Below, piece by piece: positions 1 to 64,000 of a stretch of DNA of 64,000 nt. The notes under the pieces were generated by a model. That model ran no database searches, was not told the DNA's origin, and saw nothing but the letters and a program-made list of their open reading frames with translations. The position numbers and the translations under genes were made by a program. Numbering within the stretch: position 1 is the stretch's first letter; each line of letters opens with the position of its first letter. The stretch is from Mobula hypostoma (taxonomy: Eukaryota): contig NC_086103.1 of the NCBI RefSeq assembly GCF_963921235.1, positions 72,850,001 to 72,914,000 of the forward strand. The letters are read 5' to 3'.

Positions 1-1893
1 CGAGTACAAGCCTAGTTCATCCAGTCTTTCTTCATATGAAAGTCCTGCCATCCCAGGAATCAATCTGGTGAACCTTCTTTGTACTCCCTGTATGGCAAGG
101 AAGTCTTTCCTCAGATTAGGGGACCAAAACTGCACACAATACTCCAGGTGTGATCTTACAAGGCCTTGTACAACTGCAGCAGTACCTCCCTGCTCCTGTA
201 CTCAAATCCTCTCGCTATAAATGCCAGCATACCATTCGCCTTTTTCACCGCCTGCTGTACCTGCATGCCCACTTTCAATGACTGGTGTATAATGACACCC
301 AGGTCTCGTTGCACCTCCCCTTTTCCTAATCGGCCACCATTCAGATAATAATCTGTTTTCCTATTTTTGCCACCAAAGTGGATAACTTCACATTTATCCA
401 CATTAAATTGCATCTGCCATGAATTTGCCCACTCACCCAACCTATCCAAGTCACCCTGCATCCTCTTAGCATCCTCCTCACAGCTAACACTACCGCCCAG
501 CTTCATGTCATCCGCAAACTTGGAGATGCTGCATTTAATTCCCTCATCCAAGTCATTAATATATATTGTAAACAACTGGGGTCCCAGCACTGAGCCTTGC
601 GGTACCCCACTAGTCACTGCCTGCCATTCTGAAAAGGTCCCGTTTATTCCCACTCTTTGCTTCCTGTCTGCTAAGCAATTCTCTATCCACATCAATACCT
701 TACCCCCAATACCGTGTGCTATAAGTTTGCACTCCAATCTCCTGTGTGGGACTTTGTTAAAAGCCTTTTGAAAATCCAAATATACCACATCCACTGGTTC
801 TCCCCTATCCACCCTACTAGTTACTTCCTCAAAAAATTCTATGAGATTCGTCAGACATGATTTTCCTTTCACAAATCCATGCTGACTTTGTCCGATGATT
901 TCACCGCTTTCCAAATGTGCTGTTATCACATCTTTGATAACTGACTCTAGCAGTTTCCCCACCTCCGACGTTAGGCTAACCGGTCTATAATTCCCTGGTT
1001 TCTCTCTCCCTCCTTTTTTAAAAAGTGGGGTTACATTAGCCACCCTCCAATCCTCAGGAACTAGTCCAGAATCTAAAGAGTTTTGAAAAATTATCACTAA
1101 TGCATCCACTATTTCTTGGGCTACTTCCTTAAGCACTCTGGGATGCAGACCATCTGGCCCTGGGGATTTATCTGCCTTTAATCCCTTCAATTTACCTAAC
1201 ACCACTTCCCTACTAACATGTATTTCGCTCAGTTCCTCCATCTCACTGGACCCTCTGTCCCCTACTATTTCTGGAAGATTATTTATGTCCTCCTTAGTGA
1301 AGACAGAACCAAAGTAATTATTCAATTGATCTGCCATGTCCTTGCTCCCCATAATCAATTCACCTGTTTCTGTCTGTAGGGGACCTACATTTGTCTTTAC
1401 CAGTCTTTTCCTTTTTACATTATCTATAAAAGCTTTTACAGTCAGTTTTTATGTTCCCTGCCAGTTTTCTCTCATAATCTTTTTTCCCCTTCCTAATTAA
1501 GCCCTTTGTCCTCCTCTGCTGAACTCTGAATTTCTCCCAGTCCTCAGGTGAGCTACTTTTTCTGGCTAATTTGTATGCTTCTTCTTTGGAATTGATACTA
1601 TCCCTAATTTCTCTTGTCAGCCACGGGTGCACTACCTTCCTTGATTTATTCTTTTACCAAACTGGGATGAACAATTGTTGTAGTTCATCCATGCAATCCT
1701 TAAATGCTTGCCATTGCATATCCACCGTCAATCCTTTAAGTGTCATTTGCCAGTCTATCTTAGCTAATTCACGTCTCATACCTTCAAAGTTACCCCTCTT
1801 TAAGTTCAGAACCTTTGTTTCTGAATTAACTATGTCACTCTCCATCTTAATGAAGAATTCCACCATATTATGGTCACTCTTACCCAAGGGGCC
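1..1893 (-). mobile_element. CR1 LINE, ORF2 RT region (5'-truncated, runs off window at 3' side)
   Basis: ORF 156..1358 has CR1 RT motifs (KSPGPDG, NYRPVSLTS, QHGF..GKSCLTN, GVPQGSVLGP, FADD); ORFs 1420-1887 continue the linker; nearly identical to the copy at 45991-47707. Confidence 0.95.
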
Positions 1894-2086
1894 TTGGTTG
1901 GTGCGTGGAATGCACTGCCTGAGTCAGCGGTGGAGGCAGATACACTACTGAAGTTTAAGAGACTACTAGACAGGTATATGGAGGAATCTAAGGTGGGGGC
2001 TTATATGGGAGGCAGGGTTTGAGGGTCGGCACAACATTGTGGGTCGAAGGGCCTGTATTGTGCTGTACTGTTCTATGTTCTATGCT
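1894..2086 (+). mobile_element. CR1 3' end fragment (different subfamily) with (TTCTATG)n tail
   Basis: Reverse complement of the 3' end of the CR1 at 35511-36055; ends in ttctatgttctatg. Confidence 0.8.
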
Positions 2087-2089
2087 CTA

Positions 2090-3930
2090 ACAATAACTCC
2101 CTTTGTCCAGTCTTGGGTGCTTGTTCCCATTCCCTGATTATAGTAAACAATGTTTGCAGGACGGCTGCTGCAACTTCTGGTTCAGCTTTGAACAGCTCAG
2201 CATTCAAATTATCATAAGCTGGAACTTTGCTGTTCTTTAATGATTTAATCACAGCAACAATTTCTTCTTTCTTGGGTGGATCTGTGTTGATGATGAGGTC
2301 CTCTGCTACCTCTTATATGTCAGGTTCTTCATTTGATTTTGATCTATTCAGTAATTCTCTGAAATACTCTGTCCATCATATTTCTGTCTCTTTCTCAGTT
2401 GTCAAAAGCAGATCGTTCTTATCTCTCACGGGACCACTGGACCTGGCCTGGAACTTTCCACAGACCAGTCTTGTATATATTTCCCTGATCAGCTGAATTG
2501 GCTGCTGTTTTGGCCTTCTCTGCTAGGTTTTCAGTGTGGACTCTCTTATCCTTTCTTACAGGTCTCTTCACTTCCTTGTTAGCATCAGTGAATGCCTGTT
2601 GAAGTTCCACCTTAATGCCTGTTGACTTTACATCTGATAATTTCTTCTTAGTTTTCCACTTTTCTAAGGCTGTCCATGTTTCCTGCTGTATCCATTCTGT
2701 GTTCTTCTTTGCTGCTCTGTATCCCAGACAAGCCTCATTGTTCTCCTTGAAGAGCAAAACAATCCGTTTCCACATTGTGTCAATCTTATCTACTGACACA
2801 TCCTCGTCAAAGTCTTGCAAGGCCTGGAACCTGTTCTTAAACTGAATGGTGAAGATAGATCTCACACTTGGGTACTTGAGCTTTTCAACATCAAAACATC
2901 TTTGTTACATGTGTTTTAGTCCCAGTGCTTCTCAGTTTGAGTGCTACAACAAGGCGGTGATCACTTCCTGTATCTATTTCTCCCTTCAGATTTACATCCT
3001 GCAAGGATCGTCTCCAAGTACCACTGATCATTAAATGGTCAATCTGATTCTTGTCATGTCCATTGGATGAGCACTAAGTCAGTTTGTAGATTTCACAGTG
3101 TAGAAAGAGAGTCCCTCCTATGACCAGATTGTTCATGGCACAGAATTCCACCAGTCTTTCACCATTATTATTCATCGTTCCACATCCATGCGTGCCCATG
3201 GCCTGAGAGATGTGTGAGTTGTTATTTCCCACTTTAGCATTTAGATCTCCCATGACGATGATTATGTCAGGATGTGGCGTTAACTCTACCTCCGATTGCA
3301 GCTGTTCGTAGAAGACATCCTTTTCTTCAATGTCACTATTGTTAGTTGGAGCATAGCACTGGATCACATTCATGTTCACTTGCTTCTCTTTTATGCTAAC
3401 TCTCATCAGCCTACTGTTGATTGGTTTCCACTCCAGCATTTCTCAATGTCTTTCTTCAAAATGACAGGTACACCATCATGATGCTGCCCATTTTCCCTTC
3501 CTGAGTCTAAAACTGTTTCACCAGTTGCTGACTTTAGTCTGCCAGATGCTGTCCATTTCACTGACACCCAGTATATGCAGGTTGTAACGACACATTTCTG
3601 CAGTTATTTGTGCTAGCTTTCCAGTGTTGTACAAAAAAAATTGGTCTTGGTCTTGGCTGTGCTCAGGGTTTCCTTCATCATGTCAGTAGCTTCATCTTTG
3701 TTTTCACTACTGTCAGTCATGCAAATCCCAGGTGGAGACTCAGGAATATCGTCGCACACAGATATAGAAGGATTCTTCTTTGCTGTTTCCATAACAATTT
3801 TTTGACCAGTCAGGGTTGTTAGTCCTGGGTTGAACTCAGGAACCTGGAAGACGGGTGGACCACTCTTAGTCTGACCTCTACCTTTTTAACTGTTTGGCAT
3901 GGGTGACCCTACTCAGAGCCAAAGCATGGC
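2090..3930 (-). mobile_element. RTE-clade LINE fragment (5' region, AP endonuclease, linker), degraded
   Basis: ORF 3074..3439 (WKPINSRL..IQCYAPTN..KDVFYEQLQ..MGDLNAKVG..GCGTMNNNGERL) is an RTE-type endonuclease; ORF 2419..2865 is the following linker. Confidence 0.85.
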
Positions 3931-4560
3931 CACATTTCACGCTTTGCTGAACATCTACGCTCAGTCCGCCAGAGAAAGCAGGATCTCCCAGTGGCCACGC
4001 ATTTTAATTCCACATCCCATTCCCATTCTGATATATCTATCCACGGCCTCCTCTACTGTAAAGATGAAGCCACACTCAGGTTGGAGGAACAACACCTTAT
4101 ATTCCGTCTGGGTAGCCTCCAACCTGATAGCATGAACATTGACTTCTCTAACTTCCGCTAATGCCCCACCTCCCCCTCATACCCCATCCGTTATTTATTT
4201 TTACACACACATTCTTTCTCTCACTCTCCTTTTTCTCCCTCTGTCCCTCTGAATATACCCCTTGCCCATCCTCCAGGTTCCCCCCCCCCCCGCCTTGTCT
4301 TTCTTCCTGGGCCTCCTGTCCCATGATCCTCTCATATCCCCTTTTGCCTATCACCTGTCCAGCTCTTGGCTCCATCCCTCCCCCTCCTGTCTTCTCCTAT
4401 CATTTTGGATCTCCCCCTCCCCCTCCCACTTTCATATCTCTTACTAACTCTTCCTTCAGTTAGTCCTGACGAAGGGTCTCGGCCTGAAACGTCGACTGTA
4501 CCTCTTCCTAGAGATGCTGCCTGGCCTGCTGCGTTCACCAGCAACTTTGATGTGTGTTGC
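3931..4560 (+). mobile_element. Penelope-like element 3' fragment / pseudo-LTR
   Basis: Matches the GIY-YIG C-terminus (..DISIHGLLYCKDEATLRLEEQHL..) and pyrimidine-rich tail of the PLEs at 53977-55713 and 60537-61596. Confidence 0.9.
4461..4498 (+). ncRNA. Minimal type I hammerhead ribozyme motif of a Penelope-like element
   Basis: TAGTC-CTGACGA-AGG(GTCTCGG)CCT-GAAAC-GTC/GACTG: helix I TAGTC:GACTG, CUGANGA core, helix II, GAAA, GUC cleavage triplet (cut after 4493). Confidence 0.75.
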
Positions 4561-5608
4561 GAGGCATTAGGGTGGCGATTTACAGAATGATCACTGCGAT
4601 TCCAAGAAAATGAACCAAAGGGAGATGTGGAGGAATTTCAGTGAGGGTTAGCACATTTTATTCAGTGTCCTCTCATCTTCAACCATAAAAATGGCCCTAA
4701 AGCAACAACAGAGTGATGTTCGGGGAGGTTGTGAGGGTAAAGGGAGAGAGAGTAGATAAACTCTCACACAGTGACAGCAGCACTGTAACAGCGGCAGTGT
4801 TAGAGTGACAACGAGACAACATCATTTTCCCTGAATATGAATAAGAATCAGGTTTATTATCACTGGCATTTGTCATGAAATGTGTTGTTTTGTGGCCCCA
4901 TTACAGTCCAAGACATCAAGTTAATGTCAGGTAGAAAAATGAAATGTGCAAATTAAGAATAACGAGGTAGTGTTCATGGTTTCATGGACCATTCGAAATC
5001 TGATGGCGAAGAAACTTTTCCTTGATGCCCAGTGAGTGTCGTCAATCACCTGTCCCTTCTACCTATTGGAAATCCCCTTGATGGTGGGAGTCCTAACCAA
5101 AGTCCGAGGTAAATATATTATTAATGTACATATATGTGTAGCCAGTTGGAACAAAGAATTGTCCCTATTGTTTCCGGTAGGATGGAAACTAGTGTGGGGT
5201 TAAAAGCGCGCCCCAATACGTGCTTGGGCCATTATCGAGTCCATAAGGGGTCATGAGTGGGTGCATTGCTAATCGTTTTTGTAACACCTGTGCAGCGCTG
5301 GCCTTATCTCCTGTGACTGGCCGCCGCACTCTTTATGAGAAAAATCAAATTACATAGTACTGCACTAGGTGCTAGTAAGCCATTAGAAGCACTAGATATC
5401 AGAAGGAGGCAGTGAATAGAAAACACACACTTCCGGAGACAAGCTTTGTTTAGAAGAAAAACACAAGATGTACAAAATATTTACAGGAGTAAGAACAAAT
5501 CAAAATTCCAACATTCTGTTAGTTTCCAAATCTCAGATATCAACAAAAACCAAATTCCTGTTAGTTAGAATGGATGATATTCGTTAAAATGACCTTTATT
5601 ATTCCAAT

Positions 5609-6233
5609 TTAGATTAGATTATGAGGATACTCAGTCCTCGTTTATTGTCATTTAGAAATGCATGCATTAAAAAACGATACAATGTTCCTCCAGAGTGATA
5701 TCACAGAAACACAGGACAAACCAAGACTAAAACTGACAAAACCACATAATTATCACATATAGTTACAACGGTGCAAAGCAATAACAGAATTTGATAAAGA
5801 GTCCCGATAGCCCCATCATCTCACGCAGACGGTAGAAGGGAGAAACTCTCCCTGCCATGAACCTCCAAGCGCCACAAACTTGCCAATGCAGCACCATTGG
5901 AAGCACCCGATTGCAGCGGACTTTGAGTCAGTCCAAAAATTCTGACCAGCCCTCCGACACCGAGCACCATCCTCTGCTGAGCGCTTCGACCCCGCCCCAG
6001 CCGCCGAGCAACAAGCGAAGCTGAGGACTCAGGGCCTTCCCCTCCGGAGATTCTGGATCACACAGTAACAGCAGCATTGAAGCAGGCGTTTCAGAAGTTT
6101 CTCCAGATGTTCCTCCGTGCTCTCACGTCTGTCTCCATCAAATCAGGATTGTGCACGGCACGCTACTGGACAGATAACAGATATCACCACCGGAGTGGCC
6201 ACTGCGAGCTGCATCGTGCTGCCATCGTTTCCT
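5609..6233 (-). mobile_element. Non-autonomous LINE-tailed repeat ((TCTAA)n tail) inserted in left LTR
   Basis: Absent from the other LTR; homologous to 13379-14022 and 25920-26587. Confidence 0.75.
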
Positions 6234-9200
6234 CCTCTCTAACTAATTAGATCTAGTGTTATTTCCTATTTAAAGGTTTACAGACTAACGCTTTATTTAT
6301 CCCTAGTTAGAAAACTAATTGAATTCTTATTTATGGTTAATTTCAGTTTAGCTCAGTATGTCTACAATTCAAATTCAAAAATTATATATCTATACAGCAT
6401 AAACTCCTTTCATGATAATTCTCCAACATACAACTTTTAAACAAAGTAAATCTCATTCAGTAATTAGCCGTCTTTGCAAAAATAATCAGTTTTTGTAGAA
6501 AATCAAATTCCGAACTTTTGAATGAAAATAAACATACTGTACATCAAACCATTTAAAATCTTCTAAATCATGAAACATTTCATTCCCGTGCTGGTTCTTT
6601 GAACTTGGGTGGCTTGTCAACTTGTTTCTTGTTTGGTTGGATGAAATATAGTTGATCATCCACGGAAAGTCGGTTCACAAACTTTTTTAAAAAATTGACC
6701 AAATCCCTTGTTGTGAGTTAACAGAACTAATTCCCGGTTACACGGTAGAGATCTTGAACACTGGTCTCTGCCAATATTGCTTCGCTACAGTTGCTGCTGC
6801 TTGTTATAACCATAGTTTCAACAGATCTTTTATCGCCATCGTCTCTCCTCCAGGAGTTTCACCCTGAGGTTTTCAAGTAAATAGGGTAAAGACACTCACT
6901 ACTAATTCCACTTAAAACCAATTTTATATTTTTATTCTCTAATACTTTTTGCTGTCATTCTCTCACTTTCCCACACTGTATCAGCCACGCCTTGTTCTTG
7001 CATGGCCTTTTTTCCCTCCCCAAGTTCTCTAAAAAAACGGTATATTTCATTTTCATCCCTCCACAGGTGGAGCTTTCTAAGATTACATCTTCGGGTTAAA
7101 TTTACCTGGGTTACATCCTCCCCTTTTGAATTTATGCAAGTCCCTTTGGATACAGTTGTAGGTTACAAAGGGTTTGGGTTGTTCAACATATGCGAAATCT
7201 GGAAGAGACTCCACAATGGCTGAACTCAGAGCTTGGAAAAGGGACTGAACTATTGTCAGTAAAGGAATTCCAAGCTTAGGATATGCTAGAGCTCTAGGTT
7301 TTTCCTCCATGTCTAGAAGACCTTCTGAGTTCAGGCTCTTCCTTGTGAGAATTTTCAGTTGTCGTATCCTTTCTAGTCAACACTTCATCACGTGACTCTT
7401 TCTTGTCGAATCTCAGACTCATTTGGGATTGATGAAAGTTCCAGACTTCTTTCATCGGGTAGGATACACACTTCCTCATTTATTGTTTCTTCCACTGGGG
7501 TTTCTTCAGCACGGACAGGTAAGTGGATTCCCCTACAGCAGGTGAGTAACGTGCATTTCTTCGGGATTCCAGCGCTGGATCTGCAACCGGAGTGGCTGAA
7601 AGTGGCTGGTTTGGTCTTTTGTTGGAGCCTACAATACTTCTGTGTAACTTTCTCAAAGTTTCTCGACTCTTAGAAGGTTCATCTACAATGTCAAGATTTG
7701 GTCTGAGGAAGTAAACCTCACCCTCTTCAGAGACTATTGGATTTTCTTCCTCTCCGACCAACTGTTCATTCTTTGTACTGCGAGCTGTGTACTTGCGAAC
7801 AGGGAAGGAGAAAGTCGTTCATTGTTTTCAGAGGAGGAAATCAACAAGGGAGCAATAGGTCCCTATGTAATATTCATATAAGCCCAGACTGGTTCTCAGG
7901 ACGTACCTTGTAGACAGGCAGATCACCCACTTGGCTCACCATTACATAGACTATTTCTTCCCATTTATTGGCAAGTTTCTTTTTACCTCGTGAGCGTACA
8001 TTCCTTGTTAGCACTCAGTCTCCTTTTCTCAACTCTCAAGCTGTCACATGTTTGTCATATCTGGTCTTGTTTTGGTCTGCCATTTTCTGTGATTTCTCCA
8101 TAGCTATCTTGAAGCTTTCCTCAAGATGAGGTTTAAAATTTTGTACATTCTCAGAGTGTGATATACCATGTTTGTCTTTTAAGGGCAGTCTGAATGCTAA
8201 GTCAACTGGAAGTCTGGGTTGTCATCCGAACAACAATTGGTATGGACTAAAGTCAGTCATTTCGTTCCTAGTACAATTACAAACATGCACTAGGGGTTTC
8301 ACAGATTCTTGCCAGCGACTTTTATATTTTGACTCTCAGGTTCCCAACATATTCAAGAGGGTCCTGTTAAACCTCTCCACGGGGTTTCCTTTAGGATGAT
8401 ATTGTGTAGTTCTGACTTTTTGAACTCCGACTATCTCACACAATTCTTTAATTAAGTGTGATTCAAAGTCAGGCTCTTAGGATAACCATGATGCGAGATG
8501 AAATGCTCCTATTAGCACTTCGCAAACACCTTGGCTTTTTGGTTAGGTGTCAGAACATCCAAAGCATATTTAGTAAATTGTTCAGTTATTACTAACACAT
8601 CTTGTGTTACTTTGATTGGGTTCTAATGTAAGAAAGTCCATGCAGACCAGCTGCAAGAGTCAAGTACTCACAATATTCACTAATGGAGCAGCTCACTCAG
8701 GTAGGGTCTTTCTTCTTACGCGTCGACTGCATGTTTTAATCTTGTGTTCCACATCAGCAGCCATCTTGGGCAAATAGAATGGACTTCCGAATAAATCTAG
8801 GGTACGATCAATACTCATGTGACCAAAGTCATTGTGAAGACTCAAATACATCAGATTGAAACTTTTCAGGTAAAAGAAGCTGGTATGTTGTTTCATCTCT
8901 AGTTAATCTCTTCCTGTAGAGAATCCGTCTTTTAGCTCTGGACAATCCCATTCTGAGAAGGTAGGGTAGTCTGGGGAATGCGTTTCTCACTGAAGGGGAT
9001 GGTTTTTCACCAGTTTCCATCTGCTTGATGACTTCTCTAATACAAGGATCTGCGAACTGGGAGTTTGTAATAGAGCATCAGAGAGATGAGAAATGACTGG
9101 TAATCCCCCACACTGATCTTCTGCCTAACTGTCAGGAATAGCACTTGAGTGCATCGTTAAGCATTGAACATATGCAATGGCAACATCTGCGCCAGGTTCT

Positions 9201-11803
9201 GTCTGTTGGATAAGACCACTCTCTCATATAGCTTGCTCAACATCAGCGCTAACCTCAACCACATCACCTGAGTTCACCAGATGACTTTCAGTAAACTTCA
9301 AGATGCATTCCACTCTTTCTGGCACTTTGTTTCACCGAGCAACATCTTGGAGCTTTTGGGACTTGCTTTGTCAACATCACTCTCCATCTGTCCCCCAACA
9401 GGAACCACTTCTTGTTTAAAATGAAGCTTAGGAGTACTATGACGAGACTCCCACTCACTCCATCTCTTTTCAAGATGTCTTCTCTTTTCCGCTACTAATG
9501 CTGGATTGGGTTTAAAGCAGCAAGCGCTGTCTATGTGTCCATCTTCACCACATTTAAAACAGTACCAAGATTTCAGTTTGAGACCTGGCTGTTTGTTAGT
9601 GTCTGTGGACTCTTGTTTATCCATTGTGTCAGCCTTTCCTTTTGGTGACGAATCACTTGCTGTCTCAGAGCTCACTTTCACCTTCTGCCATTTCGTAGCT
9701 TGTAGAGGAGCTAGTTGCCTTTTAAACTAAGCAATTTGTTTAGTCAGTTGAGAAGTAATTAAAATTATCCGTGCTGCATCATCTTTACAGGCACCTGCGG
9801 TCTGAGACTGTATAACGGCACGTTGTGTGACTGCTCATACAGGCTGCCTCATGTGTGCGGTTCTGGAAGCATGCTTGTCTTCCTCGGCACATAGAAATGT
9901 CAATAGTTCAGTAAATGATAGTGTGTTTTGTTATTATTCTGTTCCAGGTGCAGCTCTACCATTGGGGTGTTGTCCCAACATCCCCTACAAAATTGCTTTA
10001 AAAGACGCTTGTTAGTGCCATTTTCAGCTACACTACCTCGCTTTACAGTCAGTGGCAATGCTACCTGTATGTTGCAGGGACGTGGCGGTGGTACGAACCC
10101 AAGTGATGAACGCAGGCGCGGCGGCCAAGTCGGGAGGCGTTATGGTCATAGCGAGCATGGAATTGGTGTCCCGAGGGAGGCTTTAGCCAAAGTCTTGGTT
10201 TTAGTAGAAAATTCAAGAATGATGCTAGCCTTAGAACTGATAGTCCTAAGAACCATGGAAGGAGGCGACTCTTACAAGAGTCGACCAACAAACTGGCAAC
10301 TCCTTGTTGTGGTCACAGGGTCTTTATCCTGCAGTTTCTGATGGGTAGCAGGTGTGTGTACTTAGTGGAACCTGGGAATGATTGGAATTTAAATGAGGTG
10401 ATTGAGGCCCAATTCCCGAGGTAAATGGTATCGTGAGGGATTGCCAGAAGGGACCATGATACTATAGCCACTGTAGGTAGACAGACGGTTTTTCACCTCT
10501 GTCTGTATCATGTTCATGAACGTGGTGAATCATTCATCTCCATCTTCCAGAGTGGCAAAAGCTGAATCTAGGAGTTGTACGTAAGTCACGAGTGAAGCTC
10601 CAGGGCTTATTGACTTGATGATGTCTGAAGCTGGTGGAAGAATACTTTCACATATTTTCCGTGTTCTATGAAGATCAGACACACTTGGGTCTTGCAAGAG
10701 CAGTTCAACACTAGTACGCCAAGTCTCATAATCTGCCTCATTAGTTGGATGAGGGGTTCTACCAGAAAAAAAAAATCCAGAGCCTTACTGGTGGATTGCC
10801 ATGAGACAGCAAGTCATTACTATGCACAATGTGCTCCACTACGATTCTTTGAATATCTGGAGGGTTTAGATCACTGGAAGAGAGGGATGGGTTCACTGCA
10901 ACTCCATTAGTTTGTATTACAGGGATTGAGTTATTCTGCATAGCAGTTAGAGCTGTTTCTGGCTGGTTAGCATCAGAGGAGTCAGTTCTGAATTGAAGAG
11001 TTGTGGTCTTGTTACGTACATCTTCAGCAGTTTGAACAGTGACTATATCCCCACTCTCGATAGTAAGGGTTTCACTGATCTGAGTTAACATCTCTCTCAA
11101 GATTTCTCACTGTGCTTTGCTAAGGGTTTCAACTCACCAAGGTAAGCTTGAGTGGTGTCTTTTCCAACTTTTTGGTCACTGCTTGCCAGTTGAGTGTACA
11201 GCAAGGGCTGGAGATCTTGCACGGCAGAAATTGTTCTCTACTATGAGGGACTTAAGAAATTCTGCACCGGGGTCAGTTAGAGGAATAATTCTGGCAACTG
11301 AGCCATATTCTTTCAGGAAGTCTAGTATTTCCTCATCTTTTTCTGTTCCTGTTATGCCAATGACTAAAGCAGCATTTGGGATTTTGACGCCCTTTTCTCT
11401 ATAACTTCCATTTTTTTCACTGCAGATCTTAATTGAATAAGTGAGTTTGAACAATACGATTCTTTTAGTGCTTTGCATACTAATCACTGTGTTATGGTTA
11501 TCTAACACACTGCGTCCTGGGGGTCTCGCCAAGTTTTATGTAACACCTGTGTAGCGCTTGGCTTATCTTGTGTGACTGGTCACCGCATTCTTTATGAGAA
11601 AAATCAAATTACATAGTACTACACTAGGTGCTAGTAGACCATCAGAAGCTCTAGACATCGGAAGAAGACAGTGAGTAGAAAACAGACACTTCCGGAGATA
11701 AGCTTTGTTTATATAGAATCAGTGATATTCATTAGAATAACCTTTATTACTCCAATTTCTCTTAACTAAATAGATCTAGTGTTATTCCCTATTTAAAGGT
11801 TTA

Positions 11804-12553
11804 ATGGATTTCAATAGGTACGTTTAATGTTAGAGAAATTTATACAATATACGTCCTGAAATTCGAGAACATAGGAGTGCCCCAAAGAATGAATGATAGT
11901 TAAACTTCAGAACCCTAAAGCTCCCCACCCCCACAGCTGCCCCCTCCCACACACAAGCAGAAGCAAGGCGATGACTGCCCCCCTCCCACACCACCAAAAC
12001 AACATCTGCGCCCTCCACTGTGCACGCAAGCATGCAGCAAAGCATCAATAAAGACACAGACTTGTAGTACCTCAAAGACTACTCATTCATTCGGTAATTC
12101 GACATACCACAGGCTCTCTCTCTCCCTAATAAAGGAAAAAAGAACCATCTCCATTTCACGGTGAAAGGGGAGACATAACAAGCAGCTCGCTGATATATGA
12201 TGTTAAAAGTCTGTTGTGTCACTTTTTCTGAGCCCTGCGCCCAGAGAGATGGCCCCACAAAGGCTCAGGTCTCTGTATACACAGCCCATGGCAGCTAGCC
12301 CACTGCTCCCGATGTTCCGTGTTCTCCCACGACGTCTCAGTCAGGGGCATCGGCCTAGAATCAGCCCATCTCCAGAGCCACGAAAATCCGGCACCCTGAA
12401 GGTGCGCTCGTCTTCCAGGCGGCGTCCTTGAGATATCAGAAAGCAGGTGGTCATGAGATCCTGAGAGAGGATCCAATTCCCGCAAAGAACCGCAGTCAGT
12501 GTAACTCCAGGTCAGAGTCTTCAAAAGAACCTTAAAAAAGGAAAAAAGAGATA
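11804..12553 (-). mobile_element. Non-coding interspersed repeat inserted in right LTR
   Basis: Absent from the left LTR; flanked by GTTTA duplication (11799-11803 / 12554-12558). Confidence 0.7.
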
Positions 12554-13378
12554 GTTTACAGACTAACATTTCCTTTTTATTTATCCCTAGTTAGAAAACT
12601 AATTGAATTCCTTATTATGGTTAACTTCAGTTTCAGTTCAGCTCAGTATGTCTACAATTCAAATTAAAAAATTACATATCTATACAGCGTAACTCCTTTC
12701 ACGTCAACTCTCCAACATCACAACTTTTAAACAAAGTAAATCTCATTCAGTAACTTATCAAAGTCTTGCAAAAATAATCAGTTCTTGCAGAAAATCAAAT
12801 TCAGATCCTTTGAAAGAAAATAAACTTATACATCCAACCGTATTAAATCTTCTACGTCATGAAACATTTCATTCCCACGCTGGTTCTTCGAACTCGCTTG
12901 GCTCGCCATCTTGTTTCATTTCGTTGGATGAAATAGTTGATCATCCACGGAAAGTCAGTTCACAAAACTTATACGAAAAAAAACGACCAAATCCCTTGGT
13001 TTGACTTAATGGAACTAATTCCCAGTTACACAGTAGAGATCTTGGACACTGGTCTCTGCCAATATTGCCTCATTACAGCTGCTGCTTGTTATAGCCGTAG
13101 CTTCAATAGATCTTTTATCGCTATCATCTCTCCTCCAGGAATTTCACCCTGAGGTTTTCAACTAAGTAGGGTAAAGATACTTACCACTAATTCCACTTTT
13201 AACAGTTTTATATCTTTCATTTCTAACAGTTTGCTGCATTGATCTCGCTTTTCCATTCTGCATCAGTCATGCCTCATTCTCGCTTAGCTTTTTCTCCCTC
13301 AAGTTCTTTTCTATACAATTCCATAAACCTCATTTTCATCCCTCCACACGTGGAGCTTTCTAACATTACATCTTTGGG

Positions 13379-14022
13379 TGACGCAGCGCGCAGCGGCCAC
13401 TCTGGAATGAATATCTGTAATCTGTCAAGTAAGATGCCGTGTACAATCCTGATTTGATGGAGACGGACGTGAGAAGCACAGAGGAATATCTGGAGAAGCT
13501 TCTGAAATGCCTGTTTCACTGCCGCTGCTCCTGTGCGATCCAGAATCTCCAGAGGGGAAGGCCTCAAATCCTCAGCTTTGCCTGTTGCTTGGTGGCCGGG
13601 GCCGGGGTCGAAACGCTTGGCAAATGATGGTGGTCGGTGTCGGAGGCTCGAAGTTTTCGGACGGACTCAGAGTCGGCTGTGGTCGGGTGCTTCCAGGATG
13701 CTGCATTGGCAAGTTTGCGGCGCTGGAAGCTCATGGCAGGGAGAGTTTTTCTTCCTTCTACTGTCTGCGTGAGATGATGGGGCTATCGGGACTATGAGAC
13801 ACTTTTTTTTACCATGTCCATGGTTCTTTATCAAATAATGGTATTGCTTTGCACTGTTCTAACTATATGTTATAATTACGTGGTTTTTGTCAGTTTTAGT
13901 CTTGGTCTGTCTTGTGTTTCTGTAATATCATACTGGAGGAACATTGTATCATTTCTTAATGCATGCATTACTAAATGACAATAAACGAGGACCGAGCGTC
14001 CTCATAATTTAATCTAATCTAA
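13379..14022 (+). mobile_element. Non-autonomous LINE-tailed repeat (same family as 5609-6233)
   Basis: Interrupts the right LTR about 15 bp from its end; ends in aatctaatctaat. Confidence 0.75.
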
Positions 14023-16084
14023 TTAATCTGGGTTACATTTTGGTTGATTTATTTTAGTGACCATGTGTACCAGCATGAGGTGTGTTACTTGTGTAGCCCC
14101 TTTTGTACAAACGTGTACATTAAAGGATGCAGTAGGCCTTTATGTGATTCACTGCTTTAGCCTTCTGTTTAATACCATTGGCTTTGGCACAGACCTGAGT
14201 TTGTAGTATTTATATGGTTAGCCTTAATTTTCCATGTAAACCCGAGGCACTGATGCGCTTTATTATGTTGGTGTAGTAACTTTATCTAATGCACTTTATT
14301 CAGTCTGATGATATCTCAGGAACTGCATTTTATGTGAAATCTGACTTGCCTCTCTATGTACAATGTTTTTAACAAAACTGCTGTTTGTTAATAAAATTTG
14401 TTATAATTTAAACTGCCTGGTTGGACTGCCTGCCGTATAGGTGTACAGAACCTGTCTGTAATCCTGGGTGAGTGGTTACAGGTTGGCTCCGCCAGCTCTG
14501 GGTCTTAATTGCAGAAGGGGAGTCTATGGAGAGAGGCATGTTGATCTGCACAGTGCTTCAAGTTGTGGTGCTGAAATCAAGTTGTGGGACTAAAGCAGCG
14601 GCCACATGGAAGTCGGGTGAGTGGAACCACTGCAGGAGAGCTGCCGTCATCATTTCGGCACCAGTTTACTTATTCAGCTGCGTGGGGTACATTTATATAA
14701 ATTATGTGGTTTTATATATAAATATACATACATAAAATACATTTCGTTTTGTTTTTCTGGTCTATTTGTTTGCCACATATATAGAGAATGTCTAACACTG
14801 ATGTGTTGAAAAATTGCAAGCTCTTAGAGCAAGGGTACAGGCAGGTGAGGAAGCTATGATATAGTAGAGAGAAACAGAGGAAGCTTTGTTGCAGTTAGGG
14901 GAACAGTGACTGGCCTCTTCCTTGCCTTCCCCTCAGGTGACAGGCATGCCAGCAGGCAGGATGAATCCGCTCAGGCTAGGGAGTGTGCTCTATATTTGCT
15001 GAAAGAGAGAAAGTGTAGGGTTTTCTCTGGGGATTCCGGTGCTGTGTATTACGAGTGGCTAGATGACCTGATTTCAGTGTTAAGCCTTCGTCCCTTTTCT
15101 AGTGTACAAAAGGCAGCCTACATTTATGAATATTTAGGAGGGCAGGCAAGGCAGGGGACCAAGTATCGCCCATCATTCAAGTGGTCAGAACCTGAACGCA
15201 TATTGGAGATCCTTAGAGATATATGGGCAGTAGTACAATGATTTTGTTCTGCGTGACCAATTTACTCGACAATAAGTTTGTGGTCCTGACAGATAACAAC
15301 CCTTTGAGTCATCTGCAGACCGCAAGATAGAGCTGCAGAGCTTACTGGATTTGACTTCCAGATTATTTACTGTACTGGCCGTCAGAATGCAGCTGCAGAT
15401 GCCCTGTCAAGGCAGCACTTGGGACTTACCTCTTCTGAAGGTTTGGCCATGGACTGACTACCTTCCTGAGGCTTATGGCACTCCTTTGGCCCATTGTCTG
15501 GTAGCAGTCAATGAAGAGCAAGTGACAACCCCGGGTTTAGACTTGGAGGAAACCAACAGCTTCCCCACCATGTATTACCCAGTTGAGCGCCGATAAATCA
15601 GTGTATACAGAAGAATCCGTGGATTCCTCACAGCCCCCTAGAAATCTCCATCATTCTGAACTTCGACCATGCAGCAATGGCAATGAAGGACAAAGGGCAA
15701 CCAGAGAATCTTGCACTGAGTGGGTCGCTATTGTGCCAAAGAGTAATGAAGAGACAGACTTTGAGAGTGTAGTGTGTCTCCAGGCTCCCTATGGGACAGA
15801 GAATGTATGGCAGGTAACAGCTCAGTGCTAGATCCATTAGGATATGAGAGCTCTGGGCAGGAGGAGCAGGACTCCTCAGGGTCCGAAGAGGAGGGAGGGA
15901 GAGAAGGCTCCCCAGTGCCCCCTACACCCGTTTCCCCCCCCCACCAGAAATCGAAGCGTACCACTGCTGGCATCCATTACAATCAATTCAACTTATCGAG
16001 GTCTGTCATCCGTCTCCAAAGTGGAGAGAGTGGGGCTGCATGAGGTAGTGCATAGTAGTAACTATAGGGAGGTCGTCATAATAC

Positions 16085-17490
16085 TGTGACGCTCTGGGGA
16101 GCTAGCCGAGGCGGAGAAGGCAGAAGCAATTTTAGTCCCCCCATTGTGGTCCAGCATCGCCCCGCAGGCAGCGAGACCGAGGTTGTGTCACCGACACTGA
16201 AGAGGAAACTGACGTGGAGGAGCCCGTGAGACAGGTCCGACCACTGCCGCGGGCCACGAAACGATCTCGGCTACCGCTGCGGTGAGGCAGGTCATTTGGC
16301 CCGGGACTGCCCCGTACCGGCACCACAGCTCAAGGCAGCCATTGGGAAATACCGACCGGGCATTGCCATCCGAGACCTCAAGCAGAATCCCTCCGCTATA
16401 GCCCCTCCGGGTGGGCCGTTTAGTTGAAGAGCAGGGCTCATACGTGGACTGCATAGGGGAGGGCATCAGGTGCCGTGTGTTGGTGGACACGAGGTCAACC
16501 ATCACCATCATCCGTCCCGGTGTTCTCCCTAACACGGACCAGCCTTCCCCACCTGGGTGAACAACAACGGCGGTCCAACTGGCTATGGTCACCCACGACT
16601 GTACGGCGTTGCGAGGGAAGGGGATGCTGCGCATCGCAGTGGGGAAAACTCAGCGGAGCACGAGGTGTGGCTTCCCGACATCCGAGAATCCTGCGTCATT
16701 GGCCTGGGCCTGCTGTCCCACTGGGGCGTCCGTGTAAATGTGTTGGGGGCAACAGTCTACCTCTTTGCCGAAGCCATGGCTGTTCGGCAGGGCAGAGGTC
16801 TCTGCCCTGTATCCAGAGACCAAAGCCCTGTACTCGCAGTGGGGAACGCTGGAGGTCCACGACGGGTTGCTGTTCCAGCGGTGGCAGTTGTCCAACAGTG
16901 ACAGACACTCTTTCAGCCAGTGGTCCCCCAGGGGCTCCTCGCCACGATGCTGAGATCGGTGCATGGGTTGGTCGGGGTGGCCATCTCGGAGTTGCAAAGA
17001 TGTTGGGCAGGCTGCATGAACGCTTTTACTGGCCTGGGTACAGGCGGGACGTGGAGCTGTTTGCACTTCTGCAATGCTTGCGTGTCCTAGAAGGGACTGG
17101 GCCGCCAGTCTAGGGCGCCAATGCAGCAGTACCTGGTGGGGGCCCCTCTCGGAAGAAAGGACGATCCCCCAGGCTGGGAAGCCACTGGAAGGGGCCAGGA
17201 GAGGTGCTTGACAGCCTCTCCGATGTGGTATATCAGGTGCGGTTGCCTGAGCGGCGGAAGGCAGTCGTGCTGCACCGGGACCGGCTGACACCGTGTCAGC
17301 TCTTGGCCACCGCTGACCCAGTGAGGCTGAAGGAAGGAAGTGACACTCCAGGTGTCCTGCCTCCTGCCTCACACGAACAGACGGCAGTGTCGATGCCACT
17401 GAGACTTTTGGACATTGTCATGGACCCTGGGGTTGCCGATGACGGCTGACCCCTCGGGTGGGAACAGTGTGACGCTCTGGGGGAGGCATG
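16085..17490 (+). mobile_element. Highly deleted Gypsy element (knuckle, protease, integrase pieces)
   Basis: TGTGACGCTCTGGGG LTR starts at 16085 and 17468, with purine tract GGGTGGGAACAG before the second. YRCGEAGHLARDCP knuckle (about 16270-16320), CRVLVDTRSTITI protease (about 16470-16510), GGHLGVAKMLGRLHERFYWPGYRRDV integrase (ORF 16475..17113). Confidence 0.8.
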
Positions 17491-17499
17491 GTTGACAAC

Positions 17500-20400
17500 A
17501 TAGAAACATAGAAACCCTACAGCACAATACAGGCCCTTGAGCCCACAAAGATGTGCCGAACATGTCCCTGCCTTAGTAATTACCAGGCTTACCCATAGCC
17601 CTCTATTTTTCTAAGCTCCTTGTACCGATCCAAAAGTTTCTTAAAAGACCCTATCGTATCTGCCTCCACCACCATTACCGGCAGCCCATTCCACGCACTG
17701 ACAACTCTCTGCGTAAAAAAAAACTTACCCCTGACATCTCCTCTGTACCTACTCCCAAGCACCTTAAACCTGTGTCTTCTGGTGGCAACCATTTCAGCCC
17801 TGGGAAAAAGCCTCTGACTATCCACACAATCGATGCCTCTCATCATCTTAAACACCTCTATCAGGTCACCTCTCATCTTCCGTCGCTCCAAGGAGAAAAG
17901 GCCAAGTTCACTCAACCTACTCTCATAAGGCATGCTCCCTAATCCAGGCAACAGCATTGTAAATCTCCTCTGCACCCTTTCTATGGCTTCCACATCCTTC
18001 CTGTAGTGAGGCAACCAGAACTAAGTACAGTACTCCAAGGGGGGTCTGACCAGGGCCCTATATAGCTGCAACATTACCTCTTGGCTCCTAAATTCAATTC
18101 CACGATTGATGAAGACCAATACACCATATGTCTTCTTAACCACAGAGTCAACTTGCGCAGGTACTTTGAGTGTCCTATCGACTCGGACCCCAAGATCCCT
18201 CTGATCCTCCACACTGCCAAGAGTCTTACCATTAATACTATATTCTGCCATCATATTTGACCTACCAAAATGAACCACTTCACACTCATCTGGGATGAAC
18301 TCTATCTACCACTTCTCAGCCCAGTTTTGCATCGTATCAATGTCCCGCTGTAACCTCTGACAGCCCTCCACACTATCCATAACACCTCCAACCTTTGTGT
18401 CATCAGCAAACTTACTAACCCATCCCTCCACTTCCTCATCCAGGTCATTTAGAAAAATCCACGAAAAGTAAGGGTCCCAGAATAGATCTCTGAGGCACAG
18501 CACTGGTCACTGACCTCCATGCAGAATATGACCCGTCTACAACCACTCTTTGCCTTCTATGGGCAAGCCAGTTCTGGATCCACAAAGCAATGTCCCCTTG
18601 GATCCCATGCCCCCTTACTTTCTCAATAAGCCTTGTATGGGGTACCTTATCAAATGCTTCGCTGAAATCTATATACGTTACATCTACTGCTCTTCTTTCA
18701 TCAATGTGTTTAGTCACATCCTCAAAAAATTCAATCAAGGTCGTAAGGCATGACCTTCCCTTGACAAAGCCATGCTGACTATTCTTAATTGTATGATACC
18801 TCTCCAAATGTTCATAAATCCTGCCTCTCAGGATCTTCTCTATCGACTTACCAATCACTGAGGTAAGACTCACCGGTCTATAATTTCTTGGGATATCTCA
18901 ACTCCCTTTCTTGAATAAGGAAACAACATCTGCAACCCTCCAATCCTCCGGATCCTCTCTAGTCCCCATTGATGATACAAAGATCATCGCCAGAGCCTCA
19001 GCAATCTCTTCCCTCGCCTCCCACAGTAGCCTGGGGAACATCACATCCTGCTCCGGTGACTTATCCAACTTGATGCTTTCCAAAAGCTCCAGCACATCCA
19101 CTTTCCTAATATCTACATGCTCAAGCTTTTCAGTCCATTGCAAGTTATCTCTACAATCACCAAGATCCTTTTCCATAGTGAATACTGAAGTAAAGTATTC
19201 ATTAGGTACCTCTGCTATTTCCTCTGGTTCCATACACACTTTCCCACTGTCACACTTGATAGGTCCTATTCTTTCACATCTTATCCTCTTGCTCTTCACA
19301 TACTTGTAGAATGCCTTGGAGTTTTCCTTAATCCTACCTGCCAAGGCCTTCTCATGGCCCTTTCTGGCTCTCCTAATTTCCTTCTTAAGCTCCTTCTTGT
19401 TAGCCTTATAATCTTCTAGATCTCTAACATTACCTAGATCTCTGAACCTTTTGCAAGCTTTTCTTTCCTTCTTGACTAGATTTATTACAGTCTTTATACA
19501 CCATGGCTCCTGTATCCTACCATAACTTACTTCCCTGTCTCATTAGAACGTACTTATGCAGAATTCCACACAAATATCTCCTGAACATTTGCCACATTTT
19601 TCCGTGCTTTTCCCTGAGAACATCTGTTCCCAATTTAAGCTTCCAATTTCCTGCCTGATAGCCTGATAATTCACCTTAATCCAATTAAACGCTTTTCTCC
19701 CACTGTGAGATCTGACACCTAACCAGGTTCATTTCCCAATACCAAATCAAGTACAGTTTCTCCTCTTGTAGGCTTATCTACATACTGTGTCAAGAAACCT
19801 TCCTGAACACACCTAACAAACTCCACCCCATCTAAACCCCTTTATTTATGGAGATACCAATCAGTATTTGGGAAATTAAAATCTCCCATCACAACTCTGT
19901 TATTATTACACCTTTCCAAGATCTGTATCCCTTTCTGCTCCTCGATATCCCTGTTACTACTGGGCAGCCTATGAAATACACCCAGTAAAGTTATTGACCC
20001 CTTCCTTTTCCTGACCTCCACCCACAGAGACTCCGTAGACAATCCCTCCACGACGTCCACCTTTTCTGCAGCTGTGACACTATTTCTTATCAACAGTGCC
20101 ATGCTCCCGCCTCTTTTGCCTCCCTCCCTGTCCTTTCTGAAACATCTAAAACCCAGCACTTGAAGTAACCATTCCTGTCCCTGAGCCATCCAAGTCTCTG
20201 TAATGGCCACCACATCACAGCTCCAAGTACTGATCCACGCTTTAAGCTCATCTGCTTTGCTCACAATACTCCTTGTGTTAAAATAGACACTTCCCAAACC
20301 ATTGGTCTGAGTGCGTCCCTTCTCTATCACCTGCCTATCCTCCCTCACACGCTGTCTCCAAGGTTTCTCTATTTGTGAGCCAACCGCCTCTTCCCCACTC

Positions 20401-21150
20401 TCTTCAGCTCAGTTCCCACCCCACAACGATTCTAGATTAAACTCTCCCCAGTAGCCTTAGCAACTTCCCCGCCAGGATATTGGTCCCCCTGGGATTCCAG
20501 TGCAACCTGTCCTTTTTGTACAGGTCACACCTGCCCCAAAAGAGATCCCAATGATCCAGAAATCTGAATCCCTGCCCCCTGCTCCAATCCCTCTGTCACG
20601 CATTTATCCTCCACCTCATTCTATTCCTATACTCACTGTCGCGTGGCACAGGCAGTAATCCCAAGATCACTACCTTTGCGGTCCTGCTTCTCAACTTCCT
20701 TCCTATCCCCCTGTAGTCTGTTTTCAGGACCTCCTCCCTTTTCCTGTCTATGTCATTGGTACCAATATGTGCTATGACCTCTGGCTGTTCTCCTTCCCAC
20801 TGCAGGATTTCTTGGATGTGAGCTGAAACATCCCAGACCCTGGCACCTGGGAGGCAAACTACCATCCAAGTTTCTTTCCTGTGTCCACAGAATCACCTGT
20901 CTGACCCCCTATCTATAGAGTCCCCTATCACTGCTGTCTTCCTCTTCCTTTCCCTGCCCTTCTGAGCCACAGGGCCAGACTCTGTGCCAGAGGTGTGGCC
21001 ACTGTTGCTTTCCCCAGGTAGGCTGCCCCCCGCAACAGTACTCAAACAGGAGTACTTATTGTCAAGGGGTATAGCCACAGGGGTACTCTCTAGTACCTGA
21101 CTCTTGCCCCTCCCTCTCCTGACTGTTACCCACTTGTCTGTCTCCTGGTG
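17500..21150 (-). mobile_element. Near full-length degraded CR1 LINE with SGNH-esterase ORF1
   Basis: RT ORFs 17589-19344, endonuclease ORF 19842..20348 (YFNTRSI..CDVVAITETW..GDFNFP), esterase pieces 20596-21078 (VIGDSIDRG, CLPGARV, HIGTNDI). Confidence 0.92.
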
Positions 21151-22414
21151 GGAAGTTCCCAGTTCATTTATTGTTACATTTTAGCTTGGATTATACAGTT
21201 ATTCACTTGGGTATTTGTGGCTCACTCTAACTGTAACCAGCGTGTGTGATAGTCACCTCCCCCGTCTGTATGAGATGCTCGGGTTCACTCTCCAGGTCAC
21301 GATACCCGGTTTGTTTGTGTTTATCACAATAAAGCGGTTATTGAGATACCAAGCTTCTTCATCTGTCATCATGGACCAAATGCTCGCCACAATACGATTT
21401 GCAGCCAATAGTGTAAATGACTATCAATGGGACACTGATCATTTTCGTGGGAATGTAGCCAGGCAGAACAGAGAATTGTACCTGTTGTTTCTGACAGGAG
21501 AGAAAAAGCGTTGATCCTTCCCAGTCCCCACATGTGTTTGGGCCATCGTCTAGTCTATAAAGGGGAAGTAAGTTGGCAGCATTGCTGATCCTTTTGGTTG
21601 ATTTATTTTAGTGATCATGTGTACCTGCCTGAGGTGTGTTACTTATGCAGCTCCTTTTGTACATTGTAGAACTGATTTCAACCAATGTGTAAAAGGCAAC
21701 AAGCTGTGCAAGTACTAAAGAAGAAAAAGACAGAATAATAATAAATAAATAAGCAATAAATATTGAGAAAATGAGTTGTTCTGTCCTTGAAAATGAGTCC
21801 ATAGTTAGTGGGAACTGTTCAGTGATGGGGCGAGTGAAGTTGAGTTGAGTTGAGTTGTCACCTCTGGTCCAAGAGCCTGATAATTGTGGGGTAATAACTG
21901 TTCCTGAACCTGGTATTGTGAAACTCCTGTAAGCTTTTCCTGATGGCACCCCTCTTTGCAATCTGATAGTGCTTGTGCTTTAAAGCTGAAAATTTGTAGC
22001 CAACTAAGCTAATTAAAAACAATTGTATTTCAAAGTTTAATTGCCAGAATGGATAAATCACTTCAACAAGACCATACACCAGGTTACGTATAAACAGTTA
22101 TCATCACTATACCTGTTGATCAGTCCCACGTATCAATTAAATAGTCCACTTTCCCTTCCTTCCACAGAGACTCTTAGGTAAAAGTAGCAGCCATCGCTAT
22201 ACCTAGGCAAATAGACTAACTAGGTCACCGTCTCATAATCTGCATAATCTGCATAATTTACTCAACCTAGGCCAACCCAATAAAGGTCATGCATAAAATT
22301 CCTGCTGCCAGCTCATTGTTATCTTCACACCGGCCAGCTCTGACTGCAATGTTCATAATTTTTTTTTGTGTCAGCAGAGGATGCAATTTTATGAGGGGCA
22401 AGTACCAGCAAGTA

Positions 22415-22865
22415 CTACCTCCATGTCTGTGTCCTGCGTTTCGGTTCACCCCTTCCACTGCAACAGTTGAATGCACGGTCAATTTCACCATTTAAGAGAA
22501 ATTTGGATAGGTGCATGGGTGGGAGGGCTAAGGTGCCAGTGCCGGTTGATGGGACCAGGCTGATTAATATTTTGGCTGAGACTGGATGGGCCAAGGAGCC
22601 TATTTCTTTGCTGTAGTGTTCTATAACTCTATGAGTTGTAACATCCTGGAGATAGCTATGAATAGAAACTGGAAAGCAGAGAGGAATTCATTAACATTAA
22701 TATTACATCACTCTGAGCAGACATTTGTGGTGCAGTTGCTGTATTTGCGTTCTCACCTGTCCCACCCTGTTGCCTCCTCATGATGTATCCCCACAGCCCG
22801 TCCAGGGGATAGAGGGCATCTTTTCTGTTTCCCATCTCAGTCAAAACCTCTCTGTTCTGTCTGAC
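22415..22865 (+). repeat. Local ~450-bp duplication of 24424-24880
   Basis: Colinear near-identity, including the last ~50 bp of the solo LTR and its flank. Confidence 0.8.
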
Positions 22866-23384
22866 TGTACCTCTTCCTAGAGATGCTGCCTGGACTGCTG
22901 CGTTCACCAGCAACTTTGATGTGTGTTGCTTGAATTTCCAGCATCTGCAGAATTCCTGTTGTACTGAGTACAGGAGTTGGGATGTCACGTTGAAGTTGTA
23001 AACGATGTTGGTGAGGCCTAACTTGGAGAATTGTGTGCAGTGCTGGTCACCTACTTGCAGGAAAGATGTCAATAAGTTGGAAAGAATGCAGAGAAAATTT
23101 ACAAGGATGTTGCAAGGACTTGAGGACCTGATTTAAAGGCAAAGGTTGAATAGGTTAAGACTTCATTTCCTAGAACATAGAAGAATGAGAGGAAATTTAT
23201 TAGAGGTATACAAAGGGGGATAGATAGGGCAAGCAAGCTTTCTTTCCACTGAGGTTGGGTGAGACTGCAACGAGAGGTCATGCATTAAGGGTGAAAGGTG
23301 AAATGTTTAAGGAGAACATAAGGGGGAACTCCTTCATTCTGAGGGTGGTGATAGTGTGGAACATGGTAGCAGCACATGTGTTGG

Positions 23385-24474
23385 TGTCACGATCCCGAGC
23401 GTTAATTCCTCTTATTATCCCAATTCCCTTTTCCCCGTGTTCTCCTGTGCTCCTTCATTGCAGCACATGATTCTCTTCTAAACCTGCTGCATAAAAACCC
23501 CGGCTTTGCATCCACTCGTAGCAAGACTGTTGCTTCAGCCTGTGCAGTAATTCAGGTTCCCAGCCGCTTAGAATGGTGCATTCTAAGTAATAATTCAGTA
23601 GCGAGGTTTACCTGTGTAACTGTGTCTGTCTGTGTCAAGATAAGTATTCTAAGTTATACTTCTGTACAGAGGATTACATGGAAGCTCTGTCTCTCTGCGT
23701 CAAGATAAGGATTCTAAGTTATACTTCAGTACCGAGGTTTACCTGTGTAGCTCCGTCTCTCCGTGTTAACATAAGTATTGTCTGCCGCTTGCCTTTCTAC
23801 GTTCTGTGTCAAGATAAGTGTTGCCTGCCGCCTGTCTCCTGTTTGCCGTTCAGCTCCAGCAACTCCCTGTGTCAAGAAAAGTTTTGCCTGCCTCCTGCTC
23901 CTCCGTTCACCTGCGCGGTTTTGCCTGTGTTAATTCTGACTCTCAACCGCTTAGAATTGTTTATTCTAAGTGTTGTTTCAGCACTGTTTGCCGGTGTTAA
24001 TCCTGTCTCTCAACCACTTAGAATTGTGTATTCGAAGTTCACTTCCCGCGCTGTTTTCCAGTGTTAAACCTGTCTCTCAACCACCAAGAACTGTGTATTC
24101 CAAGTTCTGTTTCTGTGCTGTTTGCCTGTGTTAACTCTGTCTCTCCGTGTTAATAGCAGCATTGCACGCTGCCTGTCTTCCCGTTCATCTTACCACCTGC
24201 TGCTCTCCTCAAAGCCACGCTCGCACCCTGATCCACATCCCTGCTCTGCCTCATTCCGCCGCCCGCCTACACTCTCTGTTGGCCCGATGGTTAAATGCCA
24301 CGATCTCACAATAACGACCTGGGTTCGATCCCCAGCCAAGCCTTCCTCACTCCTCGGCTTCCCTCTGCCTAATCCTCCCTCCCCGGCCTTCCCTATAACC
24401 GTTAATAAACATTTTAGATTACTCTACCTCAGTGTCTGTGTCCTGCGTTTGGGTTCACCCCTTCCACTGCAACA
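23385..24474 (+). mobile_element. Solo LTR (Gypsy, related to the LTRs at 33183-35323)
   Basis: TGTCA..CAACA termini, 5-bp TSD GTTGG (23380-84 / 24475-79), AATAAA near 3' end, internal short tandem repeats. Confidence 0.85.
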
Positions 24475-25919
24475 GTTGGATGCGCAGTCAATTTCACCAT
24501 TTAAGAGAAACTTGGATAGGTGCATGGGTGGGAGGTCTAAGGTGCCAGTGCCGGTTGATGGGACCAGGCTGATTAATATTTTGGCTGAGACTGGATGGGC
24601 CAAGGAGCCTATTTCTTTGCTGTAGTATTCTGTAACTCTATGAGTTGTAACATCCTGGAAATAGCTATAAATATAAACTGGAAAGCAGGGAGGAATTCAT
24701 TAACATTAACGTTAACATTACATCACTCTGAGCAGACACTTGTGGTGCGGTTGCTGCATTTGCGTTCTCACCTGTCCCACCCTGTTGCCTCCTCATGATG
24801 TATCCCCACAGCCCGTCCGGAGCATAGAGGGCCTCTTTTCTGTTTCCCATCTCAGTCACAGCCTCTCATGTTCTGTCTGAAAATAGCCCAAACTTGTTCT
24901 CTTGTGTCAGGATATCTTTGTAACAAGCTGCAACCACAGTGCACTTTCTGCTTTCTAATAAATATGAGTGTGAGTGTACCTGATGAGTCCATCTCCTGCT
25001 TGACCCAATGATAGATGAGTGTTGACTGCCTCCAGATAATGGGGATGGGGCACAGGGGACAGCAGGTGAGAAGCAGAAAGTGATATTGGTGGTGGTTTGA
25101 CTGTTTAAAGGTAAGATGTTGGTGAACTTCCCAGTGCCATCATTTTCAGACACGGTTTGTTATGAAGACACAACGAAAACATGGAAGAGAGATGTGCCTT
25201 TGGGTATTTACAAATTTAGCATTTATAACTAGGGACTGAGTGAAACATTTTGTCAATGTTTGCTAACGTTAATGAGATACATGGAAATATAATGAGGGTT
25301 GTGGGTGTAGTGTATGTGTGGAGAGAATTCAAGCAGAACCACATGAGGTCTTGTAATGAATATTCACGGGAATGAATCGAACAACCACCAGGATAGAGAA
25401 GGAGCCTGAAAATGTGGAACCGGGAAGCAAGGCTACTGAAGGTACATGGAATGTGGTCTCATTCCCGATCATTGGGAAACCATTCTGTTATACAGGATTA
25501 AAGTTGGTGTGGTCACCAGTGACATGGGTATTGGGGCAGGCTGTTTTACTGGGGCCCAGCCTCTGTATGCCCGGGGCTGCAGTGGTTACTTGATGGGTCA
25601 CATTGTCGGGCTGCTGGTCCCTGCAGAAAGTAACTGCTGACAAAGATTGTGATTCCTTATTACCATGGCAGCTATAGGGGCAAATGTGGGAGGGAGTAGA
25701 AATCCCCTCAAAACAGATGCTGGGGAAATGCAAACAACTTCTATCAGCAATTGGGATTAGAATGATTAGCTGGATTGGATTTGTCATGCTTTATCCGGAC
25801 AAGACATATCTAGCCAATTATCCACATCGTTAGGTGGGTGTCAGAGTTGTAAATTTACTGCAGCGGACCAGAGGGAGGAGTGTTTAGTTCTGGAGTGGAC
25901 TTTTTTTTTAGAGGAGGGA

Positions 25920-26587
25920 GGGAGGAGAAGATGGGAGCGTGACGCAGCTCACAGTAGCCACTCCGGTGGTGATATCTGTTATCTGTCAAGTAGGGTGCCG
26001 TGCATAATTTTGATTTGATGGAGACAGACGTGAGAGCACGGCGAAACATCTGGTGAAACTTCTTAAATGCCTGCTTCGCTGCCGCTGCTGGTGTGTGATC
26101 CAGAATCTCCAAAGGGGAAGGCCCTGAGACCTCGGCTTTGCTTGTTGCTTGGCAGCCGGGGAGGGGTTGAAGCGCTCGGCAGAGGATGGTGCTCGGTGCT
26201 CGGTGTCGGAGGGGCTGGTCGGATGCTCGAAGCTTTCAGATGAACTCAGAGTCGGCTGCGGTCGGGTGCTTCCAATGCAGCGGCAAGTTTGCAGTGCTTG
26301 GAGGTTCATGGCAGGAAGAGTTTCTCCCTTCTACCGTCTGTGTGAGATGATGGGGCTATCGGGACTTGAGACCTTTTTTTACTGTGCCCATGGTCTGCTC
26401 TTTATCAAATTATGGTATTACTTTGCACTGTTGTAACTATATGTTATAATTATGTGGTTTTGTCAGTTTGAGTCTTGGTTTGTCCTGTGTTTCTGTGATA
26501 TCTTCCTGGCGGAACATTGTATCATTTTTAATGCATTATTTCTAAATGATAATAAATGAGGATTGAGTGTCCTCATAATCTAATCTA
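25920..26587 (+). mobile_element. Non-autonomous LINE-tailed repeat (third copy)
   Basis: Homologous to 13379-14022; ends cctcataatctaatctaat. Confidence 0.75.
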
Positions 26588-27631
26588 ATGACAGTGGGGT
26601 ACGAGGGCAGAAGGTGTTGATTACTGAAATATCCGCAGAAGCTATCATGAGGTTAGAAAGCAGATCACAGAGTGAAGAATGATCAACCCATTAACTGAAC
26701 CTGAGGGAGATACAGAGCGGGTCAGGCAGCATCTGCAGAAAGACAAGTAGAGTTAACAGTTCGTGTTCTTGGTTTTTCTTCAGTATTTTCTCTTTTATTT
26801 CAGATTTCTAGCATCTGCAATATTTTTTCTTCCAGAAAATTGGGATTGAGATGAGGTTTCTCAGAGTGCAAGCTGTTGTCTGCAGATGAAATTTGGAGAT
26901 TAATTTGAACATTAATTCATACTTTTCAGAGCAAGGGGAATAATCACAATATTTGACAGAGAGCAGCTCACAGGAAGAGTCTCCAGTTTATTTGGAGACT
27001 ATGAGGCACCACGCACAGTTTGTTCAGTTATGGATCGAGTCTCTGTGATTCTGGTCCCTGGACTGGATAATGAAAACTTGCTGTATTTGACCCATGTTGC
27101 TGAGTTTGTAATAAAATGAGCAAATTGGTTAAATTTTCTCTGAGTTACAACATTCTTTGAGATGTATTTGCCTCTCCTAAAATTGCAAACTGTGTGACTC
27201 ACAAATGAATTTTGTGGTCATGGCTGGTTGGTGTGAAAGCAGCATGAATTTTGTCCACAACCTTTATTGTGTTGATCTGATACGAGTAAATTATGCATCA
27301 TAGTCCTTCCTTGTGTGACCCACAAAATAACGATTTGTATTTTCTACAGAGGTTTTGCATGCCCATGACTGAAGTGCTGAACATGTGGTTAATATGGGGA
27401 GAAATGTCACTGAAATTGCAAGCTATATGGAAGTGTTTTCGTAAAGCTCTTGCAGGATTACTTCAGAAAAGTTGATTTATTTGTGTTTTTTTTTGCTGTT
27501 GCACACAGTTGCTATCTTTGAATGCTTAAAGTTGTGATCGGGTACAGATTGCAGATCAGCATCCGAAAGGTCATGCCATCATTCAGTTCAGTTAGACATT
27601 GACGCTGACCCAGTCCATAGTGTCCGGCGCG

Positions 27632-27683
27632 ATGGCTGTTACTGACGTTGTGGCTCATTTGTTAATGATGTTACTTCTGTTAG
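27632..27683 (+). CDS. TIM-like copy 1 exon 1: signal peptide MAVTDVVAHLLMMLLLL(G)
   Basis: Kozak gcgATGG, hydrophobic leader, phase-1 donor G|GTACGT at 27684; conserved in all three units. Confidence 0.88.
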
Positions 27684-28362
27684 GTACGTTTCTGAAAGCA
27701 GGAATCGAATTAGCTTGTTCAGTCTTGTTGCTTTAACCTCCTGGATGCAATAATTGAGATGGAGACTGTGTGAGTGAGGGACCCGGGAGGGTACAGCCGA
27801 GATATTAATGGGGCGGGGGTGGTGGTGGAGGTGAACTGACGGGGTGAGTGAACTTGGAGGACTGATCATTGCTGATCCGAATGGACCATGAAACAAGACC
27901 AAAGCTCGGAATATCCCCTGATCATTGCGGTGAAGGTTTGGGAGCACAGTAGGTATGTGAGTGGGAAAATGAATCCCAGATCCAAATTGGCAAGAGAGGA
28001 GAATGATTTCAATACTCGAGATCACAATCGGATCTTCGTACCTTCCCTGCATGTTTCTGTATCAGTGACTGAACAGTTCTCTGAAATGTTACCGCTGGAC
28101 TATCGGTTGTGTCAAAACTACAGAAATGCAATGCGATCACCACATCGTATTCCATGTCAGCTGAGGGGTGGGCGTTTCGGAATGTCGGGAATACCTAATA
28201 GTATCCACATCCCTTTGAATTTTCGTAATATTCCTCAGATGCCGCCCGGCAGGTAAAATGGATCACATTGCCGTTGCTCGGGCAGGTTTCTAAACTGTGG
28301 GCACACCCGTCTGATCATCTCATTCAGCGCCATCTGTAACTTTCTTTCCTGGATTGTTTCAG

Positions 28363-28710
28363 GTCGCGTCGCCTTCGTCTCTGGGACAAACGTGCGAGGA
28401 GTCACGGGACAGTCGATCACACTGCCATGCCGCTATTCTGTCGGAAAATATGTCAAAAGTGCGATGTGCTGGGGTCGGGGACAGTGTGGTGTTATGAACT
28501 GTGGAGATGAACTGATCAGAACAAATGGAGACAGAGTAACTTCTGTAACATCCCAGAGATACAGACTTGGTGGTAGAATTGCGGCAGGAAATGTGTCGCT
28601 CACTATAAATGATCTACAGAGAGAAGATAGCGGCTGGTATTGCTGCCGTGTGGAGATTCCGGGACCGTTTAATAATCTGAAAACGAATTTGAATCTCCGG
28701 GTTTTGGACG
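28363..28710 (+). CDS. TIM-like (HAVCR1/TIMD4 family) copy 1 exon 2: IgV domain
   Basis: tttcctggattgtttcAG acceptor, G|GTAAG donor, 348 nt phase 1-1, open. Six-Cys TIM pattern LPC..CWGRGQC....C..VSLTI..DSGWYCCRVEIPGPFNN. Confidence 0.95.
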
Positions 28711-28765
28711 GTAAGCAGCTCAATATTACATGATTCTGTGTCAGAAATGGCGGCATAGTGGTGTA

Positions 28766-29019
28766 GCCGCTATTCTGTCGGAACATATGTAAAAAGTGAG
28801 ATGTGCTGGGGTTTGGGGACAGTGTCCTTTTAGCGCCTGTGGCCACGGGTTGATTAGAACAAATGGAGACGAGTAACTTCTGTAGAATTGCGGCAGGAGA
28901 TGTGTCGCTCACTATAAATGATCTACAGAGAGAAGATAGCGGCTGGTATTGCTGCCGTGTGCGGATTCCGGGACAACATAATGATTTGAAAACGAATTTA
29001 AATCTCCTGGTTTTGGACG
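28766..29019 (+). pseudogene. Truncated, frameshifted fourth TIM IgV exon copy (no acceptor, donor retained)
   Basis: Starts mid-exon (gccgctattctgtcgga); +1 frameshift near WG, -1 near NGD, ~28-bp deletion; encodes CPFSACGHG and RIPGQHND; ends GACG|GTAAG. Confidence 0.9.
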
Positions 29020-29054
29020 GTAAGCAGCTCAATATTACATGATTCTGTGTCAGA

Positions 29055-29330
29055 AATGGCGGCTCAGCGGTGTAGCTGCTAGGTAATTGCCCCACATCTC
29101 CTGAGATTCAGGTTCGATCCCGCGCTCCTGTGCGGAAATCATACGTCCTTCCTTGCTTCCTCCGGGTGCTCTGAGATCGCAAGAACAGGTTAGTAGATTA
29201 ATAGGTCAGCATAAACTGTCGCTAGTGTAAATTAACGGCAGGACAATGGCGGGAGCCAAGTTTCTGGGGAGATATGGGGGATGTATCTGATGGGAATCTT
29301 GAGCAGTTGATATGGTCTCGATGGGCTGAA
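29055..29330 (+). mobile_element. Degenerate tRNA-derived SINE (V-SINE/HE1-like) in intron 2; further copies at about 29555-29850 and 39045-39340
   Basis: A-box-like GGCTCAGCGG (29061-70), B-box GGTTCGATCC (29111-20), followed by cctccgggtgctc body. Confidence 0.6.
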
Positions 29331-30269
29331 CGGCCCTCTTTTGCCCCTGAGAACATAAGAAATACCACAATGAATACTGATTTATTTTTCACTGTTGTAT
29401 ATCCACTAGAATGGATAATGTGCAGGATGACAACGGCAGGACAGTACAATGTGATATGGACAAAGAGTGCATTGTCTGAGATTCTGTGGAGAGAAATGTT
29501 TTGTGTGTTGCTCAGATATACAACACAAAACAATGTTACATGATTCTGTGTCAGAAATGGCGGCATAGTGGTGTAGCTGCTAGTACATTTTCCACAGATC
29601 TCCTGTGATTCTGGTTCCATCGGGAGCTCCTCTGTTTAGTGTGCGGAAATCATATGTCCTTGCTTGCTTCCTCCGGTGCTCTGAGATCGCAAGAACAGGT
29701 TGGTAGATTAATCGGTCAATGTAATCAGCCGCTAGTGTAAATTAACGGCAGGACAATGGCGTGAGCCAAGTTTCTAGGGAGATATGAGGGATGTATCCGA
29801 TGGGAATCTTGGGCAGATGATATGATCTCGATGGGCTGAACTGCCCTCTTCTGCCCCTGAGAACATAAGAAATACCACAATGAATACTGATATATTGTTC
29901 ACTCTGTTGTATATCCAATAGAATGGATAATGTGCAGGATGACAATGGCAGGACAGTACAATGTGATGTGGACTAAGAGTGCATTGTCTGAGATTCTTTT
30001 GTGTGTTGCATCAGATATACAACACATAACAATGGGCTTCTGGTGTCAATAACTGTGCTAATGCCGCTGTCATAGGAGCATAACAAACCGAAGCAGCAGT
30101 TGTCCATTGGACATTCCTGGCTGTTCCAACATTCATTCAGAATGTGGTTGATCTTGTTTCTACCTCAGCGCTATTTTCCACCACTGTCCTGTATCCCTTG
30201 ACTCCATGTCCAGACATCTATCAATCTGTGTTTTGAACAAATATGAAGAATGTGCATTTACAGCCTAAA

Positions 30270-30870
30270 GGATCATGACCACAGAAAGATCTTCTTATGC
30301 TGAGCTTTACAAGATACTAATCAGGCTGCACTGAGAGTATTGACTACAGTTTTGGGCCCCTTATCTTAGAAAGGATGTGTTGTCATTGGAGAGATTCCAG
30401 AGCAGGTTCACAGGGATGATTATGAGATTCAAGGGTTTAACATGTGAGGAACATTTGGCAGCTTTGGGCCTGTACTCGCTGGAATTTAGAAAAATGTGGG
30501 AAGAAATCATTGAAAGCTACAGAATGTTGAAAGGACTAGATAAGGTGGTTGTGGAGCGGATGTCTCCTCTGATGGGAGCACAGCCTCAAGATTCAGGGTG
30601 ACCCTTTACAACAGAGGTATGGAGGAATTTTTTTTAGCCAGAGAGTAGAAGATCTGTGTAATGCTGTGCCACGGACTTCAGTGGAGGCCAAGTCCGCGCC
30701 TATATTTAAGGTGGAAGTTGATCACTTCCTGATCAGTCAGGGCATCACAGGATAGGGCGAGTAGACAGGTGTATGGGGTTAAGTGGGATCCTTGATCAGC
30801 CGTGATAGAATGGTGAAGCAGACTCAATGGTCTGAATGGCCTCATTCTGCTCCCATGTCTGATGGTTTTA
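30270..30870 (+). mobile_element. Old CR1 3' fragment shared with unit 2 (39760-40385)
   Basis: ORF 30377..30601 ERFQSRFTGMI..GLYSLEFRKM. Confidence 0.8.
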
Positions 30871-31099
30871 TGGTATGAACTGTTCTGATGAAAGGTCTTG
30901 GCCCCAAAAAAAAAACAGTACTCTTAGCTATAGAAACTGCCTGGCCTGCTGAGTTCTTCCAGCAATTTGTGTGTGTTGCTTGGATTTCCATCATCAGCAG
31001 ATTTTCTCTTGTATTTCATGTAAGTTCTAGCTGGCCTGTCTCAAGTTCTAGTTTTCTCAGCCAGGAAAAACACCTTCCTTGCATTTTTTCTGCCAAGTT

Positions 31100-32350
31100 C
31101 TTGAAGGTTTCTGTATGTTTTGTTGAAGTTGGAGAGAGTACAATCCCAATCTACTCAATATCTTCTCATTTAGAAACCCTACCAGTCCTGAATCGTTATT
31201 GCACTCTGCCTACGCAATTATATACTTGCTTAGGTAAGATGTCAAAATAGTCCACTATATTCTTGGGTGCTTTTGCCAAGACATTCTACAAGTACAACAC
31301 GACTTGTTCATTGCTGTATTCAGATTCCCTTGTAAATGATAATCTACCATTTGCACCTACATCAAACCTTGGTCTCTATAAATGTTAACATTGCCTTATC
31401 ACTCTCCATTTAATAACTAATTCACTTTTCTATTCATTGTACCAGAATGGATAAGCTTTAAATTTTTTTACATTGTATTCCATTTGTCATTTTCTTGCCC
31501 TGTCACTGAGCTTGTTTATATAACCTTAACATGAGGAAATCTGCAGATGCTGGAAATTCAAGCAACACACACAAAAAATGTTGGTGAACGCAGCAGGCCA
31601 GGCAGCATTTTTTGTGTGTGTTGCTTATATAACCTTGCAGCCTCTTCACATCCTGCTTTGTGTGCCCAATCCCTCTTGGTCTTACAGTATTGGAAAATTC
31701 AAAATATATAACTTGTTCCCTCATATATTTCATTGCATCTCAGTCCTGAATGATGATGCCTTATTTTGAGATGATGATTCCTACAGGCAAAGTATCTCTT
31801 ACACCTGCCCTTTGAAGCCCTCTCGGAATTTTATACATTTCAATCAGCTCTCCCCCTATTCATCTAAGCTATGTTGTGTGCTGAACATCTGTGTAAAGAC
31901 CAATATCTGTTTCCCTGGAATCAATGAATGAACATTTATTTCTTCTGATCAAGTCTTTTTTATCTGCCTATTGGCTTACTAAGCTTTCAGTGACATGTAC
32001 ACAGACACCCAGATTCTTTGAATATCCAAGCACTCACCATATAACAAAAATCTGTTTTTCTGATGTTCCTACTGAAGTGGATCATGTCACATTTCTCCAC
32101 ATTATATTCTATTCGTCATCTCCTTGTCTATTTAGCCAGTCTTCTCTTTTCCGCTGATTTCTCCTTGCATTCTCTGTAAATCTCACACAGTTAATTAGCT
32201 ATTATTAAATCTTGGAAATGTTGCCCTTGAGCTAAGTCTTTGATATATGTTATGAAGAGAAGAGGGTCCAACCCTATGACTATGGAACTCTACCACTTGC
32301 AGTTTCACAACCCAAGCTTATTCCGTCTCTGTTTACTGTGTTAAACAATG
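31100..32350 (-). mobile_element. Ancient degraded CR1 RT fragment shared by all three units (also about 40600-40960 + 43010-43650 and 62280-62610)
   Basis: Reverse-complement similarity to CR1 RT C-terminal segments; no open frame. Confidence 0.6.
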
Positions 32351-32553
32351 TGGATATCTGAATTAACCCCAATCCAATGTGTTCTAATCAAGTCTAACTG
32401 TGGCAGTTTAAAGATCTTCCAATGGTCTAAGTGCTTATTATCCACAGTTCTCCCTAATCTTTTCTACAAGTTGTATAAGCTTGAAGTGAATGAAATTGCA
32501 TGACAAGCATTGAAAAACATAAAAATAAATTTAATGTTTCTTCTGTGACACAG

Positions 32554-32580
32554 ACAAGCACACAGCTCTGTTAAGCACAA
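32554..32580 (+). CDS. Candidate 27-nt micro-exon 3 of copy 1 (D)KHTALLST
   Basis: tttaat..tttcttctgtgacacAG acceptor, GTAAGT donor, phase 1-1 compatible with exon 2; same length and signals conserved in unit 2. Confidence 0.5.
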
Positions 32581-33182
32581 GTAAGTGTATTATTACACAC
32601 AATGGAAATGATGTTGCTTACTCTGATATCAATGTGTTGATACTCAGATACTCTGATACTCAGATCTCTGATATCAATGTATTTTGTTTGGATAAACTGC
32701 ACTGTTGATTATAAAAGTTAACAGGTATGCCTTGAAATTGATTTTAATTGAAATGTTTATGTTTAGAGCCTTAATATTTGGTGAAGATATTTGCACAAGG
32801 CAAGCTGGGAATGTTTGCCGTTAAAGTGAAAGTAAGACTTGCATTTAATAGAGTGCTTTTAGCACTGAGCAGCCATTGGGGTACCTGTTTCCGCAGACAG
32901 TGATGTGGTGATGATCAGATGTAGATCCTGATTGTAGATTTATTCATTTGATTACCAGTTGTTTAGGAATTGAGTTAATTTCTTGTTCTTAAAGATAATC
33001 AAAGTCATGAAAATACAGAAAGACATAATATGACAATAATAATGATATTGTATCTGTTCATAGAATTTGCAACAAGGTAAACAAATCAGTGACATAGATA
33101 GAAGTAATCCTGATTTCATCAACTTGTGGAAACTTGTCCACAATGTTTAATGAAGAAGCTCAGTGATACTTCAAGAACTTGG

Positions 33183-35323
33183 TGTCATCTGGGGGGCATT
33201 GGTGGTGGACCCAAATGCAAGACACAGACACTGAAGTACTAGGAACAGGACTCGGTGTGTCAGGTAAGCAAGAGAAGTGGGAAGAAAGGGCGCTGGACAT
33301 TGACACAGGCCCTGGACGAGACTAGGATGCAGGGCCTGGGCTAGGACATGGACAAGAAACACGGAACCCGGACAAGGAACTAGGATCTAGAATCCTGGAC
33401 TGGGGACACGGGACTCCAGAACTAGAGCCTGGACAAGGACCCAGAACCTGGGTCTTGGTTGGGACTAGGAACCTCAGAGCCTTGGGCTTGGAACTCAGGA
33501 ACATGGAACACAGAACCAGGACCCCTCCTTGGGAAAAGGACCAAGGGCCAGGGCTCGTACACAACACACAGAGCCAGGATCCCCTCCTTGGGAAAAGGAC
33601 CAAGGGTCAGGGCTCTTTCTGTACATAAAACACTGAGCACAAAGAGACAGTTCTCCACTCAGGGTAGCCGCAAATGGCCGGACCTACGTAGCGAAGGCGA
33701 GGAAACAGAGACAATTCCCACCTCAAGGTAGCAGCAAATGGACGGTCCTACCTAGCGAAGGCGAGGACACAAAGAGGCTATTCCAAACAATGACAGACTG
33801 TTCCTTATCTTGACACAGCAAGGCCCCGGTCTTGCTCTGGCAGTTGAACCTGACGGCATTACAGGCGAGGGTTCAGGCGGAAGGGGAAGGGAAGGGAACA
33901 ATCCAGCAAACAGTCTCTGATTTGCAGAGGATTTATGTGCCAGACTGAAATGAGAATCAGATGCCTGAATTAAAACACCCAACAGAACAAGGGAGAAAAC
34001 AGGAAAACCTGGAAAAGGATCAATGGTCCGGGACGTGAACTGGAATGTAGACTTCATGGACCGGACCATGACAGTATCCACCCCTCCATGGGAGCCTCCT
34101 GGTGACCCAAAAGGCTTCACCAGACGATGGACTACACGGGTGGTTGGGGGAGGGCGGTCAACAGGAGGGAAGCCGGGATGGCGAGAGTAAAACGACAGTG
34201 TCCGTGTCACTTGGTCCATGCTTGACAGGACTGTTCTGTCATCCAGGGGGCATTGATGGCGGACCCAAATGCAAGACACAGACACTGAAGTACTAGGAGG
34301 AGGACTTAGTGTGTCAAGAAAACAAGGGAAGTGGGGAAGAAAGGACGCTGGACATTGATGCAGGCCCTGGATGAGACTAGGATGCAGGGCCTGGGCTAGG
34401 ACGTGGACAAGAAACATGGAACCCGGACAAGGAATTAGGAACAAGGAGCCTGGACTAGGAACCCAGGACTCTGGAACTAGAGCCTGGACAAGGACCCAGA
34501 ACCTGGGCCTTGGTTGGGACTAGGAACCCCAGATCTTGGAGTTGGAAGTCAGGAACCTCGGAGCCTTGGGCTTAAAACTCAGGAACCTCGGAGTCTTGGG
34601 CTTGAAACTCAGGAACTTAAGAGCCTTGGACTTGGAACTCAGGAACCTCGGAGCCTTGGGCTTGAAACTCAGGAACCCAGGAGCCTTGGGCTTGGAACAT
34701 GGAGCACAGAGCCAAGACCCCTCCTTGGGAGCAGGACGTAGGGCCGGGACTCGTACACAGTACACAGAGCCAGGACCCCCTCCTTTGGAATAGGACCAAG
34801 GGCCGGGGCGCTTTCTATACACAAAACACTGAACACAAAGAGACAGTTCTCCACTCAGGGTAGCAGCAAATGGCCGGGCCTACCCAGCGGAGGTGAGGAC
34901 ACAAAAAAACAATTCCCAACACAAGGTAGTGGCAAATGGCCGGACCTACCTAGCGAAGGCGAGGACCCAAAGAGACAATTCCAAACAATGACAGACTGTT
35001 CCTTATTTTGACACAGCAAGGCCCTGGTTTTGCTCTGGTGGTTGAACCTGACAGCATTACAGGCAAGGATGCAGGCGAGGTTGCAGGTGAGGCATCAGGT
35101 GAAGGTTGTAGGCAAAGGCTTCAGAAGGAAGGGGAAGGGAAGGGAACAGTCCAGCAAACAATCCCTGGTTTGCAGAGGTATTTATGTGTCAGACCGAAAT
35201 GAGAATGAAATGCCTCAATTAAAGCACCCAACAGAACAAGGAAGAAAACAGGAAAACCCAGAACAAGGATCGATGGACTGGGCCGTGAACCAGAATGCAG
35301 ACTTCACAGACCAGACCATGACA
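33183..35323 (-). mobile_element. Miniature (TRIM-like) Gypsy LTR element: two LTRs with a 163-bp internal region
   Basis: LTRs TGTCA..TGACA at 33183-34073 and 34237-35323; 5-bp TSD CTTGG; empty site CAAGAACTTGGCAG in paralogous unit 2 (44482-86). Confidence 0.9.
34545..34700. repeat. ~30-bp minisatellite (GGAACCTCGGAGCCTTGGGCTTGAAACTCA)n inside LTR
   Basis: About five degenerate tandem units; only about one unit in the other LTR. Confidence 0.85.
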
Positions 35324-35510
35324 CTTGGAAGATGGAACGCAATGAAGACATATGGGAGATCATCATTTTAGTGCTGCTAATGTAAAAGTAATTTTACTTA
35401 AATGCTAAGTGATTGGATGGTGCTGAACATTAGAAACAAGGTGCGATGATACTCACATCTCTTCAAGAGACTCTCCAGGTGCAAATAATAAGTTACCATT
35501 TATTATTATA

Positions 35511-36055
35511 GAACATAGAACATAGAATAGTACAGCACAGTACAGGTCCTTCGGCCCACAATGTCGTGCTGACCCTCAAACCCTGCCTCCCATATAAGCC
35601 CCCACCTTAAATTCCTCCATATACCTGTCTAGTAGTCTCTTAAACTTCACTAGTGTATCTGCCTCCACCGCTGACTCAGGCAGTGCATTCCACGCACCAA
35701 CCACTCCCTGAGTAAAAAACCTTCCTCTAATATCCCCCTTGAACTTCCCACCCCTTACCTTAAAACCATTTCCTCTTGTATTGAGCAGTGGTGCCCTGGG
35801 GAAGAGGCGCTGGCTATCCACTCTATCTATTCCTCTTATTATCTTGTACACGTCTATCATGTCTCCTCTCATCCTCCTTCTCTCCAAAGAGTAAAGCCCT
35901 AGCTCCCTTAATCTCTGATCATAATGCATACTTTCTAAACCAGGCAGCATTCCTGGTAAATCTCCTCTGTACCCTTTCCAATGCTTCCACATCCTTCCTA
36001 CAGTGAGGTGACCAGAACTGGACACAGTACTCCAAGTGTGGCCTAACCAGAGTTT
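35511..36055 (-). mobile_element. CR1 3' fragment, unit-1 specific
   Basis: ORF 35576..36025 (GLYSLERRRMRGD..FFTQGVV.AWNALP); absent at homologous site about 44660. Confidence 0.9.
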
Positions 36056-37909
36056 TAAACATTAGAAGCTTTAAACATAGGAGTCACAGAGTCATACTGT
36101 AGTTGTACAGAGTCTTGGCAAGACTGCACTGGGCAGGTAGTGGAGAGTTCCAGTTTCTTAACAATGAAAGGACATACCTGCCAAAGAGAGAGAACAATGA
36201 ATAACTGGAGTCACAGAAAGCAATTCACATCACCCTTCCCCCACGCTTCAATGTAGTGAGTGCTGGATATATTTGGAGAGTTCAAGATCAAGTCATTGTT
36301 TGAACACATCGGTCGTCCATTTGGTCAGAATATATCTGAACAGCCCTTTGCATCACCTGGTGTTCAGACATTTACTCTCATCTGGAAATTGCTCACTTAT
36401 CATTGTTTCTCATAAATTGGAGGCACAGTAATCTGAGACAGAATGAATATATATCTGCAGCCTGGATCTGGGGCACTGAGCTTCTTTTTCTTGGTGTCAC
36501 TTTGATCCCTCTGTAAATCATCATCCTAATACCTCCATCCTTTAGTGTTATGTTCAATTCTTTCTGCCAGATTTTTTTTTACCTTTAATGATTGAATATA
36601 AATAATTATCAGTCCCTACATCACATTTAATTACAGTTGTTCTGCATGAAAAATAACTGAATACCCTGGAAAGGGCAAATCAGTCTCGTTCTGTTGTTTC
36701 TGTTCATCTCTTTCTGGCCATTATCATGGTTCATTTTCCCTGCCAACCCTTTCTCACACTCCTTGCTTCCGATCACTTCCCCATCTCCCACTGCCTCCCC
36801 AACTCCTTGATATTTCTTCTTCATATCAGTCCCTCCCAATTACTGGGGTCTGATCTTCATCTCACCTTTACCTGTGAGCTGCCCGGGAAGTGCACCAGAC
36901 ATCTGATGTAGGCAGGTCTGACCACAGCCCCAGTATCACTCCCAGTGTCAGTGCTTATTACAGCATGATTCAATAATTTGCAGTTTGCAGTTCAGAGACT
37001 CTTGAGTCACCATTAAGCCTCTTCACAGTCGGACAGAGAGTGAAAGTACCTTCACTCCTGACCAACAAATAGTCATAGTCATAGTCATACTTCACTGATC
37101 CCGAGGGAAATTGATTTTCGTTACAGTTGCCCCAACCAAGAATAGCGTATAAATATAGCAATATAAAACCATAAATAATTAAATAGTAATATGTAAATTA
37201 TGCCAGGAAATAAGTCCAGGACCAGCCTATTGGCTCAGGGTGTCTGACCCTCCAAGGCAGGAGTTGTAGAGTTTGATGGCCACAGGCAGGAATGACTTCC
37301 TATGACGCTCTGTGTTGTATCTCAGTGGAATGAAATGACCTTGACTCCAGTCTTGAACTGGGTTGACAGACCAAATTTAGACTACCAGTGCAGAACAGGC
37401 TGGTGTTTCCACAGAAAATGGTGGAATCACCTTATCTGGGTCTCTTGATCTCTCACTCACTCCGTACTTCACCCTCGGTTCCGTTCACGTACGAAGCATT
37501 GAAACGTGACACGAAATGACAGGACTCAACCAGACCAGCGACCCAACAGTTCAAACAGCCAGTTGGATACTTGGCAATTTGCCCGTTCGTGTTACTGATG
37601 GACATTTCAGACACGAATTTCTGTTGATGTCGCGTCACATCTGTGATCGGAAGAACTGATTTATCTCAAAACCGGGAACTGAAAGCAATGGTGAAGGAAA
37701 TCCGTGTACGTTTAAACTTTGATGGAAACACCGGGGAGGAGCCGAGTGTTTGATAACACTTGCCCCATTTCTCCGAGGTGTCGGTGAACAACACCCGTGC
37801 TCCTGTGGAAGGAACTCTTGTCCACGACAAGCTGGAAGCAACAGTTTAACTCGCAGCCGCAGCCTCTGCTGCAGCGACACGGAGAGCGGCCGCCACAGTG
37901 TCCGGCGCG

Positions 37910-37961
37910 ATGGCTGTTACTGGCGTTGTGGCTCATTTGTTAATAATGTTACTTTTGTTCG
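37910..37961 (+). CDS. TIM-like copy 2 exon 1: signal peptide MAVTGVVAHLLIMLLLF(G)
   Basis: Kozak gcgATGG, donor G|GTACGT at 37962. Confidence 0.9.
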
Positions 37962-38665
37962 GTACGTTTCTGAAAGCAGGAATTGAATTATTTTGTTCAA
38001 TCTTGTTGTTTTAACTTCTTGGACGCAGTAGTTGAGACGGAGACTGTGTTTGAGTGAGGGACCCGGGAGGGTACAGCCGAGACCCCGAGTGATGCCCGGC
38101 GCTGCCGGTTTTTGATCAATGGCCGGGGAGGGGGGGTGAACTGACGGGCTGAGTGAACTTGGAGGACTGATCATTGCTGATCTGAATGGACCATGAAACA
38201 AGACCAAAACTCGGAATATCCCCGATCATTGCGGTGAAGGTTTGGGAGCACAGTGGGTATGTGAGTGGGAAAATGAATCACAAATCCAAAATGGCAAGAG
38301 AGGAGAATGACTTCAATCCGCGAAATCACAATCGGATCTTCGTCCCTCCCTGCTTATTTCTGTGTTAGTGACAGAACAGCTCTCTGAAATGATACCGCAG
38401 GACCATCGGTTTTGTCAAAACTACAGAAATGCTGGTCGATCACCACATCCTACTCCGGGTCAGCTGAGGGATTGGTGTTTCAGAATGTCGGGAATACCTA
38501 ATAGTATCCACATCCCTTTGAATTTTCGTAATATTCCTCAGATGCCGCCCGGCAGGTAAAATGGATCACATTGCCGTTGCTCGGGCAGGTTTCTAAACTG
38601 TGGGCACACCCGTCTGGTCATCTCATTCAGCGCCATCTGTAACTTTCTTTCCTGGATTGTTTCAG

Positions 38666-39013
38666 GTCGAGTCGCCTTCGTCTCTGGGACAAACGTGCGA
38701 GGAGTCACGGGACAGTCGATCACACTGCCGTGCCGCTATTCTGTCGGAAAATATGTAAAAAGTGCGATGTGCTGGGGTCGGGGACAGTGTGATGTTACGA
38801 ACTGTGGAGATGAACTGATCAGAACAAATGGAGACAGAGTAACTTCTGTAACATCCCAGAGATACAGTCTTGGTGGTAGGATTGCGGCAGGAGATGTGTC
38901 GCTCACTATAAATGATCTACAGAGAGAAGATAGCGGCTGGTATTGCTGCCGTGTGGAGATTCCGGGACCGTTTAATGATCTGAAAACGAATTTGAGTCTC
39001 CGGGTTTTGGACG
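38666..39013 (+). CDS. TIM-like copy 2 exon 2: IgV domain
   Basis: Canonical AG/GTAAG, 348 nt, six Cys, FG-loop EIPGPFND. Confidence 0.95.
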
Positions 39014-40964
39014 GTAAGCAGCTCAATGTTACATGAATCTGTCAGAAATGGCGGCATAGTGGTGTAACTGCTGGTACATTTTCCACAGATCTCCTGTGAT
39101 TCTGGTTCCATCGGGAGCTCCTCTGTTTAGTGTGCGGAAATCATATGTCCTTGCTTGCTTCCTCCGGTGCTCTGAGATCGCAAGAACAGGTTAGTAGATT
39201 AATCGGTCAACGTAATCAGCCGCTAGTGTAAATTAACGGCAGGACAATGGCGTGAGCCAAGTTTCTAGGGAGATATGAGGGATGTATCCGATGGGAATCT
39301 TGGGCAGATGATATGATCTCGATGGGCTGAACTGCCCTCTTCTGCCCCTGAGAACATAAGAAATACCACAATGAATACTGATATATTGTTCACTCTGTTG
39401 TATATCCAATAGAATGGATAATGTGCAGAATGACAATGGCAGGACAGTACAATGTGATGTGGACTAAGAGTGCATTGTCTGAGATTCTTTTGTGTGTTGC
39501 ATCAGATATACAACACATAACAATGGGCTTCTGGTGTCAATAACTGTGCTAATGCCGCTGTCATAGGAGCATAACAAACCGAAGCAGCAGTTGTCCATTG
39601 GACATTCCTGGCTGTTCCAACATTCATTCAGAATGTGGTTGATCTTGTTTCTACCTCAGCGCTATTTTCCACCACTGTCCTGTATCCCTTGACTCCATGT
39701 CCAGACATCTATCAATCTGTGTTTTGAACAAATATGAAGAATGTGCATTTACAGCCTAAAGGATCATGACCACAGAAAGATCTTCTTATGCTGAGCTTTA
39801 CAAGATACTAATCAGGCTGCACTGAGAGTATTGACTACAGTTTTGGGCCCCTTATCTCAGAAAGGATGTGTTGTCATTGGAGAGATTCCAGAGAAGGTTC
39901 ATGGGGATGATTACGGGATTCAAGGAGTTAACATGTGAGGTGCGTTTGGCAGCTTTGGGCCTGTACTCACTGGAATTTAGAAAGATGTGGGAAGATATAA
40001 TTGAAACCTACAGAATGTTGAAAGGACGAGGTAAGGTGGATGTGGAGCCGATGTTTCTTATGGTGGGAGTATCCAGAACTGTAGGGCACAGCCTCATGAA
40101 TGAGGAGTGACCCTTTAGAACAGAGGTAAGCAGGAATTTTTTTTAGCCAGAGAGCAGTAAATCTGTGGAATACTCTGCCACAGACTGCAGTGGAGGCCAT
40201 GTCTGTGTGTATATTTAAGGTGGAAGTTGATTGTTTCCAGATTGATCAGGGCATCAAAGGATACGGTGAGCAGGCAGGTGTATGGGGTTGAGCAGTATCT
40301 GGGATCAGCCATGATAGAATGGTGAAGCAGACTCAATGGGCTGATTGGCCTCATTCTGCTCCTATGTCTTATAGTCTTATGGCATGTACAGTTCTGATGA
40401 AAGGTATTGGCCCAAGCCATCAACTGTACTGATTTCTATAGATGCTGCCTGGCCTGCGGAGTACCTCCAGCATTTTGTGTTCACTCCTTCGATTTCCAGC
40501 ATCAGCAGATTTTCTCGTTTCTCATGTAAGTTCTAGGTTCCTCAGGCAGGGAAAACAGCCTCCTTACATTTTTTTCTGCCAGGTTCTTGAAGGATTTTTT
40601 CTCTTTTGTTGAAGCTGAAGAAAGTAAAATCCCAGTCTACTCAATATCTTCTCATTTTGAAAACCTACCAATCCTGAATCATTATTGCACTCTGCCTGTA
40701 GCAAGTACATCCTTTCTTAGGTTAGAGGTCAAAACTGTCCAATATACTCTTGGGTGCTTTTGCCAAGTCATTTTACAAGTACAGCAAGACTTGCTCATTG
40801 CTGTATTCAGATTCTCTTGTAAATTGTAATCGACTATTTGCACCTACATCAGACCTTGGTCTCTATAAACTTTAACATTACGTAATCACTCTCCATTTAA
40901 TAACTAGTTACTTTTCTATTAATTGCACTAGAATGGATAAGCTTTAAATTTTTTCACATTGTAG

Positions 40965-43005
40965 GAACATGGAAACATAAGAAAACCTACAGCACAATAC
41001 AGACCCTTCGGCCTACAAAGCTGTGCTGAACAGGTCCTTACCTTAGATATTACCTAGGGTTACCCATAGCCCTCTATTTTTCTAAATTCCATGTACCTAT
41101 CCAGGTCTCTTGAAAGACCCTATCGGATCTGCCTCCACCATTGTCGCCGGCAGCACATTCCACGCACTCGCCACTCTCTACATAAAAAACTTACCCCTGA
41201 CATCTCCTCTGTACCTACTTCCAAGCACCTTAAAACTATGCCCTCTCATGCTAGCCAATTCAGCCCTGGGAGAAAGCCTCTGACTATCCACACAATCAAT
41301 GCCTCTCATCATCTTATACACGCCTATCAGGTCACCTCTCATCCTTCCTTGCTCCAAGAAGAAAAGGACAAGTTCCATCAATCTATTCTCATAAGGCATG
41401 CTCCCCAATCCAGACAACATCCTTATAAATCTCCTCTGCACCTTTTCTATGCTTTCCACATCCTTCCTGTAGTGAAGCAACCAGAACTGAGCACAGTACT
41501 CCAAGTGCGGTCTGACCAGGGTCCCATATAGCTGCAACATTACCTCTCGGCTCCTAAATTCAATTCCACGATTGATGAAGGCCAATGTACCGTATGCCTT
41601 CTTAACCACAGAGGCAATCTGCACTGCAGATTTGAGTGTCCTATGGACTCGCACCCAAGATCCCGCTGATCTCCACACTTACCATTAATACTGCATTCTG
41701 CCATCATATTTGACTGACTAAAATGAACCACTTCTCACTTATCTGGGTTGAACTCCATTTGACACTTCTCAGCCCAGTTTTGCTTCCTATCAATGTCCCA
41801 CTGTAAACTCTGGCAGCCCTCCACAATATCCACAACACCCTGACCTTTGTGTCATCAGCAAATTTACTAACTCAACCCTCCGCTTCCTCATCCGGGTCAT
41901 TATAAAAATCACAAAGAGTAGGTGTCCCAGAACAGACCCCTGAGGGACACCACTGGTCACTGACCTCCATGCAGAATAGCACCCATCTACAACCACTCTT
42001 TGCCTTCTGTGGGAAAGCCAGTTCCGGATCCACAAAGCAATGTCCCCTTGGATCCCATACCTCCTTACTTTCTCAATAAGCCTGGCATGGGGTACCTTAT
42101 CAAATGCCTTGCTGAAATCCATATAAGCTACATCTACTGCTCTATCTTCATCAACGTGTTTAGTCATATCCTCAAAAAATTCAGTTGGGCTTGTAAGGCA
42201 CGACCTGCCTTTCACAAATCCATGCTGACTATTCCTAATCATATTATGCCTCTCCAAATGTTCATAAATCCTGCCTCTCAGGATCTTCTTCATCAACTTA
42301 TCAACCACTGGTCTATAATTTCCTGGGCTATCCCTACTCTGTTTCTTGAATAAAGGAACAACATTTGCAACCCTCCAATCCTCTGGAACCTCTCCTGTCC
42401 TCATTGATGATGCAAAGATCATCCCCAGAGGGTCAGCACTCTCCTCCCTCGACTCCCACAGTAGCCTGGGGTACATCTCATCTGGTCCCGGTGAATTATC
42501 CAACTTGATGCTTTCCAAAAGCTCCAGCACATCCTTAATATCTACATGCTCAAGCTTTTCAGTCCATTTTAAGTCATCCCTACAATCACCAAGATCCTTT
42601 TCCATAGTGAATACTGAAGCAAAGTATTTAGTAAGTACCTCTGCTATCTCCTCTGGTTCCATACACACTTTTCCACTGCCACACTTGATTGGTCCTATCC
42701 TCTCACTTCTTATCCTTCCTGCTAGCCTTATAATCTTCTGGACTCTATCATTACCTAGTATTTTGAACCTTTCATAAGCTTTTCTTTCCCTTCTTGACTA
42801 GATTTACAACAGCCTTTGTACACCATGGTTCCTGTACTCTACCATCCTTTCCCTGTCTCATTGGAATGTACCTATGCAGAATTCCATGAAAATATCCCCT
42901 GAACATTTACCACATTTTTTTCGTACATTTCCCTGAGAACACCTGTTACCAATTTATGCTTCCAAGTTCCTGCCTGGTAGCCTCATATTTCCCCTTATTA
43001 CAATT
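40965..43005 (-). mobile_element. CR1 RT fragment, unit-2 specific
   Basis: ORFs 41178..41678 and 41790..42668 with CR1 RT motifs; interrupts the ancient CR1 with an ATTGTA-like duplication. Confidence 0.9.
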
Positions 43006-43892
43006 ATATTGTATTCCTTTCGACATTTTCTTGCCCTCCCATGGAGCTTGTTTATATAAAATACATAACTTTTTCTCTCATATATTTCATTGCATCTCAA
43101 TCCTGAACGATGATGCCTTATTTTGAGATTTTGAGATGATGATCCCTACAGGCAAAGCATTTCTTACACCTTCCTTTTGTAGCCCTCTCAGAATTGTATG
43201 CATTTCAATCAGCTCCCCTCCTATTCTTCTAAGCTCTGCTGTGCACTCAACATCTGTTTCCCTGGAATCAATGTATGAATATTTATTTCTTCTGAACAAG
43301 TTTTTTGTTTATCTGCCTATTGGCTTACGTAGCCTTCAGTGACCATGAACACAGACACCCAGATCCTTTGGATGTCCAATCACTCACCATATAACAAAAA
43401 TCTGTTTTTCTAATATTCCTCCTGAAGTGGATCATGTCATATTTCACTACATTATATCCCATTCATTATGTCCTTATCTATTTAGCCAGACCTCCCTTTT
43501 CCACTGATTTCTCCTTACATTCTCTGTAAATCTCATGGTGTTAAATCTTGGAAATGTTGCCCTTGAGCTAAGTCTTTGATATATGTTACACAGAGAAGAG
43601 GGTCCAACCCTGTGACTATGAAGCCCATCCACCTGCAGATTCACAACCCAAGCTTATTCCATCTGTTTTCTCTGTTAACCAATGCAGATTAGAGAATTGA
43701 GCCCAAAACAAAATGTCCTAATCACAGCTAACAGTGGCACTTTAAAGATCCTCCAATGGTCTAAATACTTAATATCCACCTGTTGTCCCTAATCTTTTCT
43801 ACAAGTTATATAAGCTTGAAGCAAGTGAATAAAATTGCATGACAAGCATTGAAAAACGTAAAAAATAAATTTAATCTTTCTTCTGTACACAG

Positions 43893-43919
43893 ACAAGCAC
43901 ACAGTTCTGTTAGCCATAA
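43893..43919 (+). CDS. Candidate 27-nt micro-exon 3 of copy 2 (D)KHTVLLAI
   Basis: tttaat..ctttcttctgtacacAG acceptor, GTAAGT donor, homologous to 32554-32580. Confidence 0.5.
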
Positions 43920-45990
43920 GTAAGTGCTTTATTACACACCATGGAAATGATGTTTCTTATTTAAATCTCTGATATCAGTGTCTTTTTGTTTGGATAGACT
44001 GCACTGTTGGTGATAAAAGTTAATAAGTATGCCTTGAAATTGATTTTAATTGAAATGTTTATGTTTAGAACTTTAAGATTTGGTGAAGATATTTGCATAA
44101 AGTAGGCTGGGAATGTTTGCAGTTAAAGTGATAGTAAAACTTGCATTTAATAAAGTGCCTTTCACTCTGAGCAGCCATTGGGGAAACTGCTTCCATGGAC
44201 AGGGATGTGGTAATGATCAGATGTAGATCACTATTGCAGATTTATTAACTTTATTACCATTTGGTTAGGAATTGAGTTAATTTCTTGTTAGTAAAAATAA
44301 TCGAAGTCATGGCAATACTGAAAGACCTTAATATGACCAATTTAATGGTACTTTGTCTGTTCACAGAATGAGCAAACAAGGTAAACAAATCAGTGACACA
44401 AATGGAAGTAATCCTGATTTCATCACCTTGTGGAAACTTGTCCAAAATGTTTTATGAAGAAACTCAGTGAGATGACAAGAACTTGGCAGATGGAAAACAA
44501 TGAAGACATAAGGGAGATCATCCAATTTAGTGCCAATCATGTAAAAGTAGTTTTTCTTAAATTCTGAGTGATTGGATGGTGCTGAACATTAGAAACAAGG
44601 TGTGATGATACTCACATCTCTTCAAGAGACTCTCCAGGTGGAAATAATAAGTTACCATTTATAATTAGAAGCTTTGAACATTGAAGTCACAGAGTCATAC
44701 TGTCGTTGTACAGAGTCTTGGCAAGACTGCACTGGGCAGGTAGTGGAGAGTTCCGGTTTCTTAACAATGAAGAGACATACTTGCCATAGAGAGAGAACAA
44801 TGAATAACTGGAGTCACAGATGACCCTCCCTCACTCTTCAATGTAGTGAGTGCTCAATATATTTGGAGAGTTCAAGATAAAGTCATTGTTTGAACACATC
44901 GGTGGTCCATTTGGTCAGAATATATCTGAACTGCCTTTTGCATCACCAGGTGTTCAGACAGTTGCTCTCATTGTCTGCAAACTGCTCACTCATCATTGCT
45001 TCTCATAAATTGGAGACACAGTAATCTGAGACAGAATGAATATATATCTAAAACCTGGATCTGGGGCAGTGGGCATCTTTTTCTTGAAATCACTTTGATC
45101 CCTCTGTAAATTATTATCCTAATACTTCCATTCATTGGTGTTATGTTCAAATCTGTCTGTCAGGTTTTTTTTTAGCTTTAATGATGCAATATAAATCATT
45201 ATCAGTCCCTGCATTACATTTAATTACAGTTGTTCTGCATGAAAAATAACTGAATACCCTGGCTAGGGCAAGTCAGCCTTGTTCTGTTGTTTCTGTCCAT
45301 CTCTTTCTGGCCATTATCATGGTTCATTTTCCCTGCTCATCCTATCTCACACTCCATGCTTCCGATCACTTCCCCATCTCCCACTGACTCCCCACCTCCT
45401 TGATATTTCTTCTTCACATCTATCAGCCAGTCCCTCCCAATTACTGGGGTCTGATCTTCATCTCACCTTTACCTGTGAGCTGCCCGGGAAGTGCACCAGA
45501 CATCTGATGTAGGCAGGTCTGACCACAGCCCCAGTATCTCCCAGTGTCAGTGCTTATTACAGCATGATTCAATAAAGTAAAACTGCGGCTACAATTTGCA
45601 GTTCAGAGACTCTTGTGCCACTATTAAGTCTCTTCACAGTTGGACAGAGATTGAATGTCCCTTCACCAACAAATGTCCATGACTCCAGTATTGAACTGGG
45701 TTGACAGACCAAATTTCGACTGCCAGTGCAGACCAGGCTGGATTTAAAACAAAAAATAGTGGAATCACCTTCTTTGGGTCTCTTGATCTCTCGCTCACTC
45801 TCTCCTTCACCCTCCGTTCCCTTCACGCACAAAACATTGAAACGTGACACAAAGTGACAGGACTCAACCAGACCAGCGACACAGTAGTTCAAACAGCCAG
45901 ACGGACACTTGCCCACTTGTCCAATAGTGTTACTGATGGACATTTCAGGCACGAACTTCTGTGGATGTAGCGTCATGTCTGTCATCTGAA

Positions 45991-47707
45991 GAACTGTTTT
46001 AGAAACATAGAAAAAATAGGTGCAGGAGTAGGCCATTCGGCCCTTTGAGCCTGCACCGCCATTTATTATGATCATGGCTGATCCTCCAACTCAGAACCCT
46101 GCACCAGCCTTCCCTCCATACCCCCTGATCCCCGTAGCCACAAGGGCCATATCTAACTCCCTCTTAAATATAGCCAATGAACTGGCCTCAACCGTTTCCT
46201 GTGGCAGAGAATTCCACAGATTCACCACTCTCTGTGTGAAGAAGTTTTTCCTAATCTCGGTCCTAAAAGGCTTCCCCTCTATCCTCAAACTGTGACCCCT
46301 CGTTCTGGACTTCCCCAACATCGGGAACAATCTTCCTGCATCTAGCCTGTCCAATCCCTTTAGGATCTTATACGTTTCAATCAGATCCCCCCTCAATCTT
46401 CTAAATTCCAACGAGTACAAGCCCAATTCATCCAGTCTTTCTTCATATGAAAGTCCCGCCATCCCAGGAATCAATCTGCTGAACCTTCTTTGTACTCCCT
46501 GTATGGCAAAGATGTCTTTCCTCAGATTAGGGGACCAAAACTGCACACAATACTCCAGGTGTGGTCTCACCAAGGCCTTGTACAAATGCAGTAGTACGTT
46601 CCTGCTCCTGTACTCGAATCCTCTCACTATAAATGCCAGCATACCATTCGCCTTTTTCACCGCCTGCTGTACCTGCATGCCCACTTTCAATGACTGCTGT
46701 ATAATGACACCCAGGTCTCGTTGCACCTCCCCTTTTCCTAATCGGCCACCATTCAGATAATAATCTGTTTTCCTATTTTTGCCACCAAAGTGGATAACTT
46801 CACATTTATCCACATTAAATTGCATCTGCCATGAAGTTGCCCACTCACCCAACCTATCCAAGTCACCCTGCATCCTCTTAGCATCCTCCTCACAGCTAAC
46901 ACTGCCACCCAGCTTCGTGTCATCCGCAAACTTGGAAATGCTGCATTTAATTCCCTCATCCAAGTCATTAATATATATTGTAAACAACTGGGGTCCCAGC
47001 ACTGAGCCTTGCGGTACCCCACTAGTCACCGCCTGCCATTCTGAAAAGGTCCCGTTTATTCCCACTCTTTGCTTCCTGTCTGCTAACCAATTCTCCACCC
47101 ACACCAATACCTTACCCCCAATACCGTGTGCTTTAAGTTTGCACACTAATCTCCTGTGTGGGACCTTGTCAAAAGCCTTTTGAAAATCCAAATATACCAC
47201 ATCCACTGGTTCTCCCCTATCCACTCTACTAGTTACATCCTCAAAAAATTCTATGAGATTCGTCAGACATGATTTTCCTTTAACAAATCCATGCTGACTT
47301 TGTCCGATCATTTCACCACTTTCTAAATGTGCTGTTATCACATCCTTGATAACTGACTCCAGCAGTTTCCCCACCACCGACGTTAGGCTAACCGGTCTAT
47401 AATTCCCCGGTCTCTCTCTCCCTCCTTTTTTAAAAAGTGGAGTTACATTAGCCACCCTCCAATCCTCAGGAACTAGTCCAGAATCTAACGAGTTTTGAAA
47501 AATTATCACTAATGCATCCACTATTTCTTGGGCTACTTCCTTAAGCACTCTAGGATGCAGGCCATCTGGCCCTGGGGATTTATCTGCCTTCAATCCCTTC
47601 AATTTACCTAACACCACTTCCCTACTAACATGTATTTCGCTCAGTTCCTCCATCTCACTGGACCCTCTGTCCCCTACTATTTCTGGAAGATTATTTATGT
47701 CCTCCTT
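45991..47707 (-). mobile_element. Young 5'-truncated CR1 with an uninterrupted 520-codon RT ORF
   Basis: ORF 46091..47653 open with FADD; 3' tail at 45991; near-identical to 1-1300. Confidence 0.95.
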
Positions 47708-47770
47708 ATTTCTGGAAGATCATTTATGTCCTCCTTATTTCTGGAAGATTATTTATGTCCTCCTTATTTC
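47679..47770. repeat. Three tandem 29-bp units at the CR1 5' junction
   Basis: ATTTCTGGAAGATTATTTATGTCCTCCTT starting at 47679, 47708, 47737; single copy in the sister CR1 at about 1266-1294. Confidence 0.95.
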
Positions 47771-50700
47771 CAAAACCGCGAATTAAACGACATTGAAGGA
47801 AATCCGTGCACGAGGAATGCAGTAGTTATAGGGGATTCCATAGTCAGGGGAATGGACAGGAGATTCTGTGAGCCTGATAGAGATACCCACATGGTGTGTT
47901 GCCTTCCAGGTGCCAGGGTACGGGATGTCTCGGATTGGGACTAGAATATTCTGAAGGGGGAGGGTGAGCAGCCTGTTGTCTTGGTACATGTTGGTACCAG
48001 TGACATAGATAGGACAAAGGAGGAGGTCCTGAAGAGAGATTTCTGGGAGTTAGGAAGGAAGCTGAGAAGCAAGACCTCCAGGGTAGTAATCTCGGGGTTG
48101 CTACCTGTGCCACATGCTAGCAAGGGCAAGAATAGGAGGATCAGGCAAATGAATGCATGGCTGAGAGACTGGTGCAGGGGGCAGGGCTTCAGATTCTTGG
48201 ATAATTGGGATCTCTTCTGGGGGAAGTATGACCTGTTCAAAAATGACAGGTTACACCTGAACTGGAAGGGGACCAATATCCTGGCAGGAAAGTTTAATAG
48301 AGCTGTTAGGGAGGGTTTAAACTAATTTGGCAGGGGGATGGGAACCGGAATGACAGAGCGGAGGAAGGGAAAAACAGAAATAAATCTAAGATAGTGAGCA
48401 GTAAAGATGTCAGGAAAGACAGGCAGGTGATGGGGCAAATGTGTAGCCATTGGGATGAGTTGCAGTGCAATAAAGTTGCAGTGAAATCAAAGCAAAAAGT
48501 ACCAAATACTGGTGTTAAGGTGTTATACTTAAATGCACGCAGCATAAGGAATAAGGTGGATGATCTTGTCGTACAGCTACAGATTGGCAGGTATGATATT
48601 GTGGCCATCACTGAGACGTGGCTAAAGGATGCATGTCTCTGGGAGCTGAACGTCCAAGGATACACGGTGTATCAGAAGGATAGGAAGGTAGGCAGAGGGG
48701 GAGGCGTGGCTTTATTGGTAAGAAATGATATTAAATCATTAGAAAGAGGTGATATAGGATCGGAAGGTGCAGAATCTTTATGGGTTGAGCTAAGAAATCG
48801 CAGGGGTAAAAGGATCCTGATGGCAGTTATTTATAGGCCTCCAAACAGCTGCAGTGATGTAGACTACAAATTACAACAGGAAATAGAAAAGGCTTGTCAG
48901 AAGGGTAGTGTTATGATAATTGCAGGGGATTTTAACATGCGAGTGGATTGGGAAAATCAGGTCCGCACTGGATCTCAAGAGAGAGAATTTGTAGAATGTT
49001 TGCGAGATGGCTTTTTAGAACAGCTTGTTGTTGAGCCCACTAGGAGATCGGCTGTACTGGATTGGGTATTGTGTAATGAACCGGAGGTGATTGGAGAGAT
49101 TGAGGTGAAGGAACCATTAGGAGACAGTGATCATAACATGTTTGAATTCACTGTGAAATTTGAAAAAGAGAAGCCGAAATCTGTTGTGTCGGTATTTCAG
49201 TGGAGTAAAGGAAATTACAGTGGCATGAGAGAGGAACTGGCCAAAGTTGACTGGAAAGGGACACTGGTGGGAAAGACGGCAGAGCAGCAGTGGCTGGAGT
49301 TTATGCGAGAAGTGAGGAAGGTGCAAGACAAGTATATTCCAAAAATGAAGAAATTTTCAAATGGAAAAAGGATGCAACCGTGGTTGACAAGAGAAGTCAA
49401 AGCCAAAGTTAAAGCAAAGGAGAGGGCATACAAGGAAGCAAAAATTAGTGGGAAGACAGAGGATTGTGAAGTTTTTAAAACCTTACAAAAGGAAACTAAG
49501 AAGGTTATTAAGAGGGGAAAGATTAACTATGAAAGGAAGCTAGCAAATAATATCAAAGAGGATACTAAAAGCTTTTTCAAGAATATAAAGAGTAAAAGAC
49601 AGGTGAGAGTAGATATAGGACCGATAGAAAATGATGCTGGAGAAATTGTAATGGGAGATAAGGAGATGGCGGAGGAACTGAACGAGTATTTTGCATCAGT
49701 CTTCACTGAGGAAGACATCAGCAGTATACCGGACACTCAAGGGTGGCAGGGAAGAGACGTGTGTGCAGTCACAATTATGACAGAGAAAGTACTCAGGAAG
49801 CTGAATAGTCTAAAGGTAGATAAATCTCCCGGACCAGATGGAATGCACCCTCATGTTCTGAAGGAAGTAGCTGTGGAGATTGCAGAGGCATCAGCAATGA
49901 TCTTTCAAAAGTCTTTTCTTTTAAAATCTTTTTATTAATTATTATTGAAAATCAACAACAGAAAAAAATACATCAAAATAATCAAGATAACATATCCATA
50001 TGTAAAGTAAAAGTTAAAACTATCAACCGGGCCGAACAATATATCAATAATAATCAATAAACAAAGTATTAAAGCTTTTTTTATATGGAAAAAAGGAAAG
50101 AAAGAAAAAAAAGAACCCTTACTAACTAAAACAGAGAAAACCCCTAATAACTAAAAAAAAGAAAAGAAAACCATTTGGAGCACAAACCCGGAGCTATGAG
50201 CCAAACAAGTTTCTATACAAAAGGACATCAAACCACCAGCCAAACCCATAAACCAAGCATCAGAGAAGTACCATCTGAATTAACTCAAGTCAAATGGTAA
50301 TAACGGCAAAAGAACCTCACCTTTTCTCGAAGTCAAATTTAGGATCAAAAGTTCAACTTCTAATTTTTTCCAAACTAAGACATAACATCACCTGAGAGAA
50401 CCATTGTATCAAAGTGGGAGCAGAGGCATCTTTCCATTTTAATAAAATAGCCCTTCTAGCCAATAATGTGACAAATGCAATTACGTATTGGTTTGATATA
50501 GAAATACCGTGAATATGTTGAGGAATTATACCAAACAAAACTGTCAATTTATTAGGTTGTAAATTGATTTTTAAAGCTTTAGAGATTGTAGAAAAAATAG
50601 ATTTCCAAATTTGTTTCAATACAGAACACGACCAAAACATACGTGTCAATGTAGCTATGTCAGTTTTGCATCTATCACACTGACTATTTACATTAGGAAA

Positions 50701-53700
50701 TATTTTAGACAATCTCTCCTTTGTCAAATAATAATGATGTACAATTTTAAGTTGAATTAAAGAATGACTGGCACAAATCGAAGAAGAGTTAACCAGCTTC
50801 AAAATTTGCAACCAATCCTCTGTTATCAGGGTCATATTAAGCTCTCTTTCCCAATCTTGCTTAATGTTAAGTAAAGGATAGTTATCCTGTTGTAATAGTA
50901 AATTATAAATTTTCCCAATAAAACCTTTCAGTAAAGGGTTCATTTTTAAAATAATGTCTAACAGGTCAGAGCCTTGTATATATGGAAAATTACTTAAATA
51001 TTCTTGTAAGAAATGTCTGACCTGAAGATATTGCAATAAATGTGAGTATGAGAGGGTGTATTTAGTTACTAATTTCTCAAAGGACATCAATCGACCTTCT
51101 TGAAACAAGTCGATAAAGGAAAAAATTCCTTTATTCCTCCAAAGAGAAAAGGTAGGATCACTAAGTGAAGGTTTAAATAAATAGTTTCGATAAATTAAAC
51201 TGAAAAGGTAAGATTTTTTAAGATTTAAAAACTTACAAAACTGGTACCAAATTCGTAATGATTGATTAATCATAGGAATTATATTTAAATAGAAATTTTG
51301 GTTAATTGTACAGGTAAAGGAGCTCCTAATAACGAAGTTAAATGAAATTGTTTCACCATTTTCAATTCCAAATCAACCCAAGATGGTCGTTCCTTTTTAT
51401 CGGTCCAATATAACCAAGAACACGCATAACGTATATTAACGGCCCAATAGTACATTCTTAAATTAGGCAAAGTAAGACCTCCATCCTTTTTTAATTTTTG
51501 TAAATGACATTTTCCAATTCTTGGTCTTTTATTATTCCAAACAAAAGATCAAATAATAAAATCAACCTAATCAAAAAACTTCTTAGTTAGAAAAATAGGA
51601 ATGTTTTGAAATACATATAAAAATTTTGGTAAAATCATCATTTTAACTGCATGAATTCGACTTACGAACGAAAGTGTAAGTGGATTCCATCTAGAAAAAA
51701 TTTGCTTCATAAAATCCACCCAGGGAACTAAATTAGCTCTACAAAGGTCTCCGTAATTTTTAGTGATGATAATACCTAAATATTTAAAAGAATCTGTAAC
51801 CTTTAGTGGAATATTACCATATATAGATGCGGAATCATTTAAAGGAAATAATTCACTTTTATGCAGGTTTAATTTATATCCTGAAAACAATCCAAATTCA
51901 TTTAATAATTTCAATAAGCTAGGAATAGATTCTTCGGGATTCGAAATATAAACCAAAAAATCATCCGCATAAAGGGAGATCTTATGAATAGTCCCATTTA
52001 TAGAAATTCCTTGAATATTTTTAGCTTCACGAAGTGCAATAGCCAAGGGATCCAACATCAAGTTAAATAACAGAGGACTTAATGGATATCTTTGTCTCGT
52101 ACCCCGGGAAAGCTGGAAAAAGGGGATCTACAGTTATTAGAGATAACAGTGGCAATAGGGCTTTTATATATCAATCTAATCCATTTATTAAAATTAGTAC
52201 CAAAGCTAAATTTCTCTAAAACTTTGAATAGATATTTCCATTCAACTTGTATCAAATGCCTTTTCAGCATCTAGAGAAACAACACATTGGGGGGTCTTAG
52301 AGAGGGATGAGTATATAATAGTTAACAATCTCCGAGTATTAGAAAAAGAATAACGGCCTTTTACAAAACCAGTTTGATCCTGAGAAATAATTTTTGCCAG
52401 TATATTCTCCATCCGATTAGCCATTATTTTTGAAAGAATTTTGGCATCCACATTTAATAACGAAATAGGTCTATATGAAGCACAATCAGTAGGGTATTTA
52501 TCTTCCTTAAGAATTAAAGAAATAGAAGCTTTATAAAATGTGGAAGGTAACTCTCCTAACAGAAAAGGATCTTTAAGCATTTCCAACATATAAGGAGTAA
52601 GCAAATGTTCAAATTTTTTAATAAAATCCTGCAGTAAAACCATCCAATCCAGGAGCTTTACCAGATTGCATTGAAAGAATAGCTTTCTGAATTTCTCTTT
52701 CAGTGAAAGGAGCATCAAGAATTTGCTGATCTTCAATAGATATTCTAGGAAAATCAATCTTTTGTAAAAAGGCATACATATTAGAAGGGTCAGCTGGAAA
52801 CAGATTTATAGAGTTCACTGTAATAGTCTTGAAAAAAATTATTAATATCTTCATAATTACTAGCTAAACTAACATCTCCCTTATGAAATTTTTAAAATTT
52901 GTCTTTTAGCTCTAACTGCTTTAAGTTGAGATGCTAATAGCTTGTTACTTTTATCTCCAAACATATAAAATTGACTTTTTAATTTAAGCAAATTTCTTTC
53001 AATAGGATAAGTTAATAGTAAATTATATTGTGATTGAAGTTCAACCCTTTGTTTAAATAAATCAACATTAGGAGAAACTGCATAAGTGTTATCCAGATCT
53101 GGAAATTGTATGTAACTCTATTTTTGTCTATTTCTTAAGTTTAGCCAAATAAGATATTATCTGACCTCGCAAATATGCTTTGAGTGTATCCCATACAATC
53201 AATTTCGAAACATCTCCCGTATTATTAAAAAGAAAGAAATCTTTTATCTGAATCTCTATAAATTTAACAAAGTCCGAACTTTGTAATAAATTTTCTGGAA
53301 AGCGCCAAGGCAAGTTTACATTACTAACATCATTTAACTCAAAAGTTAAGCCTAAAGGCGCATGGTCCAAGACTGCAATAGCATCATATTCACATTTCTG
53401 GACTTTGGACAAAAATCGGAAACCAGCTATAAAATAATCAATTCTCGAATATTTATTATGAACATGTGAATAAAAAGAATAATCTCTGTGATTAGGATGT
53501 AAATTTCTCCAGATTTCTATCAAACCATAATCAGTTAAAAAGGAATTAATAAGTGTTGCCGAACGACTCAAAAGCTGCTGATTGGTTGAACTTTTGTCAA
53601 TCAAAGGGTTTAAAGAACAGTTGAAGTCACCTCCCTTCAGTAGCATATATTCATTTAAGTCTGGTAATAAACCAAGTACATTTTTTTAAAAAAGAAGGAT

Positions 53701-53976
53701 CATCTACATTAAGTCCGTATAGATTAACCAGGGCAATTTTTCTATTACAAATTATTCCTTTTATAATTAAAAATCTACCATTATTATCTGAAACAATGTC
53801 TTCTTGAATAAATATTAGATTTAATAAAAATAGATACTCCCTTTGTCTTATTTTGACAAGTAATATGATATTGAAGGCCCTTCCATGTTTTAAAAGATCT
53901 ATTTTGATCGCCCGTTCTGATATGCGTTTCTTGAGCAAAAATTATATCGGGCTGGAATCGATTAAAAATTTTAAAT

Positions 53977-55713
53977 AACACACATCAAAGTTACTGGTGA
54001 ACGCAGCAGGCCAAGCAGCACCTCTAGGAAGAGGTACAGTCGACGTTTCAGGCCGAGACTCTTCGTCAGGACTAACTGAAGGAAGAGTGAGTAAGAGATG
54101 TGAAAGTTGGAGGGGGAGGGGGAGATCCAAAATGATAGGAGAAGACAGGAGGGGGAGGGATAGAGCCAAGAGTTGGACAGGTGATAGGCAAAAGGGGATA
54201 CGAGAGGATCATGGGACAGGAGGTCCGGAAAGAAAGACAAGGGGGGGGGACCCAGAGGATGGGCAAGAGGTATATTCAGAGGGACAGAGGGAGAGAAAGG
54301 AGAGTGAGAGAAAGAATGTGTGCATAAAAATGAGTAACAGATGGGGTACGAGGGGGAGGTGAGGCCTTAGCGGAAGTTAGAGAAGTCGATGTTCATGCCA
54401 TCAGGTTGGAGGCTACCCAGACGGGTTGTTCCTCCAACCTGAGTGTGGCTTCATCTTTACAGTAGAGGAGGCCGTGGATGGACATGTCAGAATGGGAATG
54501 GGATGTGGAATTAAAATGTGTGGCCACTGGGAGATCCTGCTTTCTCTGGCGGACAGAGCGTAGATGTTCAGCAAAGCGGTCTCCCAGTCTGCGTCGGGTC
54601 TCGCCAATATATAAAAGGCCACATCGGGAGCACCGGACGCAGTATATCACCCCAGTCGACTCACAGGTGAAGTGTTGCCTCACCTGGAAGGACTGTTTGG
54701 GGCCCTGAATGGTGGTAAGGGAGGAAGTGTAAGGGCATGTGTAGCACTTGTTCTGCTTACACGGATAAGTGCCAGGAGGGAGATCAGTGGGGAGGGATGG
54801 GGGGGACGAATGGACAAGGGAGTTGTGTAGGGAGTAATCCCTGCGGAATGCAGGGGGGGGAGGGAAAGATGTGCTTAGTGGTGGGATCCCATTGGAGGTG
54901 GCGGAAGTTACGGAGAATAATATGTTGGACCTGGAGGCTGGTGGGGTGGTAGGTGAGGACCAGGGGAACCCTATTCCTAGTGGGGTGGCGGGAGGATGGA
55001 GTGAGAGCAGATGTACGTGAAATGGGGGAGATGCGTTTAAAAGCAGAGTTGATAGTGGAGGAAGGGAAGCCCCTTTCTTTAAAAAAGGAAGACATCTCCC
55101 TCGTCCTAGAATGAAAAACCTCATCCTGAGAGCAGATGCAGCGGAGACGGAGGAATTGCGAGAAGGGGATGGCGTTTTTGCAAGAGACAAGGTGAGAAGA
55201 GGAATAGTCCAGATAGCTGTGAGAGTCAGTAGGCTTATAGTAGACATCAGTGGATAAGGTGTCTCCAGAGACAGAGACAGAAAGATCTAGAAAGGGGAGG
55301 GAGGTGTCGGAAATGGACCAGGTAAACTTGAGGGCAGGGTGAAAGTTGGAGGCAAAGTTAATAAAGTTAACGAGTTCTGCATGCGTGCAGGAAGCAGCGC
55401 CAATGCAGTCATCGATGTAGCGAAGGAAAAGTGGGGGACAGATACCAGAATAGGCACGGAACATAGATTGTTCCACAAACCCAACAAAAAGGCAGGCATA
55501 GCTAGGACCCATACGGGTGCCCATAGCTACACCTTTAGTCTGGAGGAAGTGGGAGGAGCTAAAGGAGAAATTATTAAGAGTAAGGACTAATTCCGCTAGA
55601 CGGAGCAGGTGGTAGAGGGGAACTGATTAGGTCTGAAATCCAAAAAGAAGCGTAGAGCTTTAAGACCTTCCTGATGGGGGATGGAAGTATATAAGGACTG
55701 GACATCCATGGTG
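53977..55713 (-). mobile_element. Penelope-like element (RT + GIY-YIG), 5'-truncated, inserted in L1 ORF2
   Basis: ORF 54784..55524 (MGTRMGPSYACLF, FLRYIDD); ORF 54393..55247 (VIYCVRC..LYIGETRRRL..RFAEH); 9-bp TSD ATTTTAAAT (53968-76 / 55714-22). Confidence 0.93.
54037..54074 (-). ncRNA. Minimal hammerhead ribozyme motif (PLE)
   Basis: Minus strand TAGTC-CTGACGA-AGAGTCTCGGCCT-GAAAC-GTC/GACTG; one mismatch in helix II relative to the 4461 copy. Confidence 0.7.
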
Positions 55714-58700
55714 ATTTTAAATGTCTTCTTTCGCTTAATAGGGTGATTCCAGCCACGTACATTCCAACTAATAACGTTTATCTGTTTAAGTACCATTGGA
55801 TATTATTCTTAAACACGACAATACACGCATACCATCGCGGGCTAATCAAAGATGGCGGTGATGAATATAACCAAATAGAAAACGCGCATGCTCCGGAACT
55901 CCATAATGGGGAAAAATACAAAAGTGTGTGTGAAAAAAAATCCCTCAATAAACCCTAAAATACAAAAATACCCCCAAACCTCCCACCATCCCCAAAGAAG
56001 GAAATCCGGCAAAAGAAAGAAAGGCCGGAACGCATCCCCAAGAAAAGATATAAGAACGGAATTCCGCGTGCTGCTTAATTTAAATAATGATTAAAAGTTT
56101 TTTCTCCCCATTCCCCCCCTTACAACGAAAATACGTAACCTTAAAATAAGAAAGCCCAGCGAAGAAAAATTGTTTGTACTTAATCATCGAAAATAGGCTA
56201 AAGGAATGCGGAGACAGTCTCCAAAGACACCGAAACAATATTATTAACCCAAACAGTTTAATCTCTAAAGAGAGAAAATCAACACCATTATTCTTTAACT
56301 TACTACCTTATTTAACAAAAAATTAAAGCTAATTATCTATTACTAAACACTCCATAATATAAGAAAAAAATCTATATAAACTGCAAGCAAACTATCACTT
56401 AATTAATAAAGAAAAAGAAAAATAGAAACAGATAATCAAACCAGTTTACAATCTATCCGCTGTATTAATTCACTCCGTATACTAAACAGTCTTCAAAAGA
56501 AAGTCATTCTTTAATCAAACCAAGAAGACCACCTCTTCTTTAAGTAATCCATCAATCAAAAGATATCTTCAGCATACCGAAATCTTCAAAACCTGTTTTC
56601 TTTCAGAAAATTATTCGGAGACTCTAATATCCTTCATACTTCAGCCGATTCCACAATAGAATTGACAAAATCCAATGCCGCTTGGGGATCCAAGAAGACA
56701 CGAGGGGTAGAGTCTTTAGGAAATAACTTCAGTTTTTCTGGATATCTCAGGGATGGAAAAAAAGTTTTTTCGTAAGCGATTTTCATGACCGGTGTGAATT
56801 TGATCCGTTGTTCCATAACTTCCCATGGATAATCTTAATAAAGACGGATCTCGGAACCGTTAAATTTAAAAACTTTCTGTTTTCTTGCACGTTTTATGAT
56901 TTGATCTTAAACTTTAAAGCGAAGAAAGTTGACTAAAATTGGTCGAGTTTGACGAAGTATAAATTCTGTGAGCTCTTTCAATCTCGGGAGGCTGAGATAG
57001 AATATCTGGGAACAGAGATTGAAACAGATTGGCAAAATAATCCAATAGATTCCCAGATTCAGAGTGTTTCGGAAGACCCAGAATACAAATGTTATTCCTA
57101 CGAGACTTTGCCTCCAAATCGAAAATTTTGCGTTGAGCCTGTTCCAGTCGGGTTGAAATATCCGCAATCTGACGTTTCGATTCTTTAAACTCAGTATTCA
57201 AGGAAAGAATATTTTCCTCAATAGTCTGTAAACTCTGTCGAAACGACTTCAACTCAGAGGTGTTATTATCCATTTTGTTATTGAGAGCCATCAATGTACG
57301 TTCCAAACGCTCAGCCCAGACAGGCATATCTTCTGATTTTTCTTTTGAAGTTTTTTCCTTTCCATTGCTGGGTTCAAAAGGCTGTTTTCCACTTCTTAAA
57401 GGATACGACAAAATGACCACTATTTCCCTCTAAGATCCAAAAAATAAAAGTTGAATAATTCAAGGTTTAGACTGGGGAAAAGGAGGAATTAAAGGCAGCC
57501 ACAAAATTTATGTGTTACTCCATTGAGCTGCAGGCGGATTCCCGATCTTTCAAAAGTCGATAGATTCTGGCATGGTTCCGGAGGACTGGAAGATTGCAAC
57601 TGTCACTCCGCTATTTAAGAAGGGGGCAAGGAAGTAAAAAGGAAATTATAGACCTGTTAGCTTGACATTGGTGGTTGGGAAGTTGTTGGAGTCGATTGTC
57701 AAGGATGAGGTTACAGAGTACCTGGAGGCATATGACAAGATAGGCAGAACTCAGCATGGATTCCTTAAAGGAAAATCTTGCCTGACAAATCTATTACAAT
57801 TTTTTGAGGAAATTACCAGTAGGCTAGACAAGAGAGATGCAGTGAATGTTGTATATTTGGATTTTCAGAAGGCCTTTGATAAGGTGCCACACATGAGGCT
57901 ACTTAACAAGATAAGAGCCCATGGAATTACGGAAAAGTTACATACGTGGATAGAGCATTGGCTGATTGGCAGGAAACAGAGAGTGGGAATAAAGGGATCC
58001 TATTCTGGTTGGCTGCCGGTTACCAGTGGTGTTCCACAGGGATCAGTGTTGGGGCCGCTTCTTTTTACATTGTACATCAACGATTTGGATTATGGAATAG
58101 ATGGCTTTGTGGCTAAGTTTGCTGACGATACGAAGATAGGTGGAGGGGCCGGTAGTGCTGAGGAAACAGAAAGTCTGCAGAGAGACTTGGATAGATTGGA
58201 AGAATGGGCAAAGAAGTGGCAATGTTGGAAAGTGTATGGTTATGCACTTTGGCAGAAGAAATAAATGGGCAGACTATTATTTAAATGGGGAAAGAATTCA
58301 AAGTTCTGAGATGCAACAGGACTTGGGAGTTCTCGTACAGGATACCCTTAAGGTTAACCTCCAGGTTGAGTCAGTAGTGAAGAAGACGAATGCAATGTTG
58401 GCATTCATTTCTAGAGAAATAGAGTATAGGAGCAGGGATGTGATGTTGAGGCTCTATAAGGCGCTAGTGAGACTTCACTTGGAGTACTGTGGGCAGTTTT
58501 GGTCTCCTTATTTAAGAAAGGATGTGCTGACGTTGGAGTGAGTACAGAGAAGATTCACCAGAATGATTCCGGGAATGAGAGGGTTAACATATGAGGAACG
58601 TTTGTCCGCTCTTGGACTGTATTCCTTGGAGTTTAGAAGATTGAGGGGAGACCTCATAGAAACATTTTGAATGTTGAAACGCATGGACAGGGTGGATGTG

Positions 58701-59223
58701 GCAAAGTTGTTTCCCATGATGGGGGAGTCTAGTACAAGAGGGCAGGACTTAAGGATTCAGAACAGAAATGCGAAGAAAGTTTTTTAGTCAGAGGGTGGTG
58801 AATCTATGGAATTTGTTGCCACGGGCAGCAGTGGAGGCCAAGTCATCGGGTGTATTTAAGGCAGAGATTGATAGGTATCTGAGTAGCCAGGGCATCAAAG
58901 GTTATGGTGATAAGGCGGGGGAGTGGGACTAAATGGGAGAATGGATCAGCTAATGATAAAATGGCGGAGCAGACTCGATGGGCCGAATGGCCGACTTCTA
59001 CTCCTTTGTCTTATGGTCTTATGGTGTAGACTTTGATGGTAACGCTAGGGAGGAGCCGAGTGTTTGATAACACTTGCATCTTATCTTCAGGGTGTCGATG
59101 AACAACACCCATGTTCCTGTGGAAGGAACTCTTGTCCACGACAAGCCGGAAGCAACAGTTTAACTCGCAGCCACAGCATCTGCTGCAGCGACACGGACAG
59201 CGGCCGCCTCCGTGTCCGGCGCG

Positions 59224-59275
59224 ATGGCTGTTACTAGTGTTGTGGCTCATTTAACAATAATGTTTCTTCTGATGG
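59224..59275 (+). CDS. TIM-like copy 3 exon 1: signal peptide MAVTSVVAHLTIMFLLM(G)
   Basis: Kozak gcgATGG, donor G|GTACGT at 59276. Confidence 0.88.
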
Positions 59276-59741
59276 GTACGTTTCTGAAAGCAGGAATCGA
59301 ATTCACTTGTTTAATCTTGTTGTTACAACTTCTTGGAATGCAGTAATTGAGGTGGAGCCAGTGTGTGAGTGAGGGAGCCTGGACCCTGAGTGGTGCCGGG
59401 TCTGCCGGGTTTGAAGATTGAGGGGTGATCTTGGATGACTGACTAGTGCTGATCTGAATGGACCTGATCACTGTGTATTGCACAATCATTGCGGTGAAGG
59501 TTTGGTAGCACAGTGGGTATGTGAGTGGGAAAATGAACGAGAGGCTGGATCTGTGATCAGAGGCGTCCGTTCGATTCCCACTGGGCAGTTTGGGGATTTT
59601 CCGTAATATTCCCCCGATGCCTCGCAGCAGGTAAAATGGATCAGTTTCTCAATGCTGGGACGGGTTTTCAAACTGTGGACACACCCTCTTTCATCATCCC
59701 ATTCAGCGCCATCTGTAACTTTCTTTCCTGCATTGTTTCAG

Positions 59742-60089
59742 GTCGAGTCGCCTTCGTCTCTGAGACAAACGTGCGAGGAGTCACGGGACAGTCGATCACA
59801 CTGCCATGCCACTATTCTGTCGGAAAATATGTAAAAAGTGCGATGTGCTGGGGTCGAGGACAGTGCCCTTTAAGCGGCTGCGGACACGTGTTGATCGGAA
59901 CAAATGGAGACAGAGTAACTTCTGTAACATCCCAGAGATACAGTCTTGGTGGTAGGATTGCGTCAGGAGATGTGTCGCTCACTATAAATGATCTACAGAG
60001 AGAAGATAGCGGCTGGTATTGCTGCCGTGTGGAGATTCTGGGACTGTTTAATGATCTGAAAACGAATTTGAATCTCCGGGCTTTGGACG
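59742..60089 (+). CDS. TIM-like copy 3 exon 2: IgV domain
   Basis: Canonical AG/GTAAG, 348 nt, six Cys, CPLSGCGHV loop, FG-loop EILGLFND. Confidence 0.95.
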
Positions 60090-60536
60090 GTAAGCAGCTC
60101 AATGTTACATGATTCTGTGGTAGGTTAATCGGTCACTGTAAACTGCCTCTAGTGTAGATAAACGGCAGGACAATGGCGGGGAGCTGTTTCCAGGGAGATA
60201 TGGGGGATGTATCTGAAGGGATTCCTGGGCAGATGATATGTTCTCGATGGGTTGAACAGCCCTCTTCTGCTGCTGAGAGCGTAAGAAATAACATAATCAA
60301 TACTGATTTATTGTTTATTCTGTTGTATATCCAGTAGAATGGATAATGTGCAGGATGAAAACGGCGGGACATTACAGTGTGATACGGACAAAGAGTGCAT
60401 TGTCTGAGATTCTGTGGAGAGGAATGTTTTGTGTGTTGCATCAAATATACAACACAAAACAATGGGCTTCGGGTGTTAATAACAGTGTTAATGCTGCTGT
60501 CAGAGGAGCATAACAAATAGAAGCAGGAGTTATCCA

Positions 60537-61596
60537 TTGGACATTTCTGGCTGTTCCAACATTCATTATCATGATATCAGATATCAGTTCCTCAGTCTCC
60601 GCCGCATCTGCTCCGAGGATGAGGTTTTCCGTTCCAGGACATCTCAAATGCCCTCTTTCTTCAAGGATCATGGTTTCCCTTCTGCTGTCATCAATGATGC
60701 CCTCACCCGCATCTCCTCCATTTCCCGCACTTCGGCTCTCACCCCATCCTCCCGCCACCACAACAGGGACAGAGTTCCCCTTGTCCTCACCTACCACCCC
60801 ACCAGCCTCCAGATCCAACACATTATGCTCTGCAACTTCCGCCACCTTCAACAGGACCCCACCACTAAGCAAATCTTTCCCTCTCCACCCCTCTTCACCT
60901 TCCGCAGGGATCAGTCCCTCCGCGACTCCCTGGTCCACACGTCCCTCCCCACGGATCTCCCACCTGGCACTTATCCCTGTAAGCGCAAGTGCTACACCTG
61001 TCCCTACACCTCCTCTCTTGCCACCATTCAGGGCCCCAAACAGTACTTCCAAGTGAGGCAACACTTCACTTGTGAATCTGTTGGGGTCAACTATTGCATC
61101 CGGTGCTCCCAGTGCAGCCCCGTCCACCACAACAGACAGGATCTCCCAGTAGCCACCCACTTCAACTCTGCTTCCCACTCCCATTCAGATATGTCCATAC
61201 ATGGCCTCCTCTACTACCATGATGAGGCTTATCTCAGGTTGGAGGAGCAACACCTCATATACCGTCTAGATAGTCTCCAGCCCCTTGGTATGAACATAGA
61301 ATTCTCCATCTTCCAGTAATTCCCTCCCCCTCCATTCCCCCTATCCCTATGTCACTCTGTCCCCTCCCCCAGCTGCCTATCACCTCCCTCTTGGTTTCGC
61401 CTCCTTCTACTACCCATTGTGTTTTCCCCTATTCCTTCTTCACCTTTCCTGCCTATCACCTCCCTGCTTCCCCTCCCTCACCCCTTTATCTTTCCCCTTA
61501 CTGGTTTTTCACCTGGAACCTCCCAGCCTTCTCCTTCCCACCCTCCCCCCACCTTCTTTATAGGGCCTCTGCCCCTTCCCTCTTCAGTCCTGATGA
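60537..61596 (+). mobile_element. Penelope-like element fragment (RT C-term/GIY-YIG, internally deleted)
   Basis: ORF 60537..61319 homologous to 54393..55247; tail cut at CAGTCCTGATGAA (start of hammerhead) by an LTR fragment. Confidence 0.88.
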
Positions 61597-62253
61597 ACAC
61601 AGAACACAGAGCCTTGGTCTTGGGGAGGACAGGAACACAGAACCCTGGTCTAGAGCACAGGAACATGGAGCCTTGGACTTGAGAGATAGGACACAGGGAC
61701 ATGGAACTCAGAGCCAGGACTCCTCCTGGGAACAGGACTTAGGGCTGGGACTCATACACGGAACATAGAGCCAGGAACCATCCTTGGGAACAGGACTAGG
61801 GGCCAGGGCTCGACACAATGCTGAACACGACGAGATGGTTCCCAACACCAGGTAGCAGCAAATGGCCGGACCTACCTAATGAAGGCATGGACACAGAGAC
61901 AGTTCAAAACAACAATAGACAGTTCCTTATCTTGCTCCAGCAGTTGAACTTGACAGCGGTGCAGTCAAAGGTTGCAGGCAAGGGTTACAGGCGAGGCAAG
62001 GCTTCAGACACTGGTTGCAGGGCAAGGCTTCAGGAGGAAGGAACAAAGAAGGGATTCAGACAGGGGGTTTGGACAGGAACAATCCAGCAGCCAAGCCCTG
62101 GTCTCCAGCGGTATTTATGTGTCTGCCCAAACGAGAATCATGTGCCTTAATTAGAGCACCCAACAGAACAATGGAAAACCGGAAAACCTGGAATACGGAT
62201 CGATGGACCGGACTGTGAACCAGAATGCGGACTTTATGGACCAGACCATGACA
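61597..62253 (-). mobile_element. LTR fragment of the family at 33183-35323
   Basis: Shares GGTAGCAGCAAATGGCCGGACCTACC and terminal CCAGACCATGACA. Confidence 0.8.
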
Positions 62254-62764
62254 GAGAGAGGTCAAAGCTGTCCACATTACTGAGCTTGTCTATATAACCT
62301 TGCTGCCTCTTCATATCCTCTTCTGTGCTCCCAGTCCCACTTGGTTTTACACCGTTGGTAAATCTCCAAATATACCCTTTGTTTCCTCATCAATTTCATT
62401 CCATCCCAGTCCTGAATAATGACCCCTTATTTTCAGATTATCCCTATTCTTGACAGGCAAAGCTTCTCAGACACCTACCCTTTCAAACCCTCTCAGAATT
62501 GTATGCATTTCAACAAGCTCATCTCTCATTCTTCTAAGCTCTGCCTTCTCCTCAACATCTGGGTAAAGAATAATATCTATTTGCCAGTGAAACCTTTTTC
62601 TTGGGTGTCTATGGAAATGCAGCTCATCAGCCCCTAGCTAATGAGCCACCGGATCCCACAGCAAGAAACCCACCTTTATCGGGCTTTGTATATCTAGGGT
62701 GTATATGACTTTGGTCCCACCAAATCCCTGAGGTTGGGATGTTTCACCCACCCAAACCCCAGTT

Positions 62765-64000
62765 TAGAAACAGAGAAACATAGAAAACATACAGCACAAT
62801 ACAGGCCCTTCCGCCCACAAAGCTGTGCCGAACATGTCCCTACCTTAGAACTACCTAGGCTTTACCCATAGCCCTCTATTAATCTCCATGTAACCATCCA
62901 GGAGTCCTTTACAAGACCCTATCGTTTCCGCCTCCACCACCGCCACTGGCAGCCCATGCCACGCACTCACCACTCTGTGTGTAAAAAACTTACCCCTGAC
63001 ATCTCCTCTGTACCTACTTGCAAGCACCTTAAAAGTATGCCCTCTCATGCTAGCCAATTCAGCCCTGGGGAAAAGCCTCTGACTATCCACACAATCAATG
63101 CCTCTCATTATCTTGTACACCTCTATCAAGTCACCACTCATCTTCCGTCACTCCAAGGAGAAAAGGCCGAGTTCACTCAACCTATTCTCATAAGGAAAGC
63201 TCCCCAATCAAGGCAACATCCTTGTAAATCTCCTCTGACCCCTTTTTATGGCTTCCACATCCTTCCTATTGTGAGGTGACCAGAACTGAGCACAGTACCC
63301 CAAGTGGGGTCTGACCAGGGTCCTATATAGCTACAACATTACCTCTCGGCTCTTAAACTCAATCCCACAACTGATGAAGGCCAATGCACCATATGCCTTC
63401 TTAACCACAGCGTCAACCTGCATAGAAGCTTTGAGTGTCCTATGGACTTGGACCCCAAGATCCCTCTGATCCTCCACACTGCAAACAGTCTTACCGTTAA
63501 TACTATATTCTGCCATCATGTTTGACCTACCAAAATGAACCACCTCACACTTATCTGGATTGACCTCCATCTACCACTTCTCAGCCCAGTTTTGCCTCCT
63601 ATCAATGTCCTGTTGTAACATCTGACAGCCCTTCACACTATCCACAACACCTCCAACCTTTGTGTCATTAGCAAACTTACTAACCCAACCCTCCACTTCC
63701 TCATCTAGGTCATGTATAAAAATCACAAAGAGTAGGGGTCCCAGAACAAATCCCTGAGGCACACCACTGGTCACTGGCGTCCGTGCAGAATATGACCCAT
63801 CTACAACCACTCTTTGCCTTCTGTGGGCAAGCCAGTTCTGGATCCACAAAGCAATGTCCCCTTGGATCCCATACCTCCTTACTTTCTCAATAAGCCTTGC
63901 ATGGGGTACCTTATCAACAGCCTTGCTAAAATCCATATACACAACATTTACGGCTCTACCTTCATCAATGTGTTTAGTCACATCCTCAAAAAACTCAATC
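62765..64000 (-). mobile_element. CR1 RT/3' fragment
   Basis: ORFs 62851..63141, 63331..63570, 63571..63981 with CR1 RT motifs. Confidence 0.92.

Follow-up and report, generated by a model that had tools for sequence, protein, structure and literature searches.

The window analysed here, the whole of a 64-kb stretch of Mobula hypostoma DNA, harbours three cassettes (units U1, U2 and U3), all on the same (+) strand and each composed of a leader exon and an IgV exon (V1, V2 and V3, respectively; Table 1). In U1, U2 and U3 alike, a 52-nt leader is followed by an open 348-nt V exon of phase 1-1 that encodes six Cys. The three units also share the ATG context GGCGCGATGG, the leader donor GTACGT and a V acceptor of the canonical polypyrimidine-CAG type (...TTGTTTCAG), and the V donor, GTAAGCAG after a final exonic G, is kept in all copies. 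The V exons are mutually 92.5–97% identical. This is the anatomy that the original prediction had described (ATG, leader, six-Cys IgV exon and phase-1 splice sites), and its coordinates hold exactly.

Table 1. Leader and IgV exons, repeat units and neighbouring features in the 64-kb window
Feature	Position	Strand	Description
U1 repeat unit	27615..37663	+	Leader, V exon, broken V copy, and intron-like DNA interrupted by insertions found only in this unit; delimited by self-blastn and sensitive blastn of upstream regions
U1 leader exon	27632..27683	+	52 nt, MAVTDVVAHLLMMLLLLG, donor GTACGT
U1 IgV exon (V1)	28363..28710	+	348 nt, phase 1-1, six Cys; CC' loop CGVMNCGDELIR, FG loop PGPFNN
Truncated, frame-broken V copy in U1	28766..29019 (approx.)	+	
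U1-specific repeat/satellite insertion	33183..35323	.	30-nt-period array at 34499-34698
U2 repeat unit	37710..46001	+	Upstream DNA shared with U3, leader, V exon and intron-like DNA; LINE insertion at ~40964-43057
U2 upstream/5'UTR segment	37710..37909	+	Homologous to U3 59024-59223
U2 leader exon	37910..37961	+	52 nt, MAVTGVVAHLLIMLLLFG
U2 intron 1 segment ending ...GGCAG/GTAAAA	38522..38556	+	Homologous to Hypanus alternative first exon (isoforms P0017, P0153, P0154)
U2 IgV exon (V2)	38666..39013	+	348 nt, phase 1-1, six Cys; CC' loop CDVTNCGDELIR, FG loop PGPFND
Transposon block in the U2-U3 gap	46002..59023	.	LINE reverse transcriptase and endonuclease ORFs, AT-rich L1-like element, Penelope-like GIY-YIG element
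U3 upstream/5'UTR segment	59024..59223	+	Homologous to U2 37710-37909
U3 leader exon	59224..59275	+	Exon 1 of the annotated M. hypostoma TIMD4-like gene (P0173)
U3 IgV exon (V3)	59742..60089	+	Exon 2 of the P0173 gene; CC' loop CPLSGCGHVLIG, FG loop LGLFND
P0173 gene, start of intron 2	60090..64000	+	Collinear with post-V DNA of U1 and U2; TE insertions inside

The V domains are of the TIM type. The top 15 chains retrieved by phmmer from PDB were all IgV domains of TIM-4, TIM-1, TIM-2 or TIM-3 (E from 5e-30 to 2e-20), the next match being pIgR at 1.6e-11, and the Pfam V-set model matched at 5e-18. The Asn-Asp pair of the xFND sequence in the FG loop is the metal-ion-dependent ligand-binding motif of the TIM-4 and TIM-1 structures. 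This loop aligns between TIM-4 (WFND) and the M. hypostoma units (PFND in U2 and LFND in U3), with the Trp at the tip of the TIM-4 loop replaced by Pro or Leu, while U1 carries PFNN, that is, FNN in place of FND. Judged by its residues, the motif is putatively retained by U2 and U3, and U1 has an altered form of it. A TIM IgV domain has six conserved Cys, which form three disulfides; all six Cys of U1–U3 align with those of the mammalian TIM-4/TIM-1 IgV domains (PDB 5f7f, 5dzn, 2or8 and 3bi9), and the match extends over the whole domain (E = 5e-30).

Unit 3 is the front of an annotated gene and units 1 and 2 are partial duplicates of it

U3 is the true 5' end of an ordinary, already annotated TIM-family gene of M. 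hypostoma. Residues 1–133 of P0173, a TIMD4-like protein of 242 aa, are identical to the U3 leader plus V domain with zero differences, and the protein continues from its leader and IgV domain into a mucin stalk, a transmembrane (TM) helix and a short tail. The TM helix contains an Arg, which suggests adaptor coupling. As the P0173 gene spans 24.1 kb, its end lies ~19 kb past the window and its mucin, TM and tail exons lie beyond position 64000. The description of the array as cassettes devoid of constant exons needs correcting for U3, as its leader and V exon belong to P0173, which has constant exons of its own.

Constant exons were searched for throughout the window by tblastn with 20 ray TIM-like proteins covering both tail types as queries (word size 2, no low-complexity filter, E up to 1–10). 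Nowhere in the 64 kb did these queries detect a mucin, TM or tail exon of either tail type, and a composition scan likewise detected no mucin stalk for U1 or U2. These two units own no mucin, TM or tail exons, which confirms what the original prediction had stated for them.

Two open frames were considered as constant exons and rejected. A composition and hydropathy scan for mucin-like or TM-like frames gave a single candidate common to both units, a hydrophobic open frame (36661–36807 in U1 and 45254–45400 in U2). It is 7.6% diverged, no better conserved than neighbouring DNA, and missing from the listed RNA runs. The other, at 34524–34793 in the satellite insertion of U1, is similar to the satellite-encoded tail of P0014, a model of M. 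birostris; its only acceptors place it in phase 0, which is incompatible with in-frame joining to a V donor of phase 1, and the DNA before it is free of mucin exons. That each unit has unrecognised constant exons of its own, unrelated to the known ray TIM tails, is scarcely credible: the hydrophobic frame does occur in both units, but it is no better kept than the DNA around it, the U2 tail (43700–46050) was in no listed RNA run (share of sequence words present 0.00), and the RNA contigs in 37700–43699 cover only the U2 leader, V2 and high-copy transposon segments.

U1 and U2 are tandem partial duplicates of the front end of the P0173 gene, reaching from the leader through the IgV exon into the first kilobases of intron 2. 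In U2, ~200 nt of upstream DNA are retained as well. Homology between U1 and U2 begins just 17 nt before the ATG (self-blastn and sensitive blastn), and sensitive blastn of the upstream regions found in U1 no counterpart of the ~185–200 nt that are common to U2 and U3. Adjacent to V1, U1 carries a broken V copy that is without an acceptor and without the first ~23 codons and has an internal deletion; its CC' loop is U3-like and its GTAAGCAG donor is kept. Partial-duplicate pseudogenes had been named earlier as a fallback; the partial 5' duplication of U1 and U2 is borne out, and pseudogene status stays a live rival to the reading that we favour.

Mosaic V exons and their divergence

V1 and V2 differ at 10 of 348 positions (2.9%), as compared with 438 of 4980 (8.8%) in the flanking noncoding DNA (Fisher P = 2e-5), and no indels separate them where ~3.9 would be expected (P = 0.02). 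Nonsynonymous change in their framework affects 3 of 214 sites, which is ~6-fold below the neutral rate (P = 5e-6 against the neutral rate, P = 0.014 against half of it). As this deficit holds even at half the neutral rate, both V1 and V2 look constrained. Between U1 and U2 the framework pN was 0.014 and pS 0.057 (pN/pS ~0.25), with an intron rate of 0.088; pS is low, yet not significantly under the intron rate. Divergence in the leaders and in the 200-nt upstream segments is neutral in rate; for the upstream segments of U2 and U3 it amounts to 11%. By this pattern of substitution, V1 and V2 are apparently under selection.

Between U2 and U3, pS reached 0.43 and pN 0.26 in the loops, with 7 of 285 sites differing in the framework and a divergence of 0.123 in the intron. 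The same two types of CC' loop are found in Mobula, Hypanus and Hemitrygon. The V exons are mosaics, in which the frameworks are homogenised between units and the CC'/FG loops belong to two loop types that occur in other ray genera too. The low divergence of the V exons could partly stem from gene conversion, not from selection on the V1 and V2 copies.

This bears on the serious rival to our reading, which holds that U1 and U2 are inert leftovers of unequal crossing-over, that their V exons look sound only through continual overwriting by germline conversion from functional paralogues, and that the RNA is noise or derives from paralogues. We consider it possible, with an appreciable though minority probability. 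It is consistent with the absence of constant exons from U1 and U2, the lack of conserved upstream DNA in U1 and the neutral evolution of leaders and upstream DNA. Moreover, conversion is clear, as homogenised frameworks stand beside very old loops and a U3-type broken V has been patched into U1. However, conversion alone lowers pS and pN alike, so that the pN/pS of ~0.25 speaks against conversion alone, and framework pN below both pS and the intron rate is a pattern of purifying selection. Furthermore, U1 and U2 have kept every splice site, their ATG context and all six Cys, with V exons free of indels, whereas the broken copy beside V1 shows the fate of a V copy that is unprotected. If the V exons are unused, the locus would be a clean example of how partial 5' duplication and gene conversion build and maintain reservoirs of V exons in immune gene clusters.

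Transcripts and protein models

RNA contigs from runs X1–X4 were mapped to the window. One contig (record 1 of X1) matches V2 at 38663–38785 with 0 differences and no intron retained. The 66 letters upstream of the match do not fit intron; those before the acceptor end in CAG, which fits neither a leader nor another V exon. A candidate source of this unplaced 5' part is the segment of U2 intron 1 that is homologous to the Hypanus alternative first exon (Table 1). The contig is of low depth (3.5) and ends before the diagnostic CC' loop, and may derive from an identical but unseen paralogue.

In X3, contigs of U1/U2 type run up to the donor (position 39013) and stop there. Only a U3-type contig (record 25 of X4), a spliced leader–V–next-exon product that covers the homologous 5'UTR and leader, continues from the V exon into a further exon. 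No RNA contig reads through the V donor, and none of the contigs mapped from X1–X4 links V1 or V2 to any downstream exon, a V-to-V joint included. Introns had zero or near-zero depth; in the intron after V2, depth over 39100–39699 was zero in most runs and at most 1.4 in single runs.

No annotated M. hypostoma protein of 160–507 aa contains V1 or V2, and a search for short leader+V proteins (62–198 aa) from Mobula returned none, in a set where such proteins may hide in clusters with a longer representative. The nearest relative of V1 and V2 is the second IgV domain of P0169, a two-IgV model of M. birostris (path length 0.062). For the rival of inert leftovers, the absence of V1 and V2 from the 160–507-aa models and the single low-depth contig as the only V2-exact RNA count in its favour; against it, the V type orthologous to V1 and V2 is present in RNA at depth 12–45 and is a coding exon in the M. 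birostris model. Automatic models in TIM clusters (two-IgV proteins, and tails read from satellites or transposons) need transcript checks.

The same data bear on the idea, raised in the original prediction, that the cassettes encode secreted IgV-only TIM decoys or opsonins. Such a product would consist of leader plus V and terminate either after the V donor is read through or in a small terminal exon. Read-through would yield only 7 codons (GKQLNxT) before a stop in all units, and short leader+V RefSeq models exist in Hypanus (P0151, 140 aa), Amblyraja (162 aa) and Carcharodon (168 aa). However, the GTAAGCAG donor is kept in all copies, the contigs stop at it or splice from it with next to no RNA in the intron behind V2, no AATAAA or ATTAAA occurs within 800 nt of any V donor, and the U2 tail is missing from the listed RNA runs. 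Secretion is accordingly very improbable, and this part of the prediction is not supported.

Possible use of the spare V exons and comparison with known systems

We infer that V1 and V2 are still used as coding exons. In the reading that we favour, to which we give about an even chance, they are spare in-frame IgV exons that rely on the constant exons of U3 and serve as extra or alternative domains, in a manner like that of chicken TIM4. The V exons, each 348 nt long and of phase 1-1, have strong acceptors and donors, which would leave in-frame splicing of V1 and V2 onto downstream exons of the U3 gene as the sole route to a membrane protein. Since the V exons have strong acceptors, splice logic predicts chaining of IgV domains and not a one-of-N choice. 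The most likely product would thus be one in which V1 or V2 is added as an extra N-terminal IgV domain (V-V chaining), their use as an alternative V being less likely. To go by the sequence, the products would be phosphatidylserine-receptor-like molecules with differing ligand-pocket loops on one common stalk, TM helix and tail. Against this reading stand the observations that no transcript joins V1 or V2 to a downstream exon, that neither is in a protein model of 160–507 aa and that U1 is without the shared upstream DNA.

Clustered protocadherins and UGT1A provide a stricter form of exon sharing. Their variable exons are single first exons with a donor and without an acceptor, each with a conserved promoter. 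The ray locus resembles them in having a tandem series of variable 5' modules, diverse in their ligand-binding part, ahead of a single constant region. Unlike theirs, the ray module consists of two exons, its V exon has a strong acceptor, the promoter-side DNA appears unconstrained (U2–U3 difference 11%, and U1 without the shared segment) and no cassette-to-constant transcripts were seen. A strict one-of-N system, in which each cassette has its own promoter and its leader+V is joined directly to the shared constant exons with downstream cassettes skipped, is in our judgement quite unlikely. The genomic order of cassettes and then one constant region speaks for it, as do the upstream DNA, ATG context and leaders common to U2 and U3, the concentration of cassette differences in ligand-pocket loops and the alternative leaders on one V exon in Hypanus isoforms. 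However, the strong V acceptors lead one to expect downstream V exons to be included, not skipped; promoter-side DNA and leaders give no sign of constraint, and the shared upstream DNA is missing in U1. Moreover, no such transcript or gene model (160–507 aa) was seen in M. hypostoma, and P0170 and P0173, both genes of the cluster, each have a separate constant region. Of the shared-constant-region option in the original prediction, the layout stands, with cassettes placed before one downstream set of mucin, TM and tail exons; it is weakened by the strong V acceptors and by the absence of a V1- or V2-to-constant transcript.

TIM receptors are customarily viewed as simple one-IgV, one-gene molecules. 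A broader and unlikely possibility is that the TIM locus of rays works as a receptor system with variable heads, which would combine cassettes, two ancient loop types, shuffling by gene conversion and a shared stalk, TM helix and tail. The cassettes would be joined either singly, each from its own promoter, or in chains of two or three IgV domains, and a single gene would give rise to a small set of phosphatidylserine-receptor-like molecules whose heads differ or are multivalent. Use of the spare V exons would mean that rays diversify a receptor for phosphatidylserine or apoptotic cells at its binding pocket, which could come about through the addition or exchange of IgV domains on a single signalling stalk.

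Two-IgV proteins are predicted in other rays. P0169 of M. birostris (407 aa, 92-kb gene) and P0152 and P0001 of Hypanus sabinus (327 aa, 51-kb gene) have V exons of the same two CC' loop types, with an in-frame V-to-V joint (...LD G RVAF...) before one set of mucin, TM and tail; P0152 and P0001, isoforms with two IgV domains each, differ solely in the leader. These proteins are automatic gene models in other species, not cloned cDNAs. P0169 bears the other tail type (with the Tyr motif ENIYQ), and no equivalent model exists at the M. hypostoma locus, where P0173 is U3's own gene and U1 and U2 add two intact V exons upstream of its annotated start.

A literature search on TIM genes in cartilaginous fish and on immune receptors with V cassettes sharing a constant region returned nothing relevant. 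The original prediction that such architectures were undescribed for TIM genes is only partly right, as duplicated, alternatively spliced IgV exons are known in chicken TIM4 (TIMD4), where two near-identical IgV exons give one- and two-IgV isoforms that have been cloned (PMC4913284). In chicken the second IgV exon lies inside the gene, linker exons are present and use is proven by cDNAs (PMC4913284), whereas in the ray each extra V has its own leader (and U2 upstream DNA as well), lies 10–31 kb upstream and is of putative use. The two loci are alike in having tandem, near-identical IgV exons on the same strand with symmetric phase, such that inclusion keeps the frame (348 nt and phase 1-1 in the ray). 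If V1 and V2 are in use, an arrangement that cloning has so far documented for chicken TIM4 alone would reach back to the base of jawed vertebrates.

Anatomy of the three cassettes and of the repeat unit

Three same-strand cassettes (U1, U2 and U3), each composed of a leader exon of 52 nt (L1 to L3) and a V exon of 348 nt (V1 to V3), were located, with coordinates and anatomy exact to the base as originally described. In each cassette the ATG context is GGCGCGATGG, the leader exon ends at the donor GTACGT, and the V exon lies between a polypyrimidine-CAG acceptor and the donor G/GTAAGCAG; the two introns are in phase 1 throughout. Splicing of leader to V exon yields 133 open codons that begin with a hydrophobic, signal-like stretch and include six Cys. 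Judged by sequence comparison, the V domain is TIM-type: the top 15 PDB chains found by phmmer were the IgV domains of TIM-4, TIM-1, TIM-2 or TIM-3 (E from 5e-30 to 2e-20), in alignments that paired every one of the six Cys as well as the xFND motif of the FG loop, while pIgR was the next family (1.6e-11); the Pfam V-set match was 5e-18.

Exons of the three cassettes and the additional V copy (window positions)
Feature	Position	Strand	Remark
U1 leader	27632-27683	+	
U1 V exon	28363-28710	+	
Truncated, frame-broken V copy	~28766-29019		directly after V1
U2 leader	37910-37961	+	
U2 V exon	38666-39013	+	
U3 leader	59224-59275	+	
U3 V exon	59742-60089	+	

Self-alignment placed U1 at 27615-37663, U2 at 37710-46001 and U3 from 59024 onwards, with a 13-kb transposon block between U2 and U3. 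One unit comprises ~200 nt of upstream DNA, leader, intron 1, V exon and ~6 kb of post-V DNA. Since the latter is collinear with the start of U3 intron 2 (60120-60567 with 39194-39628; 62291-62582 with 31626-31912), the units are front-end copies of one gene whose 3′ breakpoint lies inside intron 2, and all of them are placed 5′ of a single constant region. In U1, homology reaches just 17 nt beyond the ATG on the 5′ side, and the 27 kb preceding this unit contained no counterpart of the upstream segment shared by U2 and U3. The broken V copy has lost its acceptor and first ~23 codons and carries an internal deletion; its CC′ loop is of the U3 type, and its donor GTAAGCAG is intact. Beside it, intron DNA is duplicated locally (29030-29485 with 29531-29997).

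Several repeats were also recorded. A U1-specific insertion holds a 30-nt-period satellite (34499-34793), whose open frame (34524-34793, + strand) matches the last 109 residues of P0014, a RefSeq model from M. birostris, at 76% identity; the C terminus of this automatic model therefore stems from satellite sequence. Two LINE copies (1-1296 and 46412-47708) are 96% identical, each with a reverse-transcriptase frame that is open over a long stretch (400 and 520 aa), and the family was probably active recently. Penelope-like fragments with a GIY-YIG domain lie at 54393-55524 (- strand) and 60537-61319, one of them in U3 intron 2. A GC-rich island at 16000-18000 (57% GC) with overlapping open frames is likely an LTR retroelement remnant, as one frame has an integrase zinc-binding (H2C2) domain, and an AT-rich (30% GC) L1-like element at 50300-54000 (- strand), split into several open frames, is unlike the rest of the window in composition.

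One ordinary TIM gene and two front-end duplicates

A homologue search over 1.84 billion representative proteins returned 1139 matches, with ray proteins best; the RefSeq names of the best matches were TIM/HAVCR-like, from Hypanus sabinus, Mobula birostris, M. hypostoma, Hemitrygon akajei and Pristis. U3 itself belongs to a gene that has been annotated before: residues 1-133 of the M. hypostoma protein P0173 (‘TIMD4-like’, 242 aa) are identical to the U3 leader plus V, so the window is devil-ray DNA and U3 is the 5′ end of that gene, which spans 24.1 kb and hence ends ~19 kb past the window. Its V domain is followed by a Ser/Thr/Pro-rich stalk, a TM helix with Arg (LIFLLCWTARVSVF...) and a short tail. 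When tails were compared in the ray TIM-like models P0173, P0170, P0178 and P0169, the first type was short, behind an Arg-bearing TM helix (CWTARVSVF), and the second, that of P0178 and P0169, had a longer cytoplasmic part with a Tyr motif (ENIYQ). The short-tail/Arg-TM type looks adaptor-coupled, and side by side the two types resemble a paired set of activating and signalling receptors.

The claim that units 1 and 2 lack mucin and TM exons was borne out. When 20 TIM-like ray proteins, representing both kinds of tail, were used as tblastn queries (word size 2, low-complexity filter off, E up to 1-10), no mucin, TM or tail match was found in the 64-kb window, all matches being leaders, the three V exons and the broken V copy; at the ~90% identity usual among such duplicates, a TM exon would certainly have been detected. 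The composition and hydropathy scan yielded a single open frame common to U1 and U2 (36661-36807 and 45254-45400), which was rejected as a constant exon, being conserved no better than its surroundings and, at 45254-45400, absent from the listed RNA runs. In Logan contigs of four RNA runs (X1 to X4) from two organisms, with tissue and species inferred, nothing but L2, V2 and high-copy transposon segments was covered over 37700-43699, and 43700-46050 was not found in the listed runs (share of words 0.00). That U1 and U2 have constant exons of their own that were missed so far is thus hardly credible. U3 and the exons downstream of it make up a single ordinary TIM gene, preceded by two front-end duplicates in which V exons are intact and slowly changing and constant exons are absent.

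V-exon divergence and RNA over U2

Of 4980 aligned noncoding sites in U1 and U2, 438 (8.8%) differ, and 56 indel events were counted; between the V exons there are 10 differences in 348 sites (2.9%; Fisher P = 2e-5) and no indel (P = 0.02). In framework codons, pN was 0.014 (3/214 sites) and pS 0.057 (4/71 sites; Nei-Gojobori), and three or fewer nonsynonymous framework changes have P = 5e-6 at the neutral rate. As P is 0.014 even at half that rate, constraint on both V1 and V2 is the simplest reading. Change is at the neutral rate in the leader exons (4/52 and 9/52 sites differ) and in the 200 nt preceding them (11% divergence).

Between U2 and U3, CC′ and FG loop codons (pS 0.43, pN 0.26) are far above the intron value of 0.123 (P = 2e-4), yet the framework differs at just 7 of 285 sites (P = 2e-9), which makes the exon a mosaic. 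Two CC′ loop types, GVMN-CGDELIR and P(S/L)(R/S)G-CG(H/D), are common to Mobula, Hypanus and Hemitrygon, whereas V frameworks are species-specific in the three genera; this points to frameworks homogenised by gene conversion and to loop types older than the split of these genera. Part of the low V-exon divergence may come from conversion instead of selection on V1 and V2 themselves. A serious, if less likely, possibility is that U1 and U2 are inert leftovers tidied by conversion, but their framework nonsynonymous change is below even half the neutral rate.

Introns served as silent control for the RNA runs: depth was zero over 38100-38499 in all four and 0-1.4 over 39100-39699, so the contigs represent spliced RNA, not DNA. 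Record 25 of X4 (584 nt) is a spliced 5′UTR plus leader, V and 66 further letters, and agrees with the annotated P0173 transcript, as its every difference from U2 is a U3 letter. Record 1 of X1 shows 0 differences from V2 over 38663-38785, a stretch with 3 mismatches to U1 and 4 to U3; it could instead derive from an identical paralogue. Its 66 letters 5′ of V2 misfit the intron and were placed nowhere in 37700-43699. Their CAG end is that of neither a V exon (ACG) nor a leader (TCG, TAG or TGG) but would suit a candidate intron-1 segment ending at 38556. In X3, from another organism, contigs 97-98% identical to V2 (depth 12-45) have the loop letters of U1 together with a Glu-to-Lys change (38926 G>A), as does the second IgV of P0169 from M. 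birostris, and one ends at the donor 39013 plus one non-intron letter. From the matching X1 and X3 contigs, spliced RNA contains U1/U2-type V exons.

Conserved intron-1 segments at 38522-38556 and 59569-59630, ending CAG/GTAAAA, share homology with the exon (MLVRFPPSSFGIFRNIPHMPPTG) that serves the Hypanus isoforms P0017, P0153 and P0154 as an alternative first exon; the reading frame of the Mobula segment does not run on into the V exon.

Possible use of U1 and U2 and comparison with known systems

V1 and V2, which are symmetric, in frame and flanked by both splice sites, would on these sequence features still be coding exons, and chances are even that they are used by being spliced into U3's gene. 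A transcript beginning at or before U1 or U2 would, owing to these same properties, have each V spliced to the next V acceptor; later leaders, lacking an acceptor, would drop out, and continuation into the U3 mucin, TM and tail exons would give two- or three-IgV forms. A direct skip from V1 or V2 to the mucin exon (alternative V) would be possible, though not the default. Such internal-exon use fits better than independent first-exon cassettes, because the V exons are constrained while leaders and promoters are neutral.

Of the two architectures originally proposed, cassettes spliced to a shared downstream constant region stood as to layout, but not as a system of the protocadherin/UGT1A kind: strict splicing of each cassette alone onto the constant exons, which would take about a quarter of the even chance given to use by splicing, is unlikely in view of neutral leaders and promoters and of the V acceptors. 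Secreted IgV-only decoys from U1 and U2 are very improbable, since the V donor is conserved, no read-through RNA was found and no poly(A) signal lies within 800 nt of a V donor.

In the V-domain tree, U3 equals P0173, and U1/U2 lie at a path of 0.062 from the second IgV of P0169 (U1 to U2, 0.064). No V1 or V2 was found in M. hypostoma protein models of 160-507 aa. P0169 (407 aa, 92-kb gene) is a model with two V exons in frame before one stalk/TM/tail, as are the Hypanus models P0152 and P0001 (327 aa, 51-kb gene), which differ from each other at two leader residues only and thus imply alternative leader exons; in frog models, TIM-like IgV domains number four to five. Chicken TIM4 has a pair of near-identical IgV exons whose inclusion or skipping is documented by cloned cDNAs (PMC4913284). 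The cassettes stand outside the protocadherin/UGT1A kind because their variable exons carry acceptors; the orphan cassettes U1 and U2 are a new variation on TIM gene clusters and on the duplicated IgV exon of chicken TIM4.

Follow-up and report, generated by a model that had tools for sequence, protein, structure and literature searches.

Homogenised framework and putatively old CC' loop segment in the TIM-type IgV exons of the ray Mobula hypostoma

How can copies of one exon be almost the same over most of their length and yet differ from each other in nearly half the nucleotides of 12 codons? The question is raised by a 64-kb stretch of DNA from the ray Mobula hypostoma (the window), to whose four copies of an IgV exon, here called c1, c2, c3, and c4, all our nucleotide comparisons refer. 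An initial annotation of the window had assigned the exons to the TIM family, had placed their diversity in the CC' and FG loops, and had proposed that the frameworks are homogenised while divergent binding loops are retained by selection as a germline receptor repertoire. The answer that we prefer, with a probability of about 0.65, is a mosaic: gene conversion would homogenise the IgV exon, an old CC' segment would escape from it, and the resulting loop types would likely tune ligand preference.

Three of the copies are intact IgV exons of 348 nt in phase 1-1, which, like c4 and the leader exons, loop segments, low-divergence tracts, and SINE-like exon described below, are located on the forward strand. 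Exon c3 (59742..60089) is flanked by the acceptor AG and the donor GTAAGC, and its product is a V-set Ig domain of 115 residues, six of which are Cys. Together with its leader exon (59224..59275; MAVTSVVAHLTIMFLLM plus a G; donor GTACGT) it is identical to residues 1–133 of P0161, a "TIM-4-like" protein of M. hypostoma, which after the IgV domain has an annotated S/T/P-rich stalk and a transmembrane (TM) segment. Since the P0161 gene is 24.1 kb long (GCA_963921235.1), the mucin, TM, and tail exons of c3 lie past the window end. The other two intact copies, c2 (38666..39013; leader exon 37910..37961) and c1 (28363..28710; leader exon 27632..27683), retain ATG, leader, every splice site, six Cys, and the open frame, and in each of the three cases the leader exon, with ATG and GTACGT donor, lies 0.47–0.7 kb upstream of the V exon. 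In a tblastn comparison of the window with those regions of four Mobula proteins that follow the IgV domain (mucin, TM, and tail), no credible exon of this kind was found downstream of c1 or c2; the single match for the tail parts (46207–46353) was weak and stop-riddled (E 1–4.5). Nor was a protein model for c1 or c2 found among the matches of length-limited protein searches, in which the c2 IgV domain as query retrieved only proteins of 139–201 amino acids from skate, shark, and gar.

The fourth copy, c4 (28766..29019), is a frameshifted and truncated pseudo-exon, which lacks everything before exon position 67 and in which one nucleotide has been inserted and two stretches, of 1 and 28 nt, have been deleted. 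Its equivalent of the divergent 12 codons reads CPFSACGHGLIR and its FG loop RIPGQHND, with R97 as in some stingray genes. The truncated V exon and approximately 0.5 kb of intron are inserted 56 bp past c1 (28711–29535); at the junction the intron is joined to exon position 67 at a short common GC(C/T)GCT motif, and the first intron bases are present in three copies after the insertion.

The surroundings of the V units are rich in repeats. Sequences that resemble tRNA-derived SINEs (GGTTCGATYCC box) are found just upstream of the c3 V exon (59500–59600) and in introns of c1, c2 (39043–39193), and c4; a 150-nt element after the c2 exon is missing from c3. The spacers are filled by retroelement open reading frames (156–1358, 41790–42668, 46091–47653, 48394–49938, 50353–51273, and 54393–55247), among them LINE-type reverse transcriptase and endonuclease, with one weak sub-threshold match to GIY-YIG; the blocks 1–1296 and 46412–47708 are 96% identical. 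A tandem repeat (33440–34873), when translated, is 76% identical to the odd C-terminus (LELRNLGALGLK...) of P0015, a protein model from M. birostris, and this C-terminus is probably a read-through of the repeat rather than a real tail. An assembly artefact as the source of the copies was ruled out, because their introns are 10–23% apart, c3 corresponds to an independent protein record, and another sequencing run reads the divergent codons of c2 exactly.

The exons encode IgV domains of the TIM (HAVCR/TIMD4) family, whose genes have multiplied in myliobatiform rays. In a sequence search of the PDB (phmmer), mTIM-1 was matched with 3e-33 and TIM-4 with 1.5e-32 (range for TIM-1/TIM-4 3e-33 to 9e-32); the identity to mammalian TIM IgV domains is 46–53%, Pfam finds a V-set domain (1e-17 to 1e-18), and the 19 best Foldseek matches in the PDB of the AlphaFold model (pLDDT 84.8) are all TIM-1, -2, -3, or -4 with TM-scores of 0.76–0.88. 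The family assignment of the initial annotation is thus borne out. The six Cys of c1, c2, and c3 (C22, C35, C41, C46, C93, and C94) align with those of the TIM proteins and by homology would form the canonical B-F disulfide and two non-canonical ones that tie down the CC' loop (PMC6269442). The FG loop motif I-P-G-x-F-N-D aligns with I114, G116, N119, and D120 of hTIM-3, which hold Ca2+ (PMC6269442). By this alignment the rays have a candidate Ca2+/phosphatidylserine site, in which F102 is retained and residues 103–104 are N-D in c2 and c3 and N-N in c1. The FG loop of c1 (28653–28676) hence ends in F-N-N, not F-N-D, with an Asn instead of the Asp aligned to the calcium-coordinating Asp120 of hTIM-3; N-N is likewise found in Hemitrygon P0159, another domain with a loop of type A as defined below. 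In the AlphaFold model, residues 33–38 are strand C, 48–53 strand C', and 98–104 the FG loop. The divergent patch therefore comprises the CC' loop, where it had been placed before, and in addition the start of strand C'.

The patch, codons 41–52, is found at 59864..59899 in c3 (CPLSGCGHVLIG; type B2, the canonical TIM form 'CP.S.C'), at 38788..38823 in c2 (CDVTNCGDELIR; type A), and at 28485..28520 in c1 (CGVMNCGDELIR; type A, with the same GVMN as in proteins of Hypanus sabinus and M. birostris). The variants listed earlier, GVMN/DVTN/PLSG/PFSA in the patch and EIPGPFNN/EIPGPFND/EILGLFND/RIPGQHND in FG, are all present, and the counts given for c2 versus c3 were exactly reproduced: of the 25 nucleotide differences, 16 fall in the 36 nt of the patch and 9 in the other 312. 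As scan statistic the largest number of differences within any 36-nt window was used; none of 200,000 permutations reached the observed 16, the permutation maximum being 12–13 (c2/c3 and c1/c3). Two nonsynonymous FG changes had been singled out among the nine differences outside the patch. Both exist, but they belong to seven nonsynonymous changes as compared with two synonymous ones (small counts), and both are CCG>CTG transitions at CpG sites. They gave rise to the derived L99 and L101 in the FG loop of c3 (EILGLFND, 60032..60055), by alignment the metal/phosphatidylserine-site motif, where P0156, the M. birostris counterpart of c3, still has P-G-P.

Between loop types the patch has a pN of 0.36 and a pS of 0.70–0.75, as compared with 0.02–0.03 and 0.03–0.06, respectively, in the rest of the exon. 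The patch dN/dS is thus below 1, and the excess of dN over dS by which diversifying selection on the loops would be recognised is not observed; between the two type-A copies, c1 and c2, the patch shows two nonsynonymous and no synonymous changes (small counts). Of the codons that specify the same residue, three of five differ silently inside the patch and 2 of 96 outside (p=6e-4), those inside being the codons of both Cys and of one Leu. Finally, the patch divergence of 50% exceeds even that of the introns (13–23%, p=7e-6). Because its silent sites are saturated, because conserved Cys and Leu codons differ silently, and because it is more divergent than the introns, the patch is much older in ancestry than its surroundings, and judging from these substitution patterns it is not the product of recent adaptive point mutation.

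Does the concentration of differences hold when more domains are aligned? For this, 15 domains were added to those of the window: P0157 and P0160 from M. hypostoma, P0155 (two IgV), P0015, P0156, and P0158 from M. birostris, P0002 (two IgV), P0016, P0162, and P0151 from Hypanus sabinus, and P0159, P0163, and P0164 from Hemitrygon akajei. The resulting 18 distinct ray and stingray domains are all 115 amino acids long and align without gaps. Residues 40–52, which make up 11% of the length, account for 31% of the total entropy (p=3e-5) and are the top-ranked contiguous window; the variation is therefore not evenly spread, and its concentration in CC' is upheld. This is not so for the FG loop, which as a region (97–104) is not significantly enriched in these domains (p=0.16) and which, with the two CpG transitions in c3, does not stand as the second hot spot it had been thought to be. 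Only its tip, position 101, is strongly variable (W/L/P), being P or L and never W in Mobula, and W in stingray copies. With more paralogues aligned, the BC loop (27–33) also emerged as enriched in variability among the 18 domains (p=0.013), an observation that the initial annotation did not contain. Across 22 sequences, 29 columns are invariant.

The near identity of the frameworks extends beyond the coding sequence. Between c2 and c3 a tract of low divergence (38624..39042) reaches from 42 nt upstream to 29 nt downstream of the exon, with 11 differences in the 386 nt outside the patch (2.8%), whereas the colinear introns are 23% apart on one side (−146..−43) and 12.7% on the other (+181..+615; Fisher 3.5e-10, and p=0.003 with synonymous sites only). 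The silent framework sites, too, differ by 2.8% as compared with 12.7–23% in these introns. Between c1 and c2 the tract of near identity is 1.4 kb long (28215..30330, broken in c1 by the c4 insertion at 28772–29530); its introns differ at 7 of 946 nt (0.7%) and its flanks by 10–18%. The c1 and c2 exons differ more than the introns beside them (10/348 versus 7/946, p=0.005), and this excess includes silent sites. Pseudo-exon c4, segment by segment, is 93–100% identical to c1 and c2 in the framework and 22–44% different in the patch and 23–27% in the FG loop; since it is frameshifted, purifying selection on c4 itself cannot explain the identity of its framework. Similarity tracts with such discrete borders are, to judge from the alignments, gene conversion tracts, and as silent framework sites are far less divergent than colinear introns, conversion is needed to explain the homogenisation. 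The claim of framework homogenisation is thereby strengthened and narrowed to a mechanism, for which silent sites, introns, and tracts speak together; the selected retention of the loops that had been coupled to it stays an interpretation, the patch dN/dS being below 1.

The loops and the frameworks follow different histories in other rays. Three loop types can be distinguished: A (G/D-V-M/T-N), B1 (PSRG), and B2 (P-L/F-S-G). For example, GVMN is found in c1, M. birostris, and Hypanus, PSRG in both Mobula species, Hypanus, and Hemitrygon, and P-L/F-S-G in c3, c4, and Hypanus, so that each type is present in Mobula and in stingrays. Mobula belongs to the Myliobatidae and Hypanus to the Dasyatidae, which are different families of the Myliobatiformes. 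It should be noted that the trans-lineage piece is just 4–5 residues long, the second half of the patch (GHVLIG versus GDELIR) being specific to Mobula. In a framework tree, from which columns 40–52 were removed, all ten Mobula domains fall into one clade (support 98/92), and loop type requires seven changes on it; a type-A clade is rejected (AU test, p=0.009). Since Pro follows the third Cys in 106 of 140 TIM-type domains among the search matches, and since the G/D-V-x-N form is confined to ray proteins among the same 140, type B looks ancestral and type A derived.

The proteins also differ in their tails. One type of tail is short and has an Arg in the TM helix (...CWTARVSVF...; P0161, P0157, and P0156), and the other is TIM-1-like and ends in ...AEENIYQISE (P0160, P0155, P0162, and P0163). 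By its sequence the pair suggests adaptor-coupled and tyrosine-signalling TIM receptors in rays. Each tail type is 72–82% identical between the lineages, from which it follows that the tails are orthologous. The frameworks, by contrast, have an identity of 0.92 when domains of one lineage with different tail types are compared, and of 0.88 when orthologues with the same tail are compared between lineages. Concerted evolution that is specific for the exon and exempts one segment is thus well supported, as far as can be read from this cross-species comparison of 115-residue proteins with about four lineage-diagnostic framework sites.

Whether c1 and c2 are used is a question of its own. Reads from RNA-like runs of the same organism, the RNA nature of which is guessed, were mapped to the c2 region (37800–43700). 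The c2 V exon including the patch was read exactly in them at a depth of 2–4; the c2 leader and introns had no coverage in this region. In one contig (run X25, 189 nt, depth 3.5) the c2 V acceptor at 38666 is joined to a SINE-like segment (29120..29188) of the intron after c4, which is used there as an exon with the donor CAG|GTTAGT. The joint spans 9.5 kb and leaves out the c2 leader, which indicates that at least some transcripts pass from the c1 unit into the c2 V exon. If the SINE-like exon started at the AG equivalent to c2 39129–39130, it would be an in-frame phase 1-1 linker of 60 nt. Very high depth was seen at 39770–40557 and 40952–43118, mostly in LINE sequence, probably from transcripts of repeat elements; within these blocks a reverse-transcriptase reading frame is evident only at 41790–42668. 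As all V exons are in phase 1-1, splicing of one to the next, or of each to common downstream exons, would be possible. Models of TIM proteins with two IgV domains exist in M. birostris and Hypanus, models with several also in frogs and birds, and a transcript contig with four is known from a frog, so the V exons of the ray copies, too, may be used serially or alternatively. A germline receptor repertoire, as proposed earlier, is therefore uncertain: intact leader and V exons speak for it, and against it that c1 and c2 are without downstream exons and that the RNA-like contigs are of low depth only.

Can all this be explained more simply? If the copies had been duplicated recently and positive selection had then acted on point mutations in the loops, the frameworks would be alike because of youth and conversion would not be needed. 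The clustering of differences in ligand-contact loops fits this, as do the purely nonsynonymous changes in the c1/c2 patch and the location of three of the six nonsynonymous c1/c2 differences in CC' or FG loops. Copies with colinear introns 10–23% apart are, however, not young, and neither the saturated synonymous divergence of the patch, with its silent differences in conserved Cys and Leu codons, nor the occurrence of GVMN and PSRG in stingrays is expected of young copies, which makes this explanation very improbable. Even less credible, indeed hardly worth maintaining, is purifying selection alone, with a framework constrained down to its silent sites and a CC' loop that drifts. The 29 invariant columns do attest to an extremely conserved framework, but a loop that is merely unconstrained should not diverge by 50% where introns diverge by 13–23%, the silent framework sites and approximately 70 nt of adjoining intron are 5-fold below intron divergence, the frameshifted c4 keeps a near-identical framework, and framework residues go with the lineage in paralogues whose tails are orthologous.

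Of a different kind is the proposal that the direction was the reverse, whole exons having been duplicated or homogenised recently and the CC' segment having been imported later by short-tract conversion, for which no selection is needed. Sharp patch borders with distinct ancestry, a type-B2 pseudo-exon only 56 bp from c1, and the excess of exon over intron differences between c1 and c2, which fits micro-conversions from other paralogues, are all compatible with import. The sole candidate donor within the window, c4, nevertheless differs from the c3 patch at 7/32 to 8/36 nt, and the presence of all three types in both ray families favours long retention over repeated import. The two directions are not mutually exclusive; import as the main event we regard as unlikely. 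A possibility to be taken more seriously, if still a doubtful one, is that c1 and c2 are non-functional leader-plus-V relics, overwritten by conversion from functional TIM genes, and have no meaning for a repertoire. The tblastn and protein searches, which yielded neither a mucin, TM, or cytoplasmic exon past c1 or c2 within the window nor a model of their own among the length-limited matches, fit such relics, and so do the uncovered leader and introns of c2 and a V exon at a depth of 2–4 that was once found joined to a cryptic exon derived from a SINE. On the other hand, both copies still have their ATG, leader, and splice sites, all six Cys, and an uninterrupted frame; their phase 1-1 V exons could be spliced serially or to shared exons, as the multi-IgV models of M. 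birostris, Hypanus, and frog illustrate, and the same loop types are carried by functional paralogues located elsewhere in the genome (P0157, P0160, and P0161).

In the mosaic that we prefer, ectopic gene conversion among paralogues would repeatedly homogenise the exon together with a few tens of bases of adjoining intron, even where the genes carry different tails that are each conserved among orthologues, and long-term purifying selection would hold the framework near-invariant. A 12-codon segment, made up of the CC' loop (between Cys41 and Cys46) and the residues with which strand C' begins, would escape from homogenisation and persist as the types A, B1, and B2, which would be older than the split between mobulids and dasyatids. 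High patch divergence alone could block conversion mechanically, in which case selection would not be required; we infer, however, that it is selection rather than such a barrier to heteroduplex formation that keeps the loop types.

In mammalian TIMs the cleft between the CC' and FG loops holds Ca2+ and the head group of a phospholipid. Since the CC' loop is one wall of this cleft, the loop types most likely differ in ligand preference, so that the paralogues would offer different lipid head-group preferences on an identical scaffold. Such a difference in specificity is suggested by analogy: in human TIMs the CC' conformation sets the cleft volume (PMC6269442), and in mouse TIM1 the substitutions S36L and S37F, between the same two Cys, add binding of phosphatidylethanolamine (PMC11575270). 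The rays vary at residues 42–45, the same positions as this mouse stretch, and a different head-group or ligand preference would be the most likely consequence of variation at exactly those residues. A more far-reaching version, which we put forward as tentative and on balance do not expect to hold, is that CC' is an ancient three-state specificity cassette, kept by selection since before mobulids and dasyatids separated, despite continual homogenisation of the exon, in a TIM system with paired tails, in which c1–c3 serve as alternative or serial V exons on shared mucin and TM exons. If this were true, loop types could be combined on the shared mucin/TM exons of one long transcription unit.

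How do the ray genes compare with known systems? With mammalian TIM-1/HAVCR1, TIM-3/HAVCR2, and TIM-4/TIMD4 (PDB 2or8, 3bib, 5dzo, and 6dhb) they have in common the six-Cys V-set fold, the CC' loop pinned on the GFC sheet, in annotated products such as P0161 the mucin stalk and the TM helix, and, in the second tail type, the TIM-1-like ...NIY... tail. Unlike in mammals, the family has expanded in this lineage to at least five IgV exons in M. hypostoma, three of them in the window; these evolve in concert, and their CC' loops fall into three discrete types. One of the tails is short and bears an Arg in the TM helix, the FG tip in Mobula is P or L and not Trp, and c1 has Asn at the equivalent of hTIM-3 Asp120.

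The kind of process is already known from paired Ig-like receptors. Homogenisation of the ligand-binding exon by gene conversion is reported for CEACAM1-related receptors (PMC2110893) and for CD300A/CD300C (PMC12447643). The systems are alike in that the IgV exon is similar between genes with different tails and that this similarity follows the species rather than the orthology of the tails; the ray genes differ in that a segment of the binding loop is exempt and kept as trans-lineage types. Adaptor pairing and opposite signalling are putative in the rays, where they are read from tail sequences. Siglec-5/14 are further paired receptors with a conversion-homogenised binding exon.

Fishes are also known to have germline-diversified innate IgV families, namely NITR, DICP, and the MDIR of skates, with tandem V arrays, CDR-like loop variation, and activating and inhibitory tails, in which the genes number in the tens to hundreds and the V domains vary broadly. 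The ray TIM genes resemble these in their tandem V-type domains, loop-focused variation, and mixed tails; they differ in being few, in having a scaffold that hardly varies, and in confining the variation essentially to one segment of three types.

Via the CC'/FG cleft, TIM receptors recognise the phosphatidylserine of dying cells and of enveloped viruses. The open-access literature that we searched yielded no paper on the TIM genes of either cartilaginous or teleost fish, and within it neither the occurrence of this pattern in ray TIM genes nor the sharing of loop types across lineages seems to have been described. The findings thus extend the biology of the TIM family to cartilaginous fish. 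They would also provide a clean case of one exon divided between gene conversion and selection, and, with one scaffold, three old loop versions, and two kinds of tail, the ray family may be viewed as a natural experiment in the diversification of lipid-sensing receptors.
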